Part shown: positions 1 through 64,000 of the stretch, piece after piece
How the letters are laid out: each line of letters starts with the position of its first letter
Numbering within the stretch: the first letter of the stretch is position 1
From: an uncultured Chloroflexia bacterium
Lineage (GTDB): Bacteria > Chloroflexota > Anaerolineae > Anaerolineales > UBA11858
Assembly (NCBI GenBank): GCA_963827805.1
Contig: CAWHCC010000003.1
Span: 491,186-555,185, forward strand
Direction of reading: 5' to 3'
DNA: 64,000 bases
The notes under the pieces: model-generated
Database searches by the model: none
Told to the model about the DNA's origin: nothing
The model's input: the letters and a program-made list of their open reading frames with translations, nothing else
Position numbers and translations under genes: made by a program

Positions 1-604
1 TACGATTCTGAAAATGTAATTTTTCCAAGATATTGCGAAGGTGGATCTTGACGGTGTTCTCAGAGATATTTAACGCGGAGGCGATCGCTTTGTTCGTCAT
101 CCCTTCTACAACCAACTTTAAAATATCGATTTCTCTGGTTGTCAGATCTTCTACAATTTCCATCTCTTCTGGTGATTCAAACTGGGGCTGGGAAAATTCT
201 TTCAAAATCTTGGCTGCAATCACCCCAGATAAGGGTGCCTCTCCCAGAGAGATGCTTTCCAACATATTGTACAATTGATGGGGGTCTAAGTCTTTCAGCA
301 AGTAACCTTGTGCGCCGATTTTTATGGCATCAAACAAGTTTTGATCGTCATCAGATACCGTAAGTATAATGATGGTTACATGCGGCATCTCACGCTTTAT
401 CCGCCGTGTAGCCTCCAAACCGGTACAGTTTGGCATTTCAATATCCATCAGAATGATATCCGGCAATTTTTCCCGTGCTACTTTTATGGCTTCCAGTCCA
501 TCTCCAGCTTCCCCAACGATCTGGATGTTTGGGCGATTAGACAAAAGCGCTGCCACACCTTTTCGAAATAAGACATGATCATCAACTAACAATATCCGCA
601 ACAT
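1..604 (-). CDS. NarL/LuxR-family response regulator (REC + LuxR-type HTH); 3' end cut by window edge
   Basis: It is absent from the ORF track because no stop lies inside the window. My reverse-strand translation from ATG 604-602 reads MLRILLVDDHVLFRKG...IILMDIEMPNCTGLEATRRIK (receiver domain). It ends ...TTREIDILKLVVEGMTNKAIASALNISENTVKIHLRNILEKLHFQNR (LuxR HTH). It lies 39 nt downstream of the kinase gene. Confidence 0.85.
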   Translation of the reverse strand, partial: MLRILLVDDHVLFRKGVAALLSNRPNIQIVGEAGDGLEAIKVAREKLPDIILMDIEMPNCTGLEATRRIKREMPHVTIIILTVSDDDQNLFDAIKIGAQGYLLKDLDPHQLYNMLESISLGEAPLSGVIAAKILKEFSQPQFESPEEMEIVEDLTTREIDILKLVVEGMTNKAIASALNISENTVKIHLRNILEKLHFQNR

Positions 605-642
605 AAGAATCTCGAATTTTTTCCAAAAAAAATTTTAACTGA

Positions 643-2375
643 TCACTCTGCAGGCACGCGGACAATAATGCGTGTACCTGCACCTGGATGCGAATCAAAC
701 TCCAGGCTGCCACCAACGCTTTCTGCCCTTTCTCCCATGATTTTGAGGCCGTAGCGTTGATCCTCTTCTTTGATAATCTGATCAGGGTTAAATCCCCAAC
801 CATTATCCTCAACACTCATATAAACCAGCCCATCTTCTTGTCCACATTGGATTAAGACTTTACTGGCGTCAGAATGCCGGCGCACATTTGTCAGCGCTTC
901 CTGAATGATGCGCATCAATTGGCTTGAAACATGCGACGAGAATTCATCCAGACATTCATTTTCAAGCATCAAATCAACACGCAAACCATAATGCGTGCGG
1001 TAATCGGCAAGGTATTCCTGCAGAGATGAAAAGAATCCCTTTTGTTCCTGGGCGATGGTACGTAAATTAAATATTTGCTCCCGTACATCGATGTAGAGAA
1101 TTCTGGCTGACCTTCCTTAAGCTCCTGCAAACTTTCCTGTGCTTTCTCAATTTGTCCACTGGACAGCAGATCTTCAGTGATAGAAGATTTGATTTTCAGA
1201 TAACCTAAGCTCTGGGATAAATTGTCGTGTAACTCGCGCGCCAATCGATCGCGCTCTTCAAGAGTCGCTAAATGATGTAATTGCTGGTAGAGCTGGGCAT
1301 TTTCGATGGATAGAATGACCTGGTGCGCTAAACGAGACAATAAATAAATGTCGTTTGGCAATAACTGACATGGTTTCCGGTACATCACCTCCACCAGACC
1401 GAGTAAAATATTGCCGCGCAACAATGGCACCACCAGGAATGATTGAATGCCTTCATCACTTATGAATTTTGTATCGTGCAGAATCGTTTGCCCCTGATCG
1501 TAATCTGAAGATTTGATGGGCTGTCCTGCTGCCAGATCTATCCATGGGGGTTGTTCCAACAATACTTTTTGATGACCTGGCAGAGTTTTGGTACAGTTTC
1601 CTGAGATGGCTTCCAGTACTATTTCCTGTAATTCCAGATCCACCAGTCCAACCAACCCAATATCTGCATGCATCAATTCTCGGGATGCCTCAGCAACAGA
1701 TTCTAAAACGCTGCTCAATGAAAGGGAGCCCGAAATTGTCATGCCCAGTCTATAGAGGGTTATAGCTTGTTGTTCACGCTGTCTGGTTTCTGCTAATAAG
1801 GTAGCGTTATCGATAGCGATGCCAATCTCCCGACCGATAGCTTTGAGAAATTCAACCGAATGGAGGGACAGGGATTCTTTTTCATAGGTTAGCAACCCCA
1901 ATACGCCTACCACTGCCCCCCTGGATATAAGTGCTAATTTTATATAGGAGCGGCCGTCCAGGTTGTCCCAGACGCTCTGGAAACGGCTGTCGACGGACAT
2001 ATCCGGAACAAATACCGCTTGTCCTGAATCGACCACCTGTTGGGTGATATCCTGACCAGAAATCCTGCGGCGTTCGATCTCATCCTTTTGTTCTTGTGAA
2101 ATGCCATGTGAGGCCCGCAGTGTATAACGCGCCGATTGTGGATCCAGTAAATAGATCATCACAACAGCCATCCCGATTTTGTGAATCAGGGTTTCCAAGG
2201 CTAGCGTCAGGATATCTTCCACATTCAATAATTGGGTAGCTGCCAGGCCAACTTCGTTAAGCAAGGTTAGTTCGCGTTCGCTCAAGTTCATTTCAGGTAA
2301 ATGAACATCCGATGTCAGGTTTGAATTGCTGCGATAATTATCAATCATTGTTAGGATCTTCTGGTCCACGTGCAA
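643..2375 (-). CDS. GAF-domain sensor histidine kinase (HisKA_3 + HATPase_c, NarL partner), interrupted by one frameshift near 1096-1116
   Basis: ORF 969..2375 has GAF-like regions and the H-box RLARELHDNLSQSLGY. After ...LQELKE it becomes nonsense. The -1 frame reads YIDVREQIFNLRTIAQEQKGFFSSLQEYL... and runs into ORF 643..984 (QEALTNVRRHS..., DNGWGF, HATPase_c). Confidence 0.8.
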
Positions 2376-2413
2376 TCGGACAAATAGATGTTACCCGTTG
2401 CATTAACTAATTT

Positions 2414-3481
2414 TTACGCCATCCAAGGTATAGTTGGAGCCGGCTCGGTGATGGGGACAGCTTCAATAAAAGCTGCTGCTAAATCCGCATAAGCCTTGTG
2501 CTCGTATTTTTCAATTTCTCCTGCATCCGCCAATTTTGTCATATCCGGATCGATGGGCAGGTGACCCATAATTGGTGCACCAGCAAGGTCGGCGACTTCC
2601 TGGGTATGGCTCGGGCCAAAGATCATATGTTTGGTCCCGCTTTCAGGGGCAATAAAATAGCTCATATTCTCCACGATGCCAAAGATGGGCACCTCCAGCA
2701 TCTGGGACATATGAACCGTTTTCCTAACCACCATGGATGATAGGCTTTGGGGAGTTGCCACCATCACCACACCATCCAGCGGCATGGCTTGCATCACAGT
2801 CAGGGTCGCGTCAGATGTTCCAGGCGGCAGGTCAACGAGCAAGTAATCCAATCGCCCCCAAGATACATCGGTCCAGAACTGCTTGATCGTATTGCCCACA
2901 ATCGGACCCCGCCAGACCACGGCCATATCCTCTTCGGCCAGCATCAGGTTTGTAGAGATCACTTTGATCCCGGTCTGGGTCTCTATGGGGATGATCCCAA
3001 GTGGAATACTAGACACCGGGCCTGTAATCCCAAACATTTTTGGGATGCTTGGGCCTGTCACATCCGCGTCCAGTACACCCACATTTAACCCCTTACGCTG
3101 TAATGATGATGCTAACAAGGCTGTCACTGTTGATTTTCCAACACCACCTTTACCACTCATTACAGCCACCATTTGCCCAACACGATTCATATTCAATCCA
3201 GCAGGCAATCGGTTTCTGAGCTTCTCCCGTTCTTCCTGGGTCATGGTTGTCAGTTGGACAGTAACGCTTTCTACCCCCGGTACGGCCTCGACTGCGGCTT
3301 TGGTTTGCTCTTGTAGCTGATCCTTCAATGGGCAGCCTTTCATCGTGAGCGCCAGTGTGATATTGACCTGCCCATCTTCGATCTCGATATCGCGTACCAT
3401 CCCCGCTTCCAGGATATTCTTGCCTAACTCTGGATCAATCACCTGTGTCAGCATTTTTTGGATTTGTTTTTTGGTCGGCAT
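2414..3481 (-). CDS. Mrp/NBP35 (ApbC-type) iron-sulfur cluster carrier ATPase with N-terminal DUF59/MIP18 domain
   Basis: It has an N-terminal DUF59-like stretch (VIDPELGKNILEAGMVRDIEI) and the deviant P-loop SGKGGVGKSTV. Family-typical VDLPPGTSD and ENMSYF motifs are present. Confidence 0.9.
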   Translation of the reverse strand: MPTKKQIQKMLTQVIDPELGKNILEAGMVRDIEIEDGQVNITLALTMKGCPLKDQLQEQTKAAVEAVPGVESVTVQLTTMTQEEREKLRNRLPAGLNMNRVGQMVAVMSGKGGVGKSTVTALLASSLQRKGLNVGVLDADVTGPSIPKMFGITGPVSSIPLGIIPIETQTGIKVISTNLMLAEEDMAVVWRGPIVGNTIKQFWTDVSWGRLDYLLVDLPPGTSDATLTVMQAMPLDGVVMVATPQSLSSMVVRKTVHMSQMLEVPIFGIVENMSYFIAPESGTKHMIFGPSHTQEVADLAGAPIMGHLPIDPDMTKLADAGEIEKYEHKAYADLAAAFIEAVPITEPAPTIPWMA

Positions 3482-3758
3482 CTTTAAAAACTCCCTTTCT
3501 TCTTTGTGTGATCTATCAATGTGGGGCCTTGGTATATTGCTAATTTTACATAAAGTTAGTCTTTAGTATCGATATACTGACGCTCGAGGAGAACAGGTTA
3601 AAAAGCTGATTATCTATAATTACCTTTGATTATATAGCACCCAAGAGTTCATGTCAGGTGCCATACATCACATAAACTGACTTGTGTTTGGTTTATCCAA
3701 AAGTTTAGGAAGAAGGAACTCTATACATGATTATTTCTAGAAAAACCCCATAAAAAAA

Positions 3759-4499
3759 TCAAGGCGTGCGTGCACAGCGGAAGCTGCACAAATAACGGTT
3801 ATAGAGTGGTCCGTAGCCGCTCGAGCGATAGATCCGAAGGAAGCTGACATAATCAGGTGAGCTAGTATAAGCATCTAATTCATGTTTGTCCTGCACCCAC
3901 TCCCACATACCCTCCGTCATTTCATATAGACCGTAGGCATTGGGTTGAGAAAACCCCACCGGTATTGTACCCGGATCATAATTCGTAATACGATCGATCC
4001 CAGCACCCATCCGAGACCCGATCTGGCACAAAGGGCTCTCATCTCCCCAGAAATATTCAACTGCTGCTAACTCATCCGCAGCAGCTTTCTCCCATTCTGC
4101 CTTGGTGGGCAGTCGCGCATCACGCCACTCGCAAAATGAATTGGCCATATCCCATGTGACAAAGACAACTGGGTGATCAAGGAAGGCTTCTTCAGAATAT
4201 TCCATTGTGCTTACAGGTTCTTTGCATTCGCCTTCATCCACACATTTTGCATAGTGTTGATTCGTCACCTCAAAAACATCGATATAAAAGTCATCCACAT
4301 ATTCGGATTGCACGCTTTTAACGTTTTTCATTTCATCCCAGAATGTCATTTGAAACTCCCCCGCTGGCACAAGTGCCATTTCTATGCCGGATTCATCCTC
4401 GACTTGGGAAGGATGGTTTGTACAAGCCGAAAGTGGTCCAAATAACGTAATGAAAACGAAAGTAAATCTGTAAAAATTAAAATACCTTGTTACACTCAT
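3759..4499 (-). CDS. FGE-sulfatase (SUMF1) domain lipoprotein
   Basis: Motifs: FYIDVFEVTNQHY, PVVFVTWDMANSFCEW, RLPTKAEWEKAA, NAYGLYEMTEGMWEWVQD. I prefer ATG 4499 (MSVTRYF...LSAC lipobox), which has AGGAGA 7 nt upstream, over the track start at 4634. Confidence 0.75.
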   Translation of the reverse strand: MSVTRYFNFYRFTFVFITLFGPLSACTNHPSQVEDESGIEMALVPAGEFQMTFWDEMKNVKSVQSEYVDDFYIDVFEVTNQHYAKCVDEGECKEPVSTMEYSEEAFLDHPVVFVTWDMANSFCEWRDARLPTKAEWEKAAADELAAVEYFWGDESPLCQIGSRMGAGIDRITNYDPGTIPVGFSQPNAYGLYEMTEGMWEWVQDKHELDAYTSSPDYVSFLRIYRSSGYGPLYNRYLCSFRCARTP

Positions 4500-4683
4500 A
4501 ACGTTCTCCTGTACTCGTATTCCAAGCTCATTATTCATCAACGATTTGAAATCGCCATTTGTATTCATAACGATTTCCAGAAGTATCTCGATATGTGACC
4601 TTAGCAGTATGCCATCCTGGGCTAATCGGTTCACTTCGCTGATTGTACGTCCTCAGAACAAATGGGACACATAAGTATATAAA

Positions 4684-5300
4684 CTAATGGAGACTTCCAC
4701 CGCCACAAATTGATTATACACCGACCGGAACTAAGTTCTGTTGGCGGCGTAAAACCATGGTTTCTCGCTTGATTTTGTCTCGTTCTAACTGAACCTCCTT
4801 TTCTTTTCTATAATAAATAGAAACAGGTGTCAGGTTGTCCAGGGATTCATGATATCGCTGGTGATTGTAGTACTCCACAAAGTCATCAATAGCTTCTACC
4901 AGGATGCTGCGTACTGTGTTTGGACTGACTAATGGAACCCCATTGTTCGCTTTCGTCATTTCGTCTGAAATCCGATGTTTGCCCCACTTCGGATGCAAAC
5001 GCCTCATTTCGATGACACTTTGCCGTACATCTGCCGGTGTACCAACACGGCCTTTCTCAGGTCCTTTGCGTTGATAGGTTTCCAGTCCAGCATATCCTTC
5101 CGCTTCAAAACGAGGTTTCCAATAGTAAAACGTAGCACGACCTACATGTGCTTTTCGGCAGGCTTCAGTTACATTCCCGGTTGCCTCCCAGATTTCAAAG
5201 AGCAGTTTCCGCTGTTGCGGTGTCGTTGGTGGAAAATAGGTGCGGTTTTTGCTCATCCACTTATTTTACTATTGTCTAAGCTTTTGTTGATGATTACAAA
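4684..5300 (-). mobile_element. Internally deleted rve-type (IS481/IS3-like) insertion sequence remnant
   Basis: ORF 4714..5256 joins an N-terminal HTH region (...RRLHPKWGKHRISDEM) directly to the extreme C-terminus of an integrase-core transposase (FVEYYNHQRYHESLDNLTP). The DDE core is missing. Its 3' end (4684-4845) is repeated at 22831-22990. The outer boundaries are approximate. Confidence 0.6.
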
Positions 5301-5609
5301 ATCCAGCAAATTCTTTCAATATCTCTCCGTCTGCTGGAGTAACATATTGGATGTGTGGAGGTAATCTATCACCTATTGGCCCAGATTAAGGCCAGCCCCC
5401 TCTTTCCAACCAATGAACTACTCTCCAGGCCAGGAAAATCACAAGAATTATTTCTAAGATTAGTGCAATATTGCACTTAAAGGTGATCATCCCGAACCTT
5501 AGGGGATAACAAACATGTCTATGTGAGTCTCGGATACACACAAAGATTATTCAATTCTGATGAGGCCTGTGATAAATTTTGCTGAAAGCGTGGAAAGATT
5601 CCTGTCTGC

Positions 5610-6125
5610 TTACCGAGGAATAAAACCAATTTGTCCACGATAAGTCTGCCCATTATAATCGATAGCCACTGTGATGGGCACAAAAACATCCGGTTGGAAG
5701 CCTTCGGTCTCGACAATACATACGCCTTCACCATAGATGACCTGTACGCTGCAGTTGGGAACCCCGCGCGCCTGGTCCTCATCCGGCCAGATGGCCCGCA
5801 TGACCATGCCATTTAGAAGATGAACCCCATCTTTGATCAGGCTACCGTAAAGCATAACACGTGAACCGACCGGAGGGTTGGGATCATCGAGCCAGGCTAC
5901 AACTTCAAATGAAGGAGTTCTCAAAAGGACCGGGGCAGGATCGGGTGTTTTGGTAAATGGTGCGGCCGTCGGTTCGGAGGGAGGGATCTCATTTAATGTG
6001 CACGCCGTTGACAGCGTGCATACCGCGAGGAGAATTAAGAATAGAATACGGGGTGGTTTGACTTTTTTCTCTTGTGGCTCTTCGGAGGGTTCTGGTTTTT
6101 GGCCTCTCCGTTCAACTTGCGTCAT
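5610..6125 (-). CDS. Hypothetical secreted/lipoprotein
   Basis: ATG 6125 has GGAGAAG upstream. A charged N-terminus is followed by the hydrophobic signal ILFLILLAVCTLSTAC. I recognise no domain. Confidence 0.55.
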   Translation of the reverse strand: MTQVERRGQKPEPSEEPQEKKVKPPRILFLILLAVCTLSTACTLNEIPPSEPTAAPFTKTPDPAPVLLRTPSFEVVAWLDDPNPPVGSRVMLYGSLIKDGVHLLNGMVMRAIWPDEDQARGVPNCSVQVIYGEGVCIVETEGFQPDVFVPITVAIDYNGQTYRGQIGFIPR

Positions 6126-6327
6126 CTAGTACTTCTCCAAATGTTTGTTTGGAATTTGTTTATATTTTTCACTAGCCCTGATTTGCTCATGATTATTTCT
6201 CCAAATTATACTCCTTTCTTAAATTTCTATTGGACGGGACTCTGAACTCTGAAACAACAACTTCCTGGCAGCAGAATTGCACTCACCAGGATCATCAAAC
6301 GGTTGAAACGTATGAAGCTGCCGATAA

Positions 6328-6618
6328 TTAATACTGAATTCGGCACTCATTCTGATCGATTAATCGGGTAAAAAGAATTATTTCTTGGTAACAAGCAACC
6401 ACTCGCACTCGATCTCCTTGTGTGAGTTGTGGCCGCATTACCTGTCGTTTGAGCACGGTTATCTGCTGCCGAAGTATAGCATTCTCGATGATCAAATCCC
6501 AGCGGCTTCGTTTCATATCTGCGAGTGAGCCAATCGCGATGACAGTAGTTGTTGGCCTGGTATGTTGTTTGACGAGTTGCTTTATGGCTTTCCAAAGACG
6601 ATGAATGGCTTTGAGCAT
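6328..6618 (-). pseudogene. N-terminal fragment of a transposase/integrase-like protein
   Basis: The segment SRWDLIIENAILRQQITVLKRQVMRPQLTQGDRVRVV resembles the coiled-coil/leader region found at the N-terminus of several transposases. The ORF stops after 96 aa with no catalytic domain. Confidence 0.35.
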
Positions 6619-6756
6619 ATGGTAGGCTCCAGGTGATCACAAGATTGAGTTGTGCAATATTACCTGATATTCAAAACCATGACATGCTCATTTGGCAGTA
6701 ACTAAAATCTACGAAGATTTAAAAAAAATGTTTTCTATTTTCTCGAGGAAGTAAAT

Positions 6757-7099
6757 ATGCAAATCATAAATCGTAATTTGTTCATTGTTAGGCCTAAGCT
6801 ACCGTATGTAGATTGGATCAATGCACAATCTGATCAAGATTCCCCTGTGACTTTATCTTATATTCAACAAGACTGTCACACATATCTGATCCCTGAAATG
6901 ATTAATGAAGATGAAGCGCTTGAGTATATCCAAGCACTCAAACGAGAGATCTTCTAGATTGAGTGCTTGGATTTCATGATCTCGGGATACTACGATCTGG
7001 CCTAAGAAACGCACCCCTGCGATGTTTGATGAATGGTTTGAGTTGGAATTTCATTCCATGATCTTCGATCTGCATAGGAAACCAATTCGTAAAGAATAG
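6757..7099 (+). pseudogene. Small conserved hypothetical gene broken by stop/frameshift
   Basis: The 66-aa ORF (GAGGAAG RBS) ends at 6957. The reading continues in other frames as ...LSAWIS*SRDTTIWPKKRTPAMFDEWFELEFHSMIFDLHRKPIRKE* (stop 7097-7099). Confidence 0.4.
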
Positions 7100-7394
7100 T
7101 GTGCTAATTGGATCAATTTCTGTTCAGGAATCTTGTTGGATGTAAGTTGGATGTAATAAGAACCTATCCGAAAAATATTTCAGCCGGATGCAGCGTGGTG
7201 CAAATGCAATTTTATGCGATCACTAATCAGTTGATTTCCAGAGAAAACTATGTTGATTTTTACTAACCTTAAAGAATTCGCGATTCCATTTTTCTCTGGA
7301 AAATGAATATTCGGACAAGTACTATAAGTAGTGTCCAGCACAGGGGATCAACTTAGCAAATCAGTGGATCACTAATCAAGTTGATAAATTTCCA

Positions 7395-7416
7395 TTCTGC
7401 GAGCAATTTGCGAGCA
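7395..7416 (+). repeat. 22-nt motif TTCTGCGAGCAATTTGCGAGCA (two TGCGAGCA half-sites 11 nt apart), copy A
   Basis: It is identical to 32541-32562. About 40 nt upstream and about 50 nt downstream are also recognisably similar between the two loci. Confidence 0.8.
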
Positions 7417-7957
7417 TATCCTAAAGAAACAATGGACAATATCCACAGAATGGAAAGAATCTCGATCGGTTAGCCGACCTTGTAGACATCTAAGAAAGCG
7501 TTAGTCAAGGAATCCACCTCTCTACCAGACAAAACACAACGAGATCTACAGCAAGCCCAATCCTCAGGCTTGTCAAATAAGAACACTATATGATAATGGC
7601 TGACCGCGTGTTCCAGATTTGAGTTAGCCAGCAGTCAAGAACAAATCGATTTACCCAAGCAAACCTGCTTCTGCCGGAGCCGTTCCGCTGGAGAGCAAAT
7701 GCCACGGAGACGAGCACGGTCAAGGGATGAATTACCCCCTTGATCCTCAATCAACTGGCCATTCGTTTTCAGGATAGGTTTCCGGTATGACCATTCCCTG
7801 TCAACTTCTGGCTGATTCTAGCCTGCGCCTTGCGGGCATCAAGGGGATGCTAAAGCCTTGGTTTACGGTGTCGCAAAACCCCCTTGACCCCCGCGGCGGC
7901 TTCGGCTGTTTTCCCAGAAGCGCTGCCAGGGAAAATATATTGTGAAGGTGCCATTTA

Positions 7958-9731
7958 CACAAAGTTCTTGATTTTGTTGGCGAAGTCGGAAAGGGAGTAA
8001 AGAGTATACTGAAGGGTGAAGTCAATAGGAGAGTGAGAAATGTTGAAACCCAAAAGTATGCAAGAAATTCCGGAGGAGACAAAAACTGTCGCACAAAAAG
8101 CATTTCCGAAAGGAAATACCTATCTGAAATTGCGGGATGAACTAGGGCCGATTTTTGAGGATAAACTATTCGAAGATCTCTATCCACAATTAGGGCAACC
8201 AGCAGAAAGTCCGGCTAGATTGGCGCTGGTAACGATCATGCAGTTTATGGAAAATTTACCCGATCGACAAGCGGCTGAAGCAGTCCGCAGTCGGATTGAT
8301 TGGAAATACATGCTGGGTTTAGCGTTGAGCGACCCTGGCTTTGATTATTCGATGTTGAGTGAATTTCGGTTACGGCTGGTAGAAGGGGAAAAAGAACGGC
8401 TGTTGCTAGAAAAGCTGCTAGAACGCTGTGAGGAATTTGGATTGTTGAAAGGAAAAAAACAACAGCGCACGGATTCCACCTATGTGGTTGCAGCCGTGCG
8501 CTCTTTAACGTTATTGGAACTGGTGGGTGAAACGATGAGATCAACGCTCAATGAGCTAGCTGTGCTGGCTCCGGAATGGCTCAAAGTAGTTATGCAATCA
8601 GAATGGGTCAAACGCTATGGTCGTCGTTTTGATGGATACAACCTGCCCAAAAGCAAGGTCAAACGCGAAGCGCTAGCTGTCACCATCGGTGAAGATGGAT
8701 TTTTCTTGTTGCAAAATGCCTATGCAGTGGAAGCCCCCGAGAGTTTATCTGAATCTCGGATGTTGGAAGTGATGAGAAGGATCTGGGTTCAGCAGTATTA
8801 TCGGGATGAAGATGATACCCACTGGCGCACAAAGAAAAACTATGGCCAACCACCAGCCGGTGTGATGATTTCTTCACCTCGTGATCTCGATATCCATGAT
8901 TGTGTCAAACGGACGACAGAGGGGAAAGGATATAAAGTCCACCTAACCGAAACCTGTGAAGGCGGACAGCCCCGCTTGATCACTCAGGTCGAAACCACTA
9001 CATCGAGTATCCATGATGTCAAAATGACCGAGAAGATCCAGGAAGACCTGATCGAACGCAACCTGCAGCCGGAAACCCAGATTGTCGATCAGGGCTATGT
9101 TGAAATTGAATTGTTGCTGCGCAGCCAGCAGAAAGGGATCGATCTCTTGGGACCAGTAGCCAGTGGCAAGAATTGGCCAGCCAAAGTGGAAGGTGCCTTT
9201 GATCATGATCAATTTGCAGTCGATTGGGAACAAGAGCAAGCCAAATGTCCCACTGGCAAGATCAGTAAATCCTTTTATCATCGCAAAACTAGGCGAGGGA
9301 CACCCAATTTCACAATTACTTTCCGGAAGTCAGATTGTCTACCTTGCAAACACCGCTCGAAATGCACGCGTGCAAAAACTACCGGTCGTACCTTGACCCT
9401 GTATCCACAAAAAATCCATGCAGCACAATTGGCTGCGCGGGATCGTCAGGAAACCGAGGCTTTCAAGCAGCAATATAAGAAGCGTGCCGGTATTGAAGGG
9501 ACGATTTCTCAGGGTGTTCGAAAAATGGGTTTGCGAAAATCTCATTATATCGGCTTGCCACGCACTCGCTTGCAACATCTTGCCACCGCTGCTGCCATCA
9601 ATCTATTCAGAGTTTTTGACTGGCTCTCTGGCGCACGTCCAATTGAAACTCCTGTTCCCGCTTTTGTCGCTTTGGCAGCGTTGTGATAGCATGCCCCTGG
9701 GTACTTCGCCAACAAAATCAGTTCTTGACAC
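7958..9731 (+). mobile_element. IS1182-family insertion sequence (apparently intact)
   Basis: Terminal inverted repeats: 7970-7986 GATTTTGTTGGCGAAGT is the reverse complement of 9703-9719, with an imperfect extension to about 7958 and about 9731. They enclose the 548-aa transposase ORF. Confidence 0.8.
8040..9686 (+). CDS. IS1182-family DDE transposase
   Basis: The N-terminal DUF772-like region is QLGQPAESPARLALVTIMQFMENLPDRQAAEAVRSRIDWKYMLGL. A C-terminal Cys cluster (CLPCKHRSKC) and a KRAGIEGTISQ tail are present. Confidence 0.85.
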   Translation: MLKPKSMQEIPEETKTVAQKAFPKGNTYLKLRDELGPIFEDKLFEDLYPQLGQPAESPARLALVTIMQFMENLPDRQAAEAVRSRIDWKYMLGLALSDPGFDYSMLSEFRLRLVEGEKERLLLEKLLERCEEFGLLKGKKQQRTDSTYVVAAVRSLTLLELVGETMRSTLNELAVLAPEWLKVVMQSEWVKRYGRRFDGYNLPKSKVKREALAVTIGEDGFFLLQNAYAVEAPESLSESRMLEVMRRIWVQQYYRDEDDTHWRTKKNYGQPPAGVMISSPRDLDIHDCVKRTTEGKGYKVHLTETCEGGQPRLITQVETTTSSIHDVKMTEKIQEDLIERNLQPETQIVDQGYVEIELLLRSQQKGIDLLGPVASGKNWPAKVEGAFDHDQFAVDWEQEQAKCPTGKISKSFYHRKTRRGTPNFTITFRKSDCLPCKHRSKCTRAKTTGRTLTLYPQKIHAAQLAARDRQETEAFKQQYKKRAGIEGTISQGVRKMGLRKSHYIGLPRTRLQHLATAAAINLFRVFDWLSGARPIETPVPAFVALAAL

Positions 9732-9797
9732 TACCAAGCCGGGGTCCTCATCACAATAACGGTGTCAACAGACAGGGTCTGGGCACCATGTCTACAC

Positions 9798-10844
9798 TCA
9801 GGCTCCCCGGACATCAGGCACTTGTCGGCCGTAATTCTCCTGGTAGGGTTGATTTCTTTTGAGCATGTGGTAAGCAATCGTCAGCAGTCGTCTGGCAATG
9901 GCCACTTTGGCACCCTTTTTGCCGCAGCGTTTGATCAGCTTCTCGTGTACTAAATACCAGCGTTTGCTTCTCATGCTGGCCGCGGCTGCCGCGCGGGTCG
10001 TCGCACCTCGCAAAAAGGGAAATCCTTCTTTGGAGATGCGACCATGCCGGGTGATCCCAGCACTGCTGCGGACGCGGGGGGTCAGTCCTGCCCAATTGCA
10101 CAGGGCCTTAGGAGAGTGGAAGCGCTGGATATCACCAATCTCAGCTATCATTGTGGTGGCAATGATCTGGCCTACACCGGGTATCGTTTTGAGCAGTTTG
10201 ACAGCCTCTTTGTGCTCCGGTATGTTTTTCAGATCTTTTTCCAGCGCTTCAACGTGCTTGTCCAGGTGTTCGATGATGGCCAGGTGATCTACGATCACCC
10301 GCTGGGCTGCCGCGCGCAGCTGATCTCCTGCTAGCACGTCTTGCAGCCACTCTCGACCGGCCTTGCCGAACAGGTCTGTGACTGGCGCTCTGAGATTGTA
10401 GCCCGCCAGCACGGCATGAATGCGGTTCTTGGATTGACTGCGTTCCTGGACCAAGATCTCTCGATGGCGAACGTAAAGCCGTAGATCTCTCGTCTTCGGT
10501 GGCGCGGCATAGGCTATCGGCAGGTAGTTCAGACGGGCCAACTGTGCCAAGACTCTGGCGTCGATCCGATCGGTCTTTACCGCCGCAGACGAGATCGCCT
10601 TCAGTTCCTTTGGGTGTGCCAGTTCCACCCGTTCCACATGCGCTGAGAGCAGATCGTACATGAACGGCCAGTTACGGGTTGCTTCTAGCACGGCATAGGT
10701 CTTTCTCGGTACGACTTCTGCGAGATATTTTGAGATATCATCGTTCCGAATCTGTCGTTCGTCGATGACAGCGCCTGCCTTGTCGATCAATACCATATAG
10801 GTTTTGGTATTGTGCAGGTCGATCCCAAGGTAAAATGGATACAT
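9798..10844 (-). CDS. IS110-family transposase (DEDD recombinase)
   Basis: The N-terminus has YLGIDLHNTKTY. The C-terminal part reads LKTIPGVGQIIATTMIAEIGDIQRFHSPKALCNWAGLTPRVRSSAG. The element probably spans about 9735-10960; no clear inverted repeats are seen, as expected for IS110. Confidence 0.85.
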   Translation of the reverse strand: MYPFYLGIDLHNTKTYMVLIDKAGAVIDERQIRNDDISKYLAEVVPRKTYAVLEATRNWPFMYDLLSAHVERVELAHPKELKAISSAAVKTDRIDARVLAQLARLNYLPIAYAAPPKTRDLRLYVRHREILVQERSQSKNRIHAVLAGYNLRAPVTDLFGKAGREWLQDVLAGDQLRAAAQRVIVDHLAIIEHLDKHVEALEKDLKNIPEHKEAVKLLKTIPGVGQIIATTMIAEIGDIQRFHSPKALCNWAGLTPRVRSSAGITRHGRISKEGFPFLRGATTRAAAAASMRSKRWYLVHEKLIKRCGKKGAKVAIARRLLTIAYHMLKRNQPYQENYGRQVPDVRGA

Positions 10845-10845
10845 C

Positions 10846-10906
10846 GCGTTTCTCCTTTCGCTAAACTGGTTTTGTCGTTATTACAAGTCTAGCAGAGGAG
10901 AAACGC
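10846..10906 (-). promoter_or_regulatory. 5'-UTR stem-loop sequestering the IS110 transposase RBS
   Basis: GCGTTTCTCCT (10846-10856), which lies opposite the AGGAGA RBS just upstream of ATG 10844, is perfectly complementary to AGGAGAAACGC (10896-10906). This gives an 11-bp stem with a 39-nt loop. Confidence 0.5.
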
Positions 10907-10962
10907 TTTCATCCTATCACAATGGACAAGGTAACTCTGTGTGTACATGAAACTATGAAACT

Positions 10963-11015
10963 TAAAATCCGCCGGTAGCAATACCTTGTGGGTTCGACCC
11001 CCACCCGGTCTACCT
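10963..11015 (+). repeat. tRNA-3'-end-like module, copy A (GNRA hairpin + T-arm + acceptor-like tail)
   Basis: TAAAATCC..GGTAGCAATACCTTGTGGGTTCGACCCCCACCCGGTC: 37 nt (10974-11010) are identical to 32649-32685. It contains a GGTA-GCAA-TACC hairpin and a GTGGG-TTCGACC-CCCAC T-arm. Confidence 0.7.
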
Positions 11016-11020
11016 AGAGT

Positions 11021-11056
11021 AAAAATGGTGATCGCTGGCCAGCGATCACCATTTTT
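11021..11056. terminator. Bidirectional rho-independent terminator
   Basis: It is a perfect 18+18 palindrome, AAAAATGGTGATCGCTGG/CCAGCGATCACCATTTTT, with A/T runs on both sides. It lies after the tRNA-like module (+) and after the HD-GYP gene (-). Confidence 0.7.
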
Positions 11057-11177
11057 ATCCATTACTTTAGAGAATCCTTTGGGGTAATTGAAGATGCTGA
11101 CTTTGATGCTTCTAAAACAAATTTACCATTGTTGGGGCAAATTCAAGCTCTGGAAAAATGCGATCACAACTTTAGGA

Positions 11178-13070
11178 TCATAAAGGGTTCCCGCATTTTT
11201 TTTTAATTTCATCTATCACATCAACAAGTTCCAGCGGTTTTTTATACGGTCGTTCATCCATCATCGCCGAGAATGAGTCCACTACACTGACAATACGTGC
11301 CCCGAGTGGAATTTCTTCTTTGGCAGCCCCATGTGGATACCCAGAACCATCATATCTTTCATGGCTGTATTCAATAATTGGAGCAATATGTGTTAATTTT
11401 TTGATGGGTGAAATCATCTCTGCACCCATTTGTGGATGCCGGTAGATGATTTCCCATTCGGCCTCTGTCAAGGTTGTCGGTTTTAATAAAATCGCATCCG
11501 GAATACCAATTTTCCCAATGTCATGGAGTAATCCACCCCAATAGATGGCGTCAATATCTTCTTGCGAACATCCTAAAACCCTGGCTGTCTCGGCTGCCAT
11601 ATTCGCGATTTGCTGGCTATGATCACTTGTGTAGGTATCTCGAACATCAATTGCATTTGCGAGCGCAACAACAGTCTGTTCAAATGTATCTTCAAGCTCT
11701 TCGTATAACCTTGCATTCTCAACCGCAACGGCGGTCTGATTCGCCAATGTTGTCAATGTCCGTTGATCGTCTTGGGAAAAGGATTCCGCAGATTTTTTTG
11801 GGCCAACTGTCATAACACCAACCAAATCCTCTTTGGCGAGCAAGGGGATGTATAACTCTGCCCCAAGATTATCAAGGGTCTCGCGTTCTCTTACCCATAG
11901 AGATTTAAAAAGAGGGGAGATATTTAGAGTTTGCTTGGTAAGTACCTGTTTATTTTGACTGAGCCAGGATGCAATCGGATGATCTGACCTAATATTTTGG
12001 GTAATATCGTCATCGAAACCAATCTCATCTAGAACTTGAAAATTTCCATTTTGATTTTTCCTAATAAACATCGCTGCAGATTCAAGCTGCAGGACATCGA
12101 TGACTTCAGATAAAATAACATTCGAGATCTTGTCTAAATCGAGGAGAGTGGCCGTCATTTCACTAAGCCGTTGGAGCATTAGACTAGCGTTGTACTTTTC
12201 TCGATAGAACAGACGGTCGATCCAGGTTTGGGCAAAATTCCTTAATGGATCGAATAAAACCGCAAATAGGATCGCGATTAGTATCGAAACAAATAAAACA
12301 TCACCCGTTTGCTGTGGTTGGAAAATTCGAATCACAATCGATATGCTTAGATAATAAATAGCTCCAAGGACCCCGGTCGTAACTGTATAAAGCAAACCAG
12401 CTCGGATTACGAGGCGAATATCCAATAATTGATGACGCAGGATTGCATATGCAATCAGCAAAGCGGAAATACCATTCGCAGTGATATCGATGGGGTATTT
12501 CCCAAGTGGTGTAAAATTGGCTATTGTTCCGAGGATGATGATGAGCAGGCCGAGTATAAGGTAACGAAATCGATTACGCTGAACTGGATTATCAATTTGA
12601 CGGTAACGTGTGATTAATTCCCCTAGTTTTATAAATACCAACGCATACCCCGGTAAAGCGACAAAAACTATCGTTGGATTTAACACATAATTAAGCTCAC
12701 CAGATTCATTTAGAAAAGCACCTTTTGCTACAACATCCGTGAAGATAGTTAGGATTACTGCAAAAATTCCATACCAATAAACCAAGGGCGCCCAGCGGAG
12801 ACGTCTAGAAAAAAGTGTTTCGATAAAATAAAATATGCTGATCCCCATGGTTATTCCAGCCGCCGACATCAACCTGAACCAAAATAAAGTACTCCCCAAA
12901 CCTGTTACAACCAAAAACGCACTTGCAGACCACACGAACATGGTCAACAGATAGATAGAAAATGATTCTCGCAACTGTGTCCGAGGTTTTGAAGTAATCA
13001 CCACGACAAACAGCACCCCGTATAAAATAGATGCCGTTATCGAGACGATGGCTGTGATTCCTGAACTCAT
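11178..13070 (-). CDS. Membrane-bound GAF / HD-GYP domain protein (cyclic-di-nucleotide phosphodiesterase family)
   Basis: About 260 aa of multi-TM N-terminus is followed by a central GAF-like region. The C-terminal part has LLHDIGKIGIPDAILLKP and YSHERYDGSGYPHG (HD-GYP signature). Confidence 0.85.
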   Translation of the reverse strand: MSSGITAIVSITASILYGVLFVVVITSKPRTQLRESFSIYLLTMFVWSASAFLVVTGLGSTLFWFRLMSAAGITMGISIFYFIETLFSRRLRWAPLVYWYGIFAVILTIFTDVVAKGAFLNESGELNYVLNPTIVFVALPGYALVFIKLGELITRYRQIDNPVQRNRFRYLILGLLIIILGTIANFTPLGKYPIDITANGISALLIAYAILRHQLLDIRLVIRAGLLYTVTTGVLGAIYYLSISIVIRIFQPQQTGDVLFVSILIAILFAVLFDPLRNFAQTWIDRLFYREKYNASLMLQRLSEMTATLLDLDKISNVILSEVIDVLQLESAAMFIRKNQNGNFQVLDEIGFDDDITQNIRSDHPIASWLSQNKQVLTKQTLNISPLFKSLWVRERETLDNLGAELYIPLLAKEDLVGVMTVGPKKSAESFSQDDQRTLTTLANQTAVAVENARLYEELEDTFEQTVVALANAIDVRDTYTSDHSQQIANMAAETARVLGCSQEDIDAIYWGGLLHDIGKIGIPDAILLKPTTLTEAEWEIIYRHPQMGAEMISPIKKLTHIAPIIEYSHERYDGSGYPHGAAKEEIPLGARIVSVVDSFSAMMDERPYKKPLELVDVIDEIKKKCGNPL

Positions 13071-14686
13071 AAAGTTTTGCTAGATGACTTTATCGATAGA
13101 AGTTTTTCCATAATATGATCTTTTGGTTGCATATGAGGGGGCTTGTAATGACCCAGATCCGCTCCTGCTTTTTGTTGTGCCTCCATATAAGCGGAAAACG
13201 AACCAGGTGTAAGAAGCGATACTTTCAAAGGATTATGATTTAACATTAATTTATAATCCTGAAATTCAGTTACTTGTCGTGATAAATGTTTGTCTATTAG
13301 TTCATACACTCCAGATTCAGAGCTAGGAGCCCCGGGATTCAACTCGAGGTAGATATGCAAAATTGGGTTGTCTTCGATAATCTCTTTTCTGGCGACCCAA
13401 TCGAAATAAATGATACCTGTTTCTTCGATCGCTTTCCAAATATCCTTCTCTGAAAAGCGAACCATGCTAGCAATATCAATTATGTCGATATCTCGTGAGT
13501 AGTATCGGACTTGAGGAAGAGTGCTCTTGATTTCTTCATCTCCAATAGAGATGACCTCAAACATATCTCCAACTCTATAACGCATAAATATTCCCCCATG
13601 GAAATTGCTAAAAACCAGCTCATAAATACCCACCTCTAGTTCGTCGAAAAGTACAGTCTTAACAGGGTGATCTGGATCCTTTTCTTGCTTGATGAGATCC
13701 TCCATGGGAATAAACTCCAGAAAACAGCAGTCTGGGAAAAAAGTCATCCCTTTAAAATTCCAGGATTGCATGCACATTGTTCCAGCTTCCGTGCTGCCAT
13801 AGCCTTCTAATGGCTCTAATCCCCAATAATGTTTGATTTTTTTACGATAAATTTCCGTGTCAGTTCCCCCTGTCATTACCCCTTTCAACTTCCAAATGTC
13901 TTTTGGTAGTAAGTTATTATTGTTAAATTTCGATTTTAATAGTGCTTTTATCAATCTCCATAACACGTATGGATTCAAATGCTGTAAGGATAACTTAGGA
14001 CTATTATTATTTGAAGATTCTTCAAATTGAGCACCTACTCTTGCCAACACACTTGCAATACCATAAAAATAGTCTACACCTTCTCGCATGGCCAAATTGA
14101 ATCCTGCCGCGATCCGTTCAGCAAAATCCATATTCTCACCTTCTTCTAAAGATGGTAAAAATTTCACATCCAACTGATCGTTTGTTGCCCGAGAAACATA
14201 ACCGGATATAAACGGGGGAGGAGCTGTAGCCAGGAGAATCCTATCATTCAATTGTAATTTGACATCTCCCGGTTCTGAACAAGCTGACATCATCATCGCT
14301 CCGATTACTGAATCAGCTAACCGATCATAAAATTGTTTTGTAATCGGAATCCATTTCGGGCCACCTCCGGAAGACCGGCCAGAAGTACGTCCCCAGTCAT
14401 ACGGTTTAACCGGAAGCACATCCTCATTCTTTCCAGAAAGCAAAGGTTCATAATCTGGGTATGTCGTCAATGGCACAGTTTCCCGAAATTCATCAACCGT
14501 TTGTGGAATCTGATCGCCTAAAATCGATTTGCCAATTTCCGATGATCCTAACAGCGTTAGCTGTTCGAACAACAATCGTTTTTGGATTCCCATGAACTCT
14601 GGTAATGTAAGGTGGATATATCCGCAATACATCTCCCAAAGCTCTGATTTTCTACCTTCTCGTAACATTTTGCTGGCTTTCTTCAT
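13067..14686 (-). CDS. GH3-family (ANL-superfamily) acyl-adenylate-forming enzyme
   Basis: GH3-like motifs are TSGRSSGGGPKWIP, EGYGSTEAG and RYRVGDMFEV. The length is 539 aa. ATGA overlaps occur with both neighbouring genes. Confidence 0.65.
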   Translation of the reverse strand: MKKASKMLREGRKSELWEMYCGYIHLTLPEFMGIQKRLLFEQLTLLGSSEIGKSILGDQIPQTVDEFRETVPLTTYPDYEPLLSGKNEDVLPVKPYDWGRTSGRSSGGGPKWIPITKQFYDRLADSVIGAMMMSACSEPGDVKLQLNDRILLATAPPPFISGYVSRATNDQLDVKFLPSLEEGENMDFAERIAAGFNLAMREGVDYFYGIASVLARVGAQFEESSNNNSPKLSLQHLNPYVLWRLIKALLKSKFNNNNLLPKDIWKLKGVMTGGTDTEIYRKKIKHYWGLEPLEGYGSTEAGTMCMQSWNFKGMTFFPDCCFLEFIPMEDLIKQEKDPDHPVKTVLFDELEVGIYELVFSNFHGGIFMRYRVGDMFEVISIGDEEIKSTLPQVRYYSRDIDIIDIASMVRFSEKDIWKAIEETGIIYFDWVARKEIIEDNPILHIYLELNPGAPSSESGVYELIDKHLSRQVTEFQDYKLMLNHNPLKVSLLTPGSFSAYMEAQQKAGADLGHYKPPHMQPKDHIMEKLLSIKSSSKTL

Positions 14687-15426
14687 GGCTCTCCCTCGAT
14701 GGATTTTTCTGCATGGATAATCAGTGCACTTGGTATCCAGAAGCGTTTTGTTTCTAGTTTAACAATTGAAATATTCTTAAATTCAAAATATTTTAATAAG
14801 ATGTTCCATTCTTTTTTAGATCGCACATTTGAAATTGCATCTGCTTCTGCCCATGCTCGATTTGGGCTTTCCTGAAACAGATAATAAATAAAAGCAAATA
14901 TTCTGAGAACCCGCTTTACACCTGGGAGCTTCCAAAGATTAGAACTTCCAACATCAGCAAATGCTAACATACCGCCAACCCTCAAAATACGATGGACTTC
15001 ATACAAAAGACGCTCAACATCCATGTGGTGGGTTGCCAGGCCACAGAAAACCAAATCATAAGTTTTCGCGGCGTAAGGCATTTCCATTGCCGATGCGCAA
15101 GTAAAGTCAATGGTTGTTGGAGATTTGCTTTGTTGATATAAATGATTTGCTCTGATAAGCATCGAATGTGTGATATCTAAACCATGAATTCGATAGCCAT
15201 TCTCTCCGATCTCCTTTATCATTCTGGGGATCTTACCAGTTCCCGTGGCAATATCTAGGATATCAAAATCCTCTTTTATTGGTGTCAAGCGAATGAGTGT
15301 ACGGATAAATTCTTGGTAACTCCATCCCCAAAATCTCTGCAATTCAAGGTTAACAGTTTCCTCATAATTTGGAGTCATCTCCGTAAAGGTTTGAATAATT
15401 TTTTCTTTATCATCCATGACGGTCAC
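14683..15426 (-). CDS. Class I SAM-dependent methyltransferase
   Basis: Motif I is ILDIATGTGKIP. The downstream YDLVFCGLATHHM and GGMLAFAD stretches are typical of the Methyltransf_11/UbiE-like fold. Confidence 0.8.
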   Translation of the reverse strand: MTVMDDKEKIIQTFTEMTPNYEETVNLELQRFWGWSYQEFIRTLIRLTPIKEDFDILDIATGTGKIPRMIKEIGENGYRIHGLDITHSMLIRANHLYQQSKSPTTIDFTCASAMEMPYAAKTYDLVFCGLATHHMDVERLLYEVHRILRVGGMLAFADVGSSNLWKLPGVKRVLRIFAFIYYLFQESPNRAWAEADAISNVRSKKEWNILLKYFEFKNISIVKLETKRFWIPSALIIHAEKSIEGEP

Positions 15427-15571
15427 TTCATTGTATAGAATGTATCACATCTCAAGCATAAAGTTAAGATAATGGTAGTTATAGGAATTCTTCCTGATCG
15501 ATCATCGAGAATACCCGCCCTAAGGTATCATTCGAAGGGATACCCTTGGGTAGAAACAGATACTGCTGCAA

Positions 15572-15769
15572 TCAATTAAGGTTCTGATAGCCGATTTGCT
15601 CGATCTCGGCCCAACCATCGGCCCCACAGATGGTACCCAAGATGGCGATCGTGATAATATCAAACAACTGGTGTGTTACGTTTGGTCCTCTTGCGTCTGT
15701 TACATTGGAAAAATGCTCTGCGAAACTTCCAATCGGCTCTGTTTCCACGGTAATCCTCCTGATTCTCAT
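15572..15769 (-). pseudogene. ISAs1-family transposase N-terminal fragment
   Basis: FAEHFSNVTDARGPNVTHQLFDIITIAILGTICGADGWAEIEQ closely parallels the N-terminus of the ISAs1 copy at 17526. Only 65 aa remain. Confidence 0.7.
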
Positions 15770-16039
15770 TGGATTACTATGATCTCATTTTTTTATATGC
15801 GGTTGCCCTATAATTATAAACATTACAATAATCAGGTTTGGGTCATAAACGAGGGCCTGATGGACTATGTTACTCAGCAACGGATTTCGTTCATGAACTA
15901 CCGTATTCTATGACTGCAAGATTTGTACCCGTTGAGCCTAGATTTGTTTTAAATTTATGATCACGAAATCCGTCGATGAGGATTTCCAAAAAAAGTGGTT
16001 TCTTTCCACCCCAATGTAAAAACATTCCGATAAACTTAA

Positions 16040-16067
16040 TAAACAAAAGCGCGGGGTTTTCCGCACT
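16040..16067 (-). terminator. Putative rho-independent terminator downstream of the small ORF
   Basis: The minus strand reads GTGCGGAAAACCCCGCGC followed by TTTTGTTTATT. This is an imperfect GC stem plus a T-run about 40 nt after the stop at 16108. Confidence 0.4.
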
Positions 16068-16107
16068 CTTGTTTACTCGACACAAATTTTGTTTATTTCG
16101 TTAGTGA

Positions 16108-16257
16108 TTAATTTATCCCGAAATTTGATACTAGTATTATACCAACAACGATGAGGAAGACGACATTGAAGCCAGCAAAAATAATTGTAGCTAAAAACTT
16201 GGTTGTGCCTTTTATTTCACCAACCATATTATCAATTGGATCGCCGTTGTAATTCAT
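16108..16257 (-). CDS. Candidate 49-aa single-pass membrane peptide
   Basis: It is below the track's size cutoff. My translation is MNYNGDPIDNMVGEIKGTTKFLATIIFAGFNVVFLIVVGIILVSNFGIN*. GGAGAG lies 6 nt upstream of the ATG and a terminator-like hairpin lies downstream. Confidence 0.35.
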   Translation of the reverse strand: MNYNGDPIDNMVGEIKGTTKFLATIIFAGFNVVFLIVVGIILVSNFGIN

Positions 16258-16487
16258 TTTATCTCTCCATTATGTAAACCCAACAAATTTCAAATCCTGT
16301 TATCAATTTTTTGGTATCGAACTTTCACTACATAGAAAATTATATAGGTGGATACCCTGAAAAGATCATGGTTGTCCCGTCAACGGTTGGTAGCTCGCCT
16401 TACAATAATGTTAGGTATTCGAAAGGGTTGATATTGCGCACGATCGTGATTGTCGATCAAGAGGAGCCCAACACATTTTGATTTCAG

Positions 16488-17036
16488 CTAAGATATTGTG
16501 GGGTTACCTGTAAGCTTACATGAAAAATTCTTGGGCGCTAATCTGGCGTAGATCATAAACCAAAGCATGTAAAATGTTCTAAACACTTCATTTGAGACAC
16601 AATGGACTAAGAACCTGTGTTGGACACGCTTTGTCAAGAGTAAAGAAAGCTCTCCGGGTTTGGTTTCGAAACGCATTATGGCTTTCCCGGGACACAACGC
16701 GCGCTTCGGCGCAATATACTATCTCTACATAGTATAGCCACCCGTATAACCTACGGCTTCGATTTCCCGCATGATCACCACTGCATTCCACACTCCTTCT
16801 GACAGCAAGCGATCGATGGTAGGTTTGTAAGGTTCCAGTTTACTCGGTTGGCATTTCCGTTTCTTTTCAGGTGCACCTGCGCGTTTCAGCGCCCGGCTGA
16901 CCGTTTTAGGATGCACCCCAAGTTCTTCATCGATGTCTTTGAGATAGACACCCCTGTCTTTCAATGTTTTAATCACGATATAGTCCTCCTGATTGAGCAT
17001 GTTTTTGTACCTCCGAATTGGTGATTTAGGGTACAT
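16488..17036 (-). pseudogene. IS21-family IstA transposase remnant (HTH region plus degraded continuation)
   Basis: ORF 16725..17036 reads DYIVIKTLKDRGVYLKDIDEELGVHPKTVSRALKR...KLEPYKPTIDRLL...EIEAVGYTGGY (IstA N-terminus). The shifted-frame continuation RFETKPGE lies in ORF 16488..16697. No DDE core is present. Confidence 0.6.
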
Positions 17037-17060
17037 TGTATGCGCGATTTGGGGGACTTC

Positions 17061-17420
17061 TTACCACCGTTCCTGACACCGTTTCTCTTTGCGTTTCTTC
17101 GATACATAGCAGTGCACGCTCAATTCGCTACCGGCATAGCCCTGTTCCTGAAATGCCTGGTAGATTTTGTGGGCCGTGTATCTTTGTTTGCGCGGCAGGC
17201 TCTCGTTTTCTTCCAGCAACCGTTCAATCTCATCCTTGTAGGGACCCAACACCGGCGCTGCCCTCGGCTTGCTCAGCGAGTAGCTCTCCACCTCCGCCGA
17301 TCCCAACGCTTTCTTGATGGTTTTCGGTGAGCGATGGTATTCTCGAGCAATTTGGCGGATCGATTTGTTTTCGTTGAAATAGGCGTTGCGTATCTCTGCG
17401 CGGCCTTGCACTGCAATCAT
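17061..17420 (-). pseudogene. Second IS21-family IstA N-terminal fragment
   Basis: EIRNAYFNENKSIRQIAREYHRSPKTIKKAL...VLGPYKDEIERLLEEN...TAHKIYQAFQEQGYAGSELSVHCYV shows the IstA N-terminal architecture. It is truncated at 119 aa. Confidence 0.6.
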
Positions 17421-17525
17421 CTCCTGTCTCCATTACCTCTAAGGGGTTCCCTACATAGTAATTAGGGCAATCCCATGTAAAAAAAGCTGAGATAATGGTA
17501 ATCCAGAAAAAAACGGAGGATTACC

Positions 17526-18686
17526 ATGGTAGACAAACCGCTAAGCAGCTTAGCAGAGCACTTTTCCAACGTAAAGGACCCGCGAGGGCCAAATATCGAG
17601 CAGCAACTCTGCGATATCATCGCGATCGCCATCTGGGGCACGATCTGTGGCGCAGATGGTTGGGTTGAAATCGAGCAATTCGAACATCAGAAGCTGAAAT
17701 GGTTGAGCCAGTATCTGCAGCGAGGAAACGAAATTCCAGCGCATGACACCTTTAGGCGGGTGTTTTTACAGATTGAGCCCGAAGAATTCCAGGCCAGTTT
17801 CATGAAATGAGTCCAAGCCTTACATCAAGTCACCCAAGGACAGGTGATCGGGCGGGCTGGTAAACAATTACGTGGCTCACATGATCGCAGCCAAGGTAAA
17901 AGGGCGATCTACCTGGTGAGTGCCTGGGCAGAACAGAACCATCTGGTGCTGGGGCAGCGTCACGTGGCTGAAAAAAGCAATGAAATCACCGCCCTCCCGG
18001 ACTTGTTACGCTTGCTGGAGATCACAGGCTGCCTTGTGACCATCGATGCCATGGGCACCCAGACCAAGATTGCGAAACAGATCATCCAGGCGGAAGGTGA
18101 TTATCTCCTGGCGGTCAAACACAATCAAGGCCAACTCTACCGCGACCTGGAAATCTTATTCTCCTATGATCAGCAGCAGGACTTTCAAGCCGCCCCTTAT
18201 GATTATGCTAAGGAAGTTAAGAAAGGTCACGGACGCAGTGATGTGCGAGAGTGTTGGGCCACCTCCGATCCCGCATATCTGCAAAGTGTCACTTAGGCTC
18301 AGAAGTGGTCCCATCTGCAAAGCATCATCATGCTGGTCCGCCGCCGCATCATTGCTGGCGAGGAAACCGTCAAAACTCGTTGCTACATCTCTAGCCTGCA
18401 GCCCGATGCCAAACGGATCCTGAAAGCCTCTCTCCAACACTGGTCCATCGAAAATGGTCTCCACTGGGTGCTGGATATCGCTTTCAACGAAGATCTCAGT
18501 CGCGTTCGCAAAGAGCATGCTCCCGCTAATCTGACCGTCTTACGCCTTATGGCTGTCAACCTGCTCATATCATCCCAATGCTCTTACGGGAAACAGGAGA
18601 CTTCTGCCAAAGGCAGCATCAAAGCCAAACGCTTGCAGGCTGGTTGGAATGAAGATTATCTGCTTAAGGTTCTTTCTGGGGCATAA
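17526..18686 (+). pseudogene. ISAs1-family transposase with two in-frame stop codons
   Basis: Three ORFs (17526.., 17844.., 18330..) are all in the same frame. They are separated only by TGA 17808-17810 and TAG 18294-18296. ISAs1 hallmarks present: VSAWAEQNHLVLGQ, EKSNEITALPDLL, VTIDAMGTQTKIA, HWSIENGLHWVLDIAFNED. Confidence 0.8.
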
Positions 18687-18769
18687 TATGCGCTTGCCCT
18701 AATACGACAGATGGATTCGTGTAAGTTTGTAGGGAAGTATGGTGATGGCAGCAATTCATTCACAAATAG

Positions 18770-18778
18770 TGCTAAAAT
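18770..18778 (+). promoter_or_regulatory. Possible extended -10 element (TGCTAAAAT) for the TIR cassette
   Basis: TGnTAAAAT lies about 30 nt upstream of ATG 18810. I found no convincing -35 element. Confidence 0.3.
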
Positions 18779-18809
18779 ATCCTTATAAGCTTTCACAAAG
18801 GGTGAAGAT

Positions 18810-19412
18810 ATGGCGTATGAGTATGATGTTTTTCTAAGCTATAAGCGAGAGTTTGCTGAAAACTGGCTTACCGAGATTTTCCTGCCACGTTTTCGTTTTT
18901 ACCTGGAAGATCACCTGGGTGCACCACCAAAGATTTTCATGGATACATCTGGAGGTATCCGTTCTGGGGATGACTGGGAGTTGCGGTTGAGGTATGGGCT
19001 ATCAAGATCCAAGTGTTTGGTCGGTATCTGGTCGCCATCTTACTTTCAATCACGCTGGTGCCGCTTTGAATGTGAAGTGATGCTAGAGCGTGGCAAACAG
19101 CTTGGCTATCACACAGAAGAAGATCCTTCTGGCATTGTGCATGGTGTTGTTATCTCGGACGGACGAAATTTTCCAGAATATGCACAACGAATACAATATT
19201 TCAATAGTCGCAAGTATATGCTTGATGGTGGGTTCTACAAAGACACACCTGATTATGTCGAGTTTCAACATGAGCTAAGAACCTGGGTTGAAGATGTTGT
19301 GGAAAACATCTTTGAGAAAGTGCCACCCTGGTCAGAAGATTTTACTCAGATACCTGACAACACAATTGAAGTAAAACCGGTCGAGCATGTTAATCAACCG
19401 GTGATGGGGTAA
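18810..19412 (+). CDS. Stand-alone TIR-domain protein (200 aa) with uncharacterised C-terminal half
   Basis: YDVFLSYKREF forms the TIR betaA strand. A DW motif is present, and SPSYFQSRWCRFECEV matches the S-x-W-C-x-x-E segment that carries the catalytic Glu in NADase TIRs. The RBS is AGGGTGA. Confidence 0.75.
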   Translation: MAYEYDVFLSYKREFAENWLTEIFLPRFRFYLEDHLGAPPKIFMDTSGGIRSGDDWELRLRYGLSRSKCLVGIWSPSYFQSRWCRFECEVMLERGKQLGYHTEEDPSGIVHGVVISDGRNFPEYAQRIQYFNSRKYMLDGGFYKDTPDYVEFQHELRTWVEDVVENIFEKVPPWSEDFTQIPDNTIEVKPVEHVNQPVMG

Positions 19413-19418
19413 TGAGCT

Positions 19419-20762
19419 ATGGGTCAAATTATCACATTTTATTCATATAAAGGTGGGGTCGGTAGGACGATGGCACTTGCCAATGTGTCTGTTATTTTGG
19501 CAAAGTGGGGTTATCGTGTGCTGGTAGTTGATTGGGACTTGGAAGCCCCTGGTCTGGGTTACTTCTTCAAGAATTATGTAAATCCCGATGAATATCAGTA
19601 TATGCGAGAGCAAGCTGGCATTGTTGATTTGCTCATCCAATACTTAGGAGAAAATTCATCCAGCCTGGACTATGTTGCTGCTCCATTCAACGTAGAAAGC
19701 GTGAATAATAACCCGATCCATTTTATTTCTGCCGGCAGACGAGAAGGGGACCGCAGTCAATACCTGAGCAAGGTTCGGCAACTGGATGTCAGCGATTTTT
19801 ATCAACATAAACGGGGTGGATTGTTCATTGAAGAGTTGCGTAACAAATGGAGGGAAGATTACGATTTTGTGCTAATCGATAGTCGGACCGGAATCACGGA
19901 TATCGGTGGTATCTGTACCATCCAACTTCCTGATAAGTTAGTTATGTTGTTTGTGGCGAATAAACAAAACGTAAACGGAACTGTTGACGTGTTTCGCAGA
20001 GTCAAAGAAGCCAGATATGAACTGCCGTTCGATCGTCAAGCGCTAGTTTCTGTTCCTATAGCTACCCGATTCGAAATCACTGAGTATAAGTTATCCCAAG
20101 AGTGGCTGGATTTGATCAATGAAGCTATGGAACCGCTATACTCAAACTGGTTACCAAAAAAAGTGGAATCCAAAACAATGCTTGAGCGTACCAGAATACC
20201 TTATATCCCGTATTTTGGTTTTGGAGAAAAGCTTCCTGTCATTGAGCAAGGTACAGATGACCAATTGAGTCTTGGCTATTCCTATGAGAGTTTGGCTGCA
20301 CTACTCGGGAATAACCTGACTGATGTGGACCAATTCACCCGAAGAAGGGATACCTACCTTGAAGCGGCCAGGAAGAAAGAAGTCTCTGTCTTTATCAGTT
20401 ATTCTCGAAAAGATAGAGATTTTGTCACCATGTTAAGTGAGGATTTGAGGAAAAAGGGTATCAATGTATGGATCGATAGTTCCATTGCAGGTGGAGAGAG
20501 TTGGCGGAGCACCATAACAGAGAATTTGGTGAAAGCGAGTGATGTAGTAGTCGTATTATCCTTTAGCGCTGCGGCATCATCCTGGGTTCAACAAGAAATC
20601 TCAATAGCTTATTCACGTGACAAGAAAATGATCCCTGTTTTGATCGATGATTTGCCACCCAATGAGATTCCTATATCCTTACAAGATTTCCAGTTGATTG
20701 ATTTTCGGCAGACACCTTATGAACTAGCGTTCAGAAGGTTGTTGACCAGTCTACAAGGCTAG
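19419..20762 (+). CDS. ParA/MinD-like P-loop ATPase with deviant KGGVGR Walker A, fused to a C-terminal TIR domain
   Basis: The N-terminus has ITFYSYKGGVGRTMALANVSVILA, VVDWDLEAPGL and the Walker B DFVLIDSRTGITD. The C-terminal ~125 aa reads VSVFISYSRKDRDF...INVWID...SSWVQQEISIA (TIR with conserved Glu). It starts 6 nt after the upstream stop. Confidence 0.8.
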   Translation: MGQIITFYSYKGGVGRTMALANVSVILAKWGYRVLVVDWDLEAPGLGYFFKNYVNPDEYQYMREQAGIVDLLIQYLGENSSSLDYVAAPFNVESVNNNPIHFISAGRREGDRSQYLSKVRQLDVSDFYQHKRGGLFIEELRNKWREDYDFVLIDSRTGITDIGGICTIQLPDKLVMLFVANKQNVNGTVDVFRRVKEARYELPFDRQALVSVPIATRFEITEYKLSQEWLDLINEAMEPLYSNWLPKKVESKTMLERTRIPYIPYFGFGEKLPVIEQGTDDQLSLGYSYESLAALLGNNLTDVDQFTRRRDTYLEAARKKEVSVFISYSRKDRDFVTMLSEDLRKKGINVWIDSSIAGGESWRSTITENLVKASDVVVVLSFSAAASSWVQQEISIAYSRDKKMIPVLIDDLPPNEIPISLQDFQLIDFRQTPYELAFRRLLTSLQG

Positions 20763-20967
20763 GCTAATTTGTTGCAACCGTTTCGATCGTTGTCCAAACT
20801 CCGACAATGGAACAGCTAAGTAATTGCTCATTTTGGTGCAACCCTTGTAGAGAACAGAGAGTTTGGTAGAGTGCTGTAAATAATCTGTTGGGCGGACGGA
20901 CTAAGGGTGAAAATAATGAAGACCATCTAGCCCAGTTTATTTTTCTGAAATGAGAAACTCAGGCTGT

Positions 20968-20985
20968 TTGTCTCAATTGAGACAA
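20968..20985. repeat. Perfect 18-bp palindrome TTGTCTCAATTGAGACAA; third half-site at 21043-21051
   Basis: Read directly from the sequence. It lies between the TIR cassette and the 3' end of the IS4-like pseudogene. Confidence 0.7.
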
Positions 20986-21037
20986 GTTGGTGTGATGGGC
21001 AAAACATGCTATTAAGTGGGTGTAATCTCGCAATTAC

Positions 21038-22275
21038 TTACGTTGAGACAAAAGTTCGGACATTGCCATAAACGAGTATCGGGATGAGGCCCAAGACCGC
21101 CTGGGCGATGAGTGCGAGAACTTGATCAGGCAGCTTGGGTTTTTGGATGAGGAAAACAAAAGGACCAGAGTAAAGCCGCCATTTGCGATGTTGAGAAATT
21201 TGTTCAAGGACTTCACCAAAGAGATTTTCTTGGACTTGTTGGGGATCGAGTTTGCCATCGGTGACATCTCTTTGAGCTTCACCAAAGAGCAAGGCGATGA
21301 TAAAGGCATTTAAGGTGAGGGCGATCATCTTTTCGAGATAATCCCGGCGTTTGTTCATCAGTTTAGGCAAATGCAACGGGTCTTTACAATGTCGGAAAAG
21401 TCATTTAGATTTTCATGCGATTTAGGAAAATCTGGAGGGCTGTTTTAGGTTCCAGACTGGAAATCACTCATAAGGAGTTACTCATGCCTTTGCGCCAGTG
21501 GCCAATCAGATTGACGGGCACCACACCGAGATAAAAACCTGCCAGTGGATGACGGTCTTACCCGGACGCACAAACAGCTTAATGGGATTACCCTCGGCAT
21601 CGATCAGACGCGGTTGTTTGTGCTGATCCCCCAGATTCAAGCGGATCACAAACTGGATCTGCTCGCTATACAAGCGCTCCATCAGGGCGCGGTAGCCAAA
21701 CTCCCGGTCCAACACCAGGGGTCTCTCTCCCAAGAGCTCTTTCACGGCTGCAAAACAGCGCGTATGCTCCTGGTTGCGCGAAGTCACCTGCTCTCCGATG
21801 GTTTTCGATGAATAAGTGATGAAATGGAAGGGGATCGCCCGGCCCCGAAAGGGGGTCGACAGGGCCAACAACCAATAACCAGGTGTTTGACCATCCGCAA
21901 GGGTGCCCACATAGGCGGTTTTGGGGGCCTTGTACCTCGCCATCTCCGTCGGATCTCCGATCACAAAAAGTCAGCCTCCTCCTGATACAGGCGCAGCAAG
22001 GCGGCCTGCACATCGGTCTGGCTGATGAAACGCTGGATCGCTTGGTAGTTGCTTTCACTCTGACCTGCCATTTGCTTTGCAATGTTCGTCAGCCGGGGTG
22101 ATTTGGCTGCGAGGATCGTTGGCCCGATCTCGCCACCTTTCTCCGCTTGCTTTTTATCATCGATTAGGTAATGCATAATTTCAGCATAGTTGATAAACTT
22201 GTTCATGGAAGTCTCCTTTCTGAGATACCTGGCTAGGGTTTTTCTCAGTTTAGAGGCTTCCGCTTCTTTTTTCAA
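21038..22275 (-). pseudogene. IS4-superfamily-like DDE transposase, fragmented into three ORFs
   Basis: The three ORFs are 21961..22275, 21506..21964 and 21038..21376. The junction reads ...YQEEADFL*/(V)IGDPTEM across a T5 run. A LVLDREFGY DDE-like motif is present, and there is a second disruption between 21376 and 21506. Confidence 0.6.
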
Positions 22276-22419
22276 TACCTTTGTCCGGACCTAAGTCCTA
22301 AGATAGGGTCAAGATCTATACGGTCATGAATTATATGCCCACCAACCAATCGAACTCGATGCATTTGAATATGCAGCCCGTATTCGTAACGGATTAATTG
22401 CAGAAAACTGGAGCACAAA

Positions 22420-22724
22420 ATGAATCAAGAGAAGATCAAATCACGTCTTGTAATTGAATTTGGTTACGCCGAGAGTGGTGCCACATTAGTGTCAACACAA
22501 TTAATGAACTTAACAACTGATATTAGAAAAGCTTTTGAAAGTTATTGGAGTTCAAATGTAATTCCAGATTTAGAATTGGAAGGTTATTCTCTTAAGGGGC
22601 TAATGAAAGAAATATGAATCCTTTTGCGGCGTTTCTTACTTTGGATTGGCTTGCTAGAGAACCGGAGAAAGCAAAAGTATCTTTAGCAAGAGGTTATGAT
22701 TCTATAGGCAATCCTGAAGGCTAG
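22420..22724 (+). pseudogene. Small hypothetical gene split by a frameshift at about 22612
   Basis: The 65-aa ORF ends ...GLMKEI*. The +1 frame continues NMNPFAAFLTLDWLAREPEKAKVSLARGYDSIGNPEG* (stop 22722-22724). Confidence 0.4.
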
Positions 22725-22830
22725 ATTATTTTGGGAAATATTCGTGGTTCGCCTAGACACATACTAAGATCGTTCGCGCTATGCTAGTTCTTCTGTAAGT
22801 CCAGAAGGAATGGGACATTTGGATAAGTTA

Positions 22831-22990
22831 ACTATTGGAGACTTCTCAGCCCTACGAGCTGGTTATACACCGACAAGAAATAAGTTCTGTTGGCAGCGTA
22901 AAGCCATGGTTTTTTGTTTGATTTTGTCTCGTACGGACTGAGCCTCCTTTTCTTTTCCAAAATAGAAGCAGGTGTCATATTATCCAATAA
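22831..22990 (-). pseudogene. Second remnant (3' end only) of the rve-type IS seen at 4684-5300
   Basis: About 160 nt are alignable by eye with 4684-4845, for example ATACACCGAC..A.TAAGTTCTGTTGGC.GCGTAAA.CCATGGTTT and GATTTTGTCTCGT. It encodes only ...NMTPASI.. of the transposase C-terminus. Confidence 0.55.
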
Positions 22991-23167
22991 ATACAAAGGA
23001 CGCCTTTTCAGATGCACTCATAAATTATATTGTTTTCGGTGCTATCTCGGTTAAAATTGCTCTATTAGCAAGACAGGTGGGTATGTCATTCCTTCTTCAT
23101 GCTTGCTGCAGTTTTGTTGCAGATAGATCAACAAAGCATGGATACATTCGATTGAATGGATAACTAA

Positions 23168-24149
23168 CCGGATGTGCAAGTATTAAACTACGAGTTTAGC
23201 CAAATGGAGCGGTGGCAGCTCTGCTTGGCAACAAAATAGAACGGCAATCGTATGGCTTAAGAGCTTGCGCATCCACCGAGAAGTGAGATGCCAAGCATCC
23301 CGAGCCCAGACTTTCTTGATATGAAATCGATCCACGAGTTGTCCAATCACGGTTTCAATCCGATAACGCATGTGTGTCAGCTGAAGCGGAAAACGAAAGG
23401 GTTCACGCTGCGCGCTGCGGAAAGGTGTCACCAGGCCCAAACCGCGCGCTTGCAGGGTTTCCTGCAAAGCAGGTTTCCAATAGTTGCGATCACCCAGCGC
23501 CCAACCGCGACAATCAGAGAGCAAGGTTTCGGCGGCGACGGTGTCATGCACATTGGCCAGGGTTACCCGCACATCGGAGATCACCCCAGACCAACGGAGA
23601 CACGGGTGTACCCGAAAGCCATCATAGGTCTGGCGCGCCACTTCATCATGACCAAAGGCCGCCTGACCTTGGAAACTTTGACAGCGTGGGACCCGGGCAA
23701 AGCGACACACCGGCACCGGAAAGCTGTCGATGACCGTAATCAGATCATCCTGCGGCACCTGGTTGACCAGGGCTTGCCACAGTTCCCGTTTCACGAACCA
23801 CAGGTTGGCCGCCGGTCGCAAAAAAGTCGTGCGGTGAATACGCCTCAACTCGGGAAACAATTCTCCAAAGTGCCTGCGGAAGTAGCGGTACAGCCCACTG
23901 TCCGTGTCGAGGCCCATGAACTCGCCGACCACTTCAATGGTCAGCACTTCCGCATCACTCAGCCTCGGTTGCAGACCCCGCGCGCGCAAGCGCCGGTCGC
24001 CTAACCAGTTGTCTATCAGACAATAAACGCTGACCAAAAAAGTGGTAATATCCATGGCAGAGACCTCCAGTTAGATGTTTGGATTCGACACCTAATTTCT
24101 AACGGTGGTCTTTATCTTATGTCAAGGTACTTGAAAACTTACACATCGG
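23168..24149 (-). mobile_element. IS982-family insertion sequence (apparently intact, ~982 bp)
   Basis: Imperfect terminal inverted repeats are CCGGATGTGCAAGTATTAAACTA (23168-) and the reverse complement of GGTACTTGAAAACTTACACATCGG (-24149). The interior is visibly more GC-rich than the flanks. Confidence 0.75.
23183..24055 (-). CDS. IS982-family transposase
   Basis: Matching features: VIDSFPVPVCRFAR, ANVHD, LGDRNYW, YRIETVIGQLVDRF. The 290-aa length is typical of IS982. Confidence 0.8.
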   Translation of the reverse strand: MDITTFLVSVYCLIDNWLGDRRLRARGLQPRLSDAEVLTIEVVGEFMGLDTDSGLYRYFRRHFGELFPELRRIHRTTFLRPAANLWFVKRELWQALVNQVPQDDLITVIDSFPVPVCRFARVPRCQSFQGQAAFGHDEVARQTYDGFRVHPCLRWSGVISDVRVTLANVHDTVAAETLLSDCRGWALGDRNYWKPALQETLQARGLGLVTPFRSAQREPFRFPLQLTHMRYRIETVIGQLVDRFHIKKVWARDAWHLTSRWMRKLLSHTIAVLFCCQAELPPLHLAKLVV

Positions 24150-24386
24150 GTTAATTAAGCTTTAATGCCAGCAAACTCCATCCGTCGTGCTATCTATTAG
24201 TCCCCAGCATAAATTCCAGCGATGGAAGTATAAGAATTATAAAAGATACGTTACCATGATAAACAAAAACATGGATACAAAAAAATTATTACACCTTAGG
24301 GCAGTATTTCAGGAAAAAAATATGCTATAGTATATTTGTCCAGACAAGCGATCTCGTTCATTCTCAGAATTCAGGGTCAAGTTTCG

Positions 24387-27008
24387 GTGACAAACCCTCT
24401 CCTCGCTACAAAACTCTATATCCCCAGAAATCACTCCTATACCATTTCCCGCTCGCGCCTGCTAAGATGTTTGGATACAAATCTGCTCTCGGAGAATGGC
24501 TTCGCGCGCGGCGTAACCCTCGTATCGGCCCCAGCCGGTTACGGTAAAACCACCCTGGTGATCGATTGGCTCAGGCATTGCCAATTCCCGACAGCCTGGC
24601 TTTCTCTTGACGGAGGTGATAACGATCCAGCGCGTTTCTTAGCTTATCTGATTATCGCCATTCGACGGGTGCAAGATAATTTTGGGGAGAACATCGAGTT
24701 GATGCTGAAAGCAGCAGGCCCGCCTCCTCCCGATATTATCTTGACCGCCCTGATCAATGAAATTACTGCCATCCCCGATGCCTTTGTTTTGGTTTTGGAT
24801 GATTATCACACCATCCATGATGCCAGTACCCACCAACTGGTAGCCTTTCTTTTGGAACATAAGCCTCCCCAGATGCACGTAATCTTGATTACGCGGGAAG
24901 ACCCCCTCTTACCTCTCGCTCGTCTGCGCGCGCAGGGACAGTTGACTGATATCAGACAAGACGATCTACGTTTCTCGGCCCAGGAGTGTCAGGGTTTCTT
25001 GCAAAATGCCTTGGGAATCAAATTCAGCCAGACTGAAATTGAAGCCCTGGAGCGCCGCACAGAAGGCTGGATAACGGGATTGCAATTGGCTGCTATATCG
25101 TTGGCAAAGGAAACTGATCACCAAAAATTTATTCGGGATTTTACCGGCAGCAGTCGTTACATTTTAGATTATCTGATGGAGGAAGTCTTCAACCATCAAT
25201 CACCCGAATTACAGGATTTCCTGCTCAAGACTTCCATCCTTGACCGCTTCTCTGGTCCACTTTGTGATGCAGTAGTTGGCAAAAATGGCAGCCAGGATAT
25301 GCTGGAGGAGGGCGAACACGCTAATCTTTTTATCAGCTCGTTGGATCACTCCCGGGAGTGGTATCGCTACCATCGCCTGTTTGCTGAATTGTTACGCTAT
25401 CGTTTGCGCGCCCGAGTAGATATTGATGAGAATGATCTGCACGACAAGGCCAGCCAGTGGTTCGAAGAGAATAACTTTGTTGCCGAGGCTATCCAGCATG
25501 CTATCACTGCCCAAAATTGGTTGTGCGTTGCCCGAATTTTAAGCGAAACCCACACAGAGATGCTCAAACGAGGCGAAGCAGTTACACTGCTACGCTGGTT
25601 TGGCGCGCTCCCTGAGGATGTGCTGCGATCCGATCCCCAGTTATGTTTCGATTACGCCTGGCCTTTGTTGCTGACCGGTCATTATGATGAAGCCACTGAG
25701 TTATTAGCCCATGTCGAAGGGATTGCCCGAGAAATCCCTACTTTCCTGGGAGAAATTATGACGGCGCAAGCCTATCTTGCCAGAGCTCAGGGGGATCATG
25801 CCCGCATAGTGGAACGCTCAGAACGGGCCAGAGCGCTTTTGCCACAAGAATCCGTGCACTCACGATGTCTGGTGGCTATCAACCTGGGATTGGCTTACTG
25901 GCACCTTGGGGATATGGAAGCCACCGAAGAAGTTTTGGGAGAAGCGATCGAAACCAGCCGGGCGACCAGCAACTACTATGCTTTGACCACTGCCATCATC
26001 CTGCAGGGGCGGGTGCTGGCAGTGCGCGGTCAGCTTCGAGCCGCCGCCGAAAAATTTCAGCAGGCGGATAATGATGGGGGCAAACTCCCGATCAATGCTC
26101 TGACTAACCTTGATTTGTGCGCCCTGCACTATGAGTGGAATCAACTTGAGGAAGCCGAACCCTACCTGAAGAAAGCCTTCGAACTGAGCCAGCGTGGCCA
26201 AAACGAAGAGTTCGAAGTAGCCTGCTGGATGATGCAATCCTGCCTGCAATTGGCTCAAGGGAATCCAGATGCAGCGAAAAAAGCACTAACCAAAGCGCAG
26301 GCCCTCGTTGTCAAAGGCACAATCCCGCCAGGAACCGCAGCACGCTTTGAAGTCGCCAAGCTGCGCCTGGCTCTCGCTCAAGATGATGCGTCAGCCATCC
26401 AAAAACTGAGAAACATGATGGTTGACGATGTCGATTCGCATAATTTCAACCGTTTCACGAATTTAGCCAAAGTCAGATTAATGCTGGCCCAAAATCAGCG
26501 GGATCGGGCTCACAAATATCTAGCAGAGCTGACAACGAAGGCCGAACAAAAAGGCTGGTGCTACACCCTGATTGCCATTCGCGTTCATCAGGCTCTGGCA
26601 GTTGAAAACCGCGAGATGGCTGTATACTTCTTGGAAAGGGCTTTGAAACTTGCGCAACCCGAAGGATTTAAGCGCATCTTTATTGATCTTGGCCCAGCGT
26701 TAATCCCCCACTTGAAAGAAGCCGCCCGCTGTGGAGTTAAACCAGCTTATGTGCGAGAGATACTGTCTACTATTCAAAGTGAGCAGGGGGACGAGACGCA
26801 AGTCAGCAGCTTGGCCGAACCACTCAGCGAACGGGAATTAGAAGTGCTGCGCCTGGTTGTGGCGGGTCTCTCCAACCGGGAGATCGCCAACGATCTGGTC
26901 ATCAGTCTGGGAACAGCGAAAACACATATCCACAATATTTATGGCAAGCTGGAAGTCAGCTCCCGGGCGCAAGCCATCGCCCGCGCCCGGGAGTATGAGT
27001 TGGTGTAA
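24387..27008 (+). CDS. MalT-like STAND ATPase / TPR / LuxR-family transcriptional regulator
   Basis: The Walker A is VSAPAGYGKTTL and the Walker B is FVLVLDDYH. A long helical-repeat region follows, and the C-terminal part reads LSERELEVLRLVVAGLSNREIANDLVISLGTAKTHIHNIYGKL. I prefer GTG 24387 (VTNPLLATKLYIPR) to the track's TTG 24336. Confidence 0.85.
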   Translation: MTNPLLATKLYIPRNHSYTISRSRLLRCLDTNLLSENGFARGVTLVSAPAGYGKTTLVIDWLRHCQFPTAWLSLDGGDNDPARFLAYLIIAIRRVQDNFGENIELMLKAAGPPPPDIILTALINEITAIPDAFVLVLDDYHTIHDASTHQLVAFLLEHKPPQMHVILITREDPLLPLARLRAQGQLTDIRQDDLRFSAQECQGFLQNALGIKFSQTEIEALERRTEGWITGLQLAAISLAKETDHQKFIRDFTGSSRYILDYLMEEVFNHQSPELQDFLLKTSILDRFSGPLCDAVVGKNGSQDMLEEGEHANLFISSLDHSREWYRYHRLFAELLRYRLRARVDIDENDLHDKASQWFEENNFVAEAIQHAITAQNWLCVARILSETHTEMLKRGEAVTLLRWFGALPEDVLRSDPQLCFDYAWPLLLTGHYDEATELLAHVEGIAREIPTFLGEIMTAQAYLARAQGDHARIVERSERARALLPQESVHSRCLVAINLGLAYWHLGDMEATEEVLGEAIETSRATSNYYALTTAIILQGRVLAVRGQLRAAAEKFQQADNDGGKLPINALTNLDLCALHYEWNQLEEAEPYLKKAFELSQRGQNEEFEVACWMMQSCLQLAQGNPDAAKKALTKAQALVVKGTIPPGTAARFEVAKLRLALAQDDASAIQKLRNMMVDDVDSHNFNRFTNLAKVRLMLAQNQRDRAHKYLAELTTKAEQKGWCYTLIAIRVHQALAVENREMAVYFLERALKLAQPEGFKRIFIDLGPALIPHLKEAARCGVKPAYVREILSTIQSEQGDETQVSSLAEPLSERELEVLRLVVAGLSNREIANDLVISLGTAKTHIHNIYGKLEVSSRAQAIARAREYELV

Positions 27009-27096
27009 TCAATCTATCACTCCCCTTAGAGCGATGTGATTGCGAACCGATTGCTGCACTCCGATGCGCTACGTGCGCAATGACGATAAGGGTGGT

Positions 27097-28344
27097 TTAC
27101 TCAAACTTGAAGCGCCAGATAGCAATCAAGAAGAAGATCAGCGATATTGCTAACAGGTAACCGACATAAGGGAGCACATCGGCCAGGGTGCCATTCAGGA
27201 TAACCAGAGTGTGGTAACCAATCATCGCCTGAGCCTGGGGGGTGAAGTAGGAAACCTTGGCCATAAAGCCTTCCCCACGGAAGAAGGCCGTATCCGGGTT
27301 GAAACAACCACCCAAAATGCCAAGTCCGAATATCAGCAGCATACCAATCGAAGAAGCCTGATCGCGGGAGCGCGCCAGGGCTGCAACTAGCATCCCCAGG
27401 GTGGTGGTTACCAATCCCAGGGCGAGGGTGACCAGCAACAAGCCTAAGGGGGAGTCACCCAAAGGCATGTCGAAGAAAATCGCGGCGATGCCGAAGACGA
27501 GTACCACCTGGATGATGATCAACAACGTATAAGCGCTGACCTTACCACCGATCAACGCACCTCGCGGCAAGGGCGAGGCGATCAGGCGGCGCAAGGAACC
27601 CAACTCTTTCTCTTTGATCAATTCCGTTGCTAAAGAGGGAATCACAAAGAAAGCGAACATTACAGTCAAGGCTGGCAACTGCAGGGCGAAGACGCTATCT
27701 TCCCAACTGAAGACACCCTTCCCTTTGACATCCACGCGCTGGAACTGGATGGGCTCATCGGTTTCCAGGTGCTGCATCTGGGTGAAGATCACACCCTCTG
27801 TCTGCGCCTGGGAAGCGCGGAACACCTCCGGTTTGGCGGATTCATCCAGACCCATATCGGTCAGCACCTCCCGGATGCCATAACGGATTTCGCTCTGGAT
27901 AGCCATGGCACTAGCAATCTCTTCGATTATAGTGGTGATAATGCGGCCATAGTTGGCCTGAGCCGGGTCGATACTCACAGTGATTTCGGTAGCCTGATAA
28001 TCATCGAGGCTTTGGCTAAAATCAGCTGGGATGATCACCGCGGCCATGAAGTCTCCAGTAGCTACCTGATCTTCTGCTGCCTCAGGTGTAGCCACGGTTT
28101 CCAGACTGAGTTCTTGGATATCCTTCAAAACTTCTACGATGGTATCTCCATAATCACCCGCGTCTTGATTGACCACGATCACTGGAATATTGATCCCAGC
28201 ACCATCCCCGCCAAAAATGGCACCGGCGAAAATCGAAATAGCAATCGGCAGGATAAAGATGGAGATCAGGGTTCCCCGATCCCCAAGGATGACAATCTGT
28301 AAATCTTTCAGCGTAACTGCCAGTGTTTTGCGAATTGCATTCAT
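27097..28344 (-). CDS. ABC-2 family exporter permease
   Basis: The architecture is an N-terminal TM helix, a large extracytoplasmic loop and five C-terminal TM helices. It is paralogous to the adjacent gene; both begin M..I...L.VTLKDLQI. Confidence 0.8.
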   Translation of the reverse strand: MNAIRKTLAVTLKDLQIVILGDRGTLISIFILPIAISIFAGAIFGGDGAGINIPVIVVNQDAGDYGDTIVEVLKDIQELSLETVATPEAAEDQVATGDFMAAVIIPADFSQSLDDYQATEITVSIDPAQANYGRIITTIIEEIASAMAIQSEIRYGIREVLTDMGLDESAKPEVFRASQAQTEGVIFTQMQHLETDEPIQFQRVDVKGKGVFSWEDSVFALQLPALTVMFAFFVIPSLATELIKEKELGSLRRLIASPLPRGALIGGKVSAYTLLIIIQVVLVFGIAAIFFDMPLGDSPLGLLLVTLALGLVTTTLGMLVAALARSRDQASSIGMLLIFGLGILGGCFNPDTAFFRGEGFMAKVSYFTPQAQAMIGYHTLVILNGTLADVLPYVGYLLAISLIFFLIAIWRFKFE

Positions 28345-28355
28345 CTCTAATCCTC

Positions 28356-29630
28356 CTATTCAAACCTGAAACGCCAGACCCCGACCAGGAAGAAGACCAG
28401 GCTGAAGACTAACAAAGCAACGATATTGGGCCAGATTTCCATCAGGGTTAAGCCGCGAAAGATCAGGCCATAATAAGCCTGGTTAGCCCAATAGTGCGGA
28501 ACCACCCGCGCCATATTTGCCAGCGTTTCGGGGAACAAGAAGAGTGGAATCAATGAACCTGCCAGGATGGCAGCCATAAACAGGGCCAATGAACTCAATC
28601 CGCCGGCCTGGCTTTCAGTTTTGACCAACCCTGCAATACAAATCCCCAGACAGGTTGAACACAGCGCCATCGCCAGTGAGACCAACACCAATCCCAGGGG
28701 GTCGCTGGAGAGATCGAGCGGCTCCACCCCGAATAAGCTGACCAAATACCCACCGGTGAATAGGATCACCGCAATCTGCACCAGACCCAAAATGAAGGCG
28801 GGGAGCATTTTGCCGGTCAGCAGGGTGAAATTACCAATTGGGGCAGCCATCAGGCGGCGGAAACTGCCAATCCGTTTTTCGGTGAAGAGCGACATGGCCG
28901 TGTTCTGGGCACCCAAGAAGACGAACAAAACCGTCATCCCTACCACCGTGATCTGACCAAGGGCAGGAATTTCAACGACCTCGTCTTCTTCGGTCACTGG
29001 CGTGGTTTCCATAACGGAAATCAATGGGCGGGTCTCGGATTCCGCCTGTTGTTTCTCAACTTGCCGGTGGATGCGCTCCTCTGAAAATGTCTCATCCGCT
29101 TCCGGGTGGGCAGCCTGCATCTCAGCCATCTGCTCCAATCCGCGGTTGAGATACTCAACCATCAGATATTCGCGCATCGCCCGGGAAATGGCTCGTTCAA
29201 CGGTCATCACCGTGGTCTGATTATGCGCCGGGTGCAGTTTGAAGATCAGGGTGGTTTGCTGGTCAGATGCCAGACTGGTGCTGAAATCAGATGGGATGAA
29301 CAATGCCATTTTTGTAGAGGAGTCGTTGATAGAGGCGTCCACTTCTTCCTGTTCTCCCAGGATGATCTCAACTTTGCTGGTAGCTTCCAGGGCCCACAGA
29401 AAATCCTGGGCGGCCTGCCCATCCGGGTCGTTGTTGACCACATCCAGACTGATCAGGGTCTTCTCGGTTTCTCCACCGTCGCCCCCACCCAGATCCACGT
29501 TCTGGCCGATGAAGGAAAATCCCAGGATGAAGACAAATGGCAGCAGGAACAGCATCACGACTGCACCGCGATCCCGAACGAAGATTTGCAAATCTTTCAA
29601 AGTGATACTGAATGCTCTCATGATCATCAC
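28356..29630 (-). CDS. ABC-2 family exporter permease
   Basis: It has the same architecture as 27097..28344 and overlaps the upstream ATPase stop by 4 nt. Confidence 0.8.
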   Translation of the reverse strand: MMIMRAFSITLKDLQIFVRDRGAVVMLFLLPFVFILGFSFIGQNVDLGGGDGGETEKTLISLDVVNNDPDGQAAQDFLWALEATSKVEIILGEQEEVDASINDSSTKMALFIPSDFSTSLASDQQTTLIFKLHPAHNQTTVMTVERAISRAMREYLMVEYLNRGLEQMAEMQAAHPEADETFSEERIHRQVEKQQAESETRPLISVMETTPVTEEDEVVEIPALGQITVVGMTVLFVFLGAQNTAMSLFTEKRIGSFRRLMAAPIGNFTLLTGKMLPAFILGLVQIAVILFTGGYLVSLFGVEPLDLSSDPLGLVLVSLAMALCSTCLGICIAGLVKTESQAGGLSSLALFMAAILAGSLIPLFLFPETLANMARVVPHYWANQAYYGLIFRGLTLMEIWPNIVALLVFSLVFFLVGVWRFRFE

Positions 29631-30638
29631 TCCCGCAGCTTCTTGCCAGTCAGGTGCAAGAAGACGCTTTCCAGATTAGGCTCCAGTGTTTCAATCGACA
29701 CCAGACGCAGATCACGTTCATTCAAGAAGGCGATCAGCTCGACCAAGGCCAGCTGACCGTTTTCGCATTCCACTTTGACGATTGTATGATCCGACTCTGC
29801 TGGCGTTTCGAGGGCTTTCGTTTCCTCAGGGCGTTCCCCAACTGGAAATGGAAGCTCCGGACGCCAGGCTGGCCTGTTTGACCGCTGGCAAAGCGCTGAT
29901 TTGCGCCAGCAGTGCATCATCGACCTTCTCCAAGCCCAGATTGATCACGCCGCCCCCTAACATGGCAATAAGGTTCTTGATCGTATCCAAGGCGATGATC
30001 TCTCCCTTGTCCACAATGGCAACCCGGTTACAGAGCAACTCGACCTCTTCCATATAATGGCTGGTGTAGATAATGCTCATGCCGCGCTCCCGGTTGAGTT
30101 GCAGCACGCTCTCAAAAATCTGGTTGCGGCTTTGGGGATCCACACCTACGGTGGGTTCATCGAGGAAGAGTAGGCGGGGTTCGTGGACCAATCCGGCGGC
30201 GATATTCACTCGGCGCTTCATGCCACCGGAGTAGTTTTCAACCTTTTCGTTGGCGCGCTCTTTGAGAGCCACAATTTCCAGCACATCTTCCACGCGTTTC
30301 TTGAGATCACTCCCTTTCAACCCATAGATGCGGCCAAAGAAATTCAGGTTGGCGCGTGCATTCAGGGTGGGGTAAAGTGCCAAATCCTGCGGCACCAGAC
30401 CGTTGACTTTTTTGACTTCCTTGAGATCCGTCTTTAAATCATAACCGCCCACCCGGGCCGTTCCAGAAGTCGGCTCCAGCACACCGGTGAGCATCGAGAT
30501 AGCCGTGGTTTTCCCAGCTCCATTGGGACCCAGTAAACCGAAAACTTCGCCTTCTTCAACCTCGAAACTGACTCCATTGACGGCCGTGAAATCCCCAAAT
30601 TTCTTGACCAGATTATCAACTTCCAATATATGCGGCAT
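29627..30638 (-). CDS. ABC transporter ATP-binding protein, frameshifted around 29830-29880
   Basis: ORF 29826..30638 has Walker A GPNGAGKTT, the signature YSGGMKRR and Walker B LLFLDEPT. The conserved C-terminal domain (...LVSIETLEPNLESVFLHLTG) continues in another frame as ORF 29627..29920. Confidence 0.8.
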
Positions 30639-30739
30639 CAGAATTCTCCTTTCACTTGCATCTGAACTATTAGCGATTGGCTTTTTTCACCACTATCAAT
30701 TTAGCAAACGGGAGTCAAGCTGTCATCTATCGGAAGGTT

Positions 30740-30789
30740 GATTTAGGGGGTTTATTCTGCCTTCATAGTTGAAATAAACCCCCTAAATC
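30740..30789. promoter_or_regulatory. 17-bp perfect inverted repeat in the divergent intergenic region upstream of the ABC-2 operon
   Basis: GATTTAGGGGGTTTATT (30740-30756) is the reverse complement of AATAAACCCCCTAAATC (30773-30789), with a 16-nt spacer. The outer CATCTA/TAGATG at 30724 and 30805 extend the symmetry. Confidence 0.5.
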
Positions 30790-30994
30790 TATCGAATGGT
30801 AGATGACCTCCACAGCGTTGCTCGTTAAACTATAAGCAGAACGCCCAAAAACACAAATTGTAGGTTGCTATGTCGGACTCAAAAGAATCATCTACCAATT
30901 GGCTTCAGCGGATAACCTTTGAAAATCCTAACTTAACTGCTCTTGCGCTAATGATCATCGCGCTATTCTTTAAAAATGGATCGCTACCTTTATC

Positions 30995-31345
30995 TTGCGG
31001 TTAGATGAGCGCTGGGGCGAGATCATCCTTTCCAAGGCACTGGGATCCATCCTGGTGATCGTATTTATATGGTTGATACGGCACAAGTTGAAGGATATCT
31101 GCTTGCATTCCAAGAGGATCGGTCAAAGTCTCTTGATCGGGGCTTCCATCACAATCATTGCATTCCTGGTTAGTTATGGAATGGATGCTGGCATGATGAT
31201 CCGAATGCCCATATTTACCAGCCTAGCCTTGCTATCGATGTATATCGTCAAATTCTTGGCAGAGAAATTCCAGATGGATGAAGTCCAACCCTGGCAAACG
31301 ATCTATCAAAATGGTGAGCAAAAGCGAGTTGTCAATCAAACATAA
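30995..31345 (+). CDS. Hypothetical membrane protein, possibly a fragment of a CPBP-type protease
   Basis: It has three hydrophobic segments and no EExxxR motif. An upstream 43-codon ORF (ATG 30869) in another frame may be its displaced N-terminus. Confidence 0.3.
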   Translation: MRLDERWGEIILSKALGSILVIVFIWLIRHKLKDICLHSKRIGQSLLIGASITIIAFLVSYGMDAGMMIRMPIFTSLALLSMYIVKFLAEKFQMDEVQPWQTIYQNGEQKRVVNQT

Positions 31346-31398
31346 TTGTCATGATCTAAATTTTCAAAGTTTTATTGAAAATCTAAAAGGAGAAACTC

Positions 31399-31998
31399 AT
31401 GAATAAATCACGTGCAATTTGGGGTGTCATTTGTCTAGCCCTCTCAGGGTTACTGGCGGTTTTGTATTTTAGGCTGCCTCCCGAAGATTTGATGTTCACC
31501 GTAGGGAACCAGAATATGCCCTGGGTTCCACCTGTTATTCTGGGCGTTCTAGGATTAATCCTCTTGGGCAGTTCCATAACCGGGGGTTCAGCCACAGATC
31601 AATCCGCTAAAAAAAGGGAAATCGTCATCGATCCTGAAAAAGTCGCCGTCAACAAACGCCTGGAAACGATTTGCTGGGGCTTGTTTCTGATCATGCTGGG
31701 CGGCTTTATGTTCGTGCCCGAAGAGTTCATCAAAAGGGGCTGGTGGTCTATTGGGATTGGCCTGATTATGCTGGGGTTGAATGTAGCACGTTATGTCAAT
31801 CAGATCAAAATGAGCAGTTTCACTACCTTTTTGGGGATTCTCTCCCTGGCCGGCGGTATTGCGCAGGTAGCGGGTTGGTCCGCGCTGGATGACGCGCTCT
31901 TCTTCCTTTTGCTGGGTGGCTTTTTGCTCATCCGCCCAATTTTTGATAAGAAAGGTCGCTTCGGTAAAGCCGAAGAAAGCATGGAAAACCCCTCCTAG
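31399..31998 (+). CDS. Hypothetical integral membrane protein
   Basis: The 199-aa ORF has GGAGAA upstream and about five predicted TM segments. No motif is recognisable. Confidence 0.55.
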   Translation: MNKSRAIWGVICLALSGLLAVLYFRLPPEDLMFTVGNQNMPWVPPVILGVLGLILLGSSITGGSATDQSAKKREIVIDPEKVAVNKRLETICWGLFLIMLGGFMFVPEEFIKRGWWSIGIGLIMLGLNVARYVNQIKMSSFTTFLGILSLAGGIAQVAGWSALDDALFFLLLGGFLLIRPIFDKKGRFGKAEESMENPS

Positions 31999-32006
31999 GA
32001 GACCCT

Positions 32007-32225
32007 ATGCCATCATCCGTAGAAATCATAATTCAAGGGCACCTGGATCCCGATTGGGCAGATTGGCTGGAGGGTTTCACAATCACGCATTCAGATAATG
32101 AGGAAACCATCCTGACCGGTACCGTTGACGATCAAGCCGCCCTCTATGGCATCATGGCTAAACTGCGCGACTTAGGGGTAAAACTAATTTCGGCTAATTT
32201 TTCTAATCAATTGCTTGATACATGA
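32007..32225 (+). CDS. Small hypothetical protein (72 aa)
   Basis: It starts 8 nt after the upstream stop. The sequence is compact and non-repetitive (IIIQGHLDPDWADWLEGFTITH...ALYGIMAKLRDLGVKLIS). Confidence 0.5.
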   Translation: MPSSVEIIIQGHLDPDWADWLEGFTITHSDNEETILTGTVDDQAALYGIMAKLRDLGVKLISANFSNQLLDT

Positions 32226-32540
32226 GCACTGGTTTAGTCCGAGCATCTTCTTTGCCTGTCAGAATTCCAAACAGAGAGGTCGGAAAAGGATGTAACCAGG
32301 AACGATTGCATTCACATTATTACGGAAACCGTGCCAGAATATAATATTTCAAAGATTTTTTGACCAATCAATATCCCATCCAACTCTAATCCAAAGTGTT
32401 GATCTGGGTAGAGGTCTGCAAAATAAATCCAGTCCAATTAGGGATCCCTTATGAATACGTTAAAATAATCTGGATATGCTGTTCTAAACAGTATGTTGTT
32501 AGGTCAGCAAATCATCAATCAAATTGAGATTTTTAAAAGT

Positions 32541-32562
32541 TTCTGCGAGCAATTTGCGAGCA
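32541..32562 (+). repeat. 22-nt motif TTCTGCGAGCAATTTGCGAGCA, copy B
   Basis: It is identical to 7395-7416 and lies about 26 nt upstream of the predicted -35 box. Confidence 0.8.
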
Positions 32563-32587
32563 GATTGTGTAGTTTTTTTATAAACCA

Positions 32588-32616
32588 TAGACACGGTGGA
32601 AAGATTTCTGTATAAT
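32588..32616 (+). promoter_or_regulatory. Predicted sigma70-type promoter (TAGACA - 17 nt - TATAAT)
   Basis: The -35 box is at 32588-32593 and the -10 box at 32611-32616, with exact 17-nt spacing. No protein-coding ORF follows. Confidence 0.45.
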
Positions 32617-32622
32617 ATCGAC

Positions 32623-32735
32623 GACTATGCGCAAGAATAAAATCCAGCGGTAGCAATACCTTGTGGGTTCGACCCCCACCCGGTCCACTACCAGATTTCA
32701 GGGCTCCTCATGAGAGGAGCCCTGTAATTGTTTGT
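32623..32735 (+). ncRNA. Candidate ~105-110-nt small RNA containing a tRNA-3'-end-like module (copy B at 32638-32690)
   Basis: The promoter lies upstream. Internally there is a GGTA-GCAA-TACC hairpin and a GTGGG-TTCGACC-CCCAC T-arm-like hairpin followed by CCGGTCCA. It ends in the terminator at 32699-32724 plus a T-rich tail. Confidence 0.35.
32699..32724 (+). terminator. Rho-independent terminator
   Basis: CAGGGCTCCT-catgag-AGGAGCCCTG forms a 10-bp GC-rich stem followed by TAATTGTTTGTTTG. Confidence 0.6.
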
Positions 32736-32860
32736 TTGCGTCAATCCGATATTTCTCGAATCCATTCCTAACAATTCATTCCACCCTAGAAGCCTATTTG
32801 TTTCCAATTATAAAGGTATCCCACTAATAATTCCATCCGTGTTTTGGTTTAATTTGTGCG

Positions 32861-33832
32861 CTAATTGAAGTTTTTTGCTGCCCAAAGTGCTGCACCTATG
32901 ACTTCGGCATCGTCTCCCAGGGTAGCTTGCACCACTTCAACCTCCTCAATTGGCATGACAGTTACACGTTCACGAATCGTATGCCGGATCGGATCGAGAA
33001 GTGGATCACCGATTCTCGAAACCCCACCCGCAATGACAATTTTCCGAGGTCCTACAGAAACACAAATGTTGGCTGCTGCTATGCCAATGTACAAACCCGC
33101 TTCTGCAATAATGATTTGAGAAATCTCATCACCCAGTGCCGCAGCCTGAGCGATCACATCCGGTGTAATTCTGTTGACATCATAATCAACCAACTCACCG
33201 ATAAGGGTGGTACGGCCTTGAACGACAGCCTTCATGCCCATCGATGCGATCGCCGGACCAGAAGCATACGCTTCCAGACAGCCGCGGTTACCACAGCCAC
33301 AAAGAGGGCCGTTAAAATCAATGGTTTGGTGTCCGAGTTCTCCTCCAGTACCACCAATTCCCAGATGTAATTGGCGGTTGATCACCAACCCGCCACCGAC
33401 CCCTGTTCCTATGGCAAAACAAGCCATCGTGTCAACCCCTTGCCCGGCACCAAATTTCCATTCACCAAAAGTAATTGAACGCACATCGTTCAGCAAAGCC
33501 ACCGGTATGTTGACTGCTTCAGCTATGGTGTTTCGCAATGGAACTTTGGGCCATGTACCAGAGAGATTGGGTAGAAAGAGAGTCAGGCCGCGTTCGAGAT
33601 CAAGTACACCCGGCACTCCAATACCTACTCCACCAATTTCCGATTTGGACAGCCCTCCAGCAATGATCACATTTTCTATCAAAGCCGACATGCGCACCAT
33701 AACAGCGTCGTGACCTTCACGGGCCAGGGTGGGGGTTGATGACAGGTGGGTAACTTGACCGCTTTCTGGATCAACGATCCCCGCGCGCAAATTAGTCCCC
33801 CCTAAATCACAACCAATAAATTTCTGACTCAT
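32861..33832 (-). CDS. ROK-family sugar kinase (glucokinase-like)
   Basis: The N-terminal ATP motif is IGCDLGGTNLR. The ROK signature is GGELGHQTID...CGCGNRGCLEAYASG. There is no N-terminal HTH. Confidence 0.85.
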   Translation of the reverse strand: MSQKFIGCDLGGTNLRAGIVDPESGQVTHLSSTPTLAREGHDAVMVRMSALIENVIIAGGLSKSEIGGVGIGVPGVLDLERGLTLFLPNLSGTWPKVPLRNTIAEAVNIPVALLNDVRSITFGEWKFGAGQGVDTMACFAIGTGVGGGLVINRQLHLGIGGTGGELGHQTIDFNGPLCGCGNRGCLEAYASGPAIASMGMKAVVQGRTTLIGELVDYDVNRITPDVIAQAAALGDEISQIIIAEAGLYIGIAAANICVSVGPRKIVIAGGVSRIGDPLLDPIRHTIRERVTVMPIEEVEVVQATLGDDAEVIGAALWAAKNFN

Positions 33833-34743
33833 TTGATGAACGGGCGGAGCACATCGCGGGAAAGCAAAAAGCCGCGTTTGATCAATTCTTCAGTTTTTTC
33901 AAAGGCTCGATCTTCGTGCTCAATACTGATCACGTAGTCATACCCGACCCGATAAAGAGCCGAAATGAATTTGCCCCAGTTGATATCGCCAAGACCAGGC
34001 AATCGCGGAATTTGCCAACCCATGCCTTGAGCCAGTACACCATTTTGGTAGAGGCCCTCATGATCAATCTCCAGATCCTTGGCATGTACATGGAATATTT
34101 TGTCGGCGAAATCCAAAACCACACGCTCATAATCAATCATCTGCAAAATCAAGTGTGATGGGTCGAGATTGAGACCAAAGTTATCATCTGGGATGATCTC
34201 CCACATCTTCTTCCAGAGTGCGGGGCTGCTTGCTAAGTTATTACCACCAGGCCACTCATCGTAGGAAAAGATCATTGGGCAATTTTCGATCGCGATTTTT
34301 ATCTGGTGTTCTGCAGCAAAATTGACGATGGGTGGCCAGATTTTGGCAAAGGCTTCCAGATTGTCCGGGATATTCTTATCTTTATCACGACCTACAAAAG
34401 TACCAACAATTTCAACCTCCAGCAACTCAGCAGCTAAGATCACTTTTTTGAGATGCTCGATAACAATATCACGCTGTTTCGTATCTGCATCCATCGGGTT
34501 TGGATAATAACCCAAGGAAGAGATACTCAAGCCAAAATTATTTAAAATAGCATGTACCTCTTTGGCTTGGGCAGCATCAAAGTCCACTACGTTGATTGTT
34601 GAGACACCGGCATACCGCCGAGTTGCTTTCTCAGGTGGCCAGCAGGCAAGCTCCAGTGTTTCAAAACCATTTTCAGCAGTCCAGGCAGCCACTTCTTCCA
34701 AAGATTTATCAGGAAATGCAGCGGAAAATATTCCTAGTTTCAT
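33829..34743 (-). CDS. Sugar phosphate isomerase/epimerase (xylose-isomerase-like TIM barrel)
   Basis: AP_endonuc_2-type motifs are present (IAIENCP, HVHAKD, SIEHED). I chose ATG 34743 with GGAGGA 8 nt upstream; the track's TTG 34758 lies inside that RBS. Confidence 0.75.
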   Translation of the reverse strand: MKLGIFSAAFPDKSLEEVAAWTAENGFETLELACWPPEKATRRYAGVSTINVVDFDAAQAKEVHAILNNFGLSISSLGYYPNPMDADTKQRDIVIEHLKKVILAAELLEVEIVGTFVGRDKDKNIPDNLEAFAKIWPPIVNFAAEHQIKIAIENCPMIFSYDEWPGGNNLASSPALWKKMWEIIPDDNFGLNLDPSHLILQMIDYERVVLDFADKIFHVHAKDLEIDHEGLYQNGVLAQGMGWQIPRLPGLGDINWGKFISALYRVGYDYVISIEHEDRAFEKTEELIKRGFLLSRDVLRPFIK

Positions 34744-34844
34744 AGATTTATCCTCCAAATTTTTCTTAAGCTTGGTAATTTTTAGCTCCCCGTAATCAAT
34801 TTCGGGGGGAGATTTACAAAACGATTTAAATTCTTAATAGACGG

Positions 34845-36005
34845 CTATACAATGACATCCACCCAGCGACTTTCCTTCGCACTTGTTTCAATGGCTTCGC
34901 AAAGCACTTGTTCATAGTGCCCATCGGCAAAAGTGGGGAAATCGGGTTTGGCAGCGTAATCACCAGCTAAGATATAGCTGTAAACTTTGTTGTACAGTTG
35001 TTTAAAAGTGTCCGGGAAACCTTCGTTATGGCCACCCGGGTATGAAGTTGTGGCCAGCGCTTCAGGGGAAAGCAGCGAGGGATCTTTCATCATCACTTGA
35101 TTAGGACCAGAGCGTTGTCCAATCCAAAGTTCGTTGGGACGTTCGCCATTCCAAGACAACGATGATTTTGATCCATTGATTTCGAAAGAAATGCGGTTCT
35201 TTCGTCCCGAACTTACTTGAGAAACGGTCAAAACACCGTGTACTCCATTTTCGTAATGCAACAAAATGCTGGCGTAGTCTTCGGTTTTTATCGGCTTATC
35301 TTCATAATCATCAGGGGTCAGCATTTTCCCAGTGAAAGTTTCCAACTCCTCGAGCGGTTTCTTGCGAATCGGATGGAAAGTTTTGAAATCGGCGAAAACT
35401 TCTTTAACCTTCAGCCCAGTAATGAAGCTCACTAAATCGAGCCAGTGAGAACCAATATCCCCAACGGCGCGCAGTGTACCTCCGAGATCGGGCTCCAACC
35501 GCCAATTCCAGTCTGTGGGAAGCAGCAACCAATCCTGAAGATAAGATCCTTGAAGGATAAAGAGATCCCCAATTTCACCATTCTGCACCATCGAGCGGGC
35601 TTGATGCACCATCGGGTAAAAACGGATATTGAAGTTGATCACATTCACTTTCCCCGTTTCTTTGGCAATTCGTACCAAATCAGCTGATTCTTCACTGGTC
35701 GTCGCTAAAGGTTTTTCACAAACCACGTGTTTTCCAGCTTCGAGGGCAGCCTTAGCTTGAGGGTAGTGTAAATAATTTGGAGTCGCCAGATGAACAACAT
35801 CAATATTAGTATCAGCCAGCATATCTTCGTAACCATCATATGCCGTTTTGATGCCTAAATCGGCAGCTTTTTTAGCAGCTAATTCAGCGTTAGCTTCAGC
35901 CAATCCCACCACTTGAATATTGTTTCGGCGCAATGCTTCAAGGTGAACCGGACCTATAAAACCGGTACCAGCAATGCCTACGCGAATGGTCGCTTTATCT
36001 CTCAT
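34845..36005 (-). CDS. Gfo/Idh/MocA-family NAD(P)-dependent oxidoreductase
   Basis: The Rossmann N-terminus is [15 protein letters not shown]. The family motif EKPLAT is present and the C-terminal alpha/beta domain is typical. Confidence 0.85.
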
Positions 36006-36099
36006 AAGTTGCTCCTTCGATTAGACCGTGTTGACTTTTTATGTTTTTAGTCTTGAAATAAATCGTTTAAATTAAATATGCGTGGAATATCGAAATTAC

Positions 36100-36846
36100 C
36101 TAGTAGCCAATGGGGTCGTCTGAAAATTCGGCTCCCTCGACGCTGCCTGTGCTACCTCGACCCTCAAACTCATTCAGGATGATGGCTGTGGCTGTGGCAC
36201 CAACACGGGTGCAGCCCACATCGATAACCGGCAGGATAGAATCCAGGGTGCGAACACCGCCAGCAGCCTTAACCTGAACTTTTTCGCTGACAGTTTTTCG
36301 CATCAAAGCTAAATCTTCAAGAGTTGCGCCGCTTGGGGAAAATCCAGTGGAGGTTTTTACCCAGTCTGCTCCCGCCTCTTCGCAAAGTCTGCAGGCGGTC
36401 ACTTTTTCATCATCGGTCAGGTAAGCATTTTCAAGAATCACTTTGACTTTGGCACCGCGGGTATGCGCCACATCACAAACAGCTTTAATATCATCGCGCA
36501 CAAAATCAAGTTTTCCAGTACGCAGTTGACCAATATTGAGTACCATATCAAGTTCCATGGCGCCATCGTCCATTGCGAGGTTGGCTTCCAAAACTTTGAC
36601 TTCGGTGCGGTTACTTCCATGTGGGAACCCAACTACGGTACTGACAATTACATCGGAATCTTTGAGTATCTCGGCTGCCAATTTGACATGTGTGGGTTTT
36701 ACACAAACGGTAGCTGTATGGTATTTCGCGGCCAGTTCACAACCTGTGACCACATCTGGTTCGGTGAGTTCAGGTCTAAGCAAGGAATGGTCAATCACCT
36801 TGGCGAGTTGCTCATATGTGATGGTTTTACTATTGAGGGTGGTCAT
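36100..36846 (-). CDS. deoC: Deoxyribose-phosphate aldolase
   Basis: IDHSLLRPE, CVKP, VVGFPHG, KVILE and WVKTSTGF (Schiff-base Lys region) are all present. The length is 248 aa. Confidence 0.85.
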   Translation of the reverse strand: MTTLNSKTITYEQLAKVIDHSLLRPELTEPDVVTGCELAAKYHTATVCVKPTHVKLAAEILKDSDVIVSTVVGFPHGSNRTEVKVLEANLAMDDGAMELDMVLNIGQLRTGKLDFVRDDIKAVCDVAHTRGAKVKVILENAYLTDDEKVTACRLCEEAGADWVKTSTGFSPSGATLEDLALMRKTVSEKVQVKAAGGVRTLDSILPVIDVGCTRVGATATAIILNEFEGRGSTGSVEGAEFSDDPIGY

Positions 36847-36909
36847 AAAATCTCCTAATAATTTCTGTCGGTTATATCAAATCTTAATGGGCGATGTTTT
36901 GGGTTTTTT

Positions 36910-37878
36910 CTATTGCCTAAAACCGCGTTGGCGTCCATATATCGAAATCAACAAGAGCAGGGTAGCTCCTAAAACCATTCGTCGAACCGATTCGGGCATT
37001 TGCATGGTGGTCAGCAAACTTGTAATCAACGTTAGTACGATCGCTCCGGCCATCGTCCCCCAATAACTGCCCTTACCGCCCGAGAGCAATGTACCTCCAA
37101 CGGCAACAGCCGCGATCGATGGGAATAAGAACGGTTGGCCAAGTGCAATAAAAACTACTCCGGTGTTTCCAACAACCAGAAAGCCACCAAAACCTGCCAA
37201 AGCTCCAGCTAGTGCATAGACTGCAAGGTTCATACTGGTTACATTTACGCCCGAGAGCTTGGAAGTTACACGATTTACACCAATAGCAAAGAGTTGTTTG
37301 CCAAAGGTAGTACGTTCTAACAGCAACCACATCAGCAAGCCAAAAATTAACCAGATGACAATCGCTCCTGGAATGGGGATTGATGCTGAGACAGGTCGGG
37401 CAATCAACCTGGTCATAATGGGCGCTACCTTTCCGCTGACGTTTCCATGATTGATCACAATAATTGCACCGGTGACCACCCCAGCCATTCCCAAAGTCAT
37501 AACAAAGGGAGAAATCCTCAAAAACGTGATTCCTGCGCCATTGATCAAGCCGATCAAGGCTCCCACGACAAATGATACTAACAAAGCCAGTAAAACTTTA
37601 TCATCGTTTCCATTAACCAATACATAGGTCAGAATTGCGGTTAAAGTTACAACCGAACCAGCAGAGAGATCGATCCCTTCTGACCCGCTGATGATTACCA
37701 AGGTTTGCCCAGCGGCGATAATACCCAAGAAAACAGCCAGACGCACAATATTCGTGGCTTGTGCAATAGCTACATCAACATTGCTGCCATAACTATTGGG
37801 GAGCATTCCAGAGAGCAAGAACAGAACCACAGCTAAAACCAGTGCGGCGACGGGGGGGGAGATAGAAATCCGTTTCAT
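36910..37878 (-). CDS. CUT2 (ribose-type) sugar ABC transporter permease 2
   Basis: The true start is ATG 37878 (MKRISISPPVAALVLAV...) with GGAGGAG upstream and an ATGA overlap with the preceding gene. The track ORF 36910..38217 is a chimera with the upstream gene's tail. Confidence 0.8.
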   Translation of the reverse strand: MKRISISPPVAALVLAVVLFLLSGMLPNSYGSNVDVAIAQATNIVRLAVFLGIIAAGQTLVIISGSEGIDLSAGSVVTLTAILTYVLVNGNDDKVLLALLVSFVVGALIGLINGAGITFLRISPFVMTLGMAGVVTGAIIVINHGNVSGKVAPIMTRLIARPVSASIPIPGAIVIWLIFGLLMWLLLERTTFGKQLFAIGVNRVTSKLSGVNVTSMNLAVYALAGALAGFGGFLVVGNTGVVFIALGQPFLFPSIAAVAVGGTLLSGGKGSYWGTMAGAIVLTLITSLLTTMQMPESVRRMVLGATLLLLISIYGRQRGFRQ

Positions 37879-38845
37879 GCTCTCCTCCTTCGGATTAAAT
37901 TGATCACACCGGGAGTTGCCAGGGCGATCACAATAATGACGGCTTTGATCAGAGTCTCCCACCAGGTATCGATGGACGCGAAAAGAAATGATATTGTTAA
38001 TTAGTCCCAAAGTGATCGCCCCCATGATTGGACCAGCAATCCCTCCAACACCCCCGCTCATCGCTGTTCCACCAATTACCGCCGCAGTAATTGCTGTCAG
38101 GGTCATTGCAGATCCAATTTCAGCGTTTCCCGAACCACTCAACATAGTAATGGCAATCCCAGCTAAAGCGGACATCAAACCGGAGATTACGTAGGTACTA
38201 AAAATCACGCGTCGCACCGGAACAGCGGTCTGGTAAGCTGCTTCGGCTTTACCACCAACAGCGTATAAATAACGTCCATAACGCGTTCACGCGTAAATAC
38301 CACCAAACAAATAAAATAATCGCGATGACATAAAAAGCAAGTGGGATACCCAGTGGCGTAATCGTTCGATAAATATCTGACACCGTGCGAGGAATTCCAC
38401 CTCCAGGATAGGGCAGCAAATATAGAGCGAAACCCGCGTACAAGAAACCCGTGGCATAAGTTGTAATGATAGGCTGCAAGCGTAAAAAGGCAATAAAAAA
38501 TCCGTTTATCGCGCCCGCTATCAAACCTGCCAAAAGCGCAACCATCATAAACTGCCACATTTGTTCAGGCGTGCCATCCAAACCGACACGAGTTGCCAGG
38601 ATCACATTGATGATTGAAACAATCCCACCTACAGAGATATCAATTCCACCGCCGATCATTACCACAGATTGTCCAACTGCCAGGAATATCATGGGGAGGA
38701 AAACTCGCATATTATTGTTGATCGTATCTAACGTTAACATGTTGGGCTGCAAAATGGCGTTGATCACAATAGCAATTACGAACAAAATAAGAGAGAAAAA
38801 TGCCGGGGAGCGAGCGACCCATTGTTGCAGCGTTGTGCGGTTCAT
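37875..38845 (-). CDS. CUT2 sugar ABC transporter permease 1, carrying two frameshifts
   Basis: Frame 1 (38249..38845) ends ...FVWWYLR. The sequence continues TRYGRYLYAVGGKAEAAYQTAVPVRRVIFSTYV... in a second frame, with the shift at about 38283-38292. The tail ...ASIDTWWETLIKAVIIVIALATPGVINLIRRRRA* is in a third frame, with the shift at an A4/T4 run around 37977-37995. Confidence 0.75.
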
Positions 38846-40414
38846 TGCCCACCTCCAGCTAGAGTTTCGGAGGGAGCTTCGTTGGTAATTCCAAGGCTGG
38901 CGGCAATCAGGTTCTGTTTAGACAATTCCTCTCCTGTTAAATCGGCAACGATCAAACCATCATGTAATACATAAACTTTATCGCACAAACCAATTAACTC
39001 TTCCTCATCACTGCTGTAAAACAGGATGGTTTTGCCTTCATCACAAAGCTGGTTGAGCAAAACGTAAAACTCTCCTTTGGTATCTAACATCAACACCTTT
39101 GGTGGGGTCATCCAAAAGTAGTAATTCGGGCTCGCGTTTCAACCATTTACCAATGACAACTTTTTGAGCATTGCCACCTGATAAGCTGCTAACCGGTTCC
39201 CCTAATCCAGCCATTTTTAGATTCAGGCTTTTCCCAGTTTTATCTGCATCTATTTTTGCTTTGTTAATTCGCAGCGGGAAACCGTATTCCTTCCAGGAGG
39301 GCAGCAACAGATTTTCCAGGATTGAACGGATATAAAGCAATCCTTCACGGGCGCGGTCACCCGGTACCAACGCAATCCCTTTTTTCATAGCTTGTTTCGG
39401 ATGTTTAAAATGGACCCGCTTCCCTTGATATTCTACCTTGCCGGTAAAGGGAATATCGCCAAACAGTGCCAATAACAGATCTCGCTGACCTTGACCTTGC
39501 AGGCCACCTAATCCGATCAATTCACCTTCACGGACCTGGAGATCAACTCCATTGAGCGCGCCTGCATGTAGTTTTGTGATTTCAAGACAAAACGGCTTTT
39601 CAGAGTCATCAATCCCGGTTTCTTGTGTGGTGCGCGCGAATGCAAAAGCTGTCTCTTCTTTGACCATTAAACGCACCAACTCATTGTCGTCCACATCCAC
39701 AATATCCCCTGCTCCGACTGTCTTGCCGTTACGCAGAACGCTGTAGCGATCAGCAATGCGGAATATTTCTTCCATGCGGTGGGAAACAAAAACGATAGCC
39801 TTATTCTGTTCTTTCCAACTGGCGACCAGTTCGAAAAGCCGCTCGACTTGTCTACTATCGAGGCTGGCAGTGGCTTCATCGAGAATGATCATCCAGGGAT
39901 CAAAACTGATCGCCTTCAAGATCTCAAGAATCTGGCGTTCATCAGGAGGTAAGGTAGAAACCAATGTATCGGGGGTCAGATCGGTTTTGTAAGTACCTTT
40001 AAAAAGGGCTAATAGTTCCTGAGTTCGTTCAGTCACCTCTTTACGGTTGATCACCCCAAAACCTCGTTGGGGTTCGCGGGTCAACCAGATATTATCGGCT
40101 ACGGTCATTTGCGGGATCAGGCTTAGCTCTTGGAAAACAGTTGATATCCCCATATCCTTCGCCGCCTGAGGAGAAGAAAATTGCACAGGCTGGCCATCCA
40201 GGTGTAGCTGCCCACCATCGAGGACAACTACACCATTGATAACCTTACTCATCGTGCTTTTTCCGCTTCCATTTGCACCAATAAGCGCAACGACTTCTCC
40301 GGATTTGACATCCAGATGGCCGTCGGCCAGGGCGACGACCCCACCGTAATGTTTAACGATGTTACGGGCAGAAAGCGTTTGGTTCATAAGTTTGGGGGGT
40401 AATGAAACCTCCAA
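38842..40414 (-). CDS. CUT2 sugar ABC transporter ATP-binding protein (two NBDs), frameshifted at about 39085-39100
   Basis: It has Walker A GANGSGKST and the second signature LSGGNAQKV. ...LLLLDDPTKGVDV then loses frame, and the correct continuation DTKGEFYVLLNQLCDEGKTILFYSSDEEEL... is ORF 38842..39111. The likely real start is ATG 40387 (MNQTLSARNIVKHYGG). Confidence 0.8.
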
Positions 40415-40450
40415 GGTTTCTAATAACCCTGGAGGTTTTTTTTGATTGGT

Positions 40451-41785
40451 TTATTTGAAGTAGGTATCGAGTACTTCTTGATCGGTCAGAATATTGTCGA
40501 TCAAGTGAGCATCGGGCTTGTCGGCGCAGTAAGCAATCGCTTCATCCAAATTTTCGTTGGTATGAACAGCAGCCACTGGCAGTACGAAGGATAACCCATT
40601 GGACCCACCCAGCGTAGCCATATCGACTTCTTTACCCATCAGCATATTGTAAGCAATGCGCAACCCAGTAGGGGATACACCCGGTTGGTTCGCCACGGCA
40701 ATCGTCTCAAAGTCTGGATTGGTTTCGAGGACTTCAACCCACAGGTTGATGAACTGGCAGCGGCCTTCGCCAACAGCCACCGGCCACTCAGCAGGGTTCG
40801 CAGCCATCACTGCCTGCAAGGCACCAATCGCCATGCCATCTTGGGTCCAATATCCATCGAGATTGGGGTAAGCGGCCAGGAAGTTCGACATGACCTGTTG
40901 CCCGGTAGCTTCGTCCCATTTTCCCGTGTCGCGGGCCAGTACATTGATACCCGGGTATCCGGCAAAGACTTCGTCAACGCCATTCATGCGAGCGACGTTA
41001 GCGGGATGTCCGGGGAAACCTTCAATTTCCACGATATCGCCTTCACCGCCTAAGGTTTCCGCCAACCAGGTCGCACTGGTCATCGCCCATTCTTTCTGGT
41101 CGATGCCCACATTGTAAACACCAGGTACATTCAGCTCTTGATCGACCGAGATCACAATAATGCCGGCGGCCAGGGCTTCTTCGAGAGTAGCATTCAGACC
41201 ATTGACATCACCTGGGTTGACCAAGATGGCGTCGACTTCTTTAGCAATCAAATTCTGCAACTGTTGAATCTGACCTGCCACATCCGTATCGGCGCTTTCG
41301 ATCACCAGTTCGGTCCCAACACCTGCATCCATATATTCTTGGTTAACTTCGATCAGGCTGGCGATCATCTGGGTGCGGTACTCGCTGCTGATGAAGGGGT
41401 TCGAGATACCAATAGTAAAGGGACCTTCAGCCATCTCGGGTTCTTCACTATCGGCAGCTTCTTCGCCAAAGAAAGTGTCCAACACTTCTTGATCGGTCAG
41501 GATATCGTCGATCAGGTGGGCATCGGGCTTGTCAGCGCAGTACTCAATCGCCTCATCCAAATTCTCGTTGGTATGTACAGCAGCAACCGGCAGTACAAAA
41601 GATAAACCATTGGACCCACCTAAAGTGGATTCATTGACTTTTTCGCCTAACAACATATTGAACGGCAATGCGTAAACCCGTGGGTGACACACCCGGTTGG
41701 TTGGCAACGGCAATCGTCTCAAAGTCTGGATTGGTTTCGAGCACTTCGGTCCACAGATTGATGAACTGGCAGCGGCCTTCGCCAA
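40451..41785 (-). CDS. Sugar ABC substrate-binding protein copy 2, read through in-frame from the C-terminus of copy 1 (no own signal peptide)
   Basis: From ...LPFNMLLGEKVNESTLGG... (tail of copy 1) the frame runs without a stop through the linker GEEAADSEEPEMAEGP. It then enters a second complete periplasmic-binding-protein domain (FTIGISNPFISSEYRTQ ... DQEVLDTYFK*). Confidence 0.7.
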   Translation of the reverse strand: MAKAAASSSICGPKCSKPIQTLRRLPLPTNRVCHPRVYALPFNMLLGEKVNESTLGGSNGLSFVLPVAAVHTNENLDEAIEYCADKPDAHLIDDILTDQEVLDTFFGEEAADSEEPEMAEGPFTIGISNPFISSEYRTQMIASLIEVNQEYMDAGVGTELVIESADTDVAGQIQQLQNLIAKEVDAILVNPGDVNGLNATLEEALAAGIIVISVDQELNVPGVYNVGIDQKEWAMTSATWLAETLGGEGDIVEIEGFPGHPANVARMNGVDEVFAGYPGINVLARDTGKWDEATGQQVMSNFLAAYPNLDGYWTQDGMAIGALQAVMAANPAEWPVAVGEGRCQFINLWVEVLETNPDFETIAVANQPGVSPTGLRIAYNMLMGKEVDMATLGGSNGLSFVLPVAAVHTNENLDEAIAYCADKPDAHLIDNILTDQEVLDTYFK

Positions 41786-42452
41786 CAGCCACCGGCCATT
41801 CAGCTGGGTTCGCAGCCATCACAGCCTGCAAGGCACCAATCGCCATGCCATCTTGGGTCCAATAGCCATCGAGGTTGGGGTAAGCGGCCAGGAAGTTCGA
41901 CATGACCTGTTGTCCGGTAGCTTCGTCCCATTTGCCGGTGTCGCGGGCCAGTACATTGATGCCCGGATATTCAGCAAAGACTTCATCGACACCATCCATG
42001 CGAGCAACGTTAGCGGGATGTCCGGGGAAACCTTCAATCTCCACGATATCGCCTTCGCCGCCTAAGGTTTCCGCCAGCCATGTCGCACTGGTCATCGCCC
42101 ATTCTTTCTGGTCGATGCCCACATTGTAAACACCAGGCACATCCAGCTCTTGATCGACCGAGATCACGATAATGCCGGCGGCCAGGGCTTCTTCGAGGGT
42201 AGCATTCAGACCGTTGACATCACCTGGGTTGACCAAAATGGCGTCGACTTCTTTGGCCATCAAGTTCTGCAATTGTTGAATCTGACCCGCCACATCCGTA
42301 TCGGCGCTTTCAATCACCAACTCAGTTGTGATCCCAGCATCCATATATTCCTGGTTGACTTCGATCAGGCTGGCGATCATCTGGGTGCGGTACTCGCTGC
42401 TGATAAAGGGGTTCGAGATACCTATGGTGAATTTCCCATCATCACCAGCAGG
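40455..42452. repeat. Tandem duplication, two units of ~1011-1012 bp
   Basis: CTTCTTGATCGGTCAG occurs at 40474 and 41485 (offset 1011). CCGGTTGG..GCAATCGTCTCAAAGTCTGGATTGGTTTCGAG occurs at 40681 and 41693 (offset 1012). Identity is high by eye along the whole unit. Confidence 0.85.
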
Positions 42453-42620
42453 CTCTTCAGGCATTGCCTCCTCTTCCTCAGGCATGGCTTCCTCTTCAGG
42501 TTCCGAAACTTCAGGCTCTTCAGGCGCCATTGTTTCGGTTGCATCCGAGCCACAAGCTGCCAAAGCTACGAATAACATCACGAAAACCAGCAAAAAGCTA
42601 AGTAGTTTTATCTTCTTCAT
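41631..42620 (-). CDS. Sugar ABC substrate-binding lipoprotein copy 1 (3' end frameshifted at about 41670)
   Basis: ATG 42620 has AGGAGA upstream. The lipobox is FVALAACGS, followed by an acidic/Pro linker and then a PBP type-1 fold sequence. Relative to copy 2, the stretch CGCATTGCCGTTCAATATG has one extra nucleotide. Confidence 0.75.
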   Translation of the reverse strand: MKKIKLLSFLLVFVMLFVALAACGSDATETMAPEEPEVSEPEEEAMPEEEEAMPEEPAGDDGKFTIGISNPFISSEYRTQMIASLIEVNQEYMDAGITTELVIESADTDVAGQIQQLQNLMAKEVDAILVNPGDVNGLNATLEEALAAGIIVISVDQELDVPGVYNVGIDQKEWAMTSATWLAETLGGEGDIVEIEGFPGHPANVARMDGVDEVFAEYPGINVLARDTGKWDEATGQQVMSNFLAAYPNLDGYWTQDGMAIGALQAVMAANPAEWPVAVGEGRCQFINLWTEVLETNPDFETIAVANQPGVSPTGLRIAVQYVVRRKSQ

Positions 42621-42772
42621 TTCTTCTAATCTCCTAGTAATTTGATCCTTGATTTGAATATTGCCTAGCGAGATTGTGAAATCGCGAAAATCATTATTCA
42701 ACAATCCAGGTAGGTGAAATAAATATAATTTTTGTCGGGACTTTACCTCCTTTTTCGAGTATGACTTTTTGA

Positions 42773-44032
42773 TTAGAAAGCATAACGCAAACCATCTTCC
42801 ACCACGAATAAATATTCCAACGCAAGCATGACCGCACCCAATATCCCGGCATCAGGGCCTGTTCGGGAGAAATTGATGGTCAGGTTTGATGTTGCCAAAG
42901 GAAGCGAGCGTCGTAGAACTGCCCGTTTAACAGCAATTAGTAGATGGTTGCCAAAATTACTGATACCGCCAGTGATAAAGATATGGCTCGGGTTGAAAAA
43001 ATTTACGAGACCAGCCAACACATCTCCAATCATCTGACCGCTGGCACGAATAATTTCAAGAGCTGCCTCATCTCCCTCTCTGCAGGCTGTACTTACATCT
43101 TCGGGAGTCAATTTTCCACCGTTATCATCCATCATCCTGGCAAGTATTTCGCTCTTCCCGTCTAAGCTGGCTTCCAGTGCTTTTTTGGCAATTGCGGGGC
43201 CGGCAGCCATGGCTTCCAGGCAGCCACGGTTACCACAACGACAAACCGGCCCATTTTTATCCACGCAGATATGACCGATATCCCCTGCACAGCCATTGTT
43301 GCCGCGGTGAATTTTCCTGCTGGCCATAATGCCACAGCCAATACCCGTTCCAATTTTTATAACTAAGAAATGGTCAATATCTTCCGCATCACCTGAGCGT
43401 TGTTCGCCCAACGCCATTATGTTGACATCATTATCGATTACCACGAAAGCAAAAGGGAAGGTTTCTTTTAGGAAACTGCGTATGGGAAAATTTTCCCAAT
43501 CCGGCATCAGGGGCGGGGCTACCAAAATGCCGTGGGCAAAATCTACTGGTCCAGGAACCCCCACACCAATCCCCAAAATCTGCCTGGGAGGAATTTTTTC
43601 TGCTAATGCAATTTCAAGGATCAGCGCGCTGCAACGACTTAGAACCTCTTCGGGAGGCTGGCGTACATCAGCAGGTTCAGCTGCGCGCTTGAGTATTTTG
43701 CCATTCACATCGGCCAAAGCTATTTCGAGGCTTGTAGCTCCAATATCAATACCAACCACATATCCTAGTTGGTTGTTTAAAGACAAAAGGCGCGGCTTGC
43801 GCCCGCCTTTTGACAATCCCTTGCCTGTCTCTACCAAAAAACCCTTCTCAATCATAGAATTGATCTCTTGAGAGGTTTTTGCTCGAGACCAACCAATAAC
43901 TTCAGTAATCTCAGGGCGGGAGGTTTGACCATTTTTGCGCAAGACCCGCATAACCGCGCCTTCAGCCGCGCTTAAAACCACTGGAGCCTTATAAAAATTG
44001 TGAGGTTTAGAAGGAGAGATATTTTCACTCAT
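42773..44032 (-). CDS. ROK-family transcriptional repressor (wHTH + ROK sugar-binding domain)
   Basis: The N-terminal MarR-like HTH is VLRKNGQTSRPEITEVIGWSRAKTSQEINSMIEKGFL. The ROK signature is AGDIGHICVDKNGPVCRCGNRGCLEAMAAG. Confidence 0.85.
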   Translation of the reverse strand: MSENISPSKPHNFYKAPVVLSAAEGAVMRVLRKNGQTSRPEITEVIGWSRAKTSQEINSMIEKGFLVETGKGLSKGGRKPRLLSLNNQLGYVVGIDIGATSLEIALADVNGKILKRAAEPADVRQPPEEVLSRCSALILEIALAEKIPPRQILGIGVGVPGPVDFAHGILVAPPLMPDWENFPIRSFLKETFPFAFVVIDNDVNIMALGEQRSGDAEDIDHFLVIKIGTGIGCGIMASRKIHRGNNGCAGDIGHICVDKNGPVCRCGNRGCLEAMAAGPAIAKKALEASLDGKSEILARMMDDNGGKLTPEDVSTACREGDEAALEIIRASGQMIGDVLAGLVNFFNPSHIFITGGISNFGNHLLIAVKRAVLRRSLPLATSNLTINFSRTGPDAGILGAVMLALEYLFVVEDGLRYAF

Positions 44033-44230
44033 AAACAAAAAAATAGACTAACTAAATTTTTGTAACGCTATCATACAAGAAGTTTATAGCACAAGGTCTT
44101 TGTTAACTCAATAGCAAATATTGTTTACCATAATTAGAACTTTGAATATTTCAAGTACAAAGACTCGAGTGCCACAGCCGGATAGAATTGGTCAACATTG
44201 AAATAAATTATCGTTGAAAACCAATTTTAT

Positions 44231-45418
44231 TCAATAAATTTCTGAACTATTTTGCCGGTAGACTTCTCTTTTAATATTCAGCTTCGTACGCCCATCCGGC
44301 ATCACCTCTTCCTTTACCAGATGATGAGCCTCATCATAATCCTTCAAGGCGCTTTCACTCTCCGTAGTATCCGCACCCCGCCAAACTTCTAATTTGATGG
44401 GTTCCCATTTTTTTGATTTTGCAGCTTTATAACTGGCATCTATGATGGCATTGACGATATATCCATCATAGAAAGTCTCCATCGGAGCTGTGCCAGCATC
44501 CATCGCCTGGAACATATCTTTAAACATATCCAAATATCCAAGAGATACCACTTCATCTCCTACCGGGAAAAGCCAGCCAGTATCACCCTCAGCTTTTTCG
44601 GCTACATAGCCACCCTGGCCGACGCTCGTAAACATTTCGAATCCAGTCCGCAGCCAGTGATTTAGCCAAATGGTGCCTTCGGTTCCGGCGATCTCATCCC
44701 TCAAATCCATCCCACCACGGAAAGTCCAACTAACTTCGAACTGACCTATGGCGCCATTTGCATACCGCACCAATCCGACGGCGTGATCCTCGGCCTCAAT
44801 GGGATGAACCTGAGTATCCGCCCAGCAAGTGACCTCAAGTGGGCGCACATCTTTCCCGATAAAATCGCGGGCAATTTCTATACAATGACAGCCTAAATCT
44901 ACGATCGCCCCACCACCCGAACGTTCTACATCCCAGAACCAATCACTATGTGGTCCGCTGTGCGTTTCCCGTGAGCGAGCCCACAAAATTTTGCCCAATG
45001 CACCATTTTTAACAGATTGCAATGCCTTAAGAGTTTTCGGCGTATAGACCAAGTCTTCCAAATAGCCGTGGAAAACCCCGGTCTCTTCTACAATGTCTAA
45101 CATGGCTTTTGCTTCTGCACCACTTGTCGCCAAAGGTTTTGTGCACAACACTGCTTTGCCAGCCTCAGCCGCCAGTTGAACTGCGTGTTTGTGCAGATTA
45201 TTGGGCAAGCCAATGACAACTGTGTCTGTTTCTGGATCTTGGATGGCGTCTTCAATACTCGCACTCCAACGAGGTATTCCAAACTCTTCGGCAAATGCCT
45301 GAGCGCTCTCCTCAGTCCTCGAGCAAATCATACTTACTTCACAATTCGGTATCATTTGAAGGGTAATGGTGTAAAAACGGCCAATCAACCCGGTTCCAAG
45401 CATCGTAATCTTGTGCAT
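44231..45418 (-). CDS. Gfo/Idh/MocA-family oxidoreductase
   Basis: The start is ATG 45418 ([16 protein letters not shown]) with GAGGAG upstream. The family motif is CTKPLAT. The track's longer N-terminus begins at a non-ATG codon in the promoter region. Confidence 0.85.
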
Positions 45419-45463
45419 TTTTAAACTCCTCTCAATCAGCAGAAATGTACGAACAATACAAAT

Positions 45464-45493
45464 ATTATATTTGAAATCACACAAAAATGTCAA
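45464..45493 (-). promoter_or_regulatory. Near-consensus promoter for the 44231..45418 gene (TTGACA - 18 nt - TATAAT)
   Basis: On the minus strand, TTGACA lies at 45493-45488 and TATAAT at 45469-45464. The operator-like TGTTCGTACATTT (45455-45443) follows just downstream. Confidence 0.55.
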
Positions 45494-45495
45494 TG

Positions 45496-45524
45496 TTGCG
45501 AATGTTCGTACATTTTGCTATAAT
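45496..45524 (+). promoter_or_regulatory. Promoter for the URO-D-like/GntR operon (TTGCGA - 17 nt - TATAAT) with operator-like repeat in the spacer
   Basis: TTGCGA is at 45496-45501 and TATAAT at 45519-45524. TGTTCGTACATTT at 45503-45515 is the exact reverse complement of 45443-45455. Confidence 0.5.
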
Positions 45525-45571
45525 TTAGAAACTTCCCAAGAAAATTTATCAGAATGGTAGGAGTGCAATGA

Positions 45572-46723
45572 ATGGATTTTTCACCCAGAGAACGTGTTTA
45601 TGCTGCCATGAACCACGAAGAACCCGACCGGGTCCCTCTAGCTTTGGGCGGCGGGCCTTATGGGATTGTTGATGAAGTTTATTTAAAATTATTAGATTAT
45701 TTAGAGCTTGGCAAATCTGTTCCACCGTTCCGAACAGGTCACAGCATATCTTATATGGATGATCGGTTACTCGACAAGCTGGGAACGGATATCCGGTATG
45801 TTTATCCCAAACTACTGCCCAACAGCCCTGTACTGCCTGGGGGTGAGCCTGATACTTTCAAAGATAGCTATGGTCAAATTTGGCATAAAGCAAAACCATA
45901 TTATTATGCCGGCACCGGGCTCCTGAGCCAGATGCAGCCCGAGGGCGATCTGAATTCACTTTTGGTTTTGCCGAATCCGGAAGACCCGAAATGGATGACC
46001 GGGGTAGCAGAAAGAGCCAAATTTCTACGGGAAACTACAGATTATTTCGTCGCTATGCGGATGGTGGCTTCGCACGGTCCCTTCCAAACGGCCTGTGATT
46101 TGCGCGGCACCGAAAATTTTTTAATGGATATGGGACTTTATCCCGAATTTGCTGAGGAATTGCTGACACGGATTGGGGATTTCCAATTGGGTTTATTTCG
46201 GCAAGCTATGGAAACCGGCGGTGATTATTTTGATTTGATCGAATTTCCAGGGGACGATTATGCTTCCAATGTTGGCACGATCATTTCACCCCTAATGTTT
46301 CGCAAGTTTATCAAACCAGTTCTTGTTCGCTTCGTTGAAACAATCCGCGGTTACAAACCTGGCATCAAAATTATGTTCCATAGTGACGGGATGATTACCT
46401 CATTGCTAGATGATTTAATTGAGATTGGCGTGGATGTAATTCATCCACTTGAACCCCTCTCTGGCATGGATTTTATAGCGATTAAACAACGGTATGGTCA
46501 GCGGGTTACATTTTTAGGAGCAATAGACATCAGCCACGCCTTACCTGGCAAAAAGGCAGACGTAATTAAAGAGGTCCAAACCCGTATTTCAGAGTTGGCA
46601 CCCGGAGGAGGGTATATCCTCGCACCCTCCAACCATATCCAGGCAGACGTTCCAGTTGAAAATGTTGTTACGCTTTACGAGGCCGCTCAACATTTTGGAA
46701 CTTATCCGCTAAAAGCAAACTGA
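45572..46723 (+). CDS. Uroporphyrinogen-decarboxylase (URO-D) family protein (MtaA/CmuA-like fold), function unknown
   Basis: ERVYAAMNHEEPDRVPL at the N-terminus, FHSDGMI and ILAPSNHIQADVPVENV at the C-terminus are typical of non-HemE URO-D family members. Confidence 0.6.
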   Translation: MDFSPRERVYAAMNHEEPDRVPLALGGGPYGIVDEVYLKLLDYLELGKSVPPFRTGHSISYMDDRLLDKLGTDIRYVYPKLLPNSPVLPGGEPDTFKDSYGQIWHKAKPYYYAGTGLLSQMQPEGDLNSLLVLPNPEDPKWMTGVAERAKFLRETTDYFVAMRMVASHGPFQTACDLRGTENFLMDMGLYPEFAEELLTRIGDFQLGLFRQAMETGGDYFDLIEFPGDDYASNVGTIISPLMFRKFIKPVLVRFVETIRGYKPGIKIMFHSDGMITSLLDDLIEIGVDVIHPLEPLSGMDFIAIKQRYGQRVTFLGAIDISHALPGKKADVIKEVQTRISELAPGGGYILAPSNHIQADVPVENVVTLYEAAQHFGTYPLKAN

Positions 46724-46738
46724 CAAGAGCGCAAAATC

Positions 46739-47528
46739 ATGAGCACACACCCCATTCCCCCTCATCAACTAAAAATTGCCGATCTATCTTTCAAACCGGT
46801 TGACTCCAAAAGTCCGGTTCCTCTATACTATCAAATCAGCCAGGATTTGAGACAGATGATTGAGGAGCACACAATTCCCCCAGGATCAATCTTACCGCCT
46901 GAAGTTGAAATATCACAAGTGTATGGTGTAGGCCGCCAAACTGTGCGACAGGCAATTGCTCGACTGGTTGATGATAATTTGGTGGATCGATATGCTGGTA
47001 AAGGTACCTTCGTGCGGGACCACGCGGAACGGTCCAGTTTTCATCTGGATCGGAGTTTTAGTCAGCACGTGCGTGATTTGGGGATGATTCCCAGTTCAGA
47101 AAACCTTTGTCAGGAAGATAATCTGATCTCGGAAGATTCCTATGCAATTCTCAAATCCTATATAGGGCAGCCTTGCTTGAATTTGAGAGCGCGTGCGCTA
47201 TGGGAATATGGAACCAATTTGCTATCAATCAACCACAGTGCTAACTAATAGATGTGTTGGACTCGGTAAATTTGATTTTTCTCAAAAATCCTTATATGAG
47301 GTTTTAGCAAAGGAATTCGAACTTATCATTACCCGCATAGAGCATTTAATTCGAGCAGTTGGGGCGGACAATTATCGGGCCGAATACCTCAAAGTGGATG
47401 CAGGAGCACCGTTATTGTTTGTCGCCACAACTGCTTATCTGGAAAGCGGGGAATTTATTGAGCATACTTTAAGCCACTATCGCGCGGACCGATATGAGTA
47501 CCGAACTGAAGAGGTGCGCAGCTCTTAA
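46739..47528 (+). CDS. GntR/HutC-family transcriptional regulator (wHTH + UTRA), frameshifted at about 47190-47215
   Basis: The HTH is PLYYQISQDLRQMIEEHTIPPGSILPPEVEISQVYGVGRQTVRQAIARLVDDNLV. The UTRA domain continues in ORF 47193..47528 (VRYGNMEPICYQSTTVL...LSHYRADRYEY). Confidence 0.8.
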
Positions 47529-47551
47529 CCAAAAGATTTGTGGCGTTCCAA

Positions 47552-48655
47552 TCATACCGGTATTGAGGTAGATTTTGAATTTTCTCGCACCTCGTCTGCG
47601 GTTACTTCCCGACCCAATTTGCTCGAGAGATAAATGCCTTCTGAGATCAGCATGGTATTGAGTGCCAATTCAGCCGTCGGAAGCAGGTCGACCCGCCCCT
47701 GAAGGGCCGCGACCCAATGATGTTGGGCGCTATCATAAATGTCGCCTTGTTCGTGAACATGGTGGAGACGATAATTAAACTCTCCCAAATCTACTGTACT
47801 GTTTAAAGACAAATCTCCAGCACTGTGAAAGAAACCAAAAGGTTCTAATCTCACCCCACCTTGGCTGCCAACCACATAAGACCCTTCGAAGCCATCCAGG
47901 TGAATGGCCCAAGATTCCAGGATATCTAACGTCACCTCGCCCTCAAAACGCACAAATCCCATCCCCAGTTCTTCCACGTTATAACCACTAATCTCTCGCC
48001 GTCTGGTATCCATCTCAGTTTCTTGATAAATTTTCCCCGAAATCCGGAGAGGTTGGGGGTTATCAAGAAGATACAATATCTGAATAATATGATATACACC
48101 CATATCATAGAGAGCTCCACCCGAAGCATTTTCTTTTTGCACAAATGTTGGTGTGCCATACCCATCGACATAGGGTCGACCACGGCGGCGGAAACCATAC
48201 GAGCGCGCATGATAACGGTTTCCCAGTAAACCCTGGTCGATGATTGAGCGAGCAGCTCTAGTTTCTACTTCGAACAATAAACGAGATTGAATCGACAGTT
48301 TAAGGCCGGCTTCTTGTGCCTTAGCGTACATCGCTTCGGCATCAATATACGAACCCGCCATCGGTTTTTCACAATAAACATGCTTTCCTGCCTCTAATGC
48401 CGCAATAGTGACAGGCTTATGCAGATTATTGTGTAAACAGACATCCACTGCATGGATATCGTCGCGGGTTAATATCTCTCGAAAATCCGTATAAGTATCG
48501 TGGATTTGGTAATCTTCAGAAACACGCTCAAGTTCGGACCTATTAATATCGCTGATCGCAACCAATTCCGCGTTCGGGATTTTTGCGTAATTATCCAGAT
48601 GATGCTTTCCAATTTGACCAACACCAATGCAGCCAATTCGGATTTTTTCTGGCAT
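47552..48655 (-). CDS. Gfo/Idh/MocA-family oxidoreductase
   Basis: The N-terminus is [15 protein letters not shown] and the family motif is YCEKPMA. Confidence 0.85.
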
Positions 48656-48690
48656 CTTTCTCTCCTATTTTACGCTAACAACCTTGAAAC

Positions 48691-49467
48691 CTAAAAACCT
48701 ATTTTACGGAGATATGCCAGGCTTTGCTCCACGCTAACCCAGGGATCAAACTCTTTTTCTTCTTGTTCAATAATATACCAATCGGGTTGATGCAATTCTT
48801 CGCAAACGTTAACGACCTCGGCCCAGTTCACATCGCCATCCCCGATGGCTGATGGAGCCTTTTCTGCTGAAAATTCCTTTAGATGCACCAGGCGAGCTCT
48901 TCCGGGATATTTTTTTAAATAGTGGATGGGGTCTGCCCCGCCTTGGAGCGCGTTTCCAATATCCACCTGCATGACAACTTCGGGATCGGTATTATCGAAG
49001 AAGATATCCCAAGGTAGTGACCCGTCTTCAGCAATGGGTTTAAAATCAAATCCATGATTATGATAACCCACTCGAATCCCTTCTTTTTTGAGAATTTTTG
49101 CGGCTTGGTTGAAATTATTCGCAACCCTTAAAACAGCCTCTCGAGTATTTGCTTGTTCTTCAGGGACGGCAGCAACAATTGCATATTTCATCTTCACAGT
49201 CCGACAAAACTGGATGAGATCATCCAAGTTTTCTTCGAATATAGTTGGATAAGAAACATGAGAACTAACAACCTGGATTCCCGTTCGTTGGCAAACAGCA
49301 AAAATATCCTCTGCACTCCATTTGTCGAACATATCTGTCCAACTAAACCAACGACAAAGTTCGACACCTGTAAATCCTAATGCTGAGATTCGCTCCAAAG
49401 TCCCTGGCATATCTTCACCAAAATACGCTCGAAATGGCCAAATTTGTGTAGCATATTCATTTTGCAT
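48691..49467 (-). CDS. Sugar phosphate isomerase/epimerase-family TIM-barrel protein
   Basis: AP_endonuc_2-like motifs are GFTGVEL, YHNHGFDF and VHLKE. Confidence 0.7.
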   Translation of the reverse strand: MQNEYATQIWPFRAYFGEDMPGTLERISALGFTGVELCRWFSWTDMFDKWSAEDIFAVCQRTGIQVVSSHVSYPTIFEENLDDLIQFCRTVKMKYAIVAAVPEEQANTREAVLRVANNFNQAAKILKKEGIRVGYHNHGFDFKPIAEDGSLPWDIFFDNTDPEVVMQVDIGNALQGGADPIHYLKKYPGRARLVHLKEFSAEKAPSAIGDGDVNWAEVVNVCEELHQPDWYIIEQEEKEFDPWVSVEQSLAYLRKIGF

Positions 49468-49744
49468 GTCTCCTCCATGAGAGAAATTAAGGTTGGAAAT
49501 TTATTAAGGATTATATCCTTTCTCATACAAAGGCGGAGGAGGTTGGCTGTTGGAACAGCCGACCTCCTCCTATCGAAACAAATCTTTTCCAAATAAATAT
49601 TCGGAAAACGCCGCTTTAGATACATTATTTCAGCGCAAGAAATTTAGAAAATGCATTTAAGCAAATGAGATCGGTTGAAATTCAACCGATCTCAAAATAA
49701 AAAAACTACAAAGGAAAAAACAAAACTTTCTATTCGTGATAGTT

Positions 49745-50161
49745 TTATTGTTCTGCTTGTTTCTTGAGGGCCGCGACAAACCCTTGAAAATTTTCGGTTA
49801 GATCAGGAATATTTTTGCCAAAGAGCGGCAATAATAACCCACTAAAGTTTTCCTGTGTGTGAAATGCTGTTTTTCCATCTTCGACGGGAGTTAGTTTGTG
49901 GGTACGCTCTGATTTGAATAAACCAAGTGGCATACCACCGGTGAGCACTATTTGGCTGGCTGTTTCAAATTTAGTTACTTTCACAGGGAATGATTGGGTG
50001 CTAAGCTTGGTATGAAACGTAATTTTTTCTCCTAGAGCAAATTTCCCCTCAACCCTTTCCATACTCTTATCCCACTCTGGATAACCATTTGCATTTGTCA
50101 ATATTTCCCATATTTTTTCTGGTGATGCATTAATTTTAATCGTTGCCCTAAATGTTTTCAC
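49745..50161 (-). CDS. SRPBCC (START/Bet v1-like) domain protein
   Basis: ATIKINASPEKIWEILTNANGYPEWD is a typical N-terminal SRPBCC signature. The length is 138 aa. Confidence 0.7.
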   Translation of the reverse strand: MKTFRATIKINASPEKIWEILTNANGYPEWDKSMERVEGKFALGEKITFHTKLSTQSFPVKVTKFETASQIVLTGGMPLGLFKSERTHKLTPVEDGKTAFHTQENFSGLLLPLFGKNIPDLTENFQGFVAALKKQAEQ

Positions 50162-50363
50162 TTATTAATCTCCTTAAGTCGGTTAATCTCTAATTCATTG
50201 ACGCTCTTTATCAAGATTTTCTTACATAACTATTTTGGTTAGGGAGGAAAATTTCTTGGCCAACCAATTCACTTGTGATCCACAAATTGCGAACCCTGGC
50301 TAGTTTACCCACTACGAGATCATTAAAATAATAAAGAAAGATAAAGAATTACCAAACCCTGAA

Positions 50364-50708
50364 TTATCCACCCGCAATCTTAACCTTGTAACCTTGCTTC
50401 TGCAGAATCCCCAAAATATTCTCTCGGTGATCTCCTTGGATCTCGATTACACCATCTTTGATGGTTCCACCCGTTCCACATGCACGTTTGAGTTCTTTTG
50501 ATAACGCTTTCAAATCTTTTTCGGAAAGCACTAAGTTTTTTACCATGGTAACTGTTTTTCCACCCCGGCCTTTAAATTCGCGATGTAAATAGGCAGTCTG
50601 CCGTTGAGGGGGCAACGACTTTACCGAGGGCGGTTTTCGGTAACGCACATCTTTTCGCATATCTCCATCACTAGAAGACCAAACAGTAGGACGATCCTTA
50701 TTGGACAT
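50364..50708 (-). CDS. yciH: SUI1/eIF1-family translation initiation factor-like protein (YciH type)
   Basis: GRGGKTVTMVKNL...LKALSKELKRACGTGGTIKDGVIEIQGDHRENILGILQKQGYKVKIAGG matches the SUI1 fold sequence pattern. Confidence 0.85.
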   Translation of the reverse strand: MSNKDRPTVWSSSDGDMRKDVRYRKPPSVKSLPPQRQTAYLHREFKGRGGKTVTMVKNLVLSEKDLKALSKELKRACGTGGTIKDGVIEIQGDHRENILGILQKQGYKVKIAGG

Positions 50709-50872
50709 AATAAATAATGCCTTTCTTAGAATTAGTATACCCTAAATCATACTTCCAATTTTGAAATAACTGGTCATATTTGGAAAATTTATCAGCAAAT
50801 TAATTGTATAATTAATCTTAATTATAGATATTTTTGACCAGTAAAATCAACATATCGAAGAGGAACTAATAT

Positions 50873-52081
50873 ATGGATACAACCCAACTACAACTATGGA
50901 TTGAACAAAATCAATTTTTTGCCCTAATCGGCATCATTATTTTGAGCGTCATTGGTTTTTTTATCGCCCGATTTATTATTGCACGCAGCTTAGTTTATTT
51001 GGCAAATCGTACAGAAACCAAGTATGACGATATCATAGTGCGGCACTTGCGCCCCTTCCGGGTGGCCTGGTTGGCTCCAGTAATCGTGATTTACATTTTT
51101 GCTGATCTATTTCCGGCATATCGAAATATCATCGAACAGGCAATGCTTTTTCTGATCCTTTGGATATCGATCATCACATTCAACGCCATGCTCAGCGCGG
51201 CCAATGACATTTACGAGAGCAGCCCAAATTTTAGCGGTGTAAGTATCCAAGGATATTTAGATATCAGTAAAATTCTGATTATCCTTGTAGGGGTCATTTT
51301 CAGCATCTCATTATTTACAGGCAAATCACCCCTTGTTCTATTAACTGGACTTGGCGCTTTGATGGCAATCTTGTTGCTCATTTTCCGAGATACGATTCTC
51401 TCCATTGTCGCCAGCATACAAATTTCCAGTTACGATCTCGTTAAAGAAGGTGATTGGATCGAAGTCCCCAGCTTTGGTGCAGATGGTGATGTGTTGAATA
51501 TGAGTCTGCACTCAATCAAGGTGCAAAACTGGGACAAAACCATTACTGTAATCCCAACTTACAAGATGATCGAAGTGGGTTTTAAGAACTGGCGCGGGAT
51601 GCAAGAGAGTGGTGGGCGGCGTATAAAACGTTCAATAGCAATTGATATGGGCAGCATCAAATTTTGTGATCGAGCAATGCTAGATGAATTTCGTAAGATT
51701 GATCTCATTCGGAATTATCTTGAAGCGCGCTACCAGGAAATCGAACGTTTTCAAAGTGAAAACAGCGATAAAATCAACTCGCTTTTGGATGGTCCTCAAA
51801 TCACCAATGTAGAGATTTTTCGGGCCTATATCGCCGCCTTTCTCAAGAGTCGTGATGATATCTACCAAGAAGGGATGACCTTCCTAATCCGCTCTTTAGC
51901 ACCAGGGCGGTCCGGTTTACCGCTGGAAGTATATGCCTTTACGAAGACGACGGATTGGATTGCGTATGAACAAATCCAGGGGGAAACTTTCGATCATTTG
52001 CTGGCAGCAGCCCCTAACTTTGGGTTGCGTGTCTTCCAAGAACCGACAGGCATGGATTTTGCCGCCATCGCAAACGGTTAG
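50873..52081 (+). CDS. Mechanosensitive ion channel (MscS) family protein
   Basis: N-terminal TM helices are followed by the MscS beta-domain pattern LVKEGDWIEVPSFGADGDVLNMSLHSIKVQNWDKTITVIPTYKM. Confidence 0.75.
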   Translation: MDTTQLQLWIEQNQFFALIGIIILSVIGFFIARFIIARSLVYLANRTETKYDDIIVRHLRPFRVAWLAPVIVIYIFADLFPAYRNIIEQAMLFLILWISIITFNAMLSAANDIYESSPNFSGVSIQGYLDISKILIILVGVIFSISLFTGKSPLVLLTGLGALMAILLLIFRDTILSIVASIQISSYDLVKEGDWIEVPSFGADGDVLNMSLHSIKVQNWDKTITVIPTYKMIEVGFKNWRGMQESGGRRIKRSIAIDMGSIKFCDRAMLDEFRKIDLIRNYLEARYQEIERFQSENSDKINSLLDGPQITNVEIFRAYIAAFLKSRDDIYQEGMTFLIRSLAPGRSGLPLEVYAFTKTTDWIAYEQIQGETFDHLLAAAPNFGLRVFQEPTGMDFAAIANG

Positions 52082-52107
52082 CACTCAAGGTTGATGGGCG
52101 GAAATTT

Positions 52108-54890
52108 TTACCTGATGAGCAATGGCAAGAACAACCAAGAACCGCCGCCACCATCATCATCCCATATCGTCCCTGTGGCTTGTGAATCTTGGATTAGCGC
52201 ACCGACAGGAGTATGGATATTTACCATAAATATTTCATCGGGTTCTGCAATAGAATCCCCCAAAATTTCAACCCTGAGCGTTTGCTCCGTTGCACCTGGG
52301 GGAAATGAGATTTCTCCCCAATCTTGGACAAAATCTTCCCCAAATTTTGCGCTGCTCTCAACGAGCCCATAACTCAAAGTAACCGTTATGGTCGCCGCTC
52401 GATCCAGGGTGATATCGAATTCCATCCAGGTCGAACCACTATCTCCCTCCACGAGGGAAGCATCTCCAATACTCAGTTCCGCCATATTCGCACTCGTGGC
52501 GGCTTCAACCCGTTTACACTCAGAAAACTCGGAATACCCCGTTGACATCACAATATACGGAATGCTGGGATCATACCCCCCCGCGGCCGATACAAAAACA
52601 CCATTACCGTTGGCATCCGTCGTTGCCGATGTGCCAGTGGTGTAATGGTCACCAACCGAACCTCCGCCCTCACCATATCCACTCGGATCGCAACTCTGAA
52701 CTTGATAAACCAGGATGGGAATTGTTTCATTGGGTTCAGAATTAATTACACCTTCGATCAAAATTTCATCGTCATGGATGACGAGGAGGCGAAATTCTGG
52801 AAAGTTCATCAAATTATTGGGGCCGATATCACCATCTCCAAGATCATTGGGGGTAACCCCGATAGGGGCCAGATCTACGCCTAAACCACCGTTATCATAA
52901 ATCCGGTTATTTTCATAATAATTTCCTACACCTGCAGATGACGCCATAAATATGCCCGCGCCAGAGTTGCTCGCAATGGTATTGGCATAGATATTCGAAT
53001 CAAAAGCCCCAGCTGTTAAATAGATACCATTGCGGTTGTTGCCCAAAGCTGCCGATGCCAGATAGTTCCGACCGATCACGTTATACTGCACTACAGTCGT
53101 ATCGCAATTATCGCCGATAAAGATGCCATCACCTGAATTACCAGAAATCACATTGCCTAAATCAGGGTTTGTAGATGGTCCAATGATTGTTTGGGCAGCC
53201 TGGTCGTCAACCCGCACACCGATATTGTTTGCCAGAGCCGCGTTGCCAGACGCATTCGTCCCGATATAGTTACCCGCCACCGCATTCGAATCAGAGTTAT
53301 CCCCCTCGATACGCACACCAGCCTGAACATTACCAGAAATCAGATTCCTTTCAAGCGTGTCTGATGCCCCATCCGCATCCGTACCAATCAAATTATGATC
53401 AGAGCCACCATCAATTAATACCCCGTTGAACCATTTCCAATGGCTGTTGTCCCATTTACATCCGTGCCAATATAATTTCCTGCCACCATAGTAAATCTCA
53501 ATCCTGAGCTGAGATGAACACCATCCTGGACATTTCCTGAAATGATATTGCGCTCATTGACATCGGCGGTGCCATCGCCATTGGTGCCAACCAGCAAGTT
53601 ACCAGCATCACCACCCTCCGCATAAACCCCATCGCCCTGGTTCGCAATTTCTGCCGTTCCCCCAGGATTTGTGCCAATCTTATTGCCTGCAATCCAAGTG
53701 CCATTATTAACATTCGTAACGGCCACACCACCGAGAATATTACCCGAAATCGTATTGCCTTCAAGGTGATCGCGAGTGCCATCACCATTGGTGCCAATCT
53801 GAACATCGTATGAACTGTAAGTCACCACAACCCCGTATCCTCCATTGGGAATGGCACTCGTGCCCAATGCGTTCGTACCGATATAATTGCCCGCGACAAC
53901 TGTATAATCACCCTGGTTTGTAATTCCATTGCTGGCATTGCCAGAGATGATGTTTCTCTCGTTGGCATCACCATTGCCATCGCTATCCGTACCAATAAGG
54001 GTGTGCGCGGCTAAAACATCCACAGCAATGCCGCTGGAATTATTTGCCTGCGCTTCATCCCCATCTTTCTTCAAACCAATATAATTTCCAGCCACGACAT
54101 TATTGTCACCAGAAATATCAATGCCATGTTGGCTGTTCCCTGAAATCACATTCCGCTCAGTCATATCAGAAATCCCATCTCCGTCTGTTCCGATGCGGTT
54201 ACCATCCCCGTCGATATAAACACCAATTTTATTCGGACCGCTATCCTCCCCGTTGGTGGTCACACCAATATAATTCCCCGCCACAATATTATTACTGCCA
54301 GAGAGTTGGATGCCATACCCCGTACAACCCGTACATTGGTTGCTGTAAATCACATTCCTTTCGGCAGCATCATCAACCCCGTCGCCATCTGTACCGATCA
54401 CATTATTTTGCCCGGTTACAATCACCCCATCCGCGAAGCCAAAAATGATCATCCCCACAATTCGAGTGTTATTTGAATTTAAGGTCAGACCAGCACTATT
54501 GCCCGCATTTATCCCTGAAAGAAAAACGCTGCCATTTCCATCGATGGTCACCCCATAATCATTCGTGAGGGCGGGAAGCTCGCTTAATGGGGCAATCACA
54601 ATCACATTATCAAAGGTGATCGTGTCATGGGAATCCAGGACATTTGACTGTTGGATTGCGGCTCGCAGAGTGCACTCATGGATGGCGATCGTCGCTAAGT
54701 TAGTATCACACAGGCTATCATCCAAATCTGGGTCGGCAGCATCCCCACTGCTATTCACCGTGAATGTAGCATTTGGCGCACTTTGAACCACAATTCCTGG
54801 CAGCAAGACAGGTATAAAAAAAGTGAGAATCAAAAGAATCAGTCCCCCAATGACAGCCGATTTCGCTGGGTATCGACGGATACTAGACAT
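52108..54890 (-). CDS. Large secreted CSLREA-N-terminal / parallel beta-helix repeat / Calx-beta protein, one frameshift at about 53417-53424
   Basis: ATG 54890 has AGGAGAGG upstream and a signal anchor follows. CTLRAAIQQSN is the CSLREA-type motif. More than 20 repeats of N.ISGN...GI.I.G..N.V.GNYIGT follow. The Calx-beta-like C-terminus reads LSIGDASLVEGDSG...GEISFPPGATEQTLRVEILGDSIAEPDE. The frames join across a C4/G4 run (...GNGSTG|VLIDGGSDHNLIGTDADG). Confidence 0.75.
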
Positions 54891-55078
54891 AACCCTCTCC
54901 TGGTCAATGACACGAAAGAAACTGGAACTTATTGCGTACAACTATTCATTTTTAAATTACTAATAGACAGAACAATTCGATTATACATGATAAATTTGCT
55001 AACTCAGAACGATTGGAGATAACAAAGCAGAATCTCTGATATGGCAGAGATTCTGCTTTTTGTGACGAATAGATCGAC

Positions 55079-56029
55079 CTAGAAATTTTTGCGAAAACTG
55101 TGAGCCGTTTCAATCGCAATTTTGATATTCTCCCAGTCGATATCCCCAGGGAGGGTGCAATCAGCACCCAAAATGAAATTTGAGGGGGCTTGCCGGCAAA
55201 CTGAGTTGACCTCAGCTTTGATTTCATCTTTAGTACCTGTCGCGATGACCCCCTGACGATCCAGCCCACCCATAAACGGTCTGCCGAACATCTCAACAAC
55301 CTGCTGACCCGACAGTGTTTCCGCACCAATATTGGGGTTGACATTGACCACATGACCCGGATAATCCACAAACGGAGAGAGATCAGTGTAGCCACCTTCA
55401 TAATCGCAGACGTGCAAAATATTGAACACGCAGGAACGCTCAATTTCCTCCATCAAAGCCAAATCATACGGGCGGATACACTCATCAAATATCGGAACGC
55501 CCTCAAAGCGATGTGTTTCGCCACCTTGAGTGGAATGGTAAAAACCATCAATGCCCACATCGATACAACCTTTGACAAAAGTCATTAGGCTATCCGCAAC
55601 AATTTCGATTCCTTTCCTCACCTGACTTGGATTTTCTCTCAGGTGTTCGGCTAAAATAGCTTTTCCAACACTGTGACCCGCACACATAAACGGTGAATAG
55701 AGCGTCATTAACACGAAGGCATCTTTACCTGCGGCATCGACTAAAGCTTTCGCGATATTGATTTGATCGGCGTAGAAATCAGCTCCATAAAAAGGCATCT
55801 TTGCCCAATCTTTGGGGCGCTTGATTTCTGTGACTACGGGGAAACGGTTTTCATATTGGATTTTGACAAAATCCATACCAGTATAGTTGAAATATTCCAG
55901 GTGCTTATCAATCGCGGCCTGCCCGCGGTGGAACCGAGGATCAAAATGGATAAAAAATCCCGATGGAATATAAGGGGTATCAACACCAGCATCCAACAAA
56001 CTCAAGACAATCTCTCTTTTATTCATCAC
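55079..56029 (-). CDS. Uroporphyrinogen-decarboxylase family protein (second, shorter paralogue)
   Basis: The 316-aa size and overall pattern (PYIPSGFFIHF..., GMDFVKIQYE, FILGADCTLP) resemble URO-D/MtaA-like proteins. This is a weaker match than 45572..46723. Confidence 0.5.
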   Translation of the reverse strand: MMNKREIVLSLLDAGVDTPYIPSGFFIHFDPRFHRGQAAIDKHLEYFNYTGMDFVKIQYENRFPVVTEIKRPKDWAKMPFYGADFYADQINIAKALVDAAGKDAFVLMTLYSPFMCAGHSVGKAILAEHLRENPSQVRKGIEIVADSLMTFVKGCIDVGIDGFYHSTQGGETHRFEGVPIFDECIRPYDLALMEEIERSCVFNILHVCDYEGGYTDLSPFVDYPGHVVNVNPNIGAETLSGQQVVEMFGRPFMGGLDRQGVIATGTKDEIKAEVNSVCRQAPSNFILGADCTLPGDIDWENIKIAIETAHSFRKNF

Positions 56030-56035
56030 ACTCTC

Positions 56036-56929
56036 CTAAACCATGCCGTATTTTTTCCAGGCTGTTAATCCACTGCGGATGAGTTCTTTTCCTGATTCAA
56101 CCATAATTTCTGCACCTTCCCCTTCGCCAGAAACCGAAACCACCGCAAAGGCTGCAACTTTGCCAGTTGCCATCACTGTATCGATTGCCACCATCACTTG
56201 ATCCATGTCGGGGCCATTCGGCTCTTTAGTGCCGTGATTGGGGGTATAAGCTTCATCCAAAATATCCGAATCAATATGGAAATAGATCAGATCAACGTCT
56301 GCAGCGAGCGTTTCTACGGCCTCTTTCAAGCTTAAATCGCCGGTGAATCCCGGAGCAATCGACGCGATCACTGTATCCGTGGCGCGGATAAGCTGCTCTT
56401 CCGCGGGATCGAGATTGCGCACATCGACCAGCACAATCCGTTCCGTCGGCAGCGGGGAGATCACATGCGAGGCCACCCGCCAATTGGCGTGGGTCAATCC
56501 CGCGGCAACGGCTACGGGCATCCCGCCCAACATTCCAGAGAGCGAAGTTTTCGCGGTATTGTAATCGCCGTGGGCATCGAACCAAACCAGGCCAATCCGA
56601 GCATCGATGCCGTGGGCATCTTGCAAACCGCCAAGAACACCTGTGATATGGCAGCAATTTCCACCCGTCAGGCAAACCGCGCGGCCATCTCTGCGGGCCG
56701 AGGCAACCTCATCGGCAATCAGCCCACCCAAAATGCCAATATTTTGCACTTCGTCAGGGGTACGCTGGTCATCATCGAGAAAAGGTTCCACAATTTCTAT
56801 GGGAACCTCCGCAGCCGAATAAATCCCTGATTCCTTGTACGCATCTAACGGGATTCGATCCCCAGGATAGTAATTTGCATTGCCATAGCGGATGCCAATA
56901 ATTTGAAGCTTTGAAATCGGTTTATTCAC
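56036..56929 (-). CDS. Arginase/agmatinase/formiminoglutamase-family metallohydrolase
   Basis: The Mn-binding motifs VWFDAHGDYNT, HIDSDILDEAY and a GGNCCHITGV-type loop are present. Confidence 0.8.
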   Translation of the reverse strand: MNKPISKLQIIGIRYGNANYYPGDRIPLDAYKESGIYSAAEVPIEIVEPFLDDDQRTPDEVQNIGILGGLIADEVASARRDGRAVCLTGGNCCHITGVLGGLQDAHGIDARIGLVWFDAHGDYNTAKTSLSGMLGGMPVAVAAGLTHANWRVASHVISPLPTERIVLVDVRNLDPAEEQLIRATDTVIASIAPGFTGDLSLKEAVETLAADVDLIYFHIDSDILDEAYTPNHGTKEPNGPDMDQVMVAIDTVMATGKVAAFAVVSVSGEGEGAEIMVESGKELIRSGLTAWKKYGMV

Positions 56930-57111
56930 CAGTAAATCCTTTCATTTTCTAGCATCAGGACGGTTTTAATTTGGACCCGGATGAACACTTAGAAACGCAG
57001 ATCAAACCTGGGAGAAAAGGGCACCATCCGTGCATTCCGGGTCAATCCGTGTCCGAAAAAAGCATAACGCTAAAAGTGTCGTGTAAGTAGTTCATTTTTA
57101 GACCAAAATAA

Positions 57112-58149
57112 TTAAAAGCGATCAATAACGACCACACCGGTCGGCGGAGTTTCGCCCATTGATTGCAGTATTTCCAAAGATTCTTCAAGGGTCACTGTGC
57201 GGTTGATGAGCTTGTCTGGCTGCAATTTACCGGACACAATCATCTCTAACATAGGACCATAGGCGTGCGCCTGCATCCCGTGGCTGCCAATCAACTCGAG
57301 TTCATTGAACATCACCCAACCCATCGGCAGCGCGGTTTCTTTGGATTCAGCCGCCATCACGCCGATCTGCACATGCCGGCCGCGCTTGCGCAAACTCATC
57401 ACCGAATTGCGGCAGGTTTCAGAGCTCCCCAAAGCGTCGATGGAAATCTGCGCACCGCCGCGGGTAATTTCTCGAATGGCATCAACCGGATTTTCATTCC
57501 TGGCATTGATTGTGGCTGCCGCCCCCATAGAATCAGCTAAATTCAAAGTCTCACCATTAATATCCACCCCGATGACCTGCGCGCCCATCGCATTGGCGAT
57601 CATAATTGCAGAAAGACCAATCCCGCCGCAGCCATACACGGCCACCCACTCCCCGGGCTGTACCCGCCCCTGCACAGCAACCGCCCGAAAGGAGGTGATG
57701 AAGCGGCACCCCAGGCTGGCCGCCTCGACAAATCCGATTTGCTCTGGTAGCCGAACCAGGTTCGTGTCAGCATAGCGAATTGCAACATACTCGGCAAATG
57801 AACCCCAGGCCGTAAATCCGGGCTGGAAATAATCATCACAAACCTGCTGATTGCCCGAAGCGCACTGTTCGCAGCGTCCACAGCCGCAAGCAAACGGTAA
57901 AGTAACGCGGTCGCCAACTTTCAAATTGCGCACATCTTTCCCGACAGCTTCAATAACACCGGCCATTTCGTGCCCCGGTACATGCGGCAAATGCACATCT
58001 CCATCATGCCCCATCCAGCCGTGCCAATCACTGCGGCAAATGCCATTGGCGTTCACTTTGATCACGACACCATCATCGGTGGTTTCCGGATCGGGTAATG
58101 TCTCAATCGTCAATGGTTGACCAAACTCTTCGAAATACGCGGCTCGCAT
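57112..58149 (-). CDS. Zinc-dependent alcohol dehydrogenase (MDR) family
   Basis: The catalytic Zn region is GICRSDWH...GHEMAGV. The structural Zn cluster is CGCGRCEQC and the NAD motif is VYGCGGIGL. The start is ATG 58149 with GAGGAG upstream. Confidence 0.85.
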   Translation of the reverse strand: MRAAYFEEFGQPLTIETLPDPETTDDGVVIKVNANGICRSDWHGWMGHDGDVHLPHVPGHEMAGVIEAVGKDVRNLKVGDRVTLPFACGCGRCEQCASGNQQVCDDYFQPGFTAWGSFAEYVAIRYADTNLVRLPEQIGFVEAASLGCRFITSFRAVAVQGRVQPGEWVAVYGCGGIGLSAIMIANAMGAQVIGVDINGETLNLADSMGAAATINARNENPVDAIREITRGGAQISIDALGSSETCRNSVMSLRKRGRHVQIGVMAAESKETALPMGWVMFNELELIGSHGMQAHAYGPMLEMIVSGKLQPDKLINRTVTLEESLEILQSMGETPPTGVVVIDRF

Positions 58150-58184
58150 TTTTATCTCCTCAAATTGAGAATAAAGTAACAATT

Positions 58185-58931
58185 TCAGGTAATCAAATTA
58201 TCTGGCAAGAAATCTGTTCGGTTGACATAAACGACCACAACTTTTTGGTCGTAAACATCCAACCGAGTAATGGCACAATTATTTTTTAAGAACCAGTATT
58301 CATGATCGAACTCTTTGATGCGGCGCATTTCTATTCCCAAAGCCACAGTCAACAGGTGCATGAAAAAACCGCCGTGGCTGACCATTGCAACACGGTGCTC
58401 GGGTTGACCTTCTCGATCCGAATGCCGTTCCAGAAGATCAGCCCACACCTTTTCTGCCCGAGGCCGCCGCATTTCAGGCTTTTCAAACGGACGGCTCTGC
58501 CACCAACCCCGGTCGTCCAGAGCATCAGGCAGAATCAAATCGGGGAAATGCTGTTCAAAGTAAGAGCGAGATTTTCCGGGCAATCCAGCCATCTCATCCT
58601 CTGAGAAACGGGAAAAGATACCACCGGTTTCATGAGTCTCGGGCCACGCGACCAGCGGCAATCCTATAGCTTGGGCAACGGGTGTCGCGGTGCCCACTGC
58701 ACGGACCATCAAGCTGGTATAAATATGGGTTAATCCAAAACCCTGCCGATTCTGGGGGTTCCAAATGGCAGCATTTTCCAGCTCTTGATTCTCTCCCGTA
58801 AAACGAGCGAGGTGCTCAACTTGTGAGTGAGCAATTTTCGTCAATTCTGGATCGGGGCTTTCCGGGTAGCTGTCATCTCCCCAATGGGCGTTATTTTCAG
58901 ATTGGGCGTGACGAATGAAGTAAAGCTGCAT
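58185..58931 (-). CDS. Histidine phosphatase (phosphoglycerate-mutase-like) family protein
   Basis: The catalytic RHG-type motif is LYFIRHAQSENN, with a downstream VSHGGF. Confidence 0.8.
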   Translation of the reverse strand: MQLYFIRHAQSENNAHWGDDSYPESPDPELTKIAHSQVEHLARFTGENQELENAAIWNPQNRQGFGLTHIYTSLMVRAVGTATPVAQAIGLPLVAWPETHETGGIFSRFSEDEMAGLPGKSRSYFEQHFPDLILPDALDDRGWWQSRPFEKPEMRRPRAEKVWADLLERHSDREGQPEHRVAMVSHGGFFMHLLTVALGIEMRRIKEFDHEYWFLKNNCAITRLDVYDQKVVVVYVNRTDFLPDNLIT

Positions 58932-58963
58932 GTTTTAGCCTTGTGTTGACGGATCAAGTTGAT

Positions 58964-59845
58964 TTAACGCCGAACGAATGACCCCATTAATTCAAGGGCT
59001 TGTTTGGCTTCCGGCAAATAGTTGACGATGGGGAAAACGTGGAACATCCTCGGCCAGATATGAAGGTCAATATCCACTCCAGCAGTGCGCGCACGCTCTG
59101 CAAATCGAACCGCATCATCTAAGAGGATCTCCTGATCGCCGACATGGATCATAATGGGCGGCAATCCTGACAAATCAGCATAGAGCGGCGAGATCAGCGG
59201 CATCATTGGATTGTGCTCAGCGCAATACATTTTAGCCGAGCGCCTCAACATGTGTGGATTGCAAATAAAATCTTTTTTTGAATTTACGGCAATTGAATTT
59301 CCCTGAAGTGTTAAATCTGTCCAGGGTGAGAGGCAAATAGCACCGGATGGGAGCGGGTCTCCTAAATCGCGCAAGCTCAACAAAGTTGCCAGAGCCAGAC
59401 CACCACCGGCAGAATCACCAGCAATTATCAGCCGGGCCGGAGCAACTCCCTGTGACAGCAACCAACGATAAGCCACAGTAGCATCATCCAGGGCTGCAGG
59501 AAATGGATTTTCGGGGGCGAGGCGGTAATCGAGCAACAATACCCGAGAACCCGTTGCCAGCCCCAAATGCGATGCAAAAGCCCGATGTGTAACGATAGAT
59601 CCGGTGTAATACGCACCTCCATGCAAATAGAGAAAGACTTTCTCATGATCACACCCTGGGGCAAAAATCCATTCGGCGGGTACATCACCCACATCAACCT
59701 CTTCAAACTCCGTCCCTTTCGGGAAAAAGGCCGACCGCCGGTTGAAATTCTCTTGCTTTTCGCGTTGAACCTGGTAGGGCTGCCGTAACAGCCATGAAAA
59801 ATATGGCCGCAATAATATTTTCGTGAGAACAGCTTGAATGCTCAT
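58964..59845 (-). CDS. Alpha/beta hydrolase (hormone-sensitive-lipase-like esterase, Abhydrolase_3)
   Basis: The oxyanion motif is YLHGGAYYTGS and the nucleophile elbow is GDSAGG. A C-terminal D...H pair (DQEILLDD, MFHVF) is present. Confidence 0.85.
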   Translation of the reverse strand: MSIQAVLTKILLRPYFSWLLRQPYQVQREKQENFNRRSAFFPKGTEFEEVDVGDVPAEWIFAPGCDHEKVFLYLHGGAYYTGSIVTHRAFASHLGLATGSRVLLLDYRLAPENPFPAALDDATVAYRWLLSQGVAPARLIIAGDSAGGGLALATLLSLRDLGDPLPSGAICLSPWTDLTLQGNSIAVNSKKDFICNPHMLRRSAKMYCAEHNPMMPLISPLYADLSGLPPIMIHVGDQEILLDDAVRFAERARTAGVDIDLHIWPRMFHVFPIVNYLPEAKQALELMGSFVRR

Positions 59846-59854
59846 ACAACCTTG

Positions 59855-60667
59855 CTATGCGAAATTCTGACATACTTGAAACAGCTTTTCCACAGCTTTT
59901 TGATCCTCTCCAAAGCGACAGCGTTCTTCTCTTCGATGGGCAAAATATTTTCCGGATTTACCGCTAATACTTGGTTCAGTTGCCAGCCAGACAGGTGTAT
60001 CTGCACCTTGATCGGGAGATTGGGAACCGCCAAATCCTAAATTATTACTCAGTTGGGAGTTCACATCCCCAGGATGGCAGGCATTAATGGTGATACCGGA
60101 ACCTTTCAATCGATTTGCCCAAGCCACCACCAGCATGCGGTTGGCCTGTTTTGATTGGCGGTATGCGGTTCCATTATCATAGCGTCGCCGCTTAAAATCC
60201 AAATCATCTAATTCAAGATCACCTGCCCAATAGCTGGCCACATCGACAATCCTGGCAGGAGGAGAAGAACCTAAAATCTCACGAAAAGCTTCTGTCATCC
60301 AAAAGTATCCGAGGACGTTCGTGGCAAATTGCAACTCGATTCCGTCAGGGGTTTCCTGCCGAGAACGCGGAGTCACTGCCACATTGTTTATTAAAATGTG
60401 CAGCGGCCCCACCCAACGCTGTGCCAATTTTTGGATTTCCACTCGTCGGGAGAGGTCAGCAATTTCATAACCCAAATTTGGATTGTCTGTGGTTTCAAGG
60501 ATCTTTTGGACAGCTTCCTTAGCCTTCTTTTCATTTCGAGCAACAAGGACAACCTTAAAATTCCTTTCTGCAAATTGACGTGCAATTGCTAACCCAATTG
60601 CTCCAGTAGCCCCAGTAACCATTGCAACTTTCAGTTTTGTCAATTCACACACTCCATTTTCCGTCAA
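59855..60667 (-). CDS. SDR-family oxidoreductase
   Basis: It has VTGATGAIGLAIAR (TGxxxGxG), a NNVAV-type motif and a YRQSK catalytic pattern. Confidence 0.85.
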   Translation of the reverse strand: MTENGVCELTKLKVAMVTGATGAIGLAIARQFAERNFKVVLVARNEKKAKEAVQKILETTDNPNLGYEIADLSRRVEIQKLAQRWVGPLHILINNVAVTPRSRQETPDGIELQFATNVLGYFWMTEAFREILGSSPPARIVDVASYWAGDLELDDLDFKRRRYDNGTAYRQSKQANRMLVVAWANRLKGSGITINACHPGDVNSQLSNNLGFGGSQSPDQGADTPVWLATEPSISGKSGKYFAHRREERCRFGEDQKAVEKLFQVCQNFA

Positions 60668-61534
60668 TCATGCAATCCAGCTTACCGAATATTCCGTTAG
60701 GGGATCCGGTGTTTGAATTCCAGGATCATCAATTTTCCAATTTCCAGTCAGCTCTAGCTCTTGGGCAGTCAATTCGAAATGGCACATCGCAATCCCCAAA
60801 TCAACCCGCTGTAGGTCGGCAGTTTTTAGGAACTTTGCCGCACTACTATCCCGATAGCCTAATTTTCGCTGGAGATAAAAATGCCAAGTGTCTCCATCCT
60901 TGATAATGCGCCAGGGCTGCAAATTTGAAGCAGAAGGGGCCAACCGAACCATCTCCAAAGGTGCAGCATAATTACCAGCGGATTGTTTTGAAAGGGGATT
61001 TCCAAACTTTCCTTCAAAAAATAACCAATCCCAAGGGCGGCGTTGATCGGAGCTAGCTTCCTGCCGAATAAATTTATCAAATATCCTGGGTCTTCCAGAG
61101 ATATATCCTACAGAGGTCACTGCAGGGATGATTTCATCTTTTCGGGCTAAAATCTTCTTGGCGAAACGGCTGCGAGCGAAAGAGCCACCTAACCAGCAGG
61201 TACCCAAACCAAGGTCAGTGGCAAATATAATGATTTTCTCCATCAGATAACCGAAATCTTCCATGGATTGGGGACCATCGTCAGTGGCACCAACAATAAA
61301 CCCGGCAGCATTCTTAATAAATCCATAGGTTCCCAAGCCTCGCAAGGCGTTGCTATCCCCATCTGAAGCTGCAATTAGATCAAACCGGACTGGAGAGCCA
61401 AAAGGAGTATTTCTTGCAGTGGAAGCATAAACGGCAAGTTGCTGGTAAATATCTTGCTCTAGTTTTTTTTCTTGATAAGTGCGGCAGGAATATCGCTGTT
61501 GGATGATTTTTTCAATTGGTTGGCTGAGGTTCAT
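60668..61534 (-). CDS. Nitroreductase-family protein
   Basis: RYSCRTYQEK and PSASNLQPWR are characteristic nitroreductase motifs. It abuts the SDR gene start directly. Confidence 0.7.
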   Translation of the reverse strand: MNLSQPIEKIIQQRYSCRTYQEKKLEQDIYQQLAVYASTARNTPFGSPVRFDLIAASDGDSNALRGLGTYGFIKNAAGFIVGATDDGPQSMEDFGYLMEKIIIFATDLGLGTCWLGGSFARSRFAKKILARKDEIIPAVTSVGYISGRPRIFDKFIRQEASSDQRRPWDWLFFEGKFGNPLSKQSAGNYAAPLEMVRLAPSASNLQPWRIIKDGDTWHFYLQRKLGYRDSSAAKFLKTADLQRVDLGIAMCHFELTAQELELTGNWKIDDPGIQTPDPLTEYSVSWIA

Positions 61535-61704
61535 TTTCGGTTCCTATTTGTGATAGTATAACAGCCAAACGATAATTTTTTGAAGTTACGAACTTCGGAA
61601 AAGTTTGGGTAGTAGTCCACCGTTTAATTGCGTAAATCCATATTTTTTAATTAGAAATTTCTTTCTCGTGATCTGATATCACTAACGATACACCGGAAAA
61701 ATTG

Positions 61705-62289
61705 ATGGGAAATTTCAAAGAATTAATCCGAGAATCTAGCTCCAACCACAGGCAGTTATGCCCTCGACAAATTTTGGGGATCCGCATTGGCCTTGCAGGC
61801 GGAAAATTTCTTGGGATGAATTTCCCTCGAAATGACAAAGCCCTATTGATAATTTCAGAAACCGATGGATGTTTTGTCAGCGGCGTGATGGCAGCTACAG
61901 GATGTAGCGTTTGGCACCGAACCCTGAGGATTGAAGACCTCGGAAAAGTGGCAGCCACTTTCATAAAGGTAGATACCGGTCGGGCAATCCGGGTAGCTCC
62001 CCGCTCTGATGTGCGCCAACGAGCATTCGATTTTGCTCCCGGAGAAGCCAACGAGTATCAAGCTCAATTACTTGGGTATCAAATAATGCCAGATGATCAA
62101 CTACTCCGATTTGAGCAGATCTCTTTAAAAATTCCGTTAAGCCAAACAATCAGTCGGCCGCGCACACGCGTCCAATGTGTAAACTGTGGGGAGGAGATCA
62201 TCAACGAACGCGGAATTGCTCAAGGGAGGCATATAATCTGTCGAACTTGTGCAGGATACGGTTATTATAAGAAATGTATTGAAAATTAA
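61705..62289 (+). CDS. FmdE-family protein with C-terminal zinc ribbon
   Basis: CPRQILGIRIGLAGG, ETDGCFVSGVMAATGCSVWHRTLRIEDLGKVAATF and CVNCGEE...CRTCAG are present. Confidence 0.7.
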   Translation: MGNFKELIRESSSNHRQLCPRQILGIRIGLAGGKFLGMNFPRNDKALLIISETDGCFVSGVMAATGCSVWHRTLRIEDLGKVAATFIKVDTGRAIRVAPRSDVRQRAFDFAPGEANEYQAQLLGYQIMPDDQLLRFEQISLKIPLSQTISRPRTRVQCVNCGEEIINERGIAQGRHIICRTCAGYGYYKKCIEN

Positions 62290-62348
62290 GATTTCCCTAA
62301 TTTTCAATACATTTCTGGGAGCAGCAATATTCCAAGATAATCTTTTAT

Positions 62349-64000
62349 TTAATCTGCTTTGCAAAGGATCAGTACATCCTTCGCACCGAGTTGAAGGTTT
62401 CCAGAAATTGTTTTCCCGGTAATCAAATCAAGGTGCTCGCTATTTATCATGATTGAACGTGGGTTGCTTTGATGATTAAGCACAAATAGTAATCGTTTTT
62501 CTCCCTGCCAGCGCTCCGTCACTTCAACACCTGCGCCTGTATCAATGGGAGGTGTAATATGAGCTTCAGAGAGCACCCAATGGGCCAACCGTTCATAAAA
62601 TCTCTCATCACTGCTGAAAACCCCAAGGTAAATTACCTGACCATCACCAAATCGATTACGAGTTATGGCGGGTTGGCCTGCATACTCATCTCGTTGATAA
62701 CGAGCAACGATCTCAGCATCTTGGGGATCTAATACCTCTGCCCAAATGTTTACATTAAAATTTCCTTCAAAGCCGGGCAAATCGAGGTGGATCGTTTCTT
62801 CATCATCTGCGGGCATCGATTTATATTCTTCGACGAACACGCCGCTCATATCAGCCACAAGACCGGGCAATTTCATATTCACAACCGCATTAGCTTCATC
62901 CTTGACCCCTGACCGGGGCGTGAAAACAACGATGCCGCCAACTCGGGCAAACTCCGCAAGGTTTTGGGCTGTGTCTTCGGAGAGCAAATACATACTGGGT
63001 ACGATGACCACCCGGTAACCGGTAAGATCATCCTTTTCGGAAACGATATCCACTCCAATATGCTGGTTAAAGAATTCCTCGATAAAGATCATGTATATGA
63101 GCTTCGTACCCTAGTTGAGAATTATTAGGTTGTGTCTGGAATCCAAAGCGAGTATCGTAGGATTGCATAATTGCAACCTGAGAGAGCATTTCAGAATCTA
63201 AGATTCGTTTCCCAACACGAGCAAGTTCTTCCCCAACCTGGGCAATTTCGCGGTAGCGGCGTCCAGGGATTCCGTGATGGTCCAAAACCCCATGCCAGTA
63301 TTGTTCAGTACCATAGCGGCAAGTGCGCCAGCGGAAGTAGAGCATACCATCAGCGCCATGCGCAATGGCTTGATAAACCCATAAACGCAACTCTCCAGGT
63401 TTGGGAGTATCTCCAATGATTTCCCAACCCGTTGGACCAGCTTGCTGTTCCATAACCCAGAAACTTTTCTTCTTTAGTCCGCGCATAGTGTCATGACCAA
63501 GTGCAGACTGACTGGGATCGATTTCCGCCCTCACATCCCAAAAAACGCGTAAATAGTTATCCCAGGATACAAATTCCAATGGTTCGGCCAAATCATAATA
63601 GTTGATTTTATTGTAACCAAAGCCCATAAAATTATGCGTGATAGGCTGCTCGCAGTGTTTGTGCAAAATCTCGATCTGCATTTGTTGGAAGCGCACATAA
63701 GAGTCGGATGCAAAGCGCTTAAAGTCGAGTGCCAGGCCCGGGTTGTGAGATATATGCTCATACGGGACTGGAATCTGCTTCCAATCTGTGTATACATGAC
63801 TCCAAAAAACGGTGCCCCATTTTTCATTCAATTCATCCAATGTATCGTAACGCTGCTTGAGCCAAACCTGGAATCCACGCCGGCACACTGGACAATAACA
63901 GGGATCACCAAATTCGTTGTCAATTTGCCAGGCGACTACATGGGGGTTGCCCGCATAATGAGTAGCCATCTTCTCGACAATTCGACGCGTGTGCTGCCAA
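62349..64000 (-). CDS. GH42-family beta-galactosidase; 5' end outside window, frameshifted at about 63067-63092
   Basis: VAWQIDNEFG carries the acid/base Glu region, and the zinc-site CYCPVCRRGF and FWVMEQQAGP are present. The trimerisation and C-terminal domains continue in ORF 62349..63092. The frame is open to position 64000. Confidence 0.8.

Follow-up and report, generated by a model that had tools for sequence, protein, structure and literature searches.

Two short, closely related sequences lie in the same orientation in the window, by which we mean the whole 64-kb stretch of DNA from an uncultured Anaerolineales bacterium that was analysed here. Copy 1 (10960-11014, + strand) and copy 2 (32638-32690, + strand) are each the 3′ part of a tRNA-Leu(UAA) gene, and each is followed by a distinct strong terminator, as the original prediction had stated. 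The bidirectional hairpin after copy 1 (11019-11058) has an 18-19-bp perfect stem and also lies at the 3′ end of a convergent operon, the MTase-GH3-HD-GYP operon, which adjoins copy 1 on its right. The hairpin after copy 2 (32699-32724) has an 11-bp stem with 8 G-C pairs and is likewise placed at the 3′ end of a convergent operon, the ROK sugar operon. On the left side of the window, the genes at 969-4634 look ordinary chromosomal.

Identity of the repeated sequence

A repeat search of the window aligned 10963-11013 with 32638-32688 as a 51-nt direct repeat of 94% identity. Its 37-nt core, GGTAGCAATACCTTGTGGGTTCGACCCCCACCCGGTC, is found on the + strand at 10974-11010 and at 32649-32685, and nowhere else in the window. 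Zero matches to the 37-mer, with 3 mismatches tolerated, were obtained in 100 dinucleotide-preserving shuffles, and the predicted same-strand repeat of about 50 nt around a 37-nt core thus stands.

The search for a full-length tRNA sharing this core, suggested together with the prediction, led to a complete 87-nt tRNA-Leu(UAA) called by ARAGORN on a metagenome contig, L005. A 23-mer from the T arm and acceptor has no match in 185,579 representative genomes and seven metagenome matches, of which one carries the full 37-mer, namely this intact tRNA gene. An IS lies closely downstream of the L005 gene. Copy 1 is identical to positions 32-86 of the tRNA (55/55), starting one base ahead of the anticodon loop and ending with A73-C74-C75, and copy 2, which starts at anticodon base U34, matches positions 35-82 at 46 of 48 positions; between themselves the copies agree at 50 of 52 positions with one 3-nt gap. 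With the anticodon at positions 35-37 of the L005 tRNA, the starts of the copies lie 3 nt apart in the anticodon-loop region, and both copies run to the tRNA 3′ end. Copy 2 is slightly decayed, with two changes in the 3′ strand of the anticodon stem and a 3-nt indel near its 3′ end, and its 3′ flank shows weak similarity to that of the intact L005 gene. Both copies are collinear with the full class II tRNA-Leu(UAA), in agreement with the fold first drawn on paper (a GNRA-capped variable arm, a T arm and the acceptor 3′ strand).

The remainder of the tRNA is missing, again as had been noted: BLAST and regular-expression searches throughout the window detected neither a 5′ acceptor strand nor a D-arm, nor a partner for the anticodon stem. 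ARAGORN reports no tRNA or tmRNA in the 64 kb, no Rfam family reaches its gathering score there, and neither an intact tRNA-Leu gene nor a 5′ half was detected in the window by ARAGORN, BLAST or regular expressions. No pairing is seen between the sequence upstream of the copies and the 3′ strands of the acceptor or anticodon stems, and a complete cloverleaf is not formed. Both repeats are genuine tRNA-Leu fragments.

Upstream arms, insertion sequences and the bracketed interval

The core pair is real, but the repeated unit is larger than first described, as an upstream arm of ~55 nt is also shared once the IS at 7482-10922 is removed. The arms of copy 1 (7368-7481, + strand) and copy 2 (32511-32565, + strand) can be aligned, 7368-7419 being 78% identical to 32511-32565 (E=1e-7). 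The 22-nt block, identical in both arms (7395-7416 and 32541-32562), consists of two direct TGCGAGCA boxes 11 nt apart, at 7398-7405 and 7409-7416 in the copy 1 arm and at 32544-32551 and 32555-32562 in the copy 2 arm. Seven occurrences of the box in the window compare with an expectation of 2.1, and four of the seven lie within the two arms; the boxes are putative protein-binding arm sites.

The spacers between arm and fragment are less alike. The copy 1 spacer (10923-10959, + strand), which runs from the IS end to the fragment, has no tRNA match and is not tRNA-derived; its similarity to the copy 2 spacer (32566-32637, + strand) is weak. The copy 2 spacer contains a predicted sigma-70-like promoter, TAGACA-17-TATAAT at 32588-32616, which matches the consensus at 11 of 12 positions and is directed into the tRNA fragment; its predicted -10 element ends 21 nt upstream of the fragment, and the terminator lies 9 nt downstream of the fragment. 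Nothing comparable precedes copy 1 on the + strand. The folding energies of both copy regions are well below those of shuffled controls (z ~ -4.2 to -4.6), an effect to which the terminators and the T arm taken over from the tRNA contribute most.

The arm of copy 1 is severed from its tRNA fragment by an IS1111-like element of the IS110 family (7482-10922, - strand), whose transposase ORF (10844-9798, - strand) matches Pfam DEDD_Tnp_IS110 and Transposase_20 (PF01548 and PF02371). Its ends were set by alignment to four related copies, L009-L012, and a 9-bp inverted repeat, GAAAGCGTT/AACGCTTTC, is found subterminally, at a distance of 12 nt from either inferred end. The transposase gene is followed by a long non-coding region, 307-548 nt in the relatives and broken here by a second IS. 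The DEDD transposase, the long downstream non-coding region and the subterminal inverted repeats agree with the description of the IS1111 group (PMC11187229). The nested element is an IS1182-like DDE IS on the + strand with approximate ends at 7950 and 9735, an ORF (8040-9686) matching DDE_Tnp_1_6 and DUF772, and 18-nt inverted repeats without a mismatch (7969-7986 and 9703-9720); homology of the IS110 element to the L009 copy stops at 9736 and 7743. The other flank of the IS1111-like element is arm sequence, not a tRNA 5′ half, and no guide-to-target match could be demonstrated for the element. In four of the four metagenome loci L009-L012 the related IS is flanked on one side by phased direct repeats, an association that is biased because these loci were found via the IS. 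ARAGORN calls no complete tRNA gene in L009-L012; in L011, a tRNA-Lys(CUU)-like 3′ part, which by eye starts at about the anticodon loop, and a terminator occupy the other flank of the IS.

The ~21.7 kb between the copies had been taken for one accessory segment, but it is not a uniform block. Its GC content ranges from 0.40 to 0.53, its composition is mosaic and IS-rich, and relatives carry the MTase-GH3-HD-GYP operon elsewhere: in L079-L081 it is a conserved unit in other contexts with no adjoining tRNA, and in one relative housekeeping genes lie upstream of it. At the far end, synteny with the three nearest relatives recovered for the ROK operon (L013, L077 and L078; ~74-77% nucleotide identity over the operon) ends exactly at the ROK stop codon, which adjoins copy 2, and none of the three has a tRNA-Leu at the break. 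All relatives compared are too distant (~74-77% nucleotide or 70-76% amino-acid identity) for an empty site to be made out.

The reported absence of an integrase was borne out between 643 and 45493. Pfam searches of the ORFs in 643-45493 found no tyrosine or serine recombinase domain, and six-frame stop-to-stop segments (50 aa or longer) from the pseudogene-rich stretches 4635-7480, 15427-18809, 20763-24335 and 30639-32640 contained no recombinase, transposases being the only matches in both searches. No integrase or integrase remnant was detected to the left of the interval, inside it, or within 13 kb to its right.

Origin of the fragments

What kind of event leaves two 3′ parts of one tRNA behind? 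We think it probable that both copies are displaced fragments, or attR-type scars, of a tRNA-Leu(UAA) gene, left by related integrase-bearing elements. Scars of this kind from mobile DNA insertion are common in bacterial genomes, and the present pair is most likely a known, ordinary and decayed example. An integrative element carrying its own tRNA 3′ part would cross over with the tRNA gene within the anticodon loop, the gene would be restored by the part that the element brought in, and the old 3′ part would be displaced to the element's far end, just behind its P arm. Two related elements with shared arms, in which two 8-bp boxes lie one helical turn apart and ~75-120 bp from the crossover, could have done so in two events, which either followed each other at one tRNA gene, giving a tandem array, or happened at separate times. 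Many IS insertions and rearrangements would later have removed the integrase genes and the intact tRNA gene or separated them from this locus, and one IS1111-like element would have landed in the copy 1 arm. We infer the integrase catalysis, the tandem order of events and the later loss of integrase and intact gene. In a tandem array the order could be intact tRNA gene, younger island, copy 1, older island and copy 2, and the interval could then be the old island. The intact gene called for by this order is absent from the window and may lie farther to the left on the 1.1-Mb contig.

This displaced-fragment reading is favoured because the fragments match a bona fide tRNA-Leu(UAA), are both 3′ parts and start 3 nt apart; because homologous phased-repeat arms precede both once the IS is removed; because L009-L012 have a similar layout and the copy 2 flank aligns with that of the L005 gene; and because the region is an IS-rich mosaic with a synteny break at the ROK stop codon. 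Against it stand the lack of a recombinase from 643 to 45493, the lack of an intact tRNA-Leu gene or 5′ half in the window, the ordinary genes on the left, and the conservation of the MTase-GH3-HD-GYP operon elsewhere without a tRNA. The identity of copy 1 to a functional tRNA also counts against it, as it would mean that the event was recent although its surroundings are heavily decayed. The earlier interpretation as a signature of integrase-mediated insertion survives in part: the tRNA 3′ parts, the start in the anticodon loop and the shared phased-repeat arm agree with it, but the copies do not fit an attL/attR pair: both run in the order arm, tRNA 3′ part, terminator, as a displaced fragment would, and neither is a regenerated gene.

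Alternatively, arm, spacer, tRNA fragment and terminator might together be a small dispersed repeat with no integrase of its own and no relation to island boundaries, for instance the end of another mobile element or a preferred landing pad of IS1111-like elements. The shared unit is indeed a compact block of ~150-200 nt, every related IS examined adjoins a similar arm, and no integrase is nearby. We nevertheless regard this as unlikely, since the 37-mer has two copies only in the 64-kb window; the 23-mer is absent from the representative genomes and the sole full 37-mer match in metagenomes is an intact tRNA; the spacers differ in length and sequence, unlike those of a transposing unit; and the IS association carries the ascertainment bias described above.

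We consider it very unlikely that these are functional small-RNA genes of a tRNA-half-like type, each having a promoter, a short leader, the variable-arm/T-arm/acceptor 3′ module and an intrinsic terminator, and kept by selection, for example as a decoy or regulator. The predicted promoter and strong terminator of copy 2, the 55/55 identity of copy 1 to a functional tRNA and the low folding energies would fit such genes, but the folding signal comes mostly from the terminators and the inherited T arm, copy 1 lacks a comparable promoter and its upstream region is broken by the IS, the changes in copy 2 would break the native anticodon stem, and no Rfam family matches. A more elaborate scheme, in which the units are deliberately expressed as a tRNA-half-like small RNA family derived from att scars, with the phased boxes as operators and an RNA-guided IS1111-like clade homing to the modules, is a long shot; if it were true, the family would include Leu-UAA in the window and possibly Lys-CUU in L011.

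That two paralogous tRNA-Leu(UAA) genes were cut short independently, whether through an inserted IS or through a deletion, is highly improbable even in so IS-dense a region, where the IS1111-like end lies 37 nt from copy 1, and with an IS following the intact L005 gene closely. Those 37 nt are not tRNA-derived, the other flank of the IS is arm, no IS adjoins copy 2, and random truncation predicts neither breakpoints within 3 nt of each other nor homologous arms. Finally, a split tRNA-Leu(UAA), or one with an intron, could have these fragments as its 3′ exons, as homology begins at U34 in copy 2 and three nt earlier in copy 1, copy 2 has its own predicted promoter, and the site at which a group I intron classically interrupts this tRNA, between U34 and A35, almost exactly coincides with the copy 2 start; this is close to refuted, given that Rfam detects no group I intron in the window at gathering score or around both copies at E<=10, the preceding base is not G (T in copy 1, A or T in copy 2), the leader would be only ~15 nt, and a 5′ exon is absent from the window.

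Relation to known islands and insertion sequences

Of the 3919 islands mapped in the Islander survey, 3760 carry a 3′ tRNA-gene fragment and 2083 show an attP centred on the anticodon, the known crossover subsites in tRNA genes being the anticodon loop, the T loop and the T/acceptor junction (PMC4383910). Our locus resembles the tyrosine-integrase islands and prophages of that survey in its direct-orientation 3′ fragment, its anticodon-loop-centred junction, the element-side arm adjoining it, and the variable, defence- and IS-rich DNA alongside; the fragments are near-identical to a real tRNA gene, and as 3′ parts they have their boundary at a known crossover subsite. The difference is that both repeats here are fragments, rather than one regenerated gene and one fragment; the 64-kb window has no intact cognate tRNA gene at the other end, and no integrase was detected between the copies. 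Lacking both an integrase and a cognate full-length tRNA gene within reach, the locus would fail the Islander filters.

Partial tRNAs scattered in integrase-less islands have been described as remnants of older integrations (bioRxiv 10.1101/2020.12.28.424599; PMC9897764), and in the tycheposon islands of Prochlorococcus successive integrations are interpreted as pushing older elements inward, the older ones losing their integrases (bioRxiv 10.1101/2020.12.28.424599). Like such tandem arrays, of which the repeated ssrA ends beside Dehalococcoides islands are a further example, the present locus has several same-strand partial tRNAs separated by cargo DNA. Unlike tycheposon islands, it belongs to an Anaerolineales lineage, has tRNA-Leu(UAA) as its target and has no anchoring full-length tRNA in the 64-kb window, and one of the operons between the copies looks like a widely conserved one and not like typical cargo.

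Some IS1111-family elements target the recombination sites of other elements, as IS1111-attC does in integron attC sites and IS4321/IS5075 in Tn21 terminal repeats (PMC11187229). Here, in contrast, an element that integrates into a tRNA gene would provide the putative target, namely its P arm. To our knowledge, such targeting by the IS1111 family has not been described. As with IS1111-attC and IS4321/IS5075, the IS at copy 1 lies within the apparent recombination-site arm of another element, and its relatives adjoin similar arms.

The repeat pair and its upstream arms

Two exact copies of the 37-mer GGTAGCAATACCTTGTGGGTTCGACCCCCACCCGGTC, and no more, lie in the window, at 10974-11010 and 32649-32685 on the + strand; 100 shuffles of the window contain no match to it even with 3 mismatches permitted. 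A repeat finder delimits the pair as 51 nt of 94% identity (10963-11013 and 32638-32688), and each copy is followed, after a gap of 4-9 nt, by a strong hairpin of its own, at 11019-11058 behind copy 1 (the left-hand repeat) and at 32699-32724 behind copy 2, the two hairpins differing from each other. ARAGORN detects no tRNA or tmRNA in the window and Rfam no match there at the gathering score, while at E<=10 around either copy Rfam yields only meaningless hairpin matches. The original prediction was accurate in describing a 37-nt core present twice on the same strand, with a different terminator behind each copy.

From which RNA does the repeat derive? A 23-nt T-arm/acceptor stretch used as query for homologues has no match in the GTDB representative genomes (185,579 species), one in viral contigs and seven in metagenome contigs. 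Six of the latter are unrelated tRNA-Lys or tRNA-Ile genes with the T arm alone in common, and the seventh, on metagenome contig L005, is an 87-nt tRNA-Leu(UAA) according to ARAGORN (GGACCGGTGGCGGAATTGGCAGACGCAGCGGACTTAAAATCCGCCGGTAGCAATACCTTGTGGGTTCGACCCCCACCCGGTCTACCA). BLAST aligns copy 1 (10960-11014) with positions 32-86 of this tRNA at 55/55 identical nucleotides and copy 2 (32638-32685) with positions 35-82 at 46/48; compared with each other, the copies agree at 50 of 52 positions if a 3-nt gap is allowed close to the 3' end. Since the L005 anticodon occupies positions 35-37, both copies start in the anticodon loop, 3 nt apart, and both retain the variable arm, the T arm and the acceptor 3' strand. 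The repeats are real and tRNA-derived. The window holds no tRNA 5' half by exact search, 3-mismatch search or short-word BLAST, and a regex for an acceptor strand and an anticodon stem that would be compatible with the fragments likewise has no match in it. Downstream of copy 2, the sequence shows a weak alignment to the flank of the intact L005 gene, which fits copy 2 as the original chromosomal 3' part.

The L005 gene itself (1802-1888) has a G1-U72 wobble pair topping its acceptor stem, and a zinc-finger-type transposase gene with a frameshift is located about 90 nt 3' of it, behind a perfect 15-nt palindrome pair. An 82-nt tRNA with CAT anticodon and long variable arm, encoded in a phage tRNA cluster (viral contig L001, IMGVR_UViG_3300032309_001546, 5769-5850), agrees with copy 2 exactly over the 26 nt of T arm and acceptor 3' strand.

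The predicted repeat is real but longer than first reported, as its upstream arms prove homologous once the composite insertion sequence (IS) beside copy 1 is excised in silico and the sequence to its left is joined to copy 1. The arm at 7368-7419 matches that at 32511-32565 with 78% identity (E=1e-7), including a 22-nt block, TTCTGCGAGCAATTTGCGAGCA, that is identical at 7395-7416 and 32541-32562 and consists of two TGCGAGCA boxes 11 nt apart. This octamer occurs 7 times in the window against 2.1 expected, four of the seven lying within the two arms. The spacer between arm and fragment is poorly conserved and measures ~72 nt for copy 2 and ~100 nt for copy 1 with the IS excised. Each unit therefore runs from a phased-repeat arm through a spacer and a tRNA-Leu 3' part beginning in the anticodon loop to its own terminator. 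The TGCGAGCA boxes lie ~75-120 bp from the crossover, the distance at which lambda-like att sites carry arm-type integrase/excisionase sites, and by position they are putative sites of that type. The common 22-nt arm offers a handle for tracing the integrase elements of the lineage.

Nested insertion sequences and similar metagenome layouts

The immediate left-hand neighbour of copy 1 is an IS110-family transposase gene on the - strand (10844..9798). Alignment with four related IS copies from metagenome loci (L009-L012), which have 84-94% nucleotide identity to the window IS, places the ends of a composite IS1111-like element at 7482-10922, 7482 being approximate. A 9-bp subterminal inverted repeat, GAAAGCGTT, is found 12 nt inside either end, and a long non-coding region follows the transposase gene on its 3' side; transposase, subterminal repeats and downstream non-coding region together are the layout of the IS1111 group as given in PMC11187229. 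Nested in this non-coding region is an IS1182-like element (7950-9735) with a 548-aa DDE transposase and perfect 18-nt terminal inverted repeats (7969-7986 and 9703-9720), which probably knocks out the guide RNA region of its host element. Guide-like matches between the non-coding region and the element's own flanks gave nothing convincing, and relatives of the IS110 transposase are absent from the viral contigs.

We rejected the idea that the IS1111-like element cut the tRNA at the anticodon loop, as a 37-nt non-tRNA spacer intervenes and the other IS flank is an arm, not a 5' half. Nor is the arm part of the IS: copy 2 has an arm and no IS, the subterminal repeats are placed symmetrically, 12 nt in from each inferred end, and conservation of the arm between the window and L009 is far below that of the IS body (93.8% identical).

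The same IS lies within a homologous arm, TGCAGGCAGTTTGCGACCA, in L009, which comes from another metagenome, and the equivalent flank in L010, L011 and L012 holds 2-3 direct repeats with an 11-12-nt period (TGTGCAAT; TGGTGCAGATT). On its other side, L011 carries a tRNA-Lys(CUU)-like 3' part, CTCTTAATCGTCTGGTTGAAGGTTCGAGCCCTTCCGGGGTCA, with a terminator behind it; this flank recurs in L012, whose contig stops inside the fragment. By eye, the bases upstream of this Lys fragment do not pair with the anticodon-stem 3' strand, and ARAGORN finds no complete tRNA gene in L009-L012. The arm-spacer-fragment architecture is seen with at least two different tRNAs. All four metagenome relatives directly adjoin 2-3 direct repeats of 11-12-nt period, and in L011 and L012 the IS lies ~80 nt from the tRNA-Lys(CUU) fragment, an association that carries ascertainment bias because these loci were found via the IS. 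This may point to an RNA-guided IS1111-like clade that targets the att arms of tRNA-integrating elements. If such elements repeatedly occupy these arms, they would represent a new target class for RNA-guided IS1111/IS110 recombinases, and this side observation is possibly the more useful lead. In L011, more T-arm-like hairpins (e.g. TTAACGGTTCGAGTCCGTTAA) occur ~120-260 nt past the tRNA-Lys fragment and may form an array of several tRNA scars.

Origin of the two units

Most likely, the two units are decayed attR-type scars, that is, displaced 3' tRNA fragments left at the tRNA-Leu(UAA) gene of an Anaerolineales chromosome by integrative elements related to each other. Breaks no more than 3 nt apart, retention of the 3' part in both cases and homologous arms in both cases point to a site-specific process and one element family; random truncation does not predict near-identical breaks with homologous arms. 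A 3' tRNA fragment that begins in the anticodon loop behind an element-derived arm is the textbook displaced fragment of integrase-mediated insertion. In the 3' fragment and the anticodon-loop junction the copies resemble the islands of the Islander survey, which counts a 3' tRNA-gene fragment in 3760 of 3919 islands and an anticodon-centred attP in 2083, and also lists tandem arrays (PMC4383910). Partial tRNAs scattered through integrase-less islands have been described as relics of older events (bioRxiv 10.1101/2020.12.28.424599), and such fragments are so common that catalogues of tRNA genes are contaminated by them (PMC9897764). The nested insertion sequences would have struck one of the two scars later.

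The proposal that the copies form an attL/attR pair fails, as both have displaced-fragment polarity and neither is a regenerated gene. The predicted lack of an integrase gene is borne out: Pfam on the ORFs of 643-45493 identifies transposases only (IS3-like, IS110, IS1182-like, ISAs1-like, IS21-like and IS4/IS5-like), and the same holds for stop-to-stop six-frame segments of >=50 aa from 4635-7480, 15427-18809, 20763-24335 and 30639-32640. Queried with the 23-mer, the arm block, the variable arm/T arm and the anticodon-stem/variable arm, viral contigs show no attP: the matches are unrelated tRNA genes of phages (L001, L082) and, in L083, a chance match within a coding region. Neither flank matches a PLSDB plasmid.

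Could the units instead be genes for small RNAs? This alternative stays alive on sequence grounds, given the perfect preservation of copy 1 and a near-consensus sigma-70-like promoter (TAGACA-17-TATAAT, 11/12) at 32588-32616 that is directed into copy 2; with the terminator at 32699-32724, the predicted RNA would be ~100 nt. However, copy 1 lacks such a promoter and is interrupted upstream, changes in copy 2 would disrupt the anticodon stem, and it is chiefly the terminators and the inherited T arm that account for the favourable folding energies. That the units belong to a dispersed repeat is disfavoured by the variable spacers and the lack of further copies in public data. Independent truncation of tRNA genes by insertion sequences is effectively excluded by the junction sequences, as is a split or intron-containing tRNA, for which neither an intron nor a 5' exon was found.

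Read as integration scars, the units are of a kind already known, in an instance that is undescribed but ordinary: a repeat that is striking in the raw sequence resolves to a standard scar of genome plasticity. They mark the region as an old integration hot spot at a tRNA-Leu(UAA) gene that was then overrun by insertion sequences, and they warn annotators of partial, non-functional tRNA sequences here.

The bracketed interval and its surroundings

The original prediction took the ~21.7 kb between the copies as an accessory segment; that it is a single island is only partly supported: the interval is heterogeneous, with uneven GC (~0.40 at 11-17 kb versus ~0.52 at 24-30 kb), an operon conserved in relatives and a more island-like remainder. 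The MTase-GH3-HD-GYP operon (11178-15426) recurs as the same three-gene unit in relatives L079-L081, with RuvB, QueA and UPRTase genes upstream in one of them and no tRNA adjoining the unit in any. Its HD-GYP ORF (11178-13070) encodes 630 aa versus 646-667 aa in relatives, and translated homology runs on in another frame to 11132 (11132-11209), which suggests that the gene is frameshifted close to its 3' end.

The remainder comprises a TIR and ParA-TIR pair, a MalT-like regulator, an ABC-2 exporter and several IS remnants. The pair (18810-20762), a TIR-only protein of 200 aa followed by a 447-aa ParA-like ATPase-TIR fusion that matches PADLOC candidate PDC-M28B (2e-30) and ThsB-like TIR models, is a candidate two-gene anti-phage system. 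The N-terminal region of an ISAs1-family transposase is present as inverted partial copies (15484-15759 and 17515-17790; 71% complementary arms) that flank IS21-like HTH remnants (16728-17432), and an ISAs1-like transposase (17502-18683) is split over three reading frames. A 118-nt direct repeat of 82% identity, at 4698-4815 on the edge of an IS3-like remnant and at 22847-22964 near an IS4/IS5-like transposase (23183-24055), is probably a common IS end.

The segment of 11.0-32.6 kb can still be the older of two islands in a tandem array, ordered as intact gene, younger island, copy 1, older island, copy 2. Such an array requires an intact tRNA-Leu gene left of copy 1, where the 11 kb hold IS debris and then ordinary-looking FGE-sulfatase, Mrp/ApbC and GAF histidine kinase genes; the tRNA gene would lie outside the window, or the array would have been broken by IS-mediated rearrangement. 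The kinase looks like one gene split by a frameshift, with GAF and HisKA_3 (969-2375) and HATPase_c (643-984) on overlapping same-strand ORFs within 643-2375.

For the IS110 transposase, the ROK kinase and the HD-GYP protein, every named homologue belongs to Anaerolineales or Chloroflexota, and exact-protein searches with the three gave no identical record. In the closest relatives of the ROK operon (L013, L077 and L078), synteny ends exactly at the ROK stop codon, where they have their own terminators, and at 74-77% nucleotide identity these distant loci show no tRNA-Leu at the operon end. Such an end is compatible with a variable junction, the relatives being too distant to prove insertion. 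Further repeats are found at 40451-42704 and 53315-54400: two tandem paralogous genes for periplasmic sugar-binding proteins give repeats of 300 nt and 192 nt at ~1012 nt spacing, and a separate ~200-nt periodic repeat runs within large ORFs at 52108-54941.

Follow-up and report, generated by a model that had tools for sequence, protein, structure and literature searches.

A two-gene cassette pairing a free TIR protein with a KGGVGR-variant ATPase-TIR fusion: a candidate microbial conflict module

Introduction

CBASS, Pycsar, Thoeris and type III CRISPR signalling have an architecture in common, in which a constant enzyme stands beside a constant nucleotide-binding domain that is fused to a variable domain. 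SIR2-HerA, SPARTA (TIR-APAZ/Ago), TIR-STING, TIR-SAVED and the TIR-NLRs of Avs/bNACHT follow a logic that the cassette described here would share, namely a TIR or SIR2 NADase that is oligomerised by a partner or by a fused nucleotide-binding/sensor module. Kaur et al. 2020 (PMC7159879) noted 'inactive' MinD/ParA-like domains within bacterial conflict systems, including VMAP-ternary and FxSxx-COOH. The same authors predicted these domains to be catalytically inactive, placed them among 'domains related to cell-division' and stressed their enrichment in multicellular prokaryotes. A description of an obligate pairing between a small TIR protein and a KGGVGR ATPase was not found in that paper (PMC7159879). 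More recently, the Thoeris types were expanded and include an 'ATPase'-linked TIR cluster (Yirmiya et al. 2025 preprint, 10.64898/2025.12.03.692087).

Here we describe a gene pair from an uncultured member of the Anaerolineales, located in a window of 64,000 nucleotides (the whole stretch of DNA that was analysed). It belongs to a widespread, uncharacterised kind of gene pair and, judged by its sequence, looks like a microbial immune or cell-suicide module.

Results

The cassette consists of two genes on the same strand:

18810-19412, + strand: gene 1, ATG start, 200 amino acids
19413-19418, + strand: intergenic spacer of 6 nt, read from the sequence
19419-20762, + strand: gene 2, ATG start, 447 amino acids

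Gene 1 ends with a TAA codon at 19410-19412, which is followed by TGAGCT and the ATG of gene 2. The ORF calls recovered the same coordinates as the first-pass annotation, which had reported two co-directional ORFs 6 nt apart, and every motif quoted there was found (YDVFLSY, SPSYFQSRWCRFECEV, SYKGGVGRT, DFVLIDSRTG, VFISYSRKD and SSWVQQEISIA). The two genes are operonic and probably translationally coupled. Sequence searches revealed homologues numbering in the thousands and, as the profile scores also exceed their cut-offs, both ORFs are real genes rather than chance reading frames. The public annotation of gene 2 comprises 430 amino acids from M18, which cuts off the P-loop. Homologues conserve residues 1-17, which identifies the ATG at 19419 as the genuine start.

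Gene 1 matches the Pfam families TIR_2 (39 bits, cut-off 28, 1.3e-9) and TIR (28.1 bits, cut-off 21.3). Its AlphaFold (AF2) model has a pLDDT of 83.7 and displays a single TIR fold that begins at residue 5 and ends near residue 180, with the beta-alpha elements of the flavodoxin-like, five-strand TIR fold spanning residues 5-170. In Foldseek, TIR structures from plants, bacteria and animals matched the model with a probability of 1.0 (TM about 0.45-0.56); the best matches are plant TIR domains, aligned over 160-200 columns. Gene 1 had previously been divided into a TIR-like half and a C-terminal half of unknown kind. The TIR assignment holds, but the half-domain does not, as both the modelled fold and the Foldseek alignments extend far beyond the N-terminal half. 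Two parts of gene 1 deserve closer attention:

19068-19070, + strand: codon of Glu87, the predicted catalytic glutamate in W83-C84-R-F-E87, placed by alignment to plant TIRs
19368-19409, + strand: disordered C-terminal tail, residues 187-200, ending ...NQPVMG (pLDDT <50)

E87 sits in the W-x-x-x-E segment on helix alpha-C and aligns with the catalytic glutamate of the plant TIR motif 'SSWCLDEL' (AtTIR; Roq1 'WCLxEL'). All 99 unique gene 1 family members that were compared carry it. Both the alignment and this invariance back the position that had been proposed for the catalytic residue, and gene 1 is predicted to be a catalytically intact TIR of the NAD-cleaving type. The tail is the sole disordered part of the AF2 model. 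A P-x-[LIMFVW] motif occurs within the last 8 residues of 76 of the 99 family members, compared with 12% of internal 8-residue windows, and we infer that the tail with its P-x-hydrophobic motif is a candidate docking peptide. The family comprises proteins of ~190-215 amino acids in 536 clusters at E<=1e-30.

Gene 2 contains an NTPase domain and a second TIR domain:

19419-20363, + strand: KGGVGR-variant NTPase domain of the MinD/ParA/Soj fold, residues 1-315 (NF047398, AF2, Foldseek)
19449-19469, + strand: P-loop K11-G-G-V-G-R16-T17, aligned to MinD 'KGGVGKT'
19878-19880, + strand: codon of Asp154, the Walker B aspartate in DFVLID154SRTG, aligned to MinD 'YILVDSPAG'
20379-20762, + strand: C-terminal TIR domain, residues 321-447 plus stop codon (Pfam TIR_2)
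20595-20597, + strand: codon of Glu393, the predicted catalytic glutamate in W389-V-Q-Q-E393, from an alignment to AbTir

Residues 3-195 match the NCBIfam model NF047398 AAA_KGGVGR ("KGGVGR-motif variant ATPase") with 175 bits (cut-off 90). The AF2 model of gene 2 (pLDDT 91.2) was matched by Foldseek to Soj (1wcv), MinD (1ion and 1g3q) and ParA (8ray) with TM(target) values of 0.69-0.77, and the protein stays below the equivalog cut-offs of TIGR01968 minD_bact (34 bits versus 212.9) and NF041546 ParA_partition (27.8 bits versus 180). About residues 223-315 form a subfamily-specific helical region within the NTPase domain. Contrary to the initial view that the signature Walker A lysine is replaced, the signature lysine K11 is kept, whereas the canonical P-loop lysine of GK[ST] is an arginine (R16). 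A full Walker A motif 'KGGxGK[ST]' with both lysines is absent, and R16 stands in place of lysine in 100 of 100 relatives. Across 100 unique ATPase domains, whose mean pairwise identity is 44%, K11, G12, G13, G15, R16, D38, D40, E42, D154 and G158 are 100% conserved, D38 and D40 being the switch-I aspartates. This pattern points to purifying selection on the NTPase site. Because the nucleotide site is strictly conserved, the label 'inactive' is disfavoured for this domain.

The fused TIR matches TIR_2 over the complete profile (positions 1-122 of 122; 97.9 bits, 7.7e-28), and phmmer retrieved AbTir and other bacterial TIR structures. E393 aligns with the catalytic glutamate of AbTir 'DWTNYE' and is >=90% conserved in 54 KGGVGR-TIR proteins, so that the fused TIR, too, is predicted to be catalytically intact. 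The description of gene 2 as a ParA/MinD-like domain with a KGGVGR motif fused to a TIR is borne out by NF047398, Foldseek and TIR_2 in concert; for the catalytic glutamate ascribed to this second TIR, the TIR_2 match and the AbTir alignment agree.

Among relatives, the module that follows the ATPase varies. Of 78 partner proteins, 31 (about 40%) carry a TIR domain, 6 a NACHT and 7 an NB-ARC domain, while gene 2 itself has no STAND NTPase. Other modules downstream of the KGGVGR domain include TIR-NACHT/NB-ARC-TPR, SIR2, DUF4062 and nucleoside-phosphorylase domains, and STAND-bearing relatives pair NACHT/NB-ARC with TPR or FGE-sulfatase domains. In 4 of 82 partners the C-terminal remainder measures just 11-31 amino acids, apparently leaving no effector. 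[quoted passage not shown] The idea that the free TIR acts as a co-effector has its emphasis reversed, since the free TIR is the constant partner and the fused TIR only one of many modules.

Of the 36 genome loci that were retrieved with gene 1 and could be evaluated, 35 have an ATPase gene directly downstream of the gene 1 homologue. Conversely, when metagenome loci were selected solely by ATPase motifs, 69 of 71 evaluable cases had a full-length gene 1 homologue directly upstream; these counts describe the closest ~80 ATPase relatives and pattern-based scans, and a pairing frequency for the wider subfamily is an extrapolation from them. Co-occurrence, which the first-pass annotation had put forward as a check, is thus found far beyond chance, and the free TIR and the KGGVGR domain are, with near certainty, an almost obligate pair. 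Over 102 related loci the gap between the paired genes has a median of 5 nt, the commonest value being a 4-nt overlap. The identities of gene 1 and ATPase homologues correlate (Mantel r=0.73, a value reached by 0/999 permutations), and the two families co-evolve. The pair is distributed over many bacterial phyla and some archaea, with hosts including Streptomyces, Chloroflexota, Thiothrix, Magnetomorum and a cyanobacterium. No conserved third gene was found among 135 flanking genes of related loci. IMG/VR viral contigs yielded no gene 1 relatives and no members of the paired ATPase subfamily; for the ATPase relatives present there without a TIR partner, the matches are limited to profile positions ~2-230, with one extending to 290.

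The surroundings of the cassette in the window are as follows:

17526-18686, + strand: ISAs1-like transposase directly upstream, broken into three ORFs (Pfam DDE_Tnp_1_assoc; DDE_Tnp_1 over two ORFs)
21506-22275: ORFs without assignment, between the cassette and the downstream transposase
23183-24055, - strand: downstream DDE transposase gene (Pfam DDE_Tnp_1_3 and DDE_Tnp_1)

Position 18687, at which the first-pass annotation let the cassette begin, is the first base past the stop of the upstream transposase fragment. A composite transposon was considered and rejected, as the cassette is not bracketed by repeats. Over about 10 kb around the cassette, the window contains no known defence gene. 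Among the 135 neighbours of related loci, defence models matched 3 ThsB-like proteins, 2 DNA methyltransferases and single others (raw counts), and the immediate neighbours at these loci are mostly unrelated housekeeping genes. The locus had been characterised as an IS graveyard typical of mobile defence loci. IS fragments do occur on both sides; its character as a defence locus is not borne out, given the lack of defence genes nearby and the few defence matches among the 135 neighbours.

Discussion

The cassette shares its ATPase family with the systems of Kaur et al., as gene 2 passes the NF047398 cut-off, and its family of pairs draws on the set of domains linked to the ATPase family in VMAP-ternary and FxSxx-COOH systems (TIR, NACHT/NB-ARC, TPR, FGE-sulfatase and CATASP). 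The NCBIfam models involved are FxsC (NF040588), FxSxx_TPR (NF040586) and AAA_KGGVGR (NF047398). Streptomyces members fuse the KGGVGR domain to a domain that passes the FxSxx_TPR cut-off, and the TIR-like N-terminal domain of FxsC is distantly related to gene 1. Gene 1 scores 42.6 bits against FxsC_Nterm and its Streptomyces relatives 66-72 bits, compared with a cut-off of 130. The link to FxSxx-COOH systems that had been hinted at earlier consequently stands as distant homology, not as an equivalog-level relationship. Genes for vWA, MoxR, peptidase, FxsA and FxsB radical-SAM proteins were found neither in the scanned neighbours of the window or of two Streptomyces loci (L021 and L029) nor among the 25 commonest families of the 135 flanking genes; for FxsA, this is the outcome of a general scan of the neighbouring genes.

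With MinD-MinE, ParA-ParB and Soj-Spo0J, the cassette has in common the fold, the signature lysine, the switch-I and Walker B aspartates, and a small partner with a flexible terminal peptide that is encoded next door. In contrast to MinD, ParA and Soj, gene 2 has an arginine at the canonical P-loop lysine position and is fused to immune-type domains, and its partner is an enzyme (TIR) rather than a DNA-binding or topological regulator.

The overall layout is reminiscent of Thoeris. Both are two-gene operons in which a small, free, catalytic TIR accompanies a nucleotide-binding domain joined to NAD-consuming or other effectors, with SIR2 and TIR as alternatives. However, the partner here is a P-loop NTPase of the MinD/ParA fold, and the pair is devoid of SLOG, Macro or another known sensor; a scan of gene 2 and of its neighbours over about 10 kb on each side showed no such described signal-binding domain. 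Moreover, many partners of the gene 1 family carry STAND sensors. Gene 1 has no match to the PADLOC ThsB models at E<=1, and 17 of 121 family members show weak, generic-TIR ThsB matches (best 2e-6). The gene 2 TIR matches ThsB at a level of generic TIR similarity (PADLOC models, 1e-7; Pfam ThsB_TIR, 30.7 bits, cut-off 21.2). The 'ATPase'-linked TIRs of the expanded Thoeris set (10.64898/2025.12.03.692087) belong to a different TIR family: they reach 15-48 bits on the gene 1 profile, whereas listed family representatives reach roughly 170-285. In those ThsB clusters that were compared, gene 1 relatives are absent.

No CD-NTase or cNMP cyclase, as in CBASS or Pycsar, was found in the cassette or the scanned neighbours. 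The NADase-NTPase pairs named at the outset employ HerA/FtsK, STAND or Argonaute proteins, whereas here the NTPase is SIMIBI MinD/ParA-like and two distinct TIR families occur within one operon. Two PADLOC PDC-M28B models match residues 5-197 of gene 2, in its ATPase part (2.2e-30 and 6e-17). This match is confined to the ATPase domain in a comparison with PDC-M28 by its models alone, and no PDC-M28A model turned up for gene 1 (E<=1) or for 120 further family members (E<=0.001). None of the named systems Thoeris, FxSxx-COOH and PADLOC candidate PDC-M28 covers the pair. This agrees with the earlier reading on two counts: the partner modules that define named systems are missing, with no ThsA, cyclase or STAND partner within the window, and PADLOC models run on the gene pair and 120 further family members recognise no full pair.

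We consider an NAD-based conflict or immune role to be probable. The best explanation, which we put forward at somewhat less than even confidence, is that the cassette is a self-contained two-gene conflict module, probably of the anti-phage abortive-infection type, with a switch mechanism. The specific mechanism of complex formation and switching is a more tentative proposal. The NTPase domain could act as a nucleotide-dependent dimerisation switch like MinD, Soj and ParA, as it retains the signature lysine, both switch-I aspartates and the Walker B aspartate. The invariant P-loop exchange of lysine for arginine may make it a slow or partner-dependent hydrolyser. The small TIR would dock onto this switch via its disordered C-terminal P-x-hydrophobic tail, in a manner resembling the way peptides of MinE dock on MinD dimers and those of ParB on ParA dimers. 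Upon a trigger, dimerisation or oligomerisation would bring the free and fused TIRs into the head-to-tail arrangement needed by TIR NADases. The earlier reading had suggested that ATP-dependent assembly could form a composite TIR active site, which is likewise a tentative idea. The ensuing NAD+ cleavage, through depletion and/or ADPR-derived products, would then arrest or kill the infected cell. In relatives, the C-terminal modules may add sensors (NACHT/NB-ARC with TPR or FGE-sulfatase) or NAD-consuming effectors (SIR2, DUF4062). Counting against this explanation are the catalytic inactivity predicted by Kaur et al. (PMC7159879), the scarcity of defence genes near the cassette and among the neighbours of related loci, and the negative outcome for the pair in IMG/VR viral contigs.

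A possible, if rather unlikely, alternative is a second-messenger system following the Thoeris logic of the preprint 10.64898/2025.12.03.692087. Gene 1 would sense infection and make an ADPR-derived signal, and the KGGVGR domain, its pocket remodelled by the lysine-to-arginine exchange so as to bind this signal instead of hydrolysing ATP, would be the receptor, so that ligand-sandwich dimerisation fires the fused effector. The layout of the cassette fits the common signalling architecture outlined in the Introduction, modules of the TIR, SIR2 and nucleoside-phosphorylase kinds follow the KGGVGR domain, the catalytic glutamate of gene 1 is invariant, and R16 is invariant while the remainder of the pocket is kept. 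Yet many partners carry STAND together with TPR/FGE-sulfatase sensors, or no effector at all (11-31 amino acids in 4/82), which fits poorly with a receptor-effector protein. The tight translational coupling and the conserved gene 1 tail suggest a stoichiometric complex instead, and the gene 1 relatives lie outside the compared ThsB clusters, with the 15-48 bits of the preprint's 'ATPase' TIRs pointing in the same direction. It is doubtful, by a similar measure and slightly more so, that the pair represents a signalling family parallel to Thoeris and CBASS, with a TIR-made ADPR-derived messenger, a MinD/ParA-derived receptor, ligand-sandwich dimerisation and interchangeable effectors. Such a family may employ TIR, SIR2, DUF4062 and STAND assemblies as effectors and may reside mostly outside Proteobacteria and Firmicutes, extending into archaea. 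If true, this would be the first SIMIBI P-loop NTPase fold to serve as an immune second-messenger sensor.

The obligate pairing, coupling and co-evolution of the two genes, their heterogeneous neighbours and the IS elements around the cassette in the window would also suit a mobile two-gene addiction or abortive-infection module of the toxin-antitoxin or guard type, with the small TIR as a constitutive NADase toxin restrained by the ATPase protein, or the reverse, until the inhibitor is lost or modified during infection or stress and the toxin is freed. This is improbable: unlike a simple antitoxin, the protein that would serve as inhibitor is large, has a conserved enzymatic site and often comes with effectors and STAND sensors of its own, and neither a labile small antitoxin nor a DNA-binding autoregulator is present.

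We regard as equally improbable a role outside immunity in prokaryotes that are filamentous or multicellular, either in the control of cell division or chromosome partition or in programmed cell death of a developmental or kin-directed kind. The MinD-like domain would then disturb division, with the TIRs as scaffolds or NAD-linked regulators. The cell-division grouping and multicellular enrichment of Kaur et al. (PMC7159879) would agree with such a role, as would hosts such as Streptomyces, Chloroflexota (the window itself being from Anaerolineales), Thiothrix, Magnetomorum and a cyanobacterium, and the preponderance of neighbours that are not defence genes. However, the invariant catalytic glutamate argues for enzymatic rather than scaffold TIRs, and the AF2 model of gene 2 terminates in the final helix of the TIR, with no space left for a membrane-targeting helix of the MinD type. 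Neither ParB-like nor MinE-like genes are represented in the 25 Pfam families that recur most often in the 135 flanking genes, and the patchy distribution across phyla and domains of life, together with the IS association, speaks for a horizontally mobile module and against a core function in the cell.

Least probable of all is a stranded relic, no longer expressed among decayed IS elements even if the family functions elsewhere: broken transposase genes flank the cassette, its nearest relatives are just 55% (gene 2) and 45% (gene 1) identical, and no promoter- or terminator-like site rose above shuffled expectation, but the promoter scan was limited to a sigma-70-type consensus, both ORFs are full length for their families, and neither an invariant residue nor the customary short spacer has been lost.

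The two genes and their predicted active sites

The cassette consists of two co-directional ORFs, which ORF calling placed at the positions reported in the first-pass annotation. All motifs quoted there were found in the translated ORFs.

18810-19412 (+): gene 1, stand-alone small TIR protein of 200 aa, ATG start, TAA stop at 19410-19412
19419-20762 (+): gene 2, KGGVGR ATPase with a C-terminal TIR domain, 447 aa, ATG start

Six bases separate the gene 1 TAA from the gene 2 ATG. Position 18687, at which the cassette had been taken to begin, is the base right after the stop codon of an upstream transposase fragment.

Gene 1 passes the Pfam TIR_2 cut-off (39 bits against 28) as well as that of the TIR profile. 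Its AlphaFold model, built on a 14-sequence alignment, has a mean pLDDT of 83.7 and shows strands and helices alternating from residue 5 to ~170, with disorder confined to residues 187-200. Foldseek matched this model to TIR structures with a probability of 1.0, the best matches being the plant TIRs RPP1, RUN1, L7 and Roq1. Because the alignments to these plant proteins span 160-200 columns, the C-terminal half, in which no motif had been recognised before, is the divergent second half of a single TIR fold. In the gene-1 family profile, W83-C-R-F-E87 aligns with 'SSWCLDEL' of AtTIR and 'STWCLEEL' of Roq1, the segment in which plant TIR NADases carry their catalytic Glu. E87, Y3 and S10 are 100% conserved in 99 unique gene-1 relatives with 25-45% identity to the window protein, and C84 is conserved at 98%. 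The disordered tail contains a P-x-hydrophobic motif, present in 76 of the 99 family members versus a background of 12%.

In the public annotation, gene 2 (P0001) is called from Met18, giving a protein of 430 aa that lacks the P-loop; the stretch concerned is window 19419-19472. Since residues 1-17 (MGxIITFYSYKGGVGRT) are conserved across 54 homologues, 19419 is the true start. Removal of the KGGVGR P-loop by the Met18 start also explains why the precomputed Pfam list of the public entry holds TIR domains only. Mis-called starts of this kind may conceal further members in the databases and, by dropping the P-loop in automated annotation, may hide the family from view.

In the full-length protein, residues 3-195 match NCBIfam NF047398 ('KGGVGR-motif variant AAA ATPase') with 175 bits at a cut-off of 90, and residues 324-442 cover the entire TIR_2 profile (97.9 bits). 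The ATPase part falls far under the NCBIfam MinD and ParA equivalog cut-offs. Foldseek matched the gene 2 model (pLDDT 91.2) to Soj, MinD, ParA, FlhG and McdA with target-normalised TM values of 0.69-0.77; the predicted NTPase fold is of the SIMIBI MinD/ParA type, despite the NCBIfam label 'AAA'. In the TIR domain, W389-V-Q-Q-E393 aligns with 'DWTNYE' of AbTir, the Glu of which is the catalytic residue, E208. Judged by these motifs, both TIR domains of the cassette are predicted to be catalytically intact.

It had been proposed that the signature Walker A lysine is replaced by arginine. Alignment to MinD 'KGGVGKT' revealed that the signature lysine, K11, is kept and that it is the canonical P-loop lysine that has become R16. 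Among 100 unique ATPase domains with a mean pairwise identity of 44%, K11, G12, G13, G15, R16, D38, D40, E42, D154 and G158 are 100% conserved. As a domain that had simply lost its activity would not keep all its catalytic residues and one particular Arg unchanged, we infer that the KGGVGR domain probably retains nucleotide binding and that R16 is functional. This conservation runs against an earlier description of the MinD/ParA-like domain as 'predicted to be inactive' (Kaur et al. 2020, PMC7159879), and a domain dismissed in this way becomes a candidate regulatory switch, open to testing. Both genes look functional in the window, because each is full length and keeps every invariant residue; for the same reason, it is less likely that this copy is a silent relic.

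Pairing of the two genes

The free TIR and the KGGVGR ATPase form a nearly obligate, co-evolving operonic pair. Three gene-1 homologues retrieved by identity are each followed directly by a KGGVGR-ATPase gene, and their three neighbourhoods are unrelated. Peptide patterns of gene 1, scanned against a single genome from each species, yielded 39 loci, three of which were set aside (two at a contig end, one a weak generic TIR match). A same-strand KGGVGR-ATPase ORF lies immediately downstream of the gene-1 homologue in 35 of the 36 evaluable loci, the sole exception being locus L045. A reverse scan of metagenome contigs used ATPase motifs only (DWDLEAPG and KGG[VT]GR[TS][ML]AL), and the closest 80 loci were retained. 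Where enough upstream sequence was present, a full-length gene-1 homologue ends a few bases before the ATPase start in 69 of 71 loci. The two genes thus co-occur in other genomes, as their reading as one cassette implied.

The spacer has a median length of 5 nt over 102 loci; the single most frequent configuration is an overlap of the two genes by 4 nt. Across 87 loci, the pairwise identities of gene 1 are correlated with those of the ATPase domain (Mantel r 0.73, a value reached in none of 999 permutations), and r is 0.49 without close pairs. Several MAG copies among the genome-scan loci are frameshifted. In five MAG loci (L012, L013, L014, L016 and L018), an intact gene-1 homologue stands next to an ATPase partner that is in fragments or has an internal truncation, which could reflect pseudogenisation or assembly error.

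The gene-1 profile, run against 1.84 billion representative proteins, returned at least 536 clusters, defined at 50% identity, at E<=1e-30. Almost all of the 150 clusters listed are stand-alone proteins of 190-215 aa, and the public names of the family are generic ('TIR domain-containing protein', 'ATP/GTP-binding protein'). Hosts in the genome scan include Anaerolineales, Chloroflexaceae, Streptomyces, Chitinophagaceae and other Bacteroidota, Acidobacteriota, Verrucomicrobiota, Planctomycetota, Nitrospirae, a Clostridia MAG, Thiothrix, a cyanobacterium and ANME-1 archaea; KGGVGR-TIR proteins are also present in Magnetomorum, KSB1, Aminicenantes and a Heimdallarchaeota MAG. One small TIR travels with one MinD-like NTPase, its P-loop Lys always changed to Arg, across bacterial phyla and ANME-1 archaea, mostly in lineages that E. 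coli- and Bacillus-based screens for defence systems sample poorly.

No gene-1 relative was found on IMG/VR viral contigs. Eight of these contigs (L129-L136), which are either true phages or misclassified cellular DNA, encode a more distant KGGVGR-ATPase subfamily of 641-1107 aa without a TIR domain and without a gene-1 partner. In most of these proteins, the match to the profile is confined to positions ~2-230, and in one it extends to 290; their C-terminal regions are unassigned or NACHT. Because this distant subfamily has no TIR partner, pairing with gene 1 is a property of one KGGVGR subfamily. The extra helical region of the paired subfamily (gene 2 residues ~223-315) is a candidate gene-1 binding surface.

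Variable modules behind an invariant core

The invariant core consists of the free TIR and the KGGVGR domain, and the fused TIR in the window is one option among many. The first-pass annotation was right in seeing a real, uncharacterised TIR/KGGVGR pair; the fused TIR that it counted as part of the system is only a variable add-on. A TIR profile detected this domain on only 21 of 71 ATPases from the metagenome scan, and Pfam matches C-terminal to the ATPase domain, counted in 78 complete partner proteins (the ATPase proteins encoded downstream of gene-1 homologues), revealed a broad range of modules.

Table. Pfam families after the ATPase domain (partner proteins with the family)
TIR_2: 31/78
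TPR types: ~15/78
NB-ARC: 7/78
NACHT: 6/78
FGE-sulfatase: 3/78
DUF4062: 3/78
CATASP: 3/78
SIR2_2: 2/78
pYEATS: 2/78
nSTAND1: 2/78

Partner architectures include KGGVGR-TIR-NACHT-FGE-sulfatase in a Methanophagales archaeon, KGGVGR-SIR2 in Thiothrix, KGGVGR-TIR-NACHT-TPR and KGGVGR-DUF4062-NACHT-FGE-sulfatase; 2026 preprints report DUF4062 to be a TIR-like NADase. The wider homologue list adds KGGVGR fusions to pentapeptide-repeat, nucleoside-phosphorylase, cyclase and SAVED domains. Almost nothing appears to follow the ATPase domain in 4 of 82 complete partners, where split genes are possible.

The immediate neighbours of the pairs, 135 genes, match 193 different Pfam families. As the commonest of these, TIR_2, covers only six genes, the census reveals no conserved third gene. 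In four loci (L028 4411-9735, L031 10841-16144, L070 4327-8196 and L079 7601-11425), for example in Ferruginibacter MAGs, an ORF of 1270-1770 aa lies next to the ATPase gene, beginning <=~20 nt past it or overlapping its end. It may serve as a third component peculiar to these lineages, or it may be the sensor module on a gene of its own.

Relation to known systems

The cassette belongs to a large two-gene family, so far uncharacterised and unnamed, that combines a small catalytic TIR with a KGGVGR MinD-like NTPase. PADLOC 2.0 recognised only the ATPase part of the cassette, as candidate PDC-M28B (2.2e-30). Its PDC-M28A models matched neither gene 1 (E<=1) nor 120 further family members (E<=0.001), and these 121 proteins gave generic TIR matches only. 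Our literature searches found nothing on PDC-M28, nothing relevant on the KGGVGR motif or FxsC/FxSxx-COOH, and no TIR domain with a ParA-like protein in an anti-phage setting. For SIMIBI together with TIR domain, Kaur et al. 2020 was the sole relevant paper, the one other match being an unrelated HEPN study; neither MinD nor ParA is mentioned in Kaur 2021.

Kaur et al. 2020 (PMC7159879) place the MinD/ParA-like domain among the effector-type domains of VMAP-ternary systems and in actinobacterial FxSxx-COOH peptide systems that stand alone; we did not find the pairing of a small TIR with a KGGVGR ATPase described there. In two Streptomyces loci of the NCBIfam scan, the partner combines KGGVGR with a region above the FxSxx_TPR cut-off. 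FxSxx-COOH or radical-SAM genes had been suggested as neighbours of homologous loci; the genes adjacent to these two loci encode a pectate lyase and regulators, and neither FxsA nor FxsB is among them. Gene 1 scores 42.6 bits against the NCBIfam FxsC TIR-like N-terminal domain, whose cut-off is 130, and membership of the FxSxx-COOH system was rejected. The pair is related to, yet separable from, that system.

Possible mechanism and role

TIR enzymes are central to the immunity of bacteria, plants and animals, and each new mode of activation has so far been informative. As a tentative model, we favour an NTPase switch that docks the small TIR and assembles an active NADase. The KGGVGR NTPase would act as a nucleotide-dependent dimerisation switch, on which the small TIR would dock via its disordered tail, like MinE and ParB peptides on MinD and ParA. 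Switching would bring TIR domains together as an active NADase, and the C-terminal modules would contribute sensors or additional effectors.

The main alternative is a Thoeris-like arrangement, in which gene 1 would produce a signal derived from ADPR, with the remodelled P-loop as its receptor. Thoeris is the closest functional analogy; the pair carries none of the known Thoeris sensor domains. We consider this reading somewhat less probable and prefer the docking switch, because some partners are apparently effector-less and because KGGVGR lies N-terminally in STAND proteins, at their 'effector end'. The main text of a 2025 Thoeris survey (Yirmiya et al. 2025, 10.64898/2025.12.03.692087) does not name an ATPase, ParA or MinD as effector, and its Table S1 has an 'ATPase' class of putative effectors. 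TIRs of that class were rejected as gene-1 relatives, with gene-1 profile scores of 15-48 bits versus ~170-285 for the listed family representatives.

Domain content, mobility and patchy distribution suggest an immune role for the pair, which belongs with TIR-based conflict systems as a further variant and does not form a category of its own. The neighbourhood supports such a role weakly, as defence models matched 3 ThsB, 2 DNA methyltransferases and single others among the 135 flanking genes (raw counts, without background). A toxin-antitoxin-like arrangement and a non-immune role in cell division or development are less likely still. With ~2 kb in the window, the two-gene unit is compact and directly clonable and mutable.

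Genomic setting

The window contains a single copy of the pair, which lies among insertion-sequence remnants.

8040-9686: intact IS5-type gene, further out
9798-10844: intact IS110-type gene, further out
11178-15426 (-): GAF-HD (HD-GYP-like) protein, GH3-family adenylating enzyme homologue and class I methyltransferase
~15484-15759: ISAs1 N-terminal fragment (DDE_Tnp_1_assoc), farther upstream
16725-17420: IS21-like HTH fragments, between the two ISAs1 copies
17526-18686: ISAs1-like transposase split in three ORFs, upstream of the cassette
21506-22275 (-): two adjacent ORFs of 152 and 104 aa without Pfam match, just downstream of the cassette
23183-24055: DDE transposase, downstream of the cassette
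24336-27008: MalT/LuxR-type regulator of 890 aa (AAA_16-like NTPase, MalT TPR region, GerE HTH)

The two ORFs at 21506-22275 may, by their position, be fragments of an unclassified transposase. N-terminal ISAs1-like transposase fragments (DDE_Tnp_1_assoc) at 15484-15759 and 17515-17790 form an inverted repeat of 276 nt with 71% identity. As this sole repeat lies upstream and the cassette is not bracketed by repeats, a composite transposon was rejected. The promoter and terminator scan gave nothing above shuffled expectation, and an Rfam search of the window found no match.

The three genes at 11178-15426 look like an operon; GH3-like enzymes are unusual in bacteria. The MalT/LuxR-type regulator lies 3.5 kb downstream of the cassette, past IS fragments, and no link between the two was seen in related loci. 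An ABC-2 transporter is also among the neighbours, none of which (GAF-HD, GH3-like, methyltransferase, MalT/LuxR, ABC-2) is a known defence gene. A housekeeping oxidoreductase in the window shares 77-89% identity with metagenome proteins, of which the few named are from Anaerolineales or Chloroflexota; the source is thus probably a filamentous bacterium of the Chloroflexota, and a cyanobacterial origin, considered at first, was dropped. Elsewhere, a periplasmic sugar-binding-protein gene is duplicated in tandem (40458-40952 and 41469-41964; period ~1012 nt, 81-93% identity), giving overlapping ORFs at 40451-41785 and 41631-42704 with near-identical protein segments; the duplication may be recent, or it may be an artefact of assembly.
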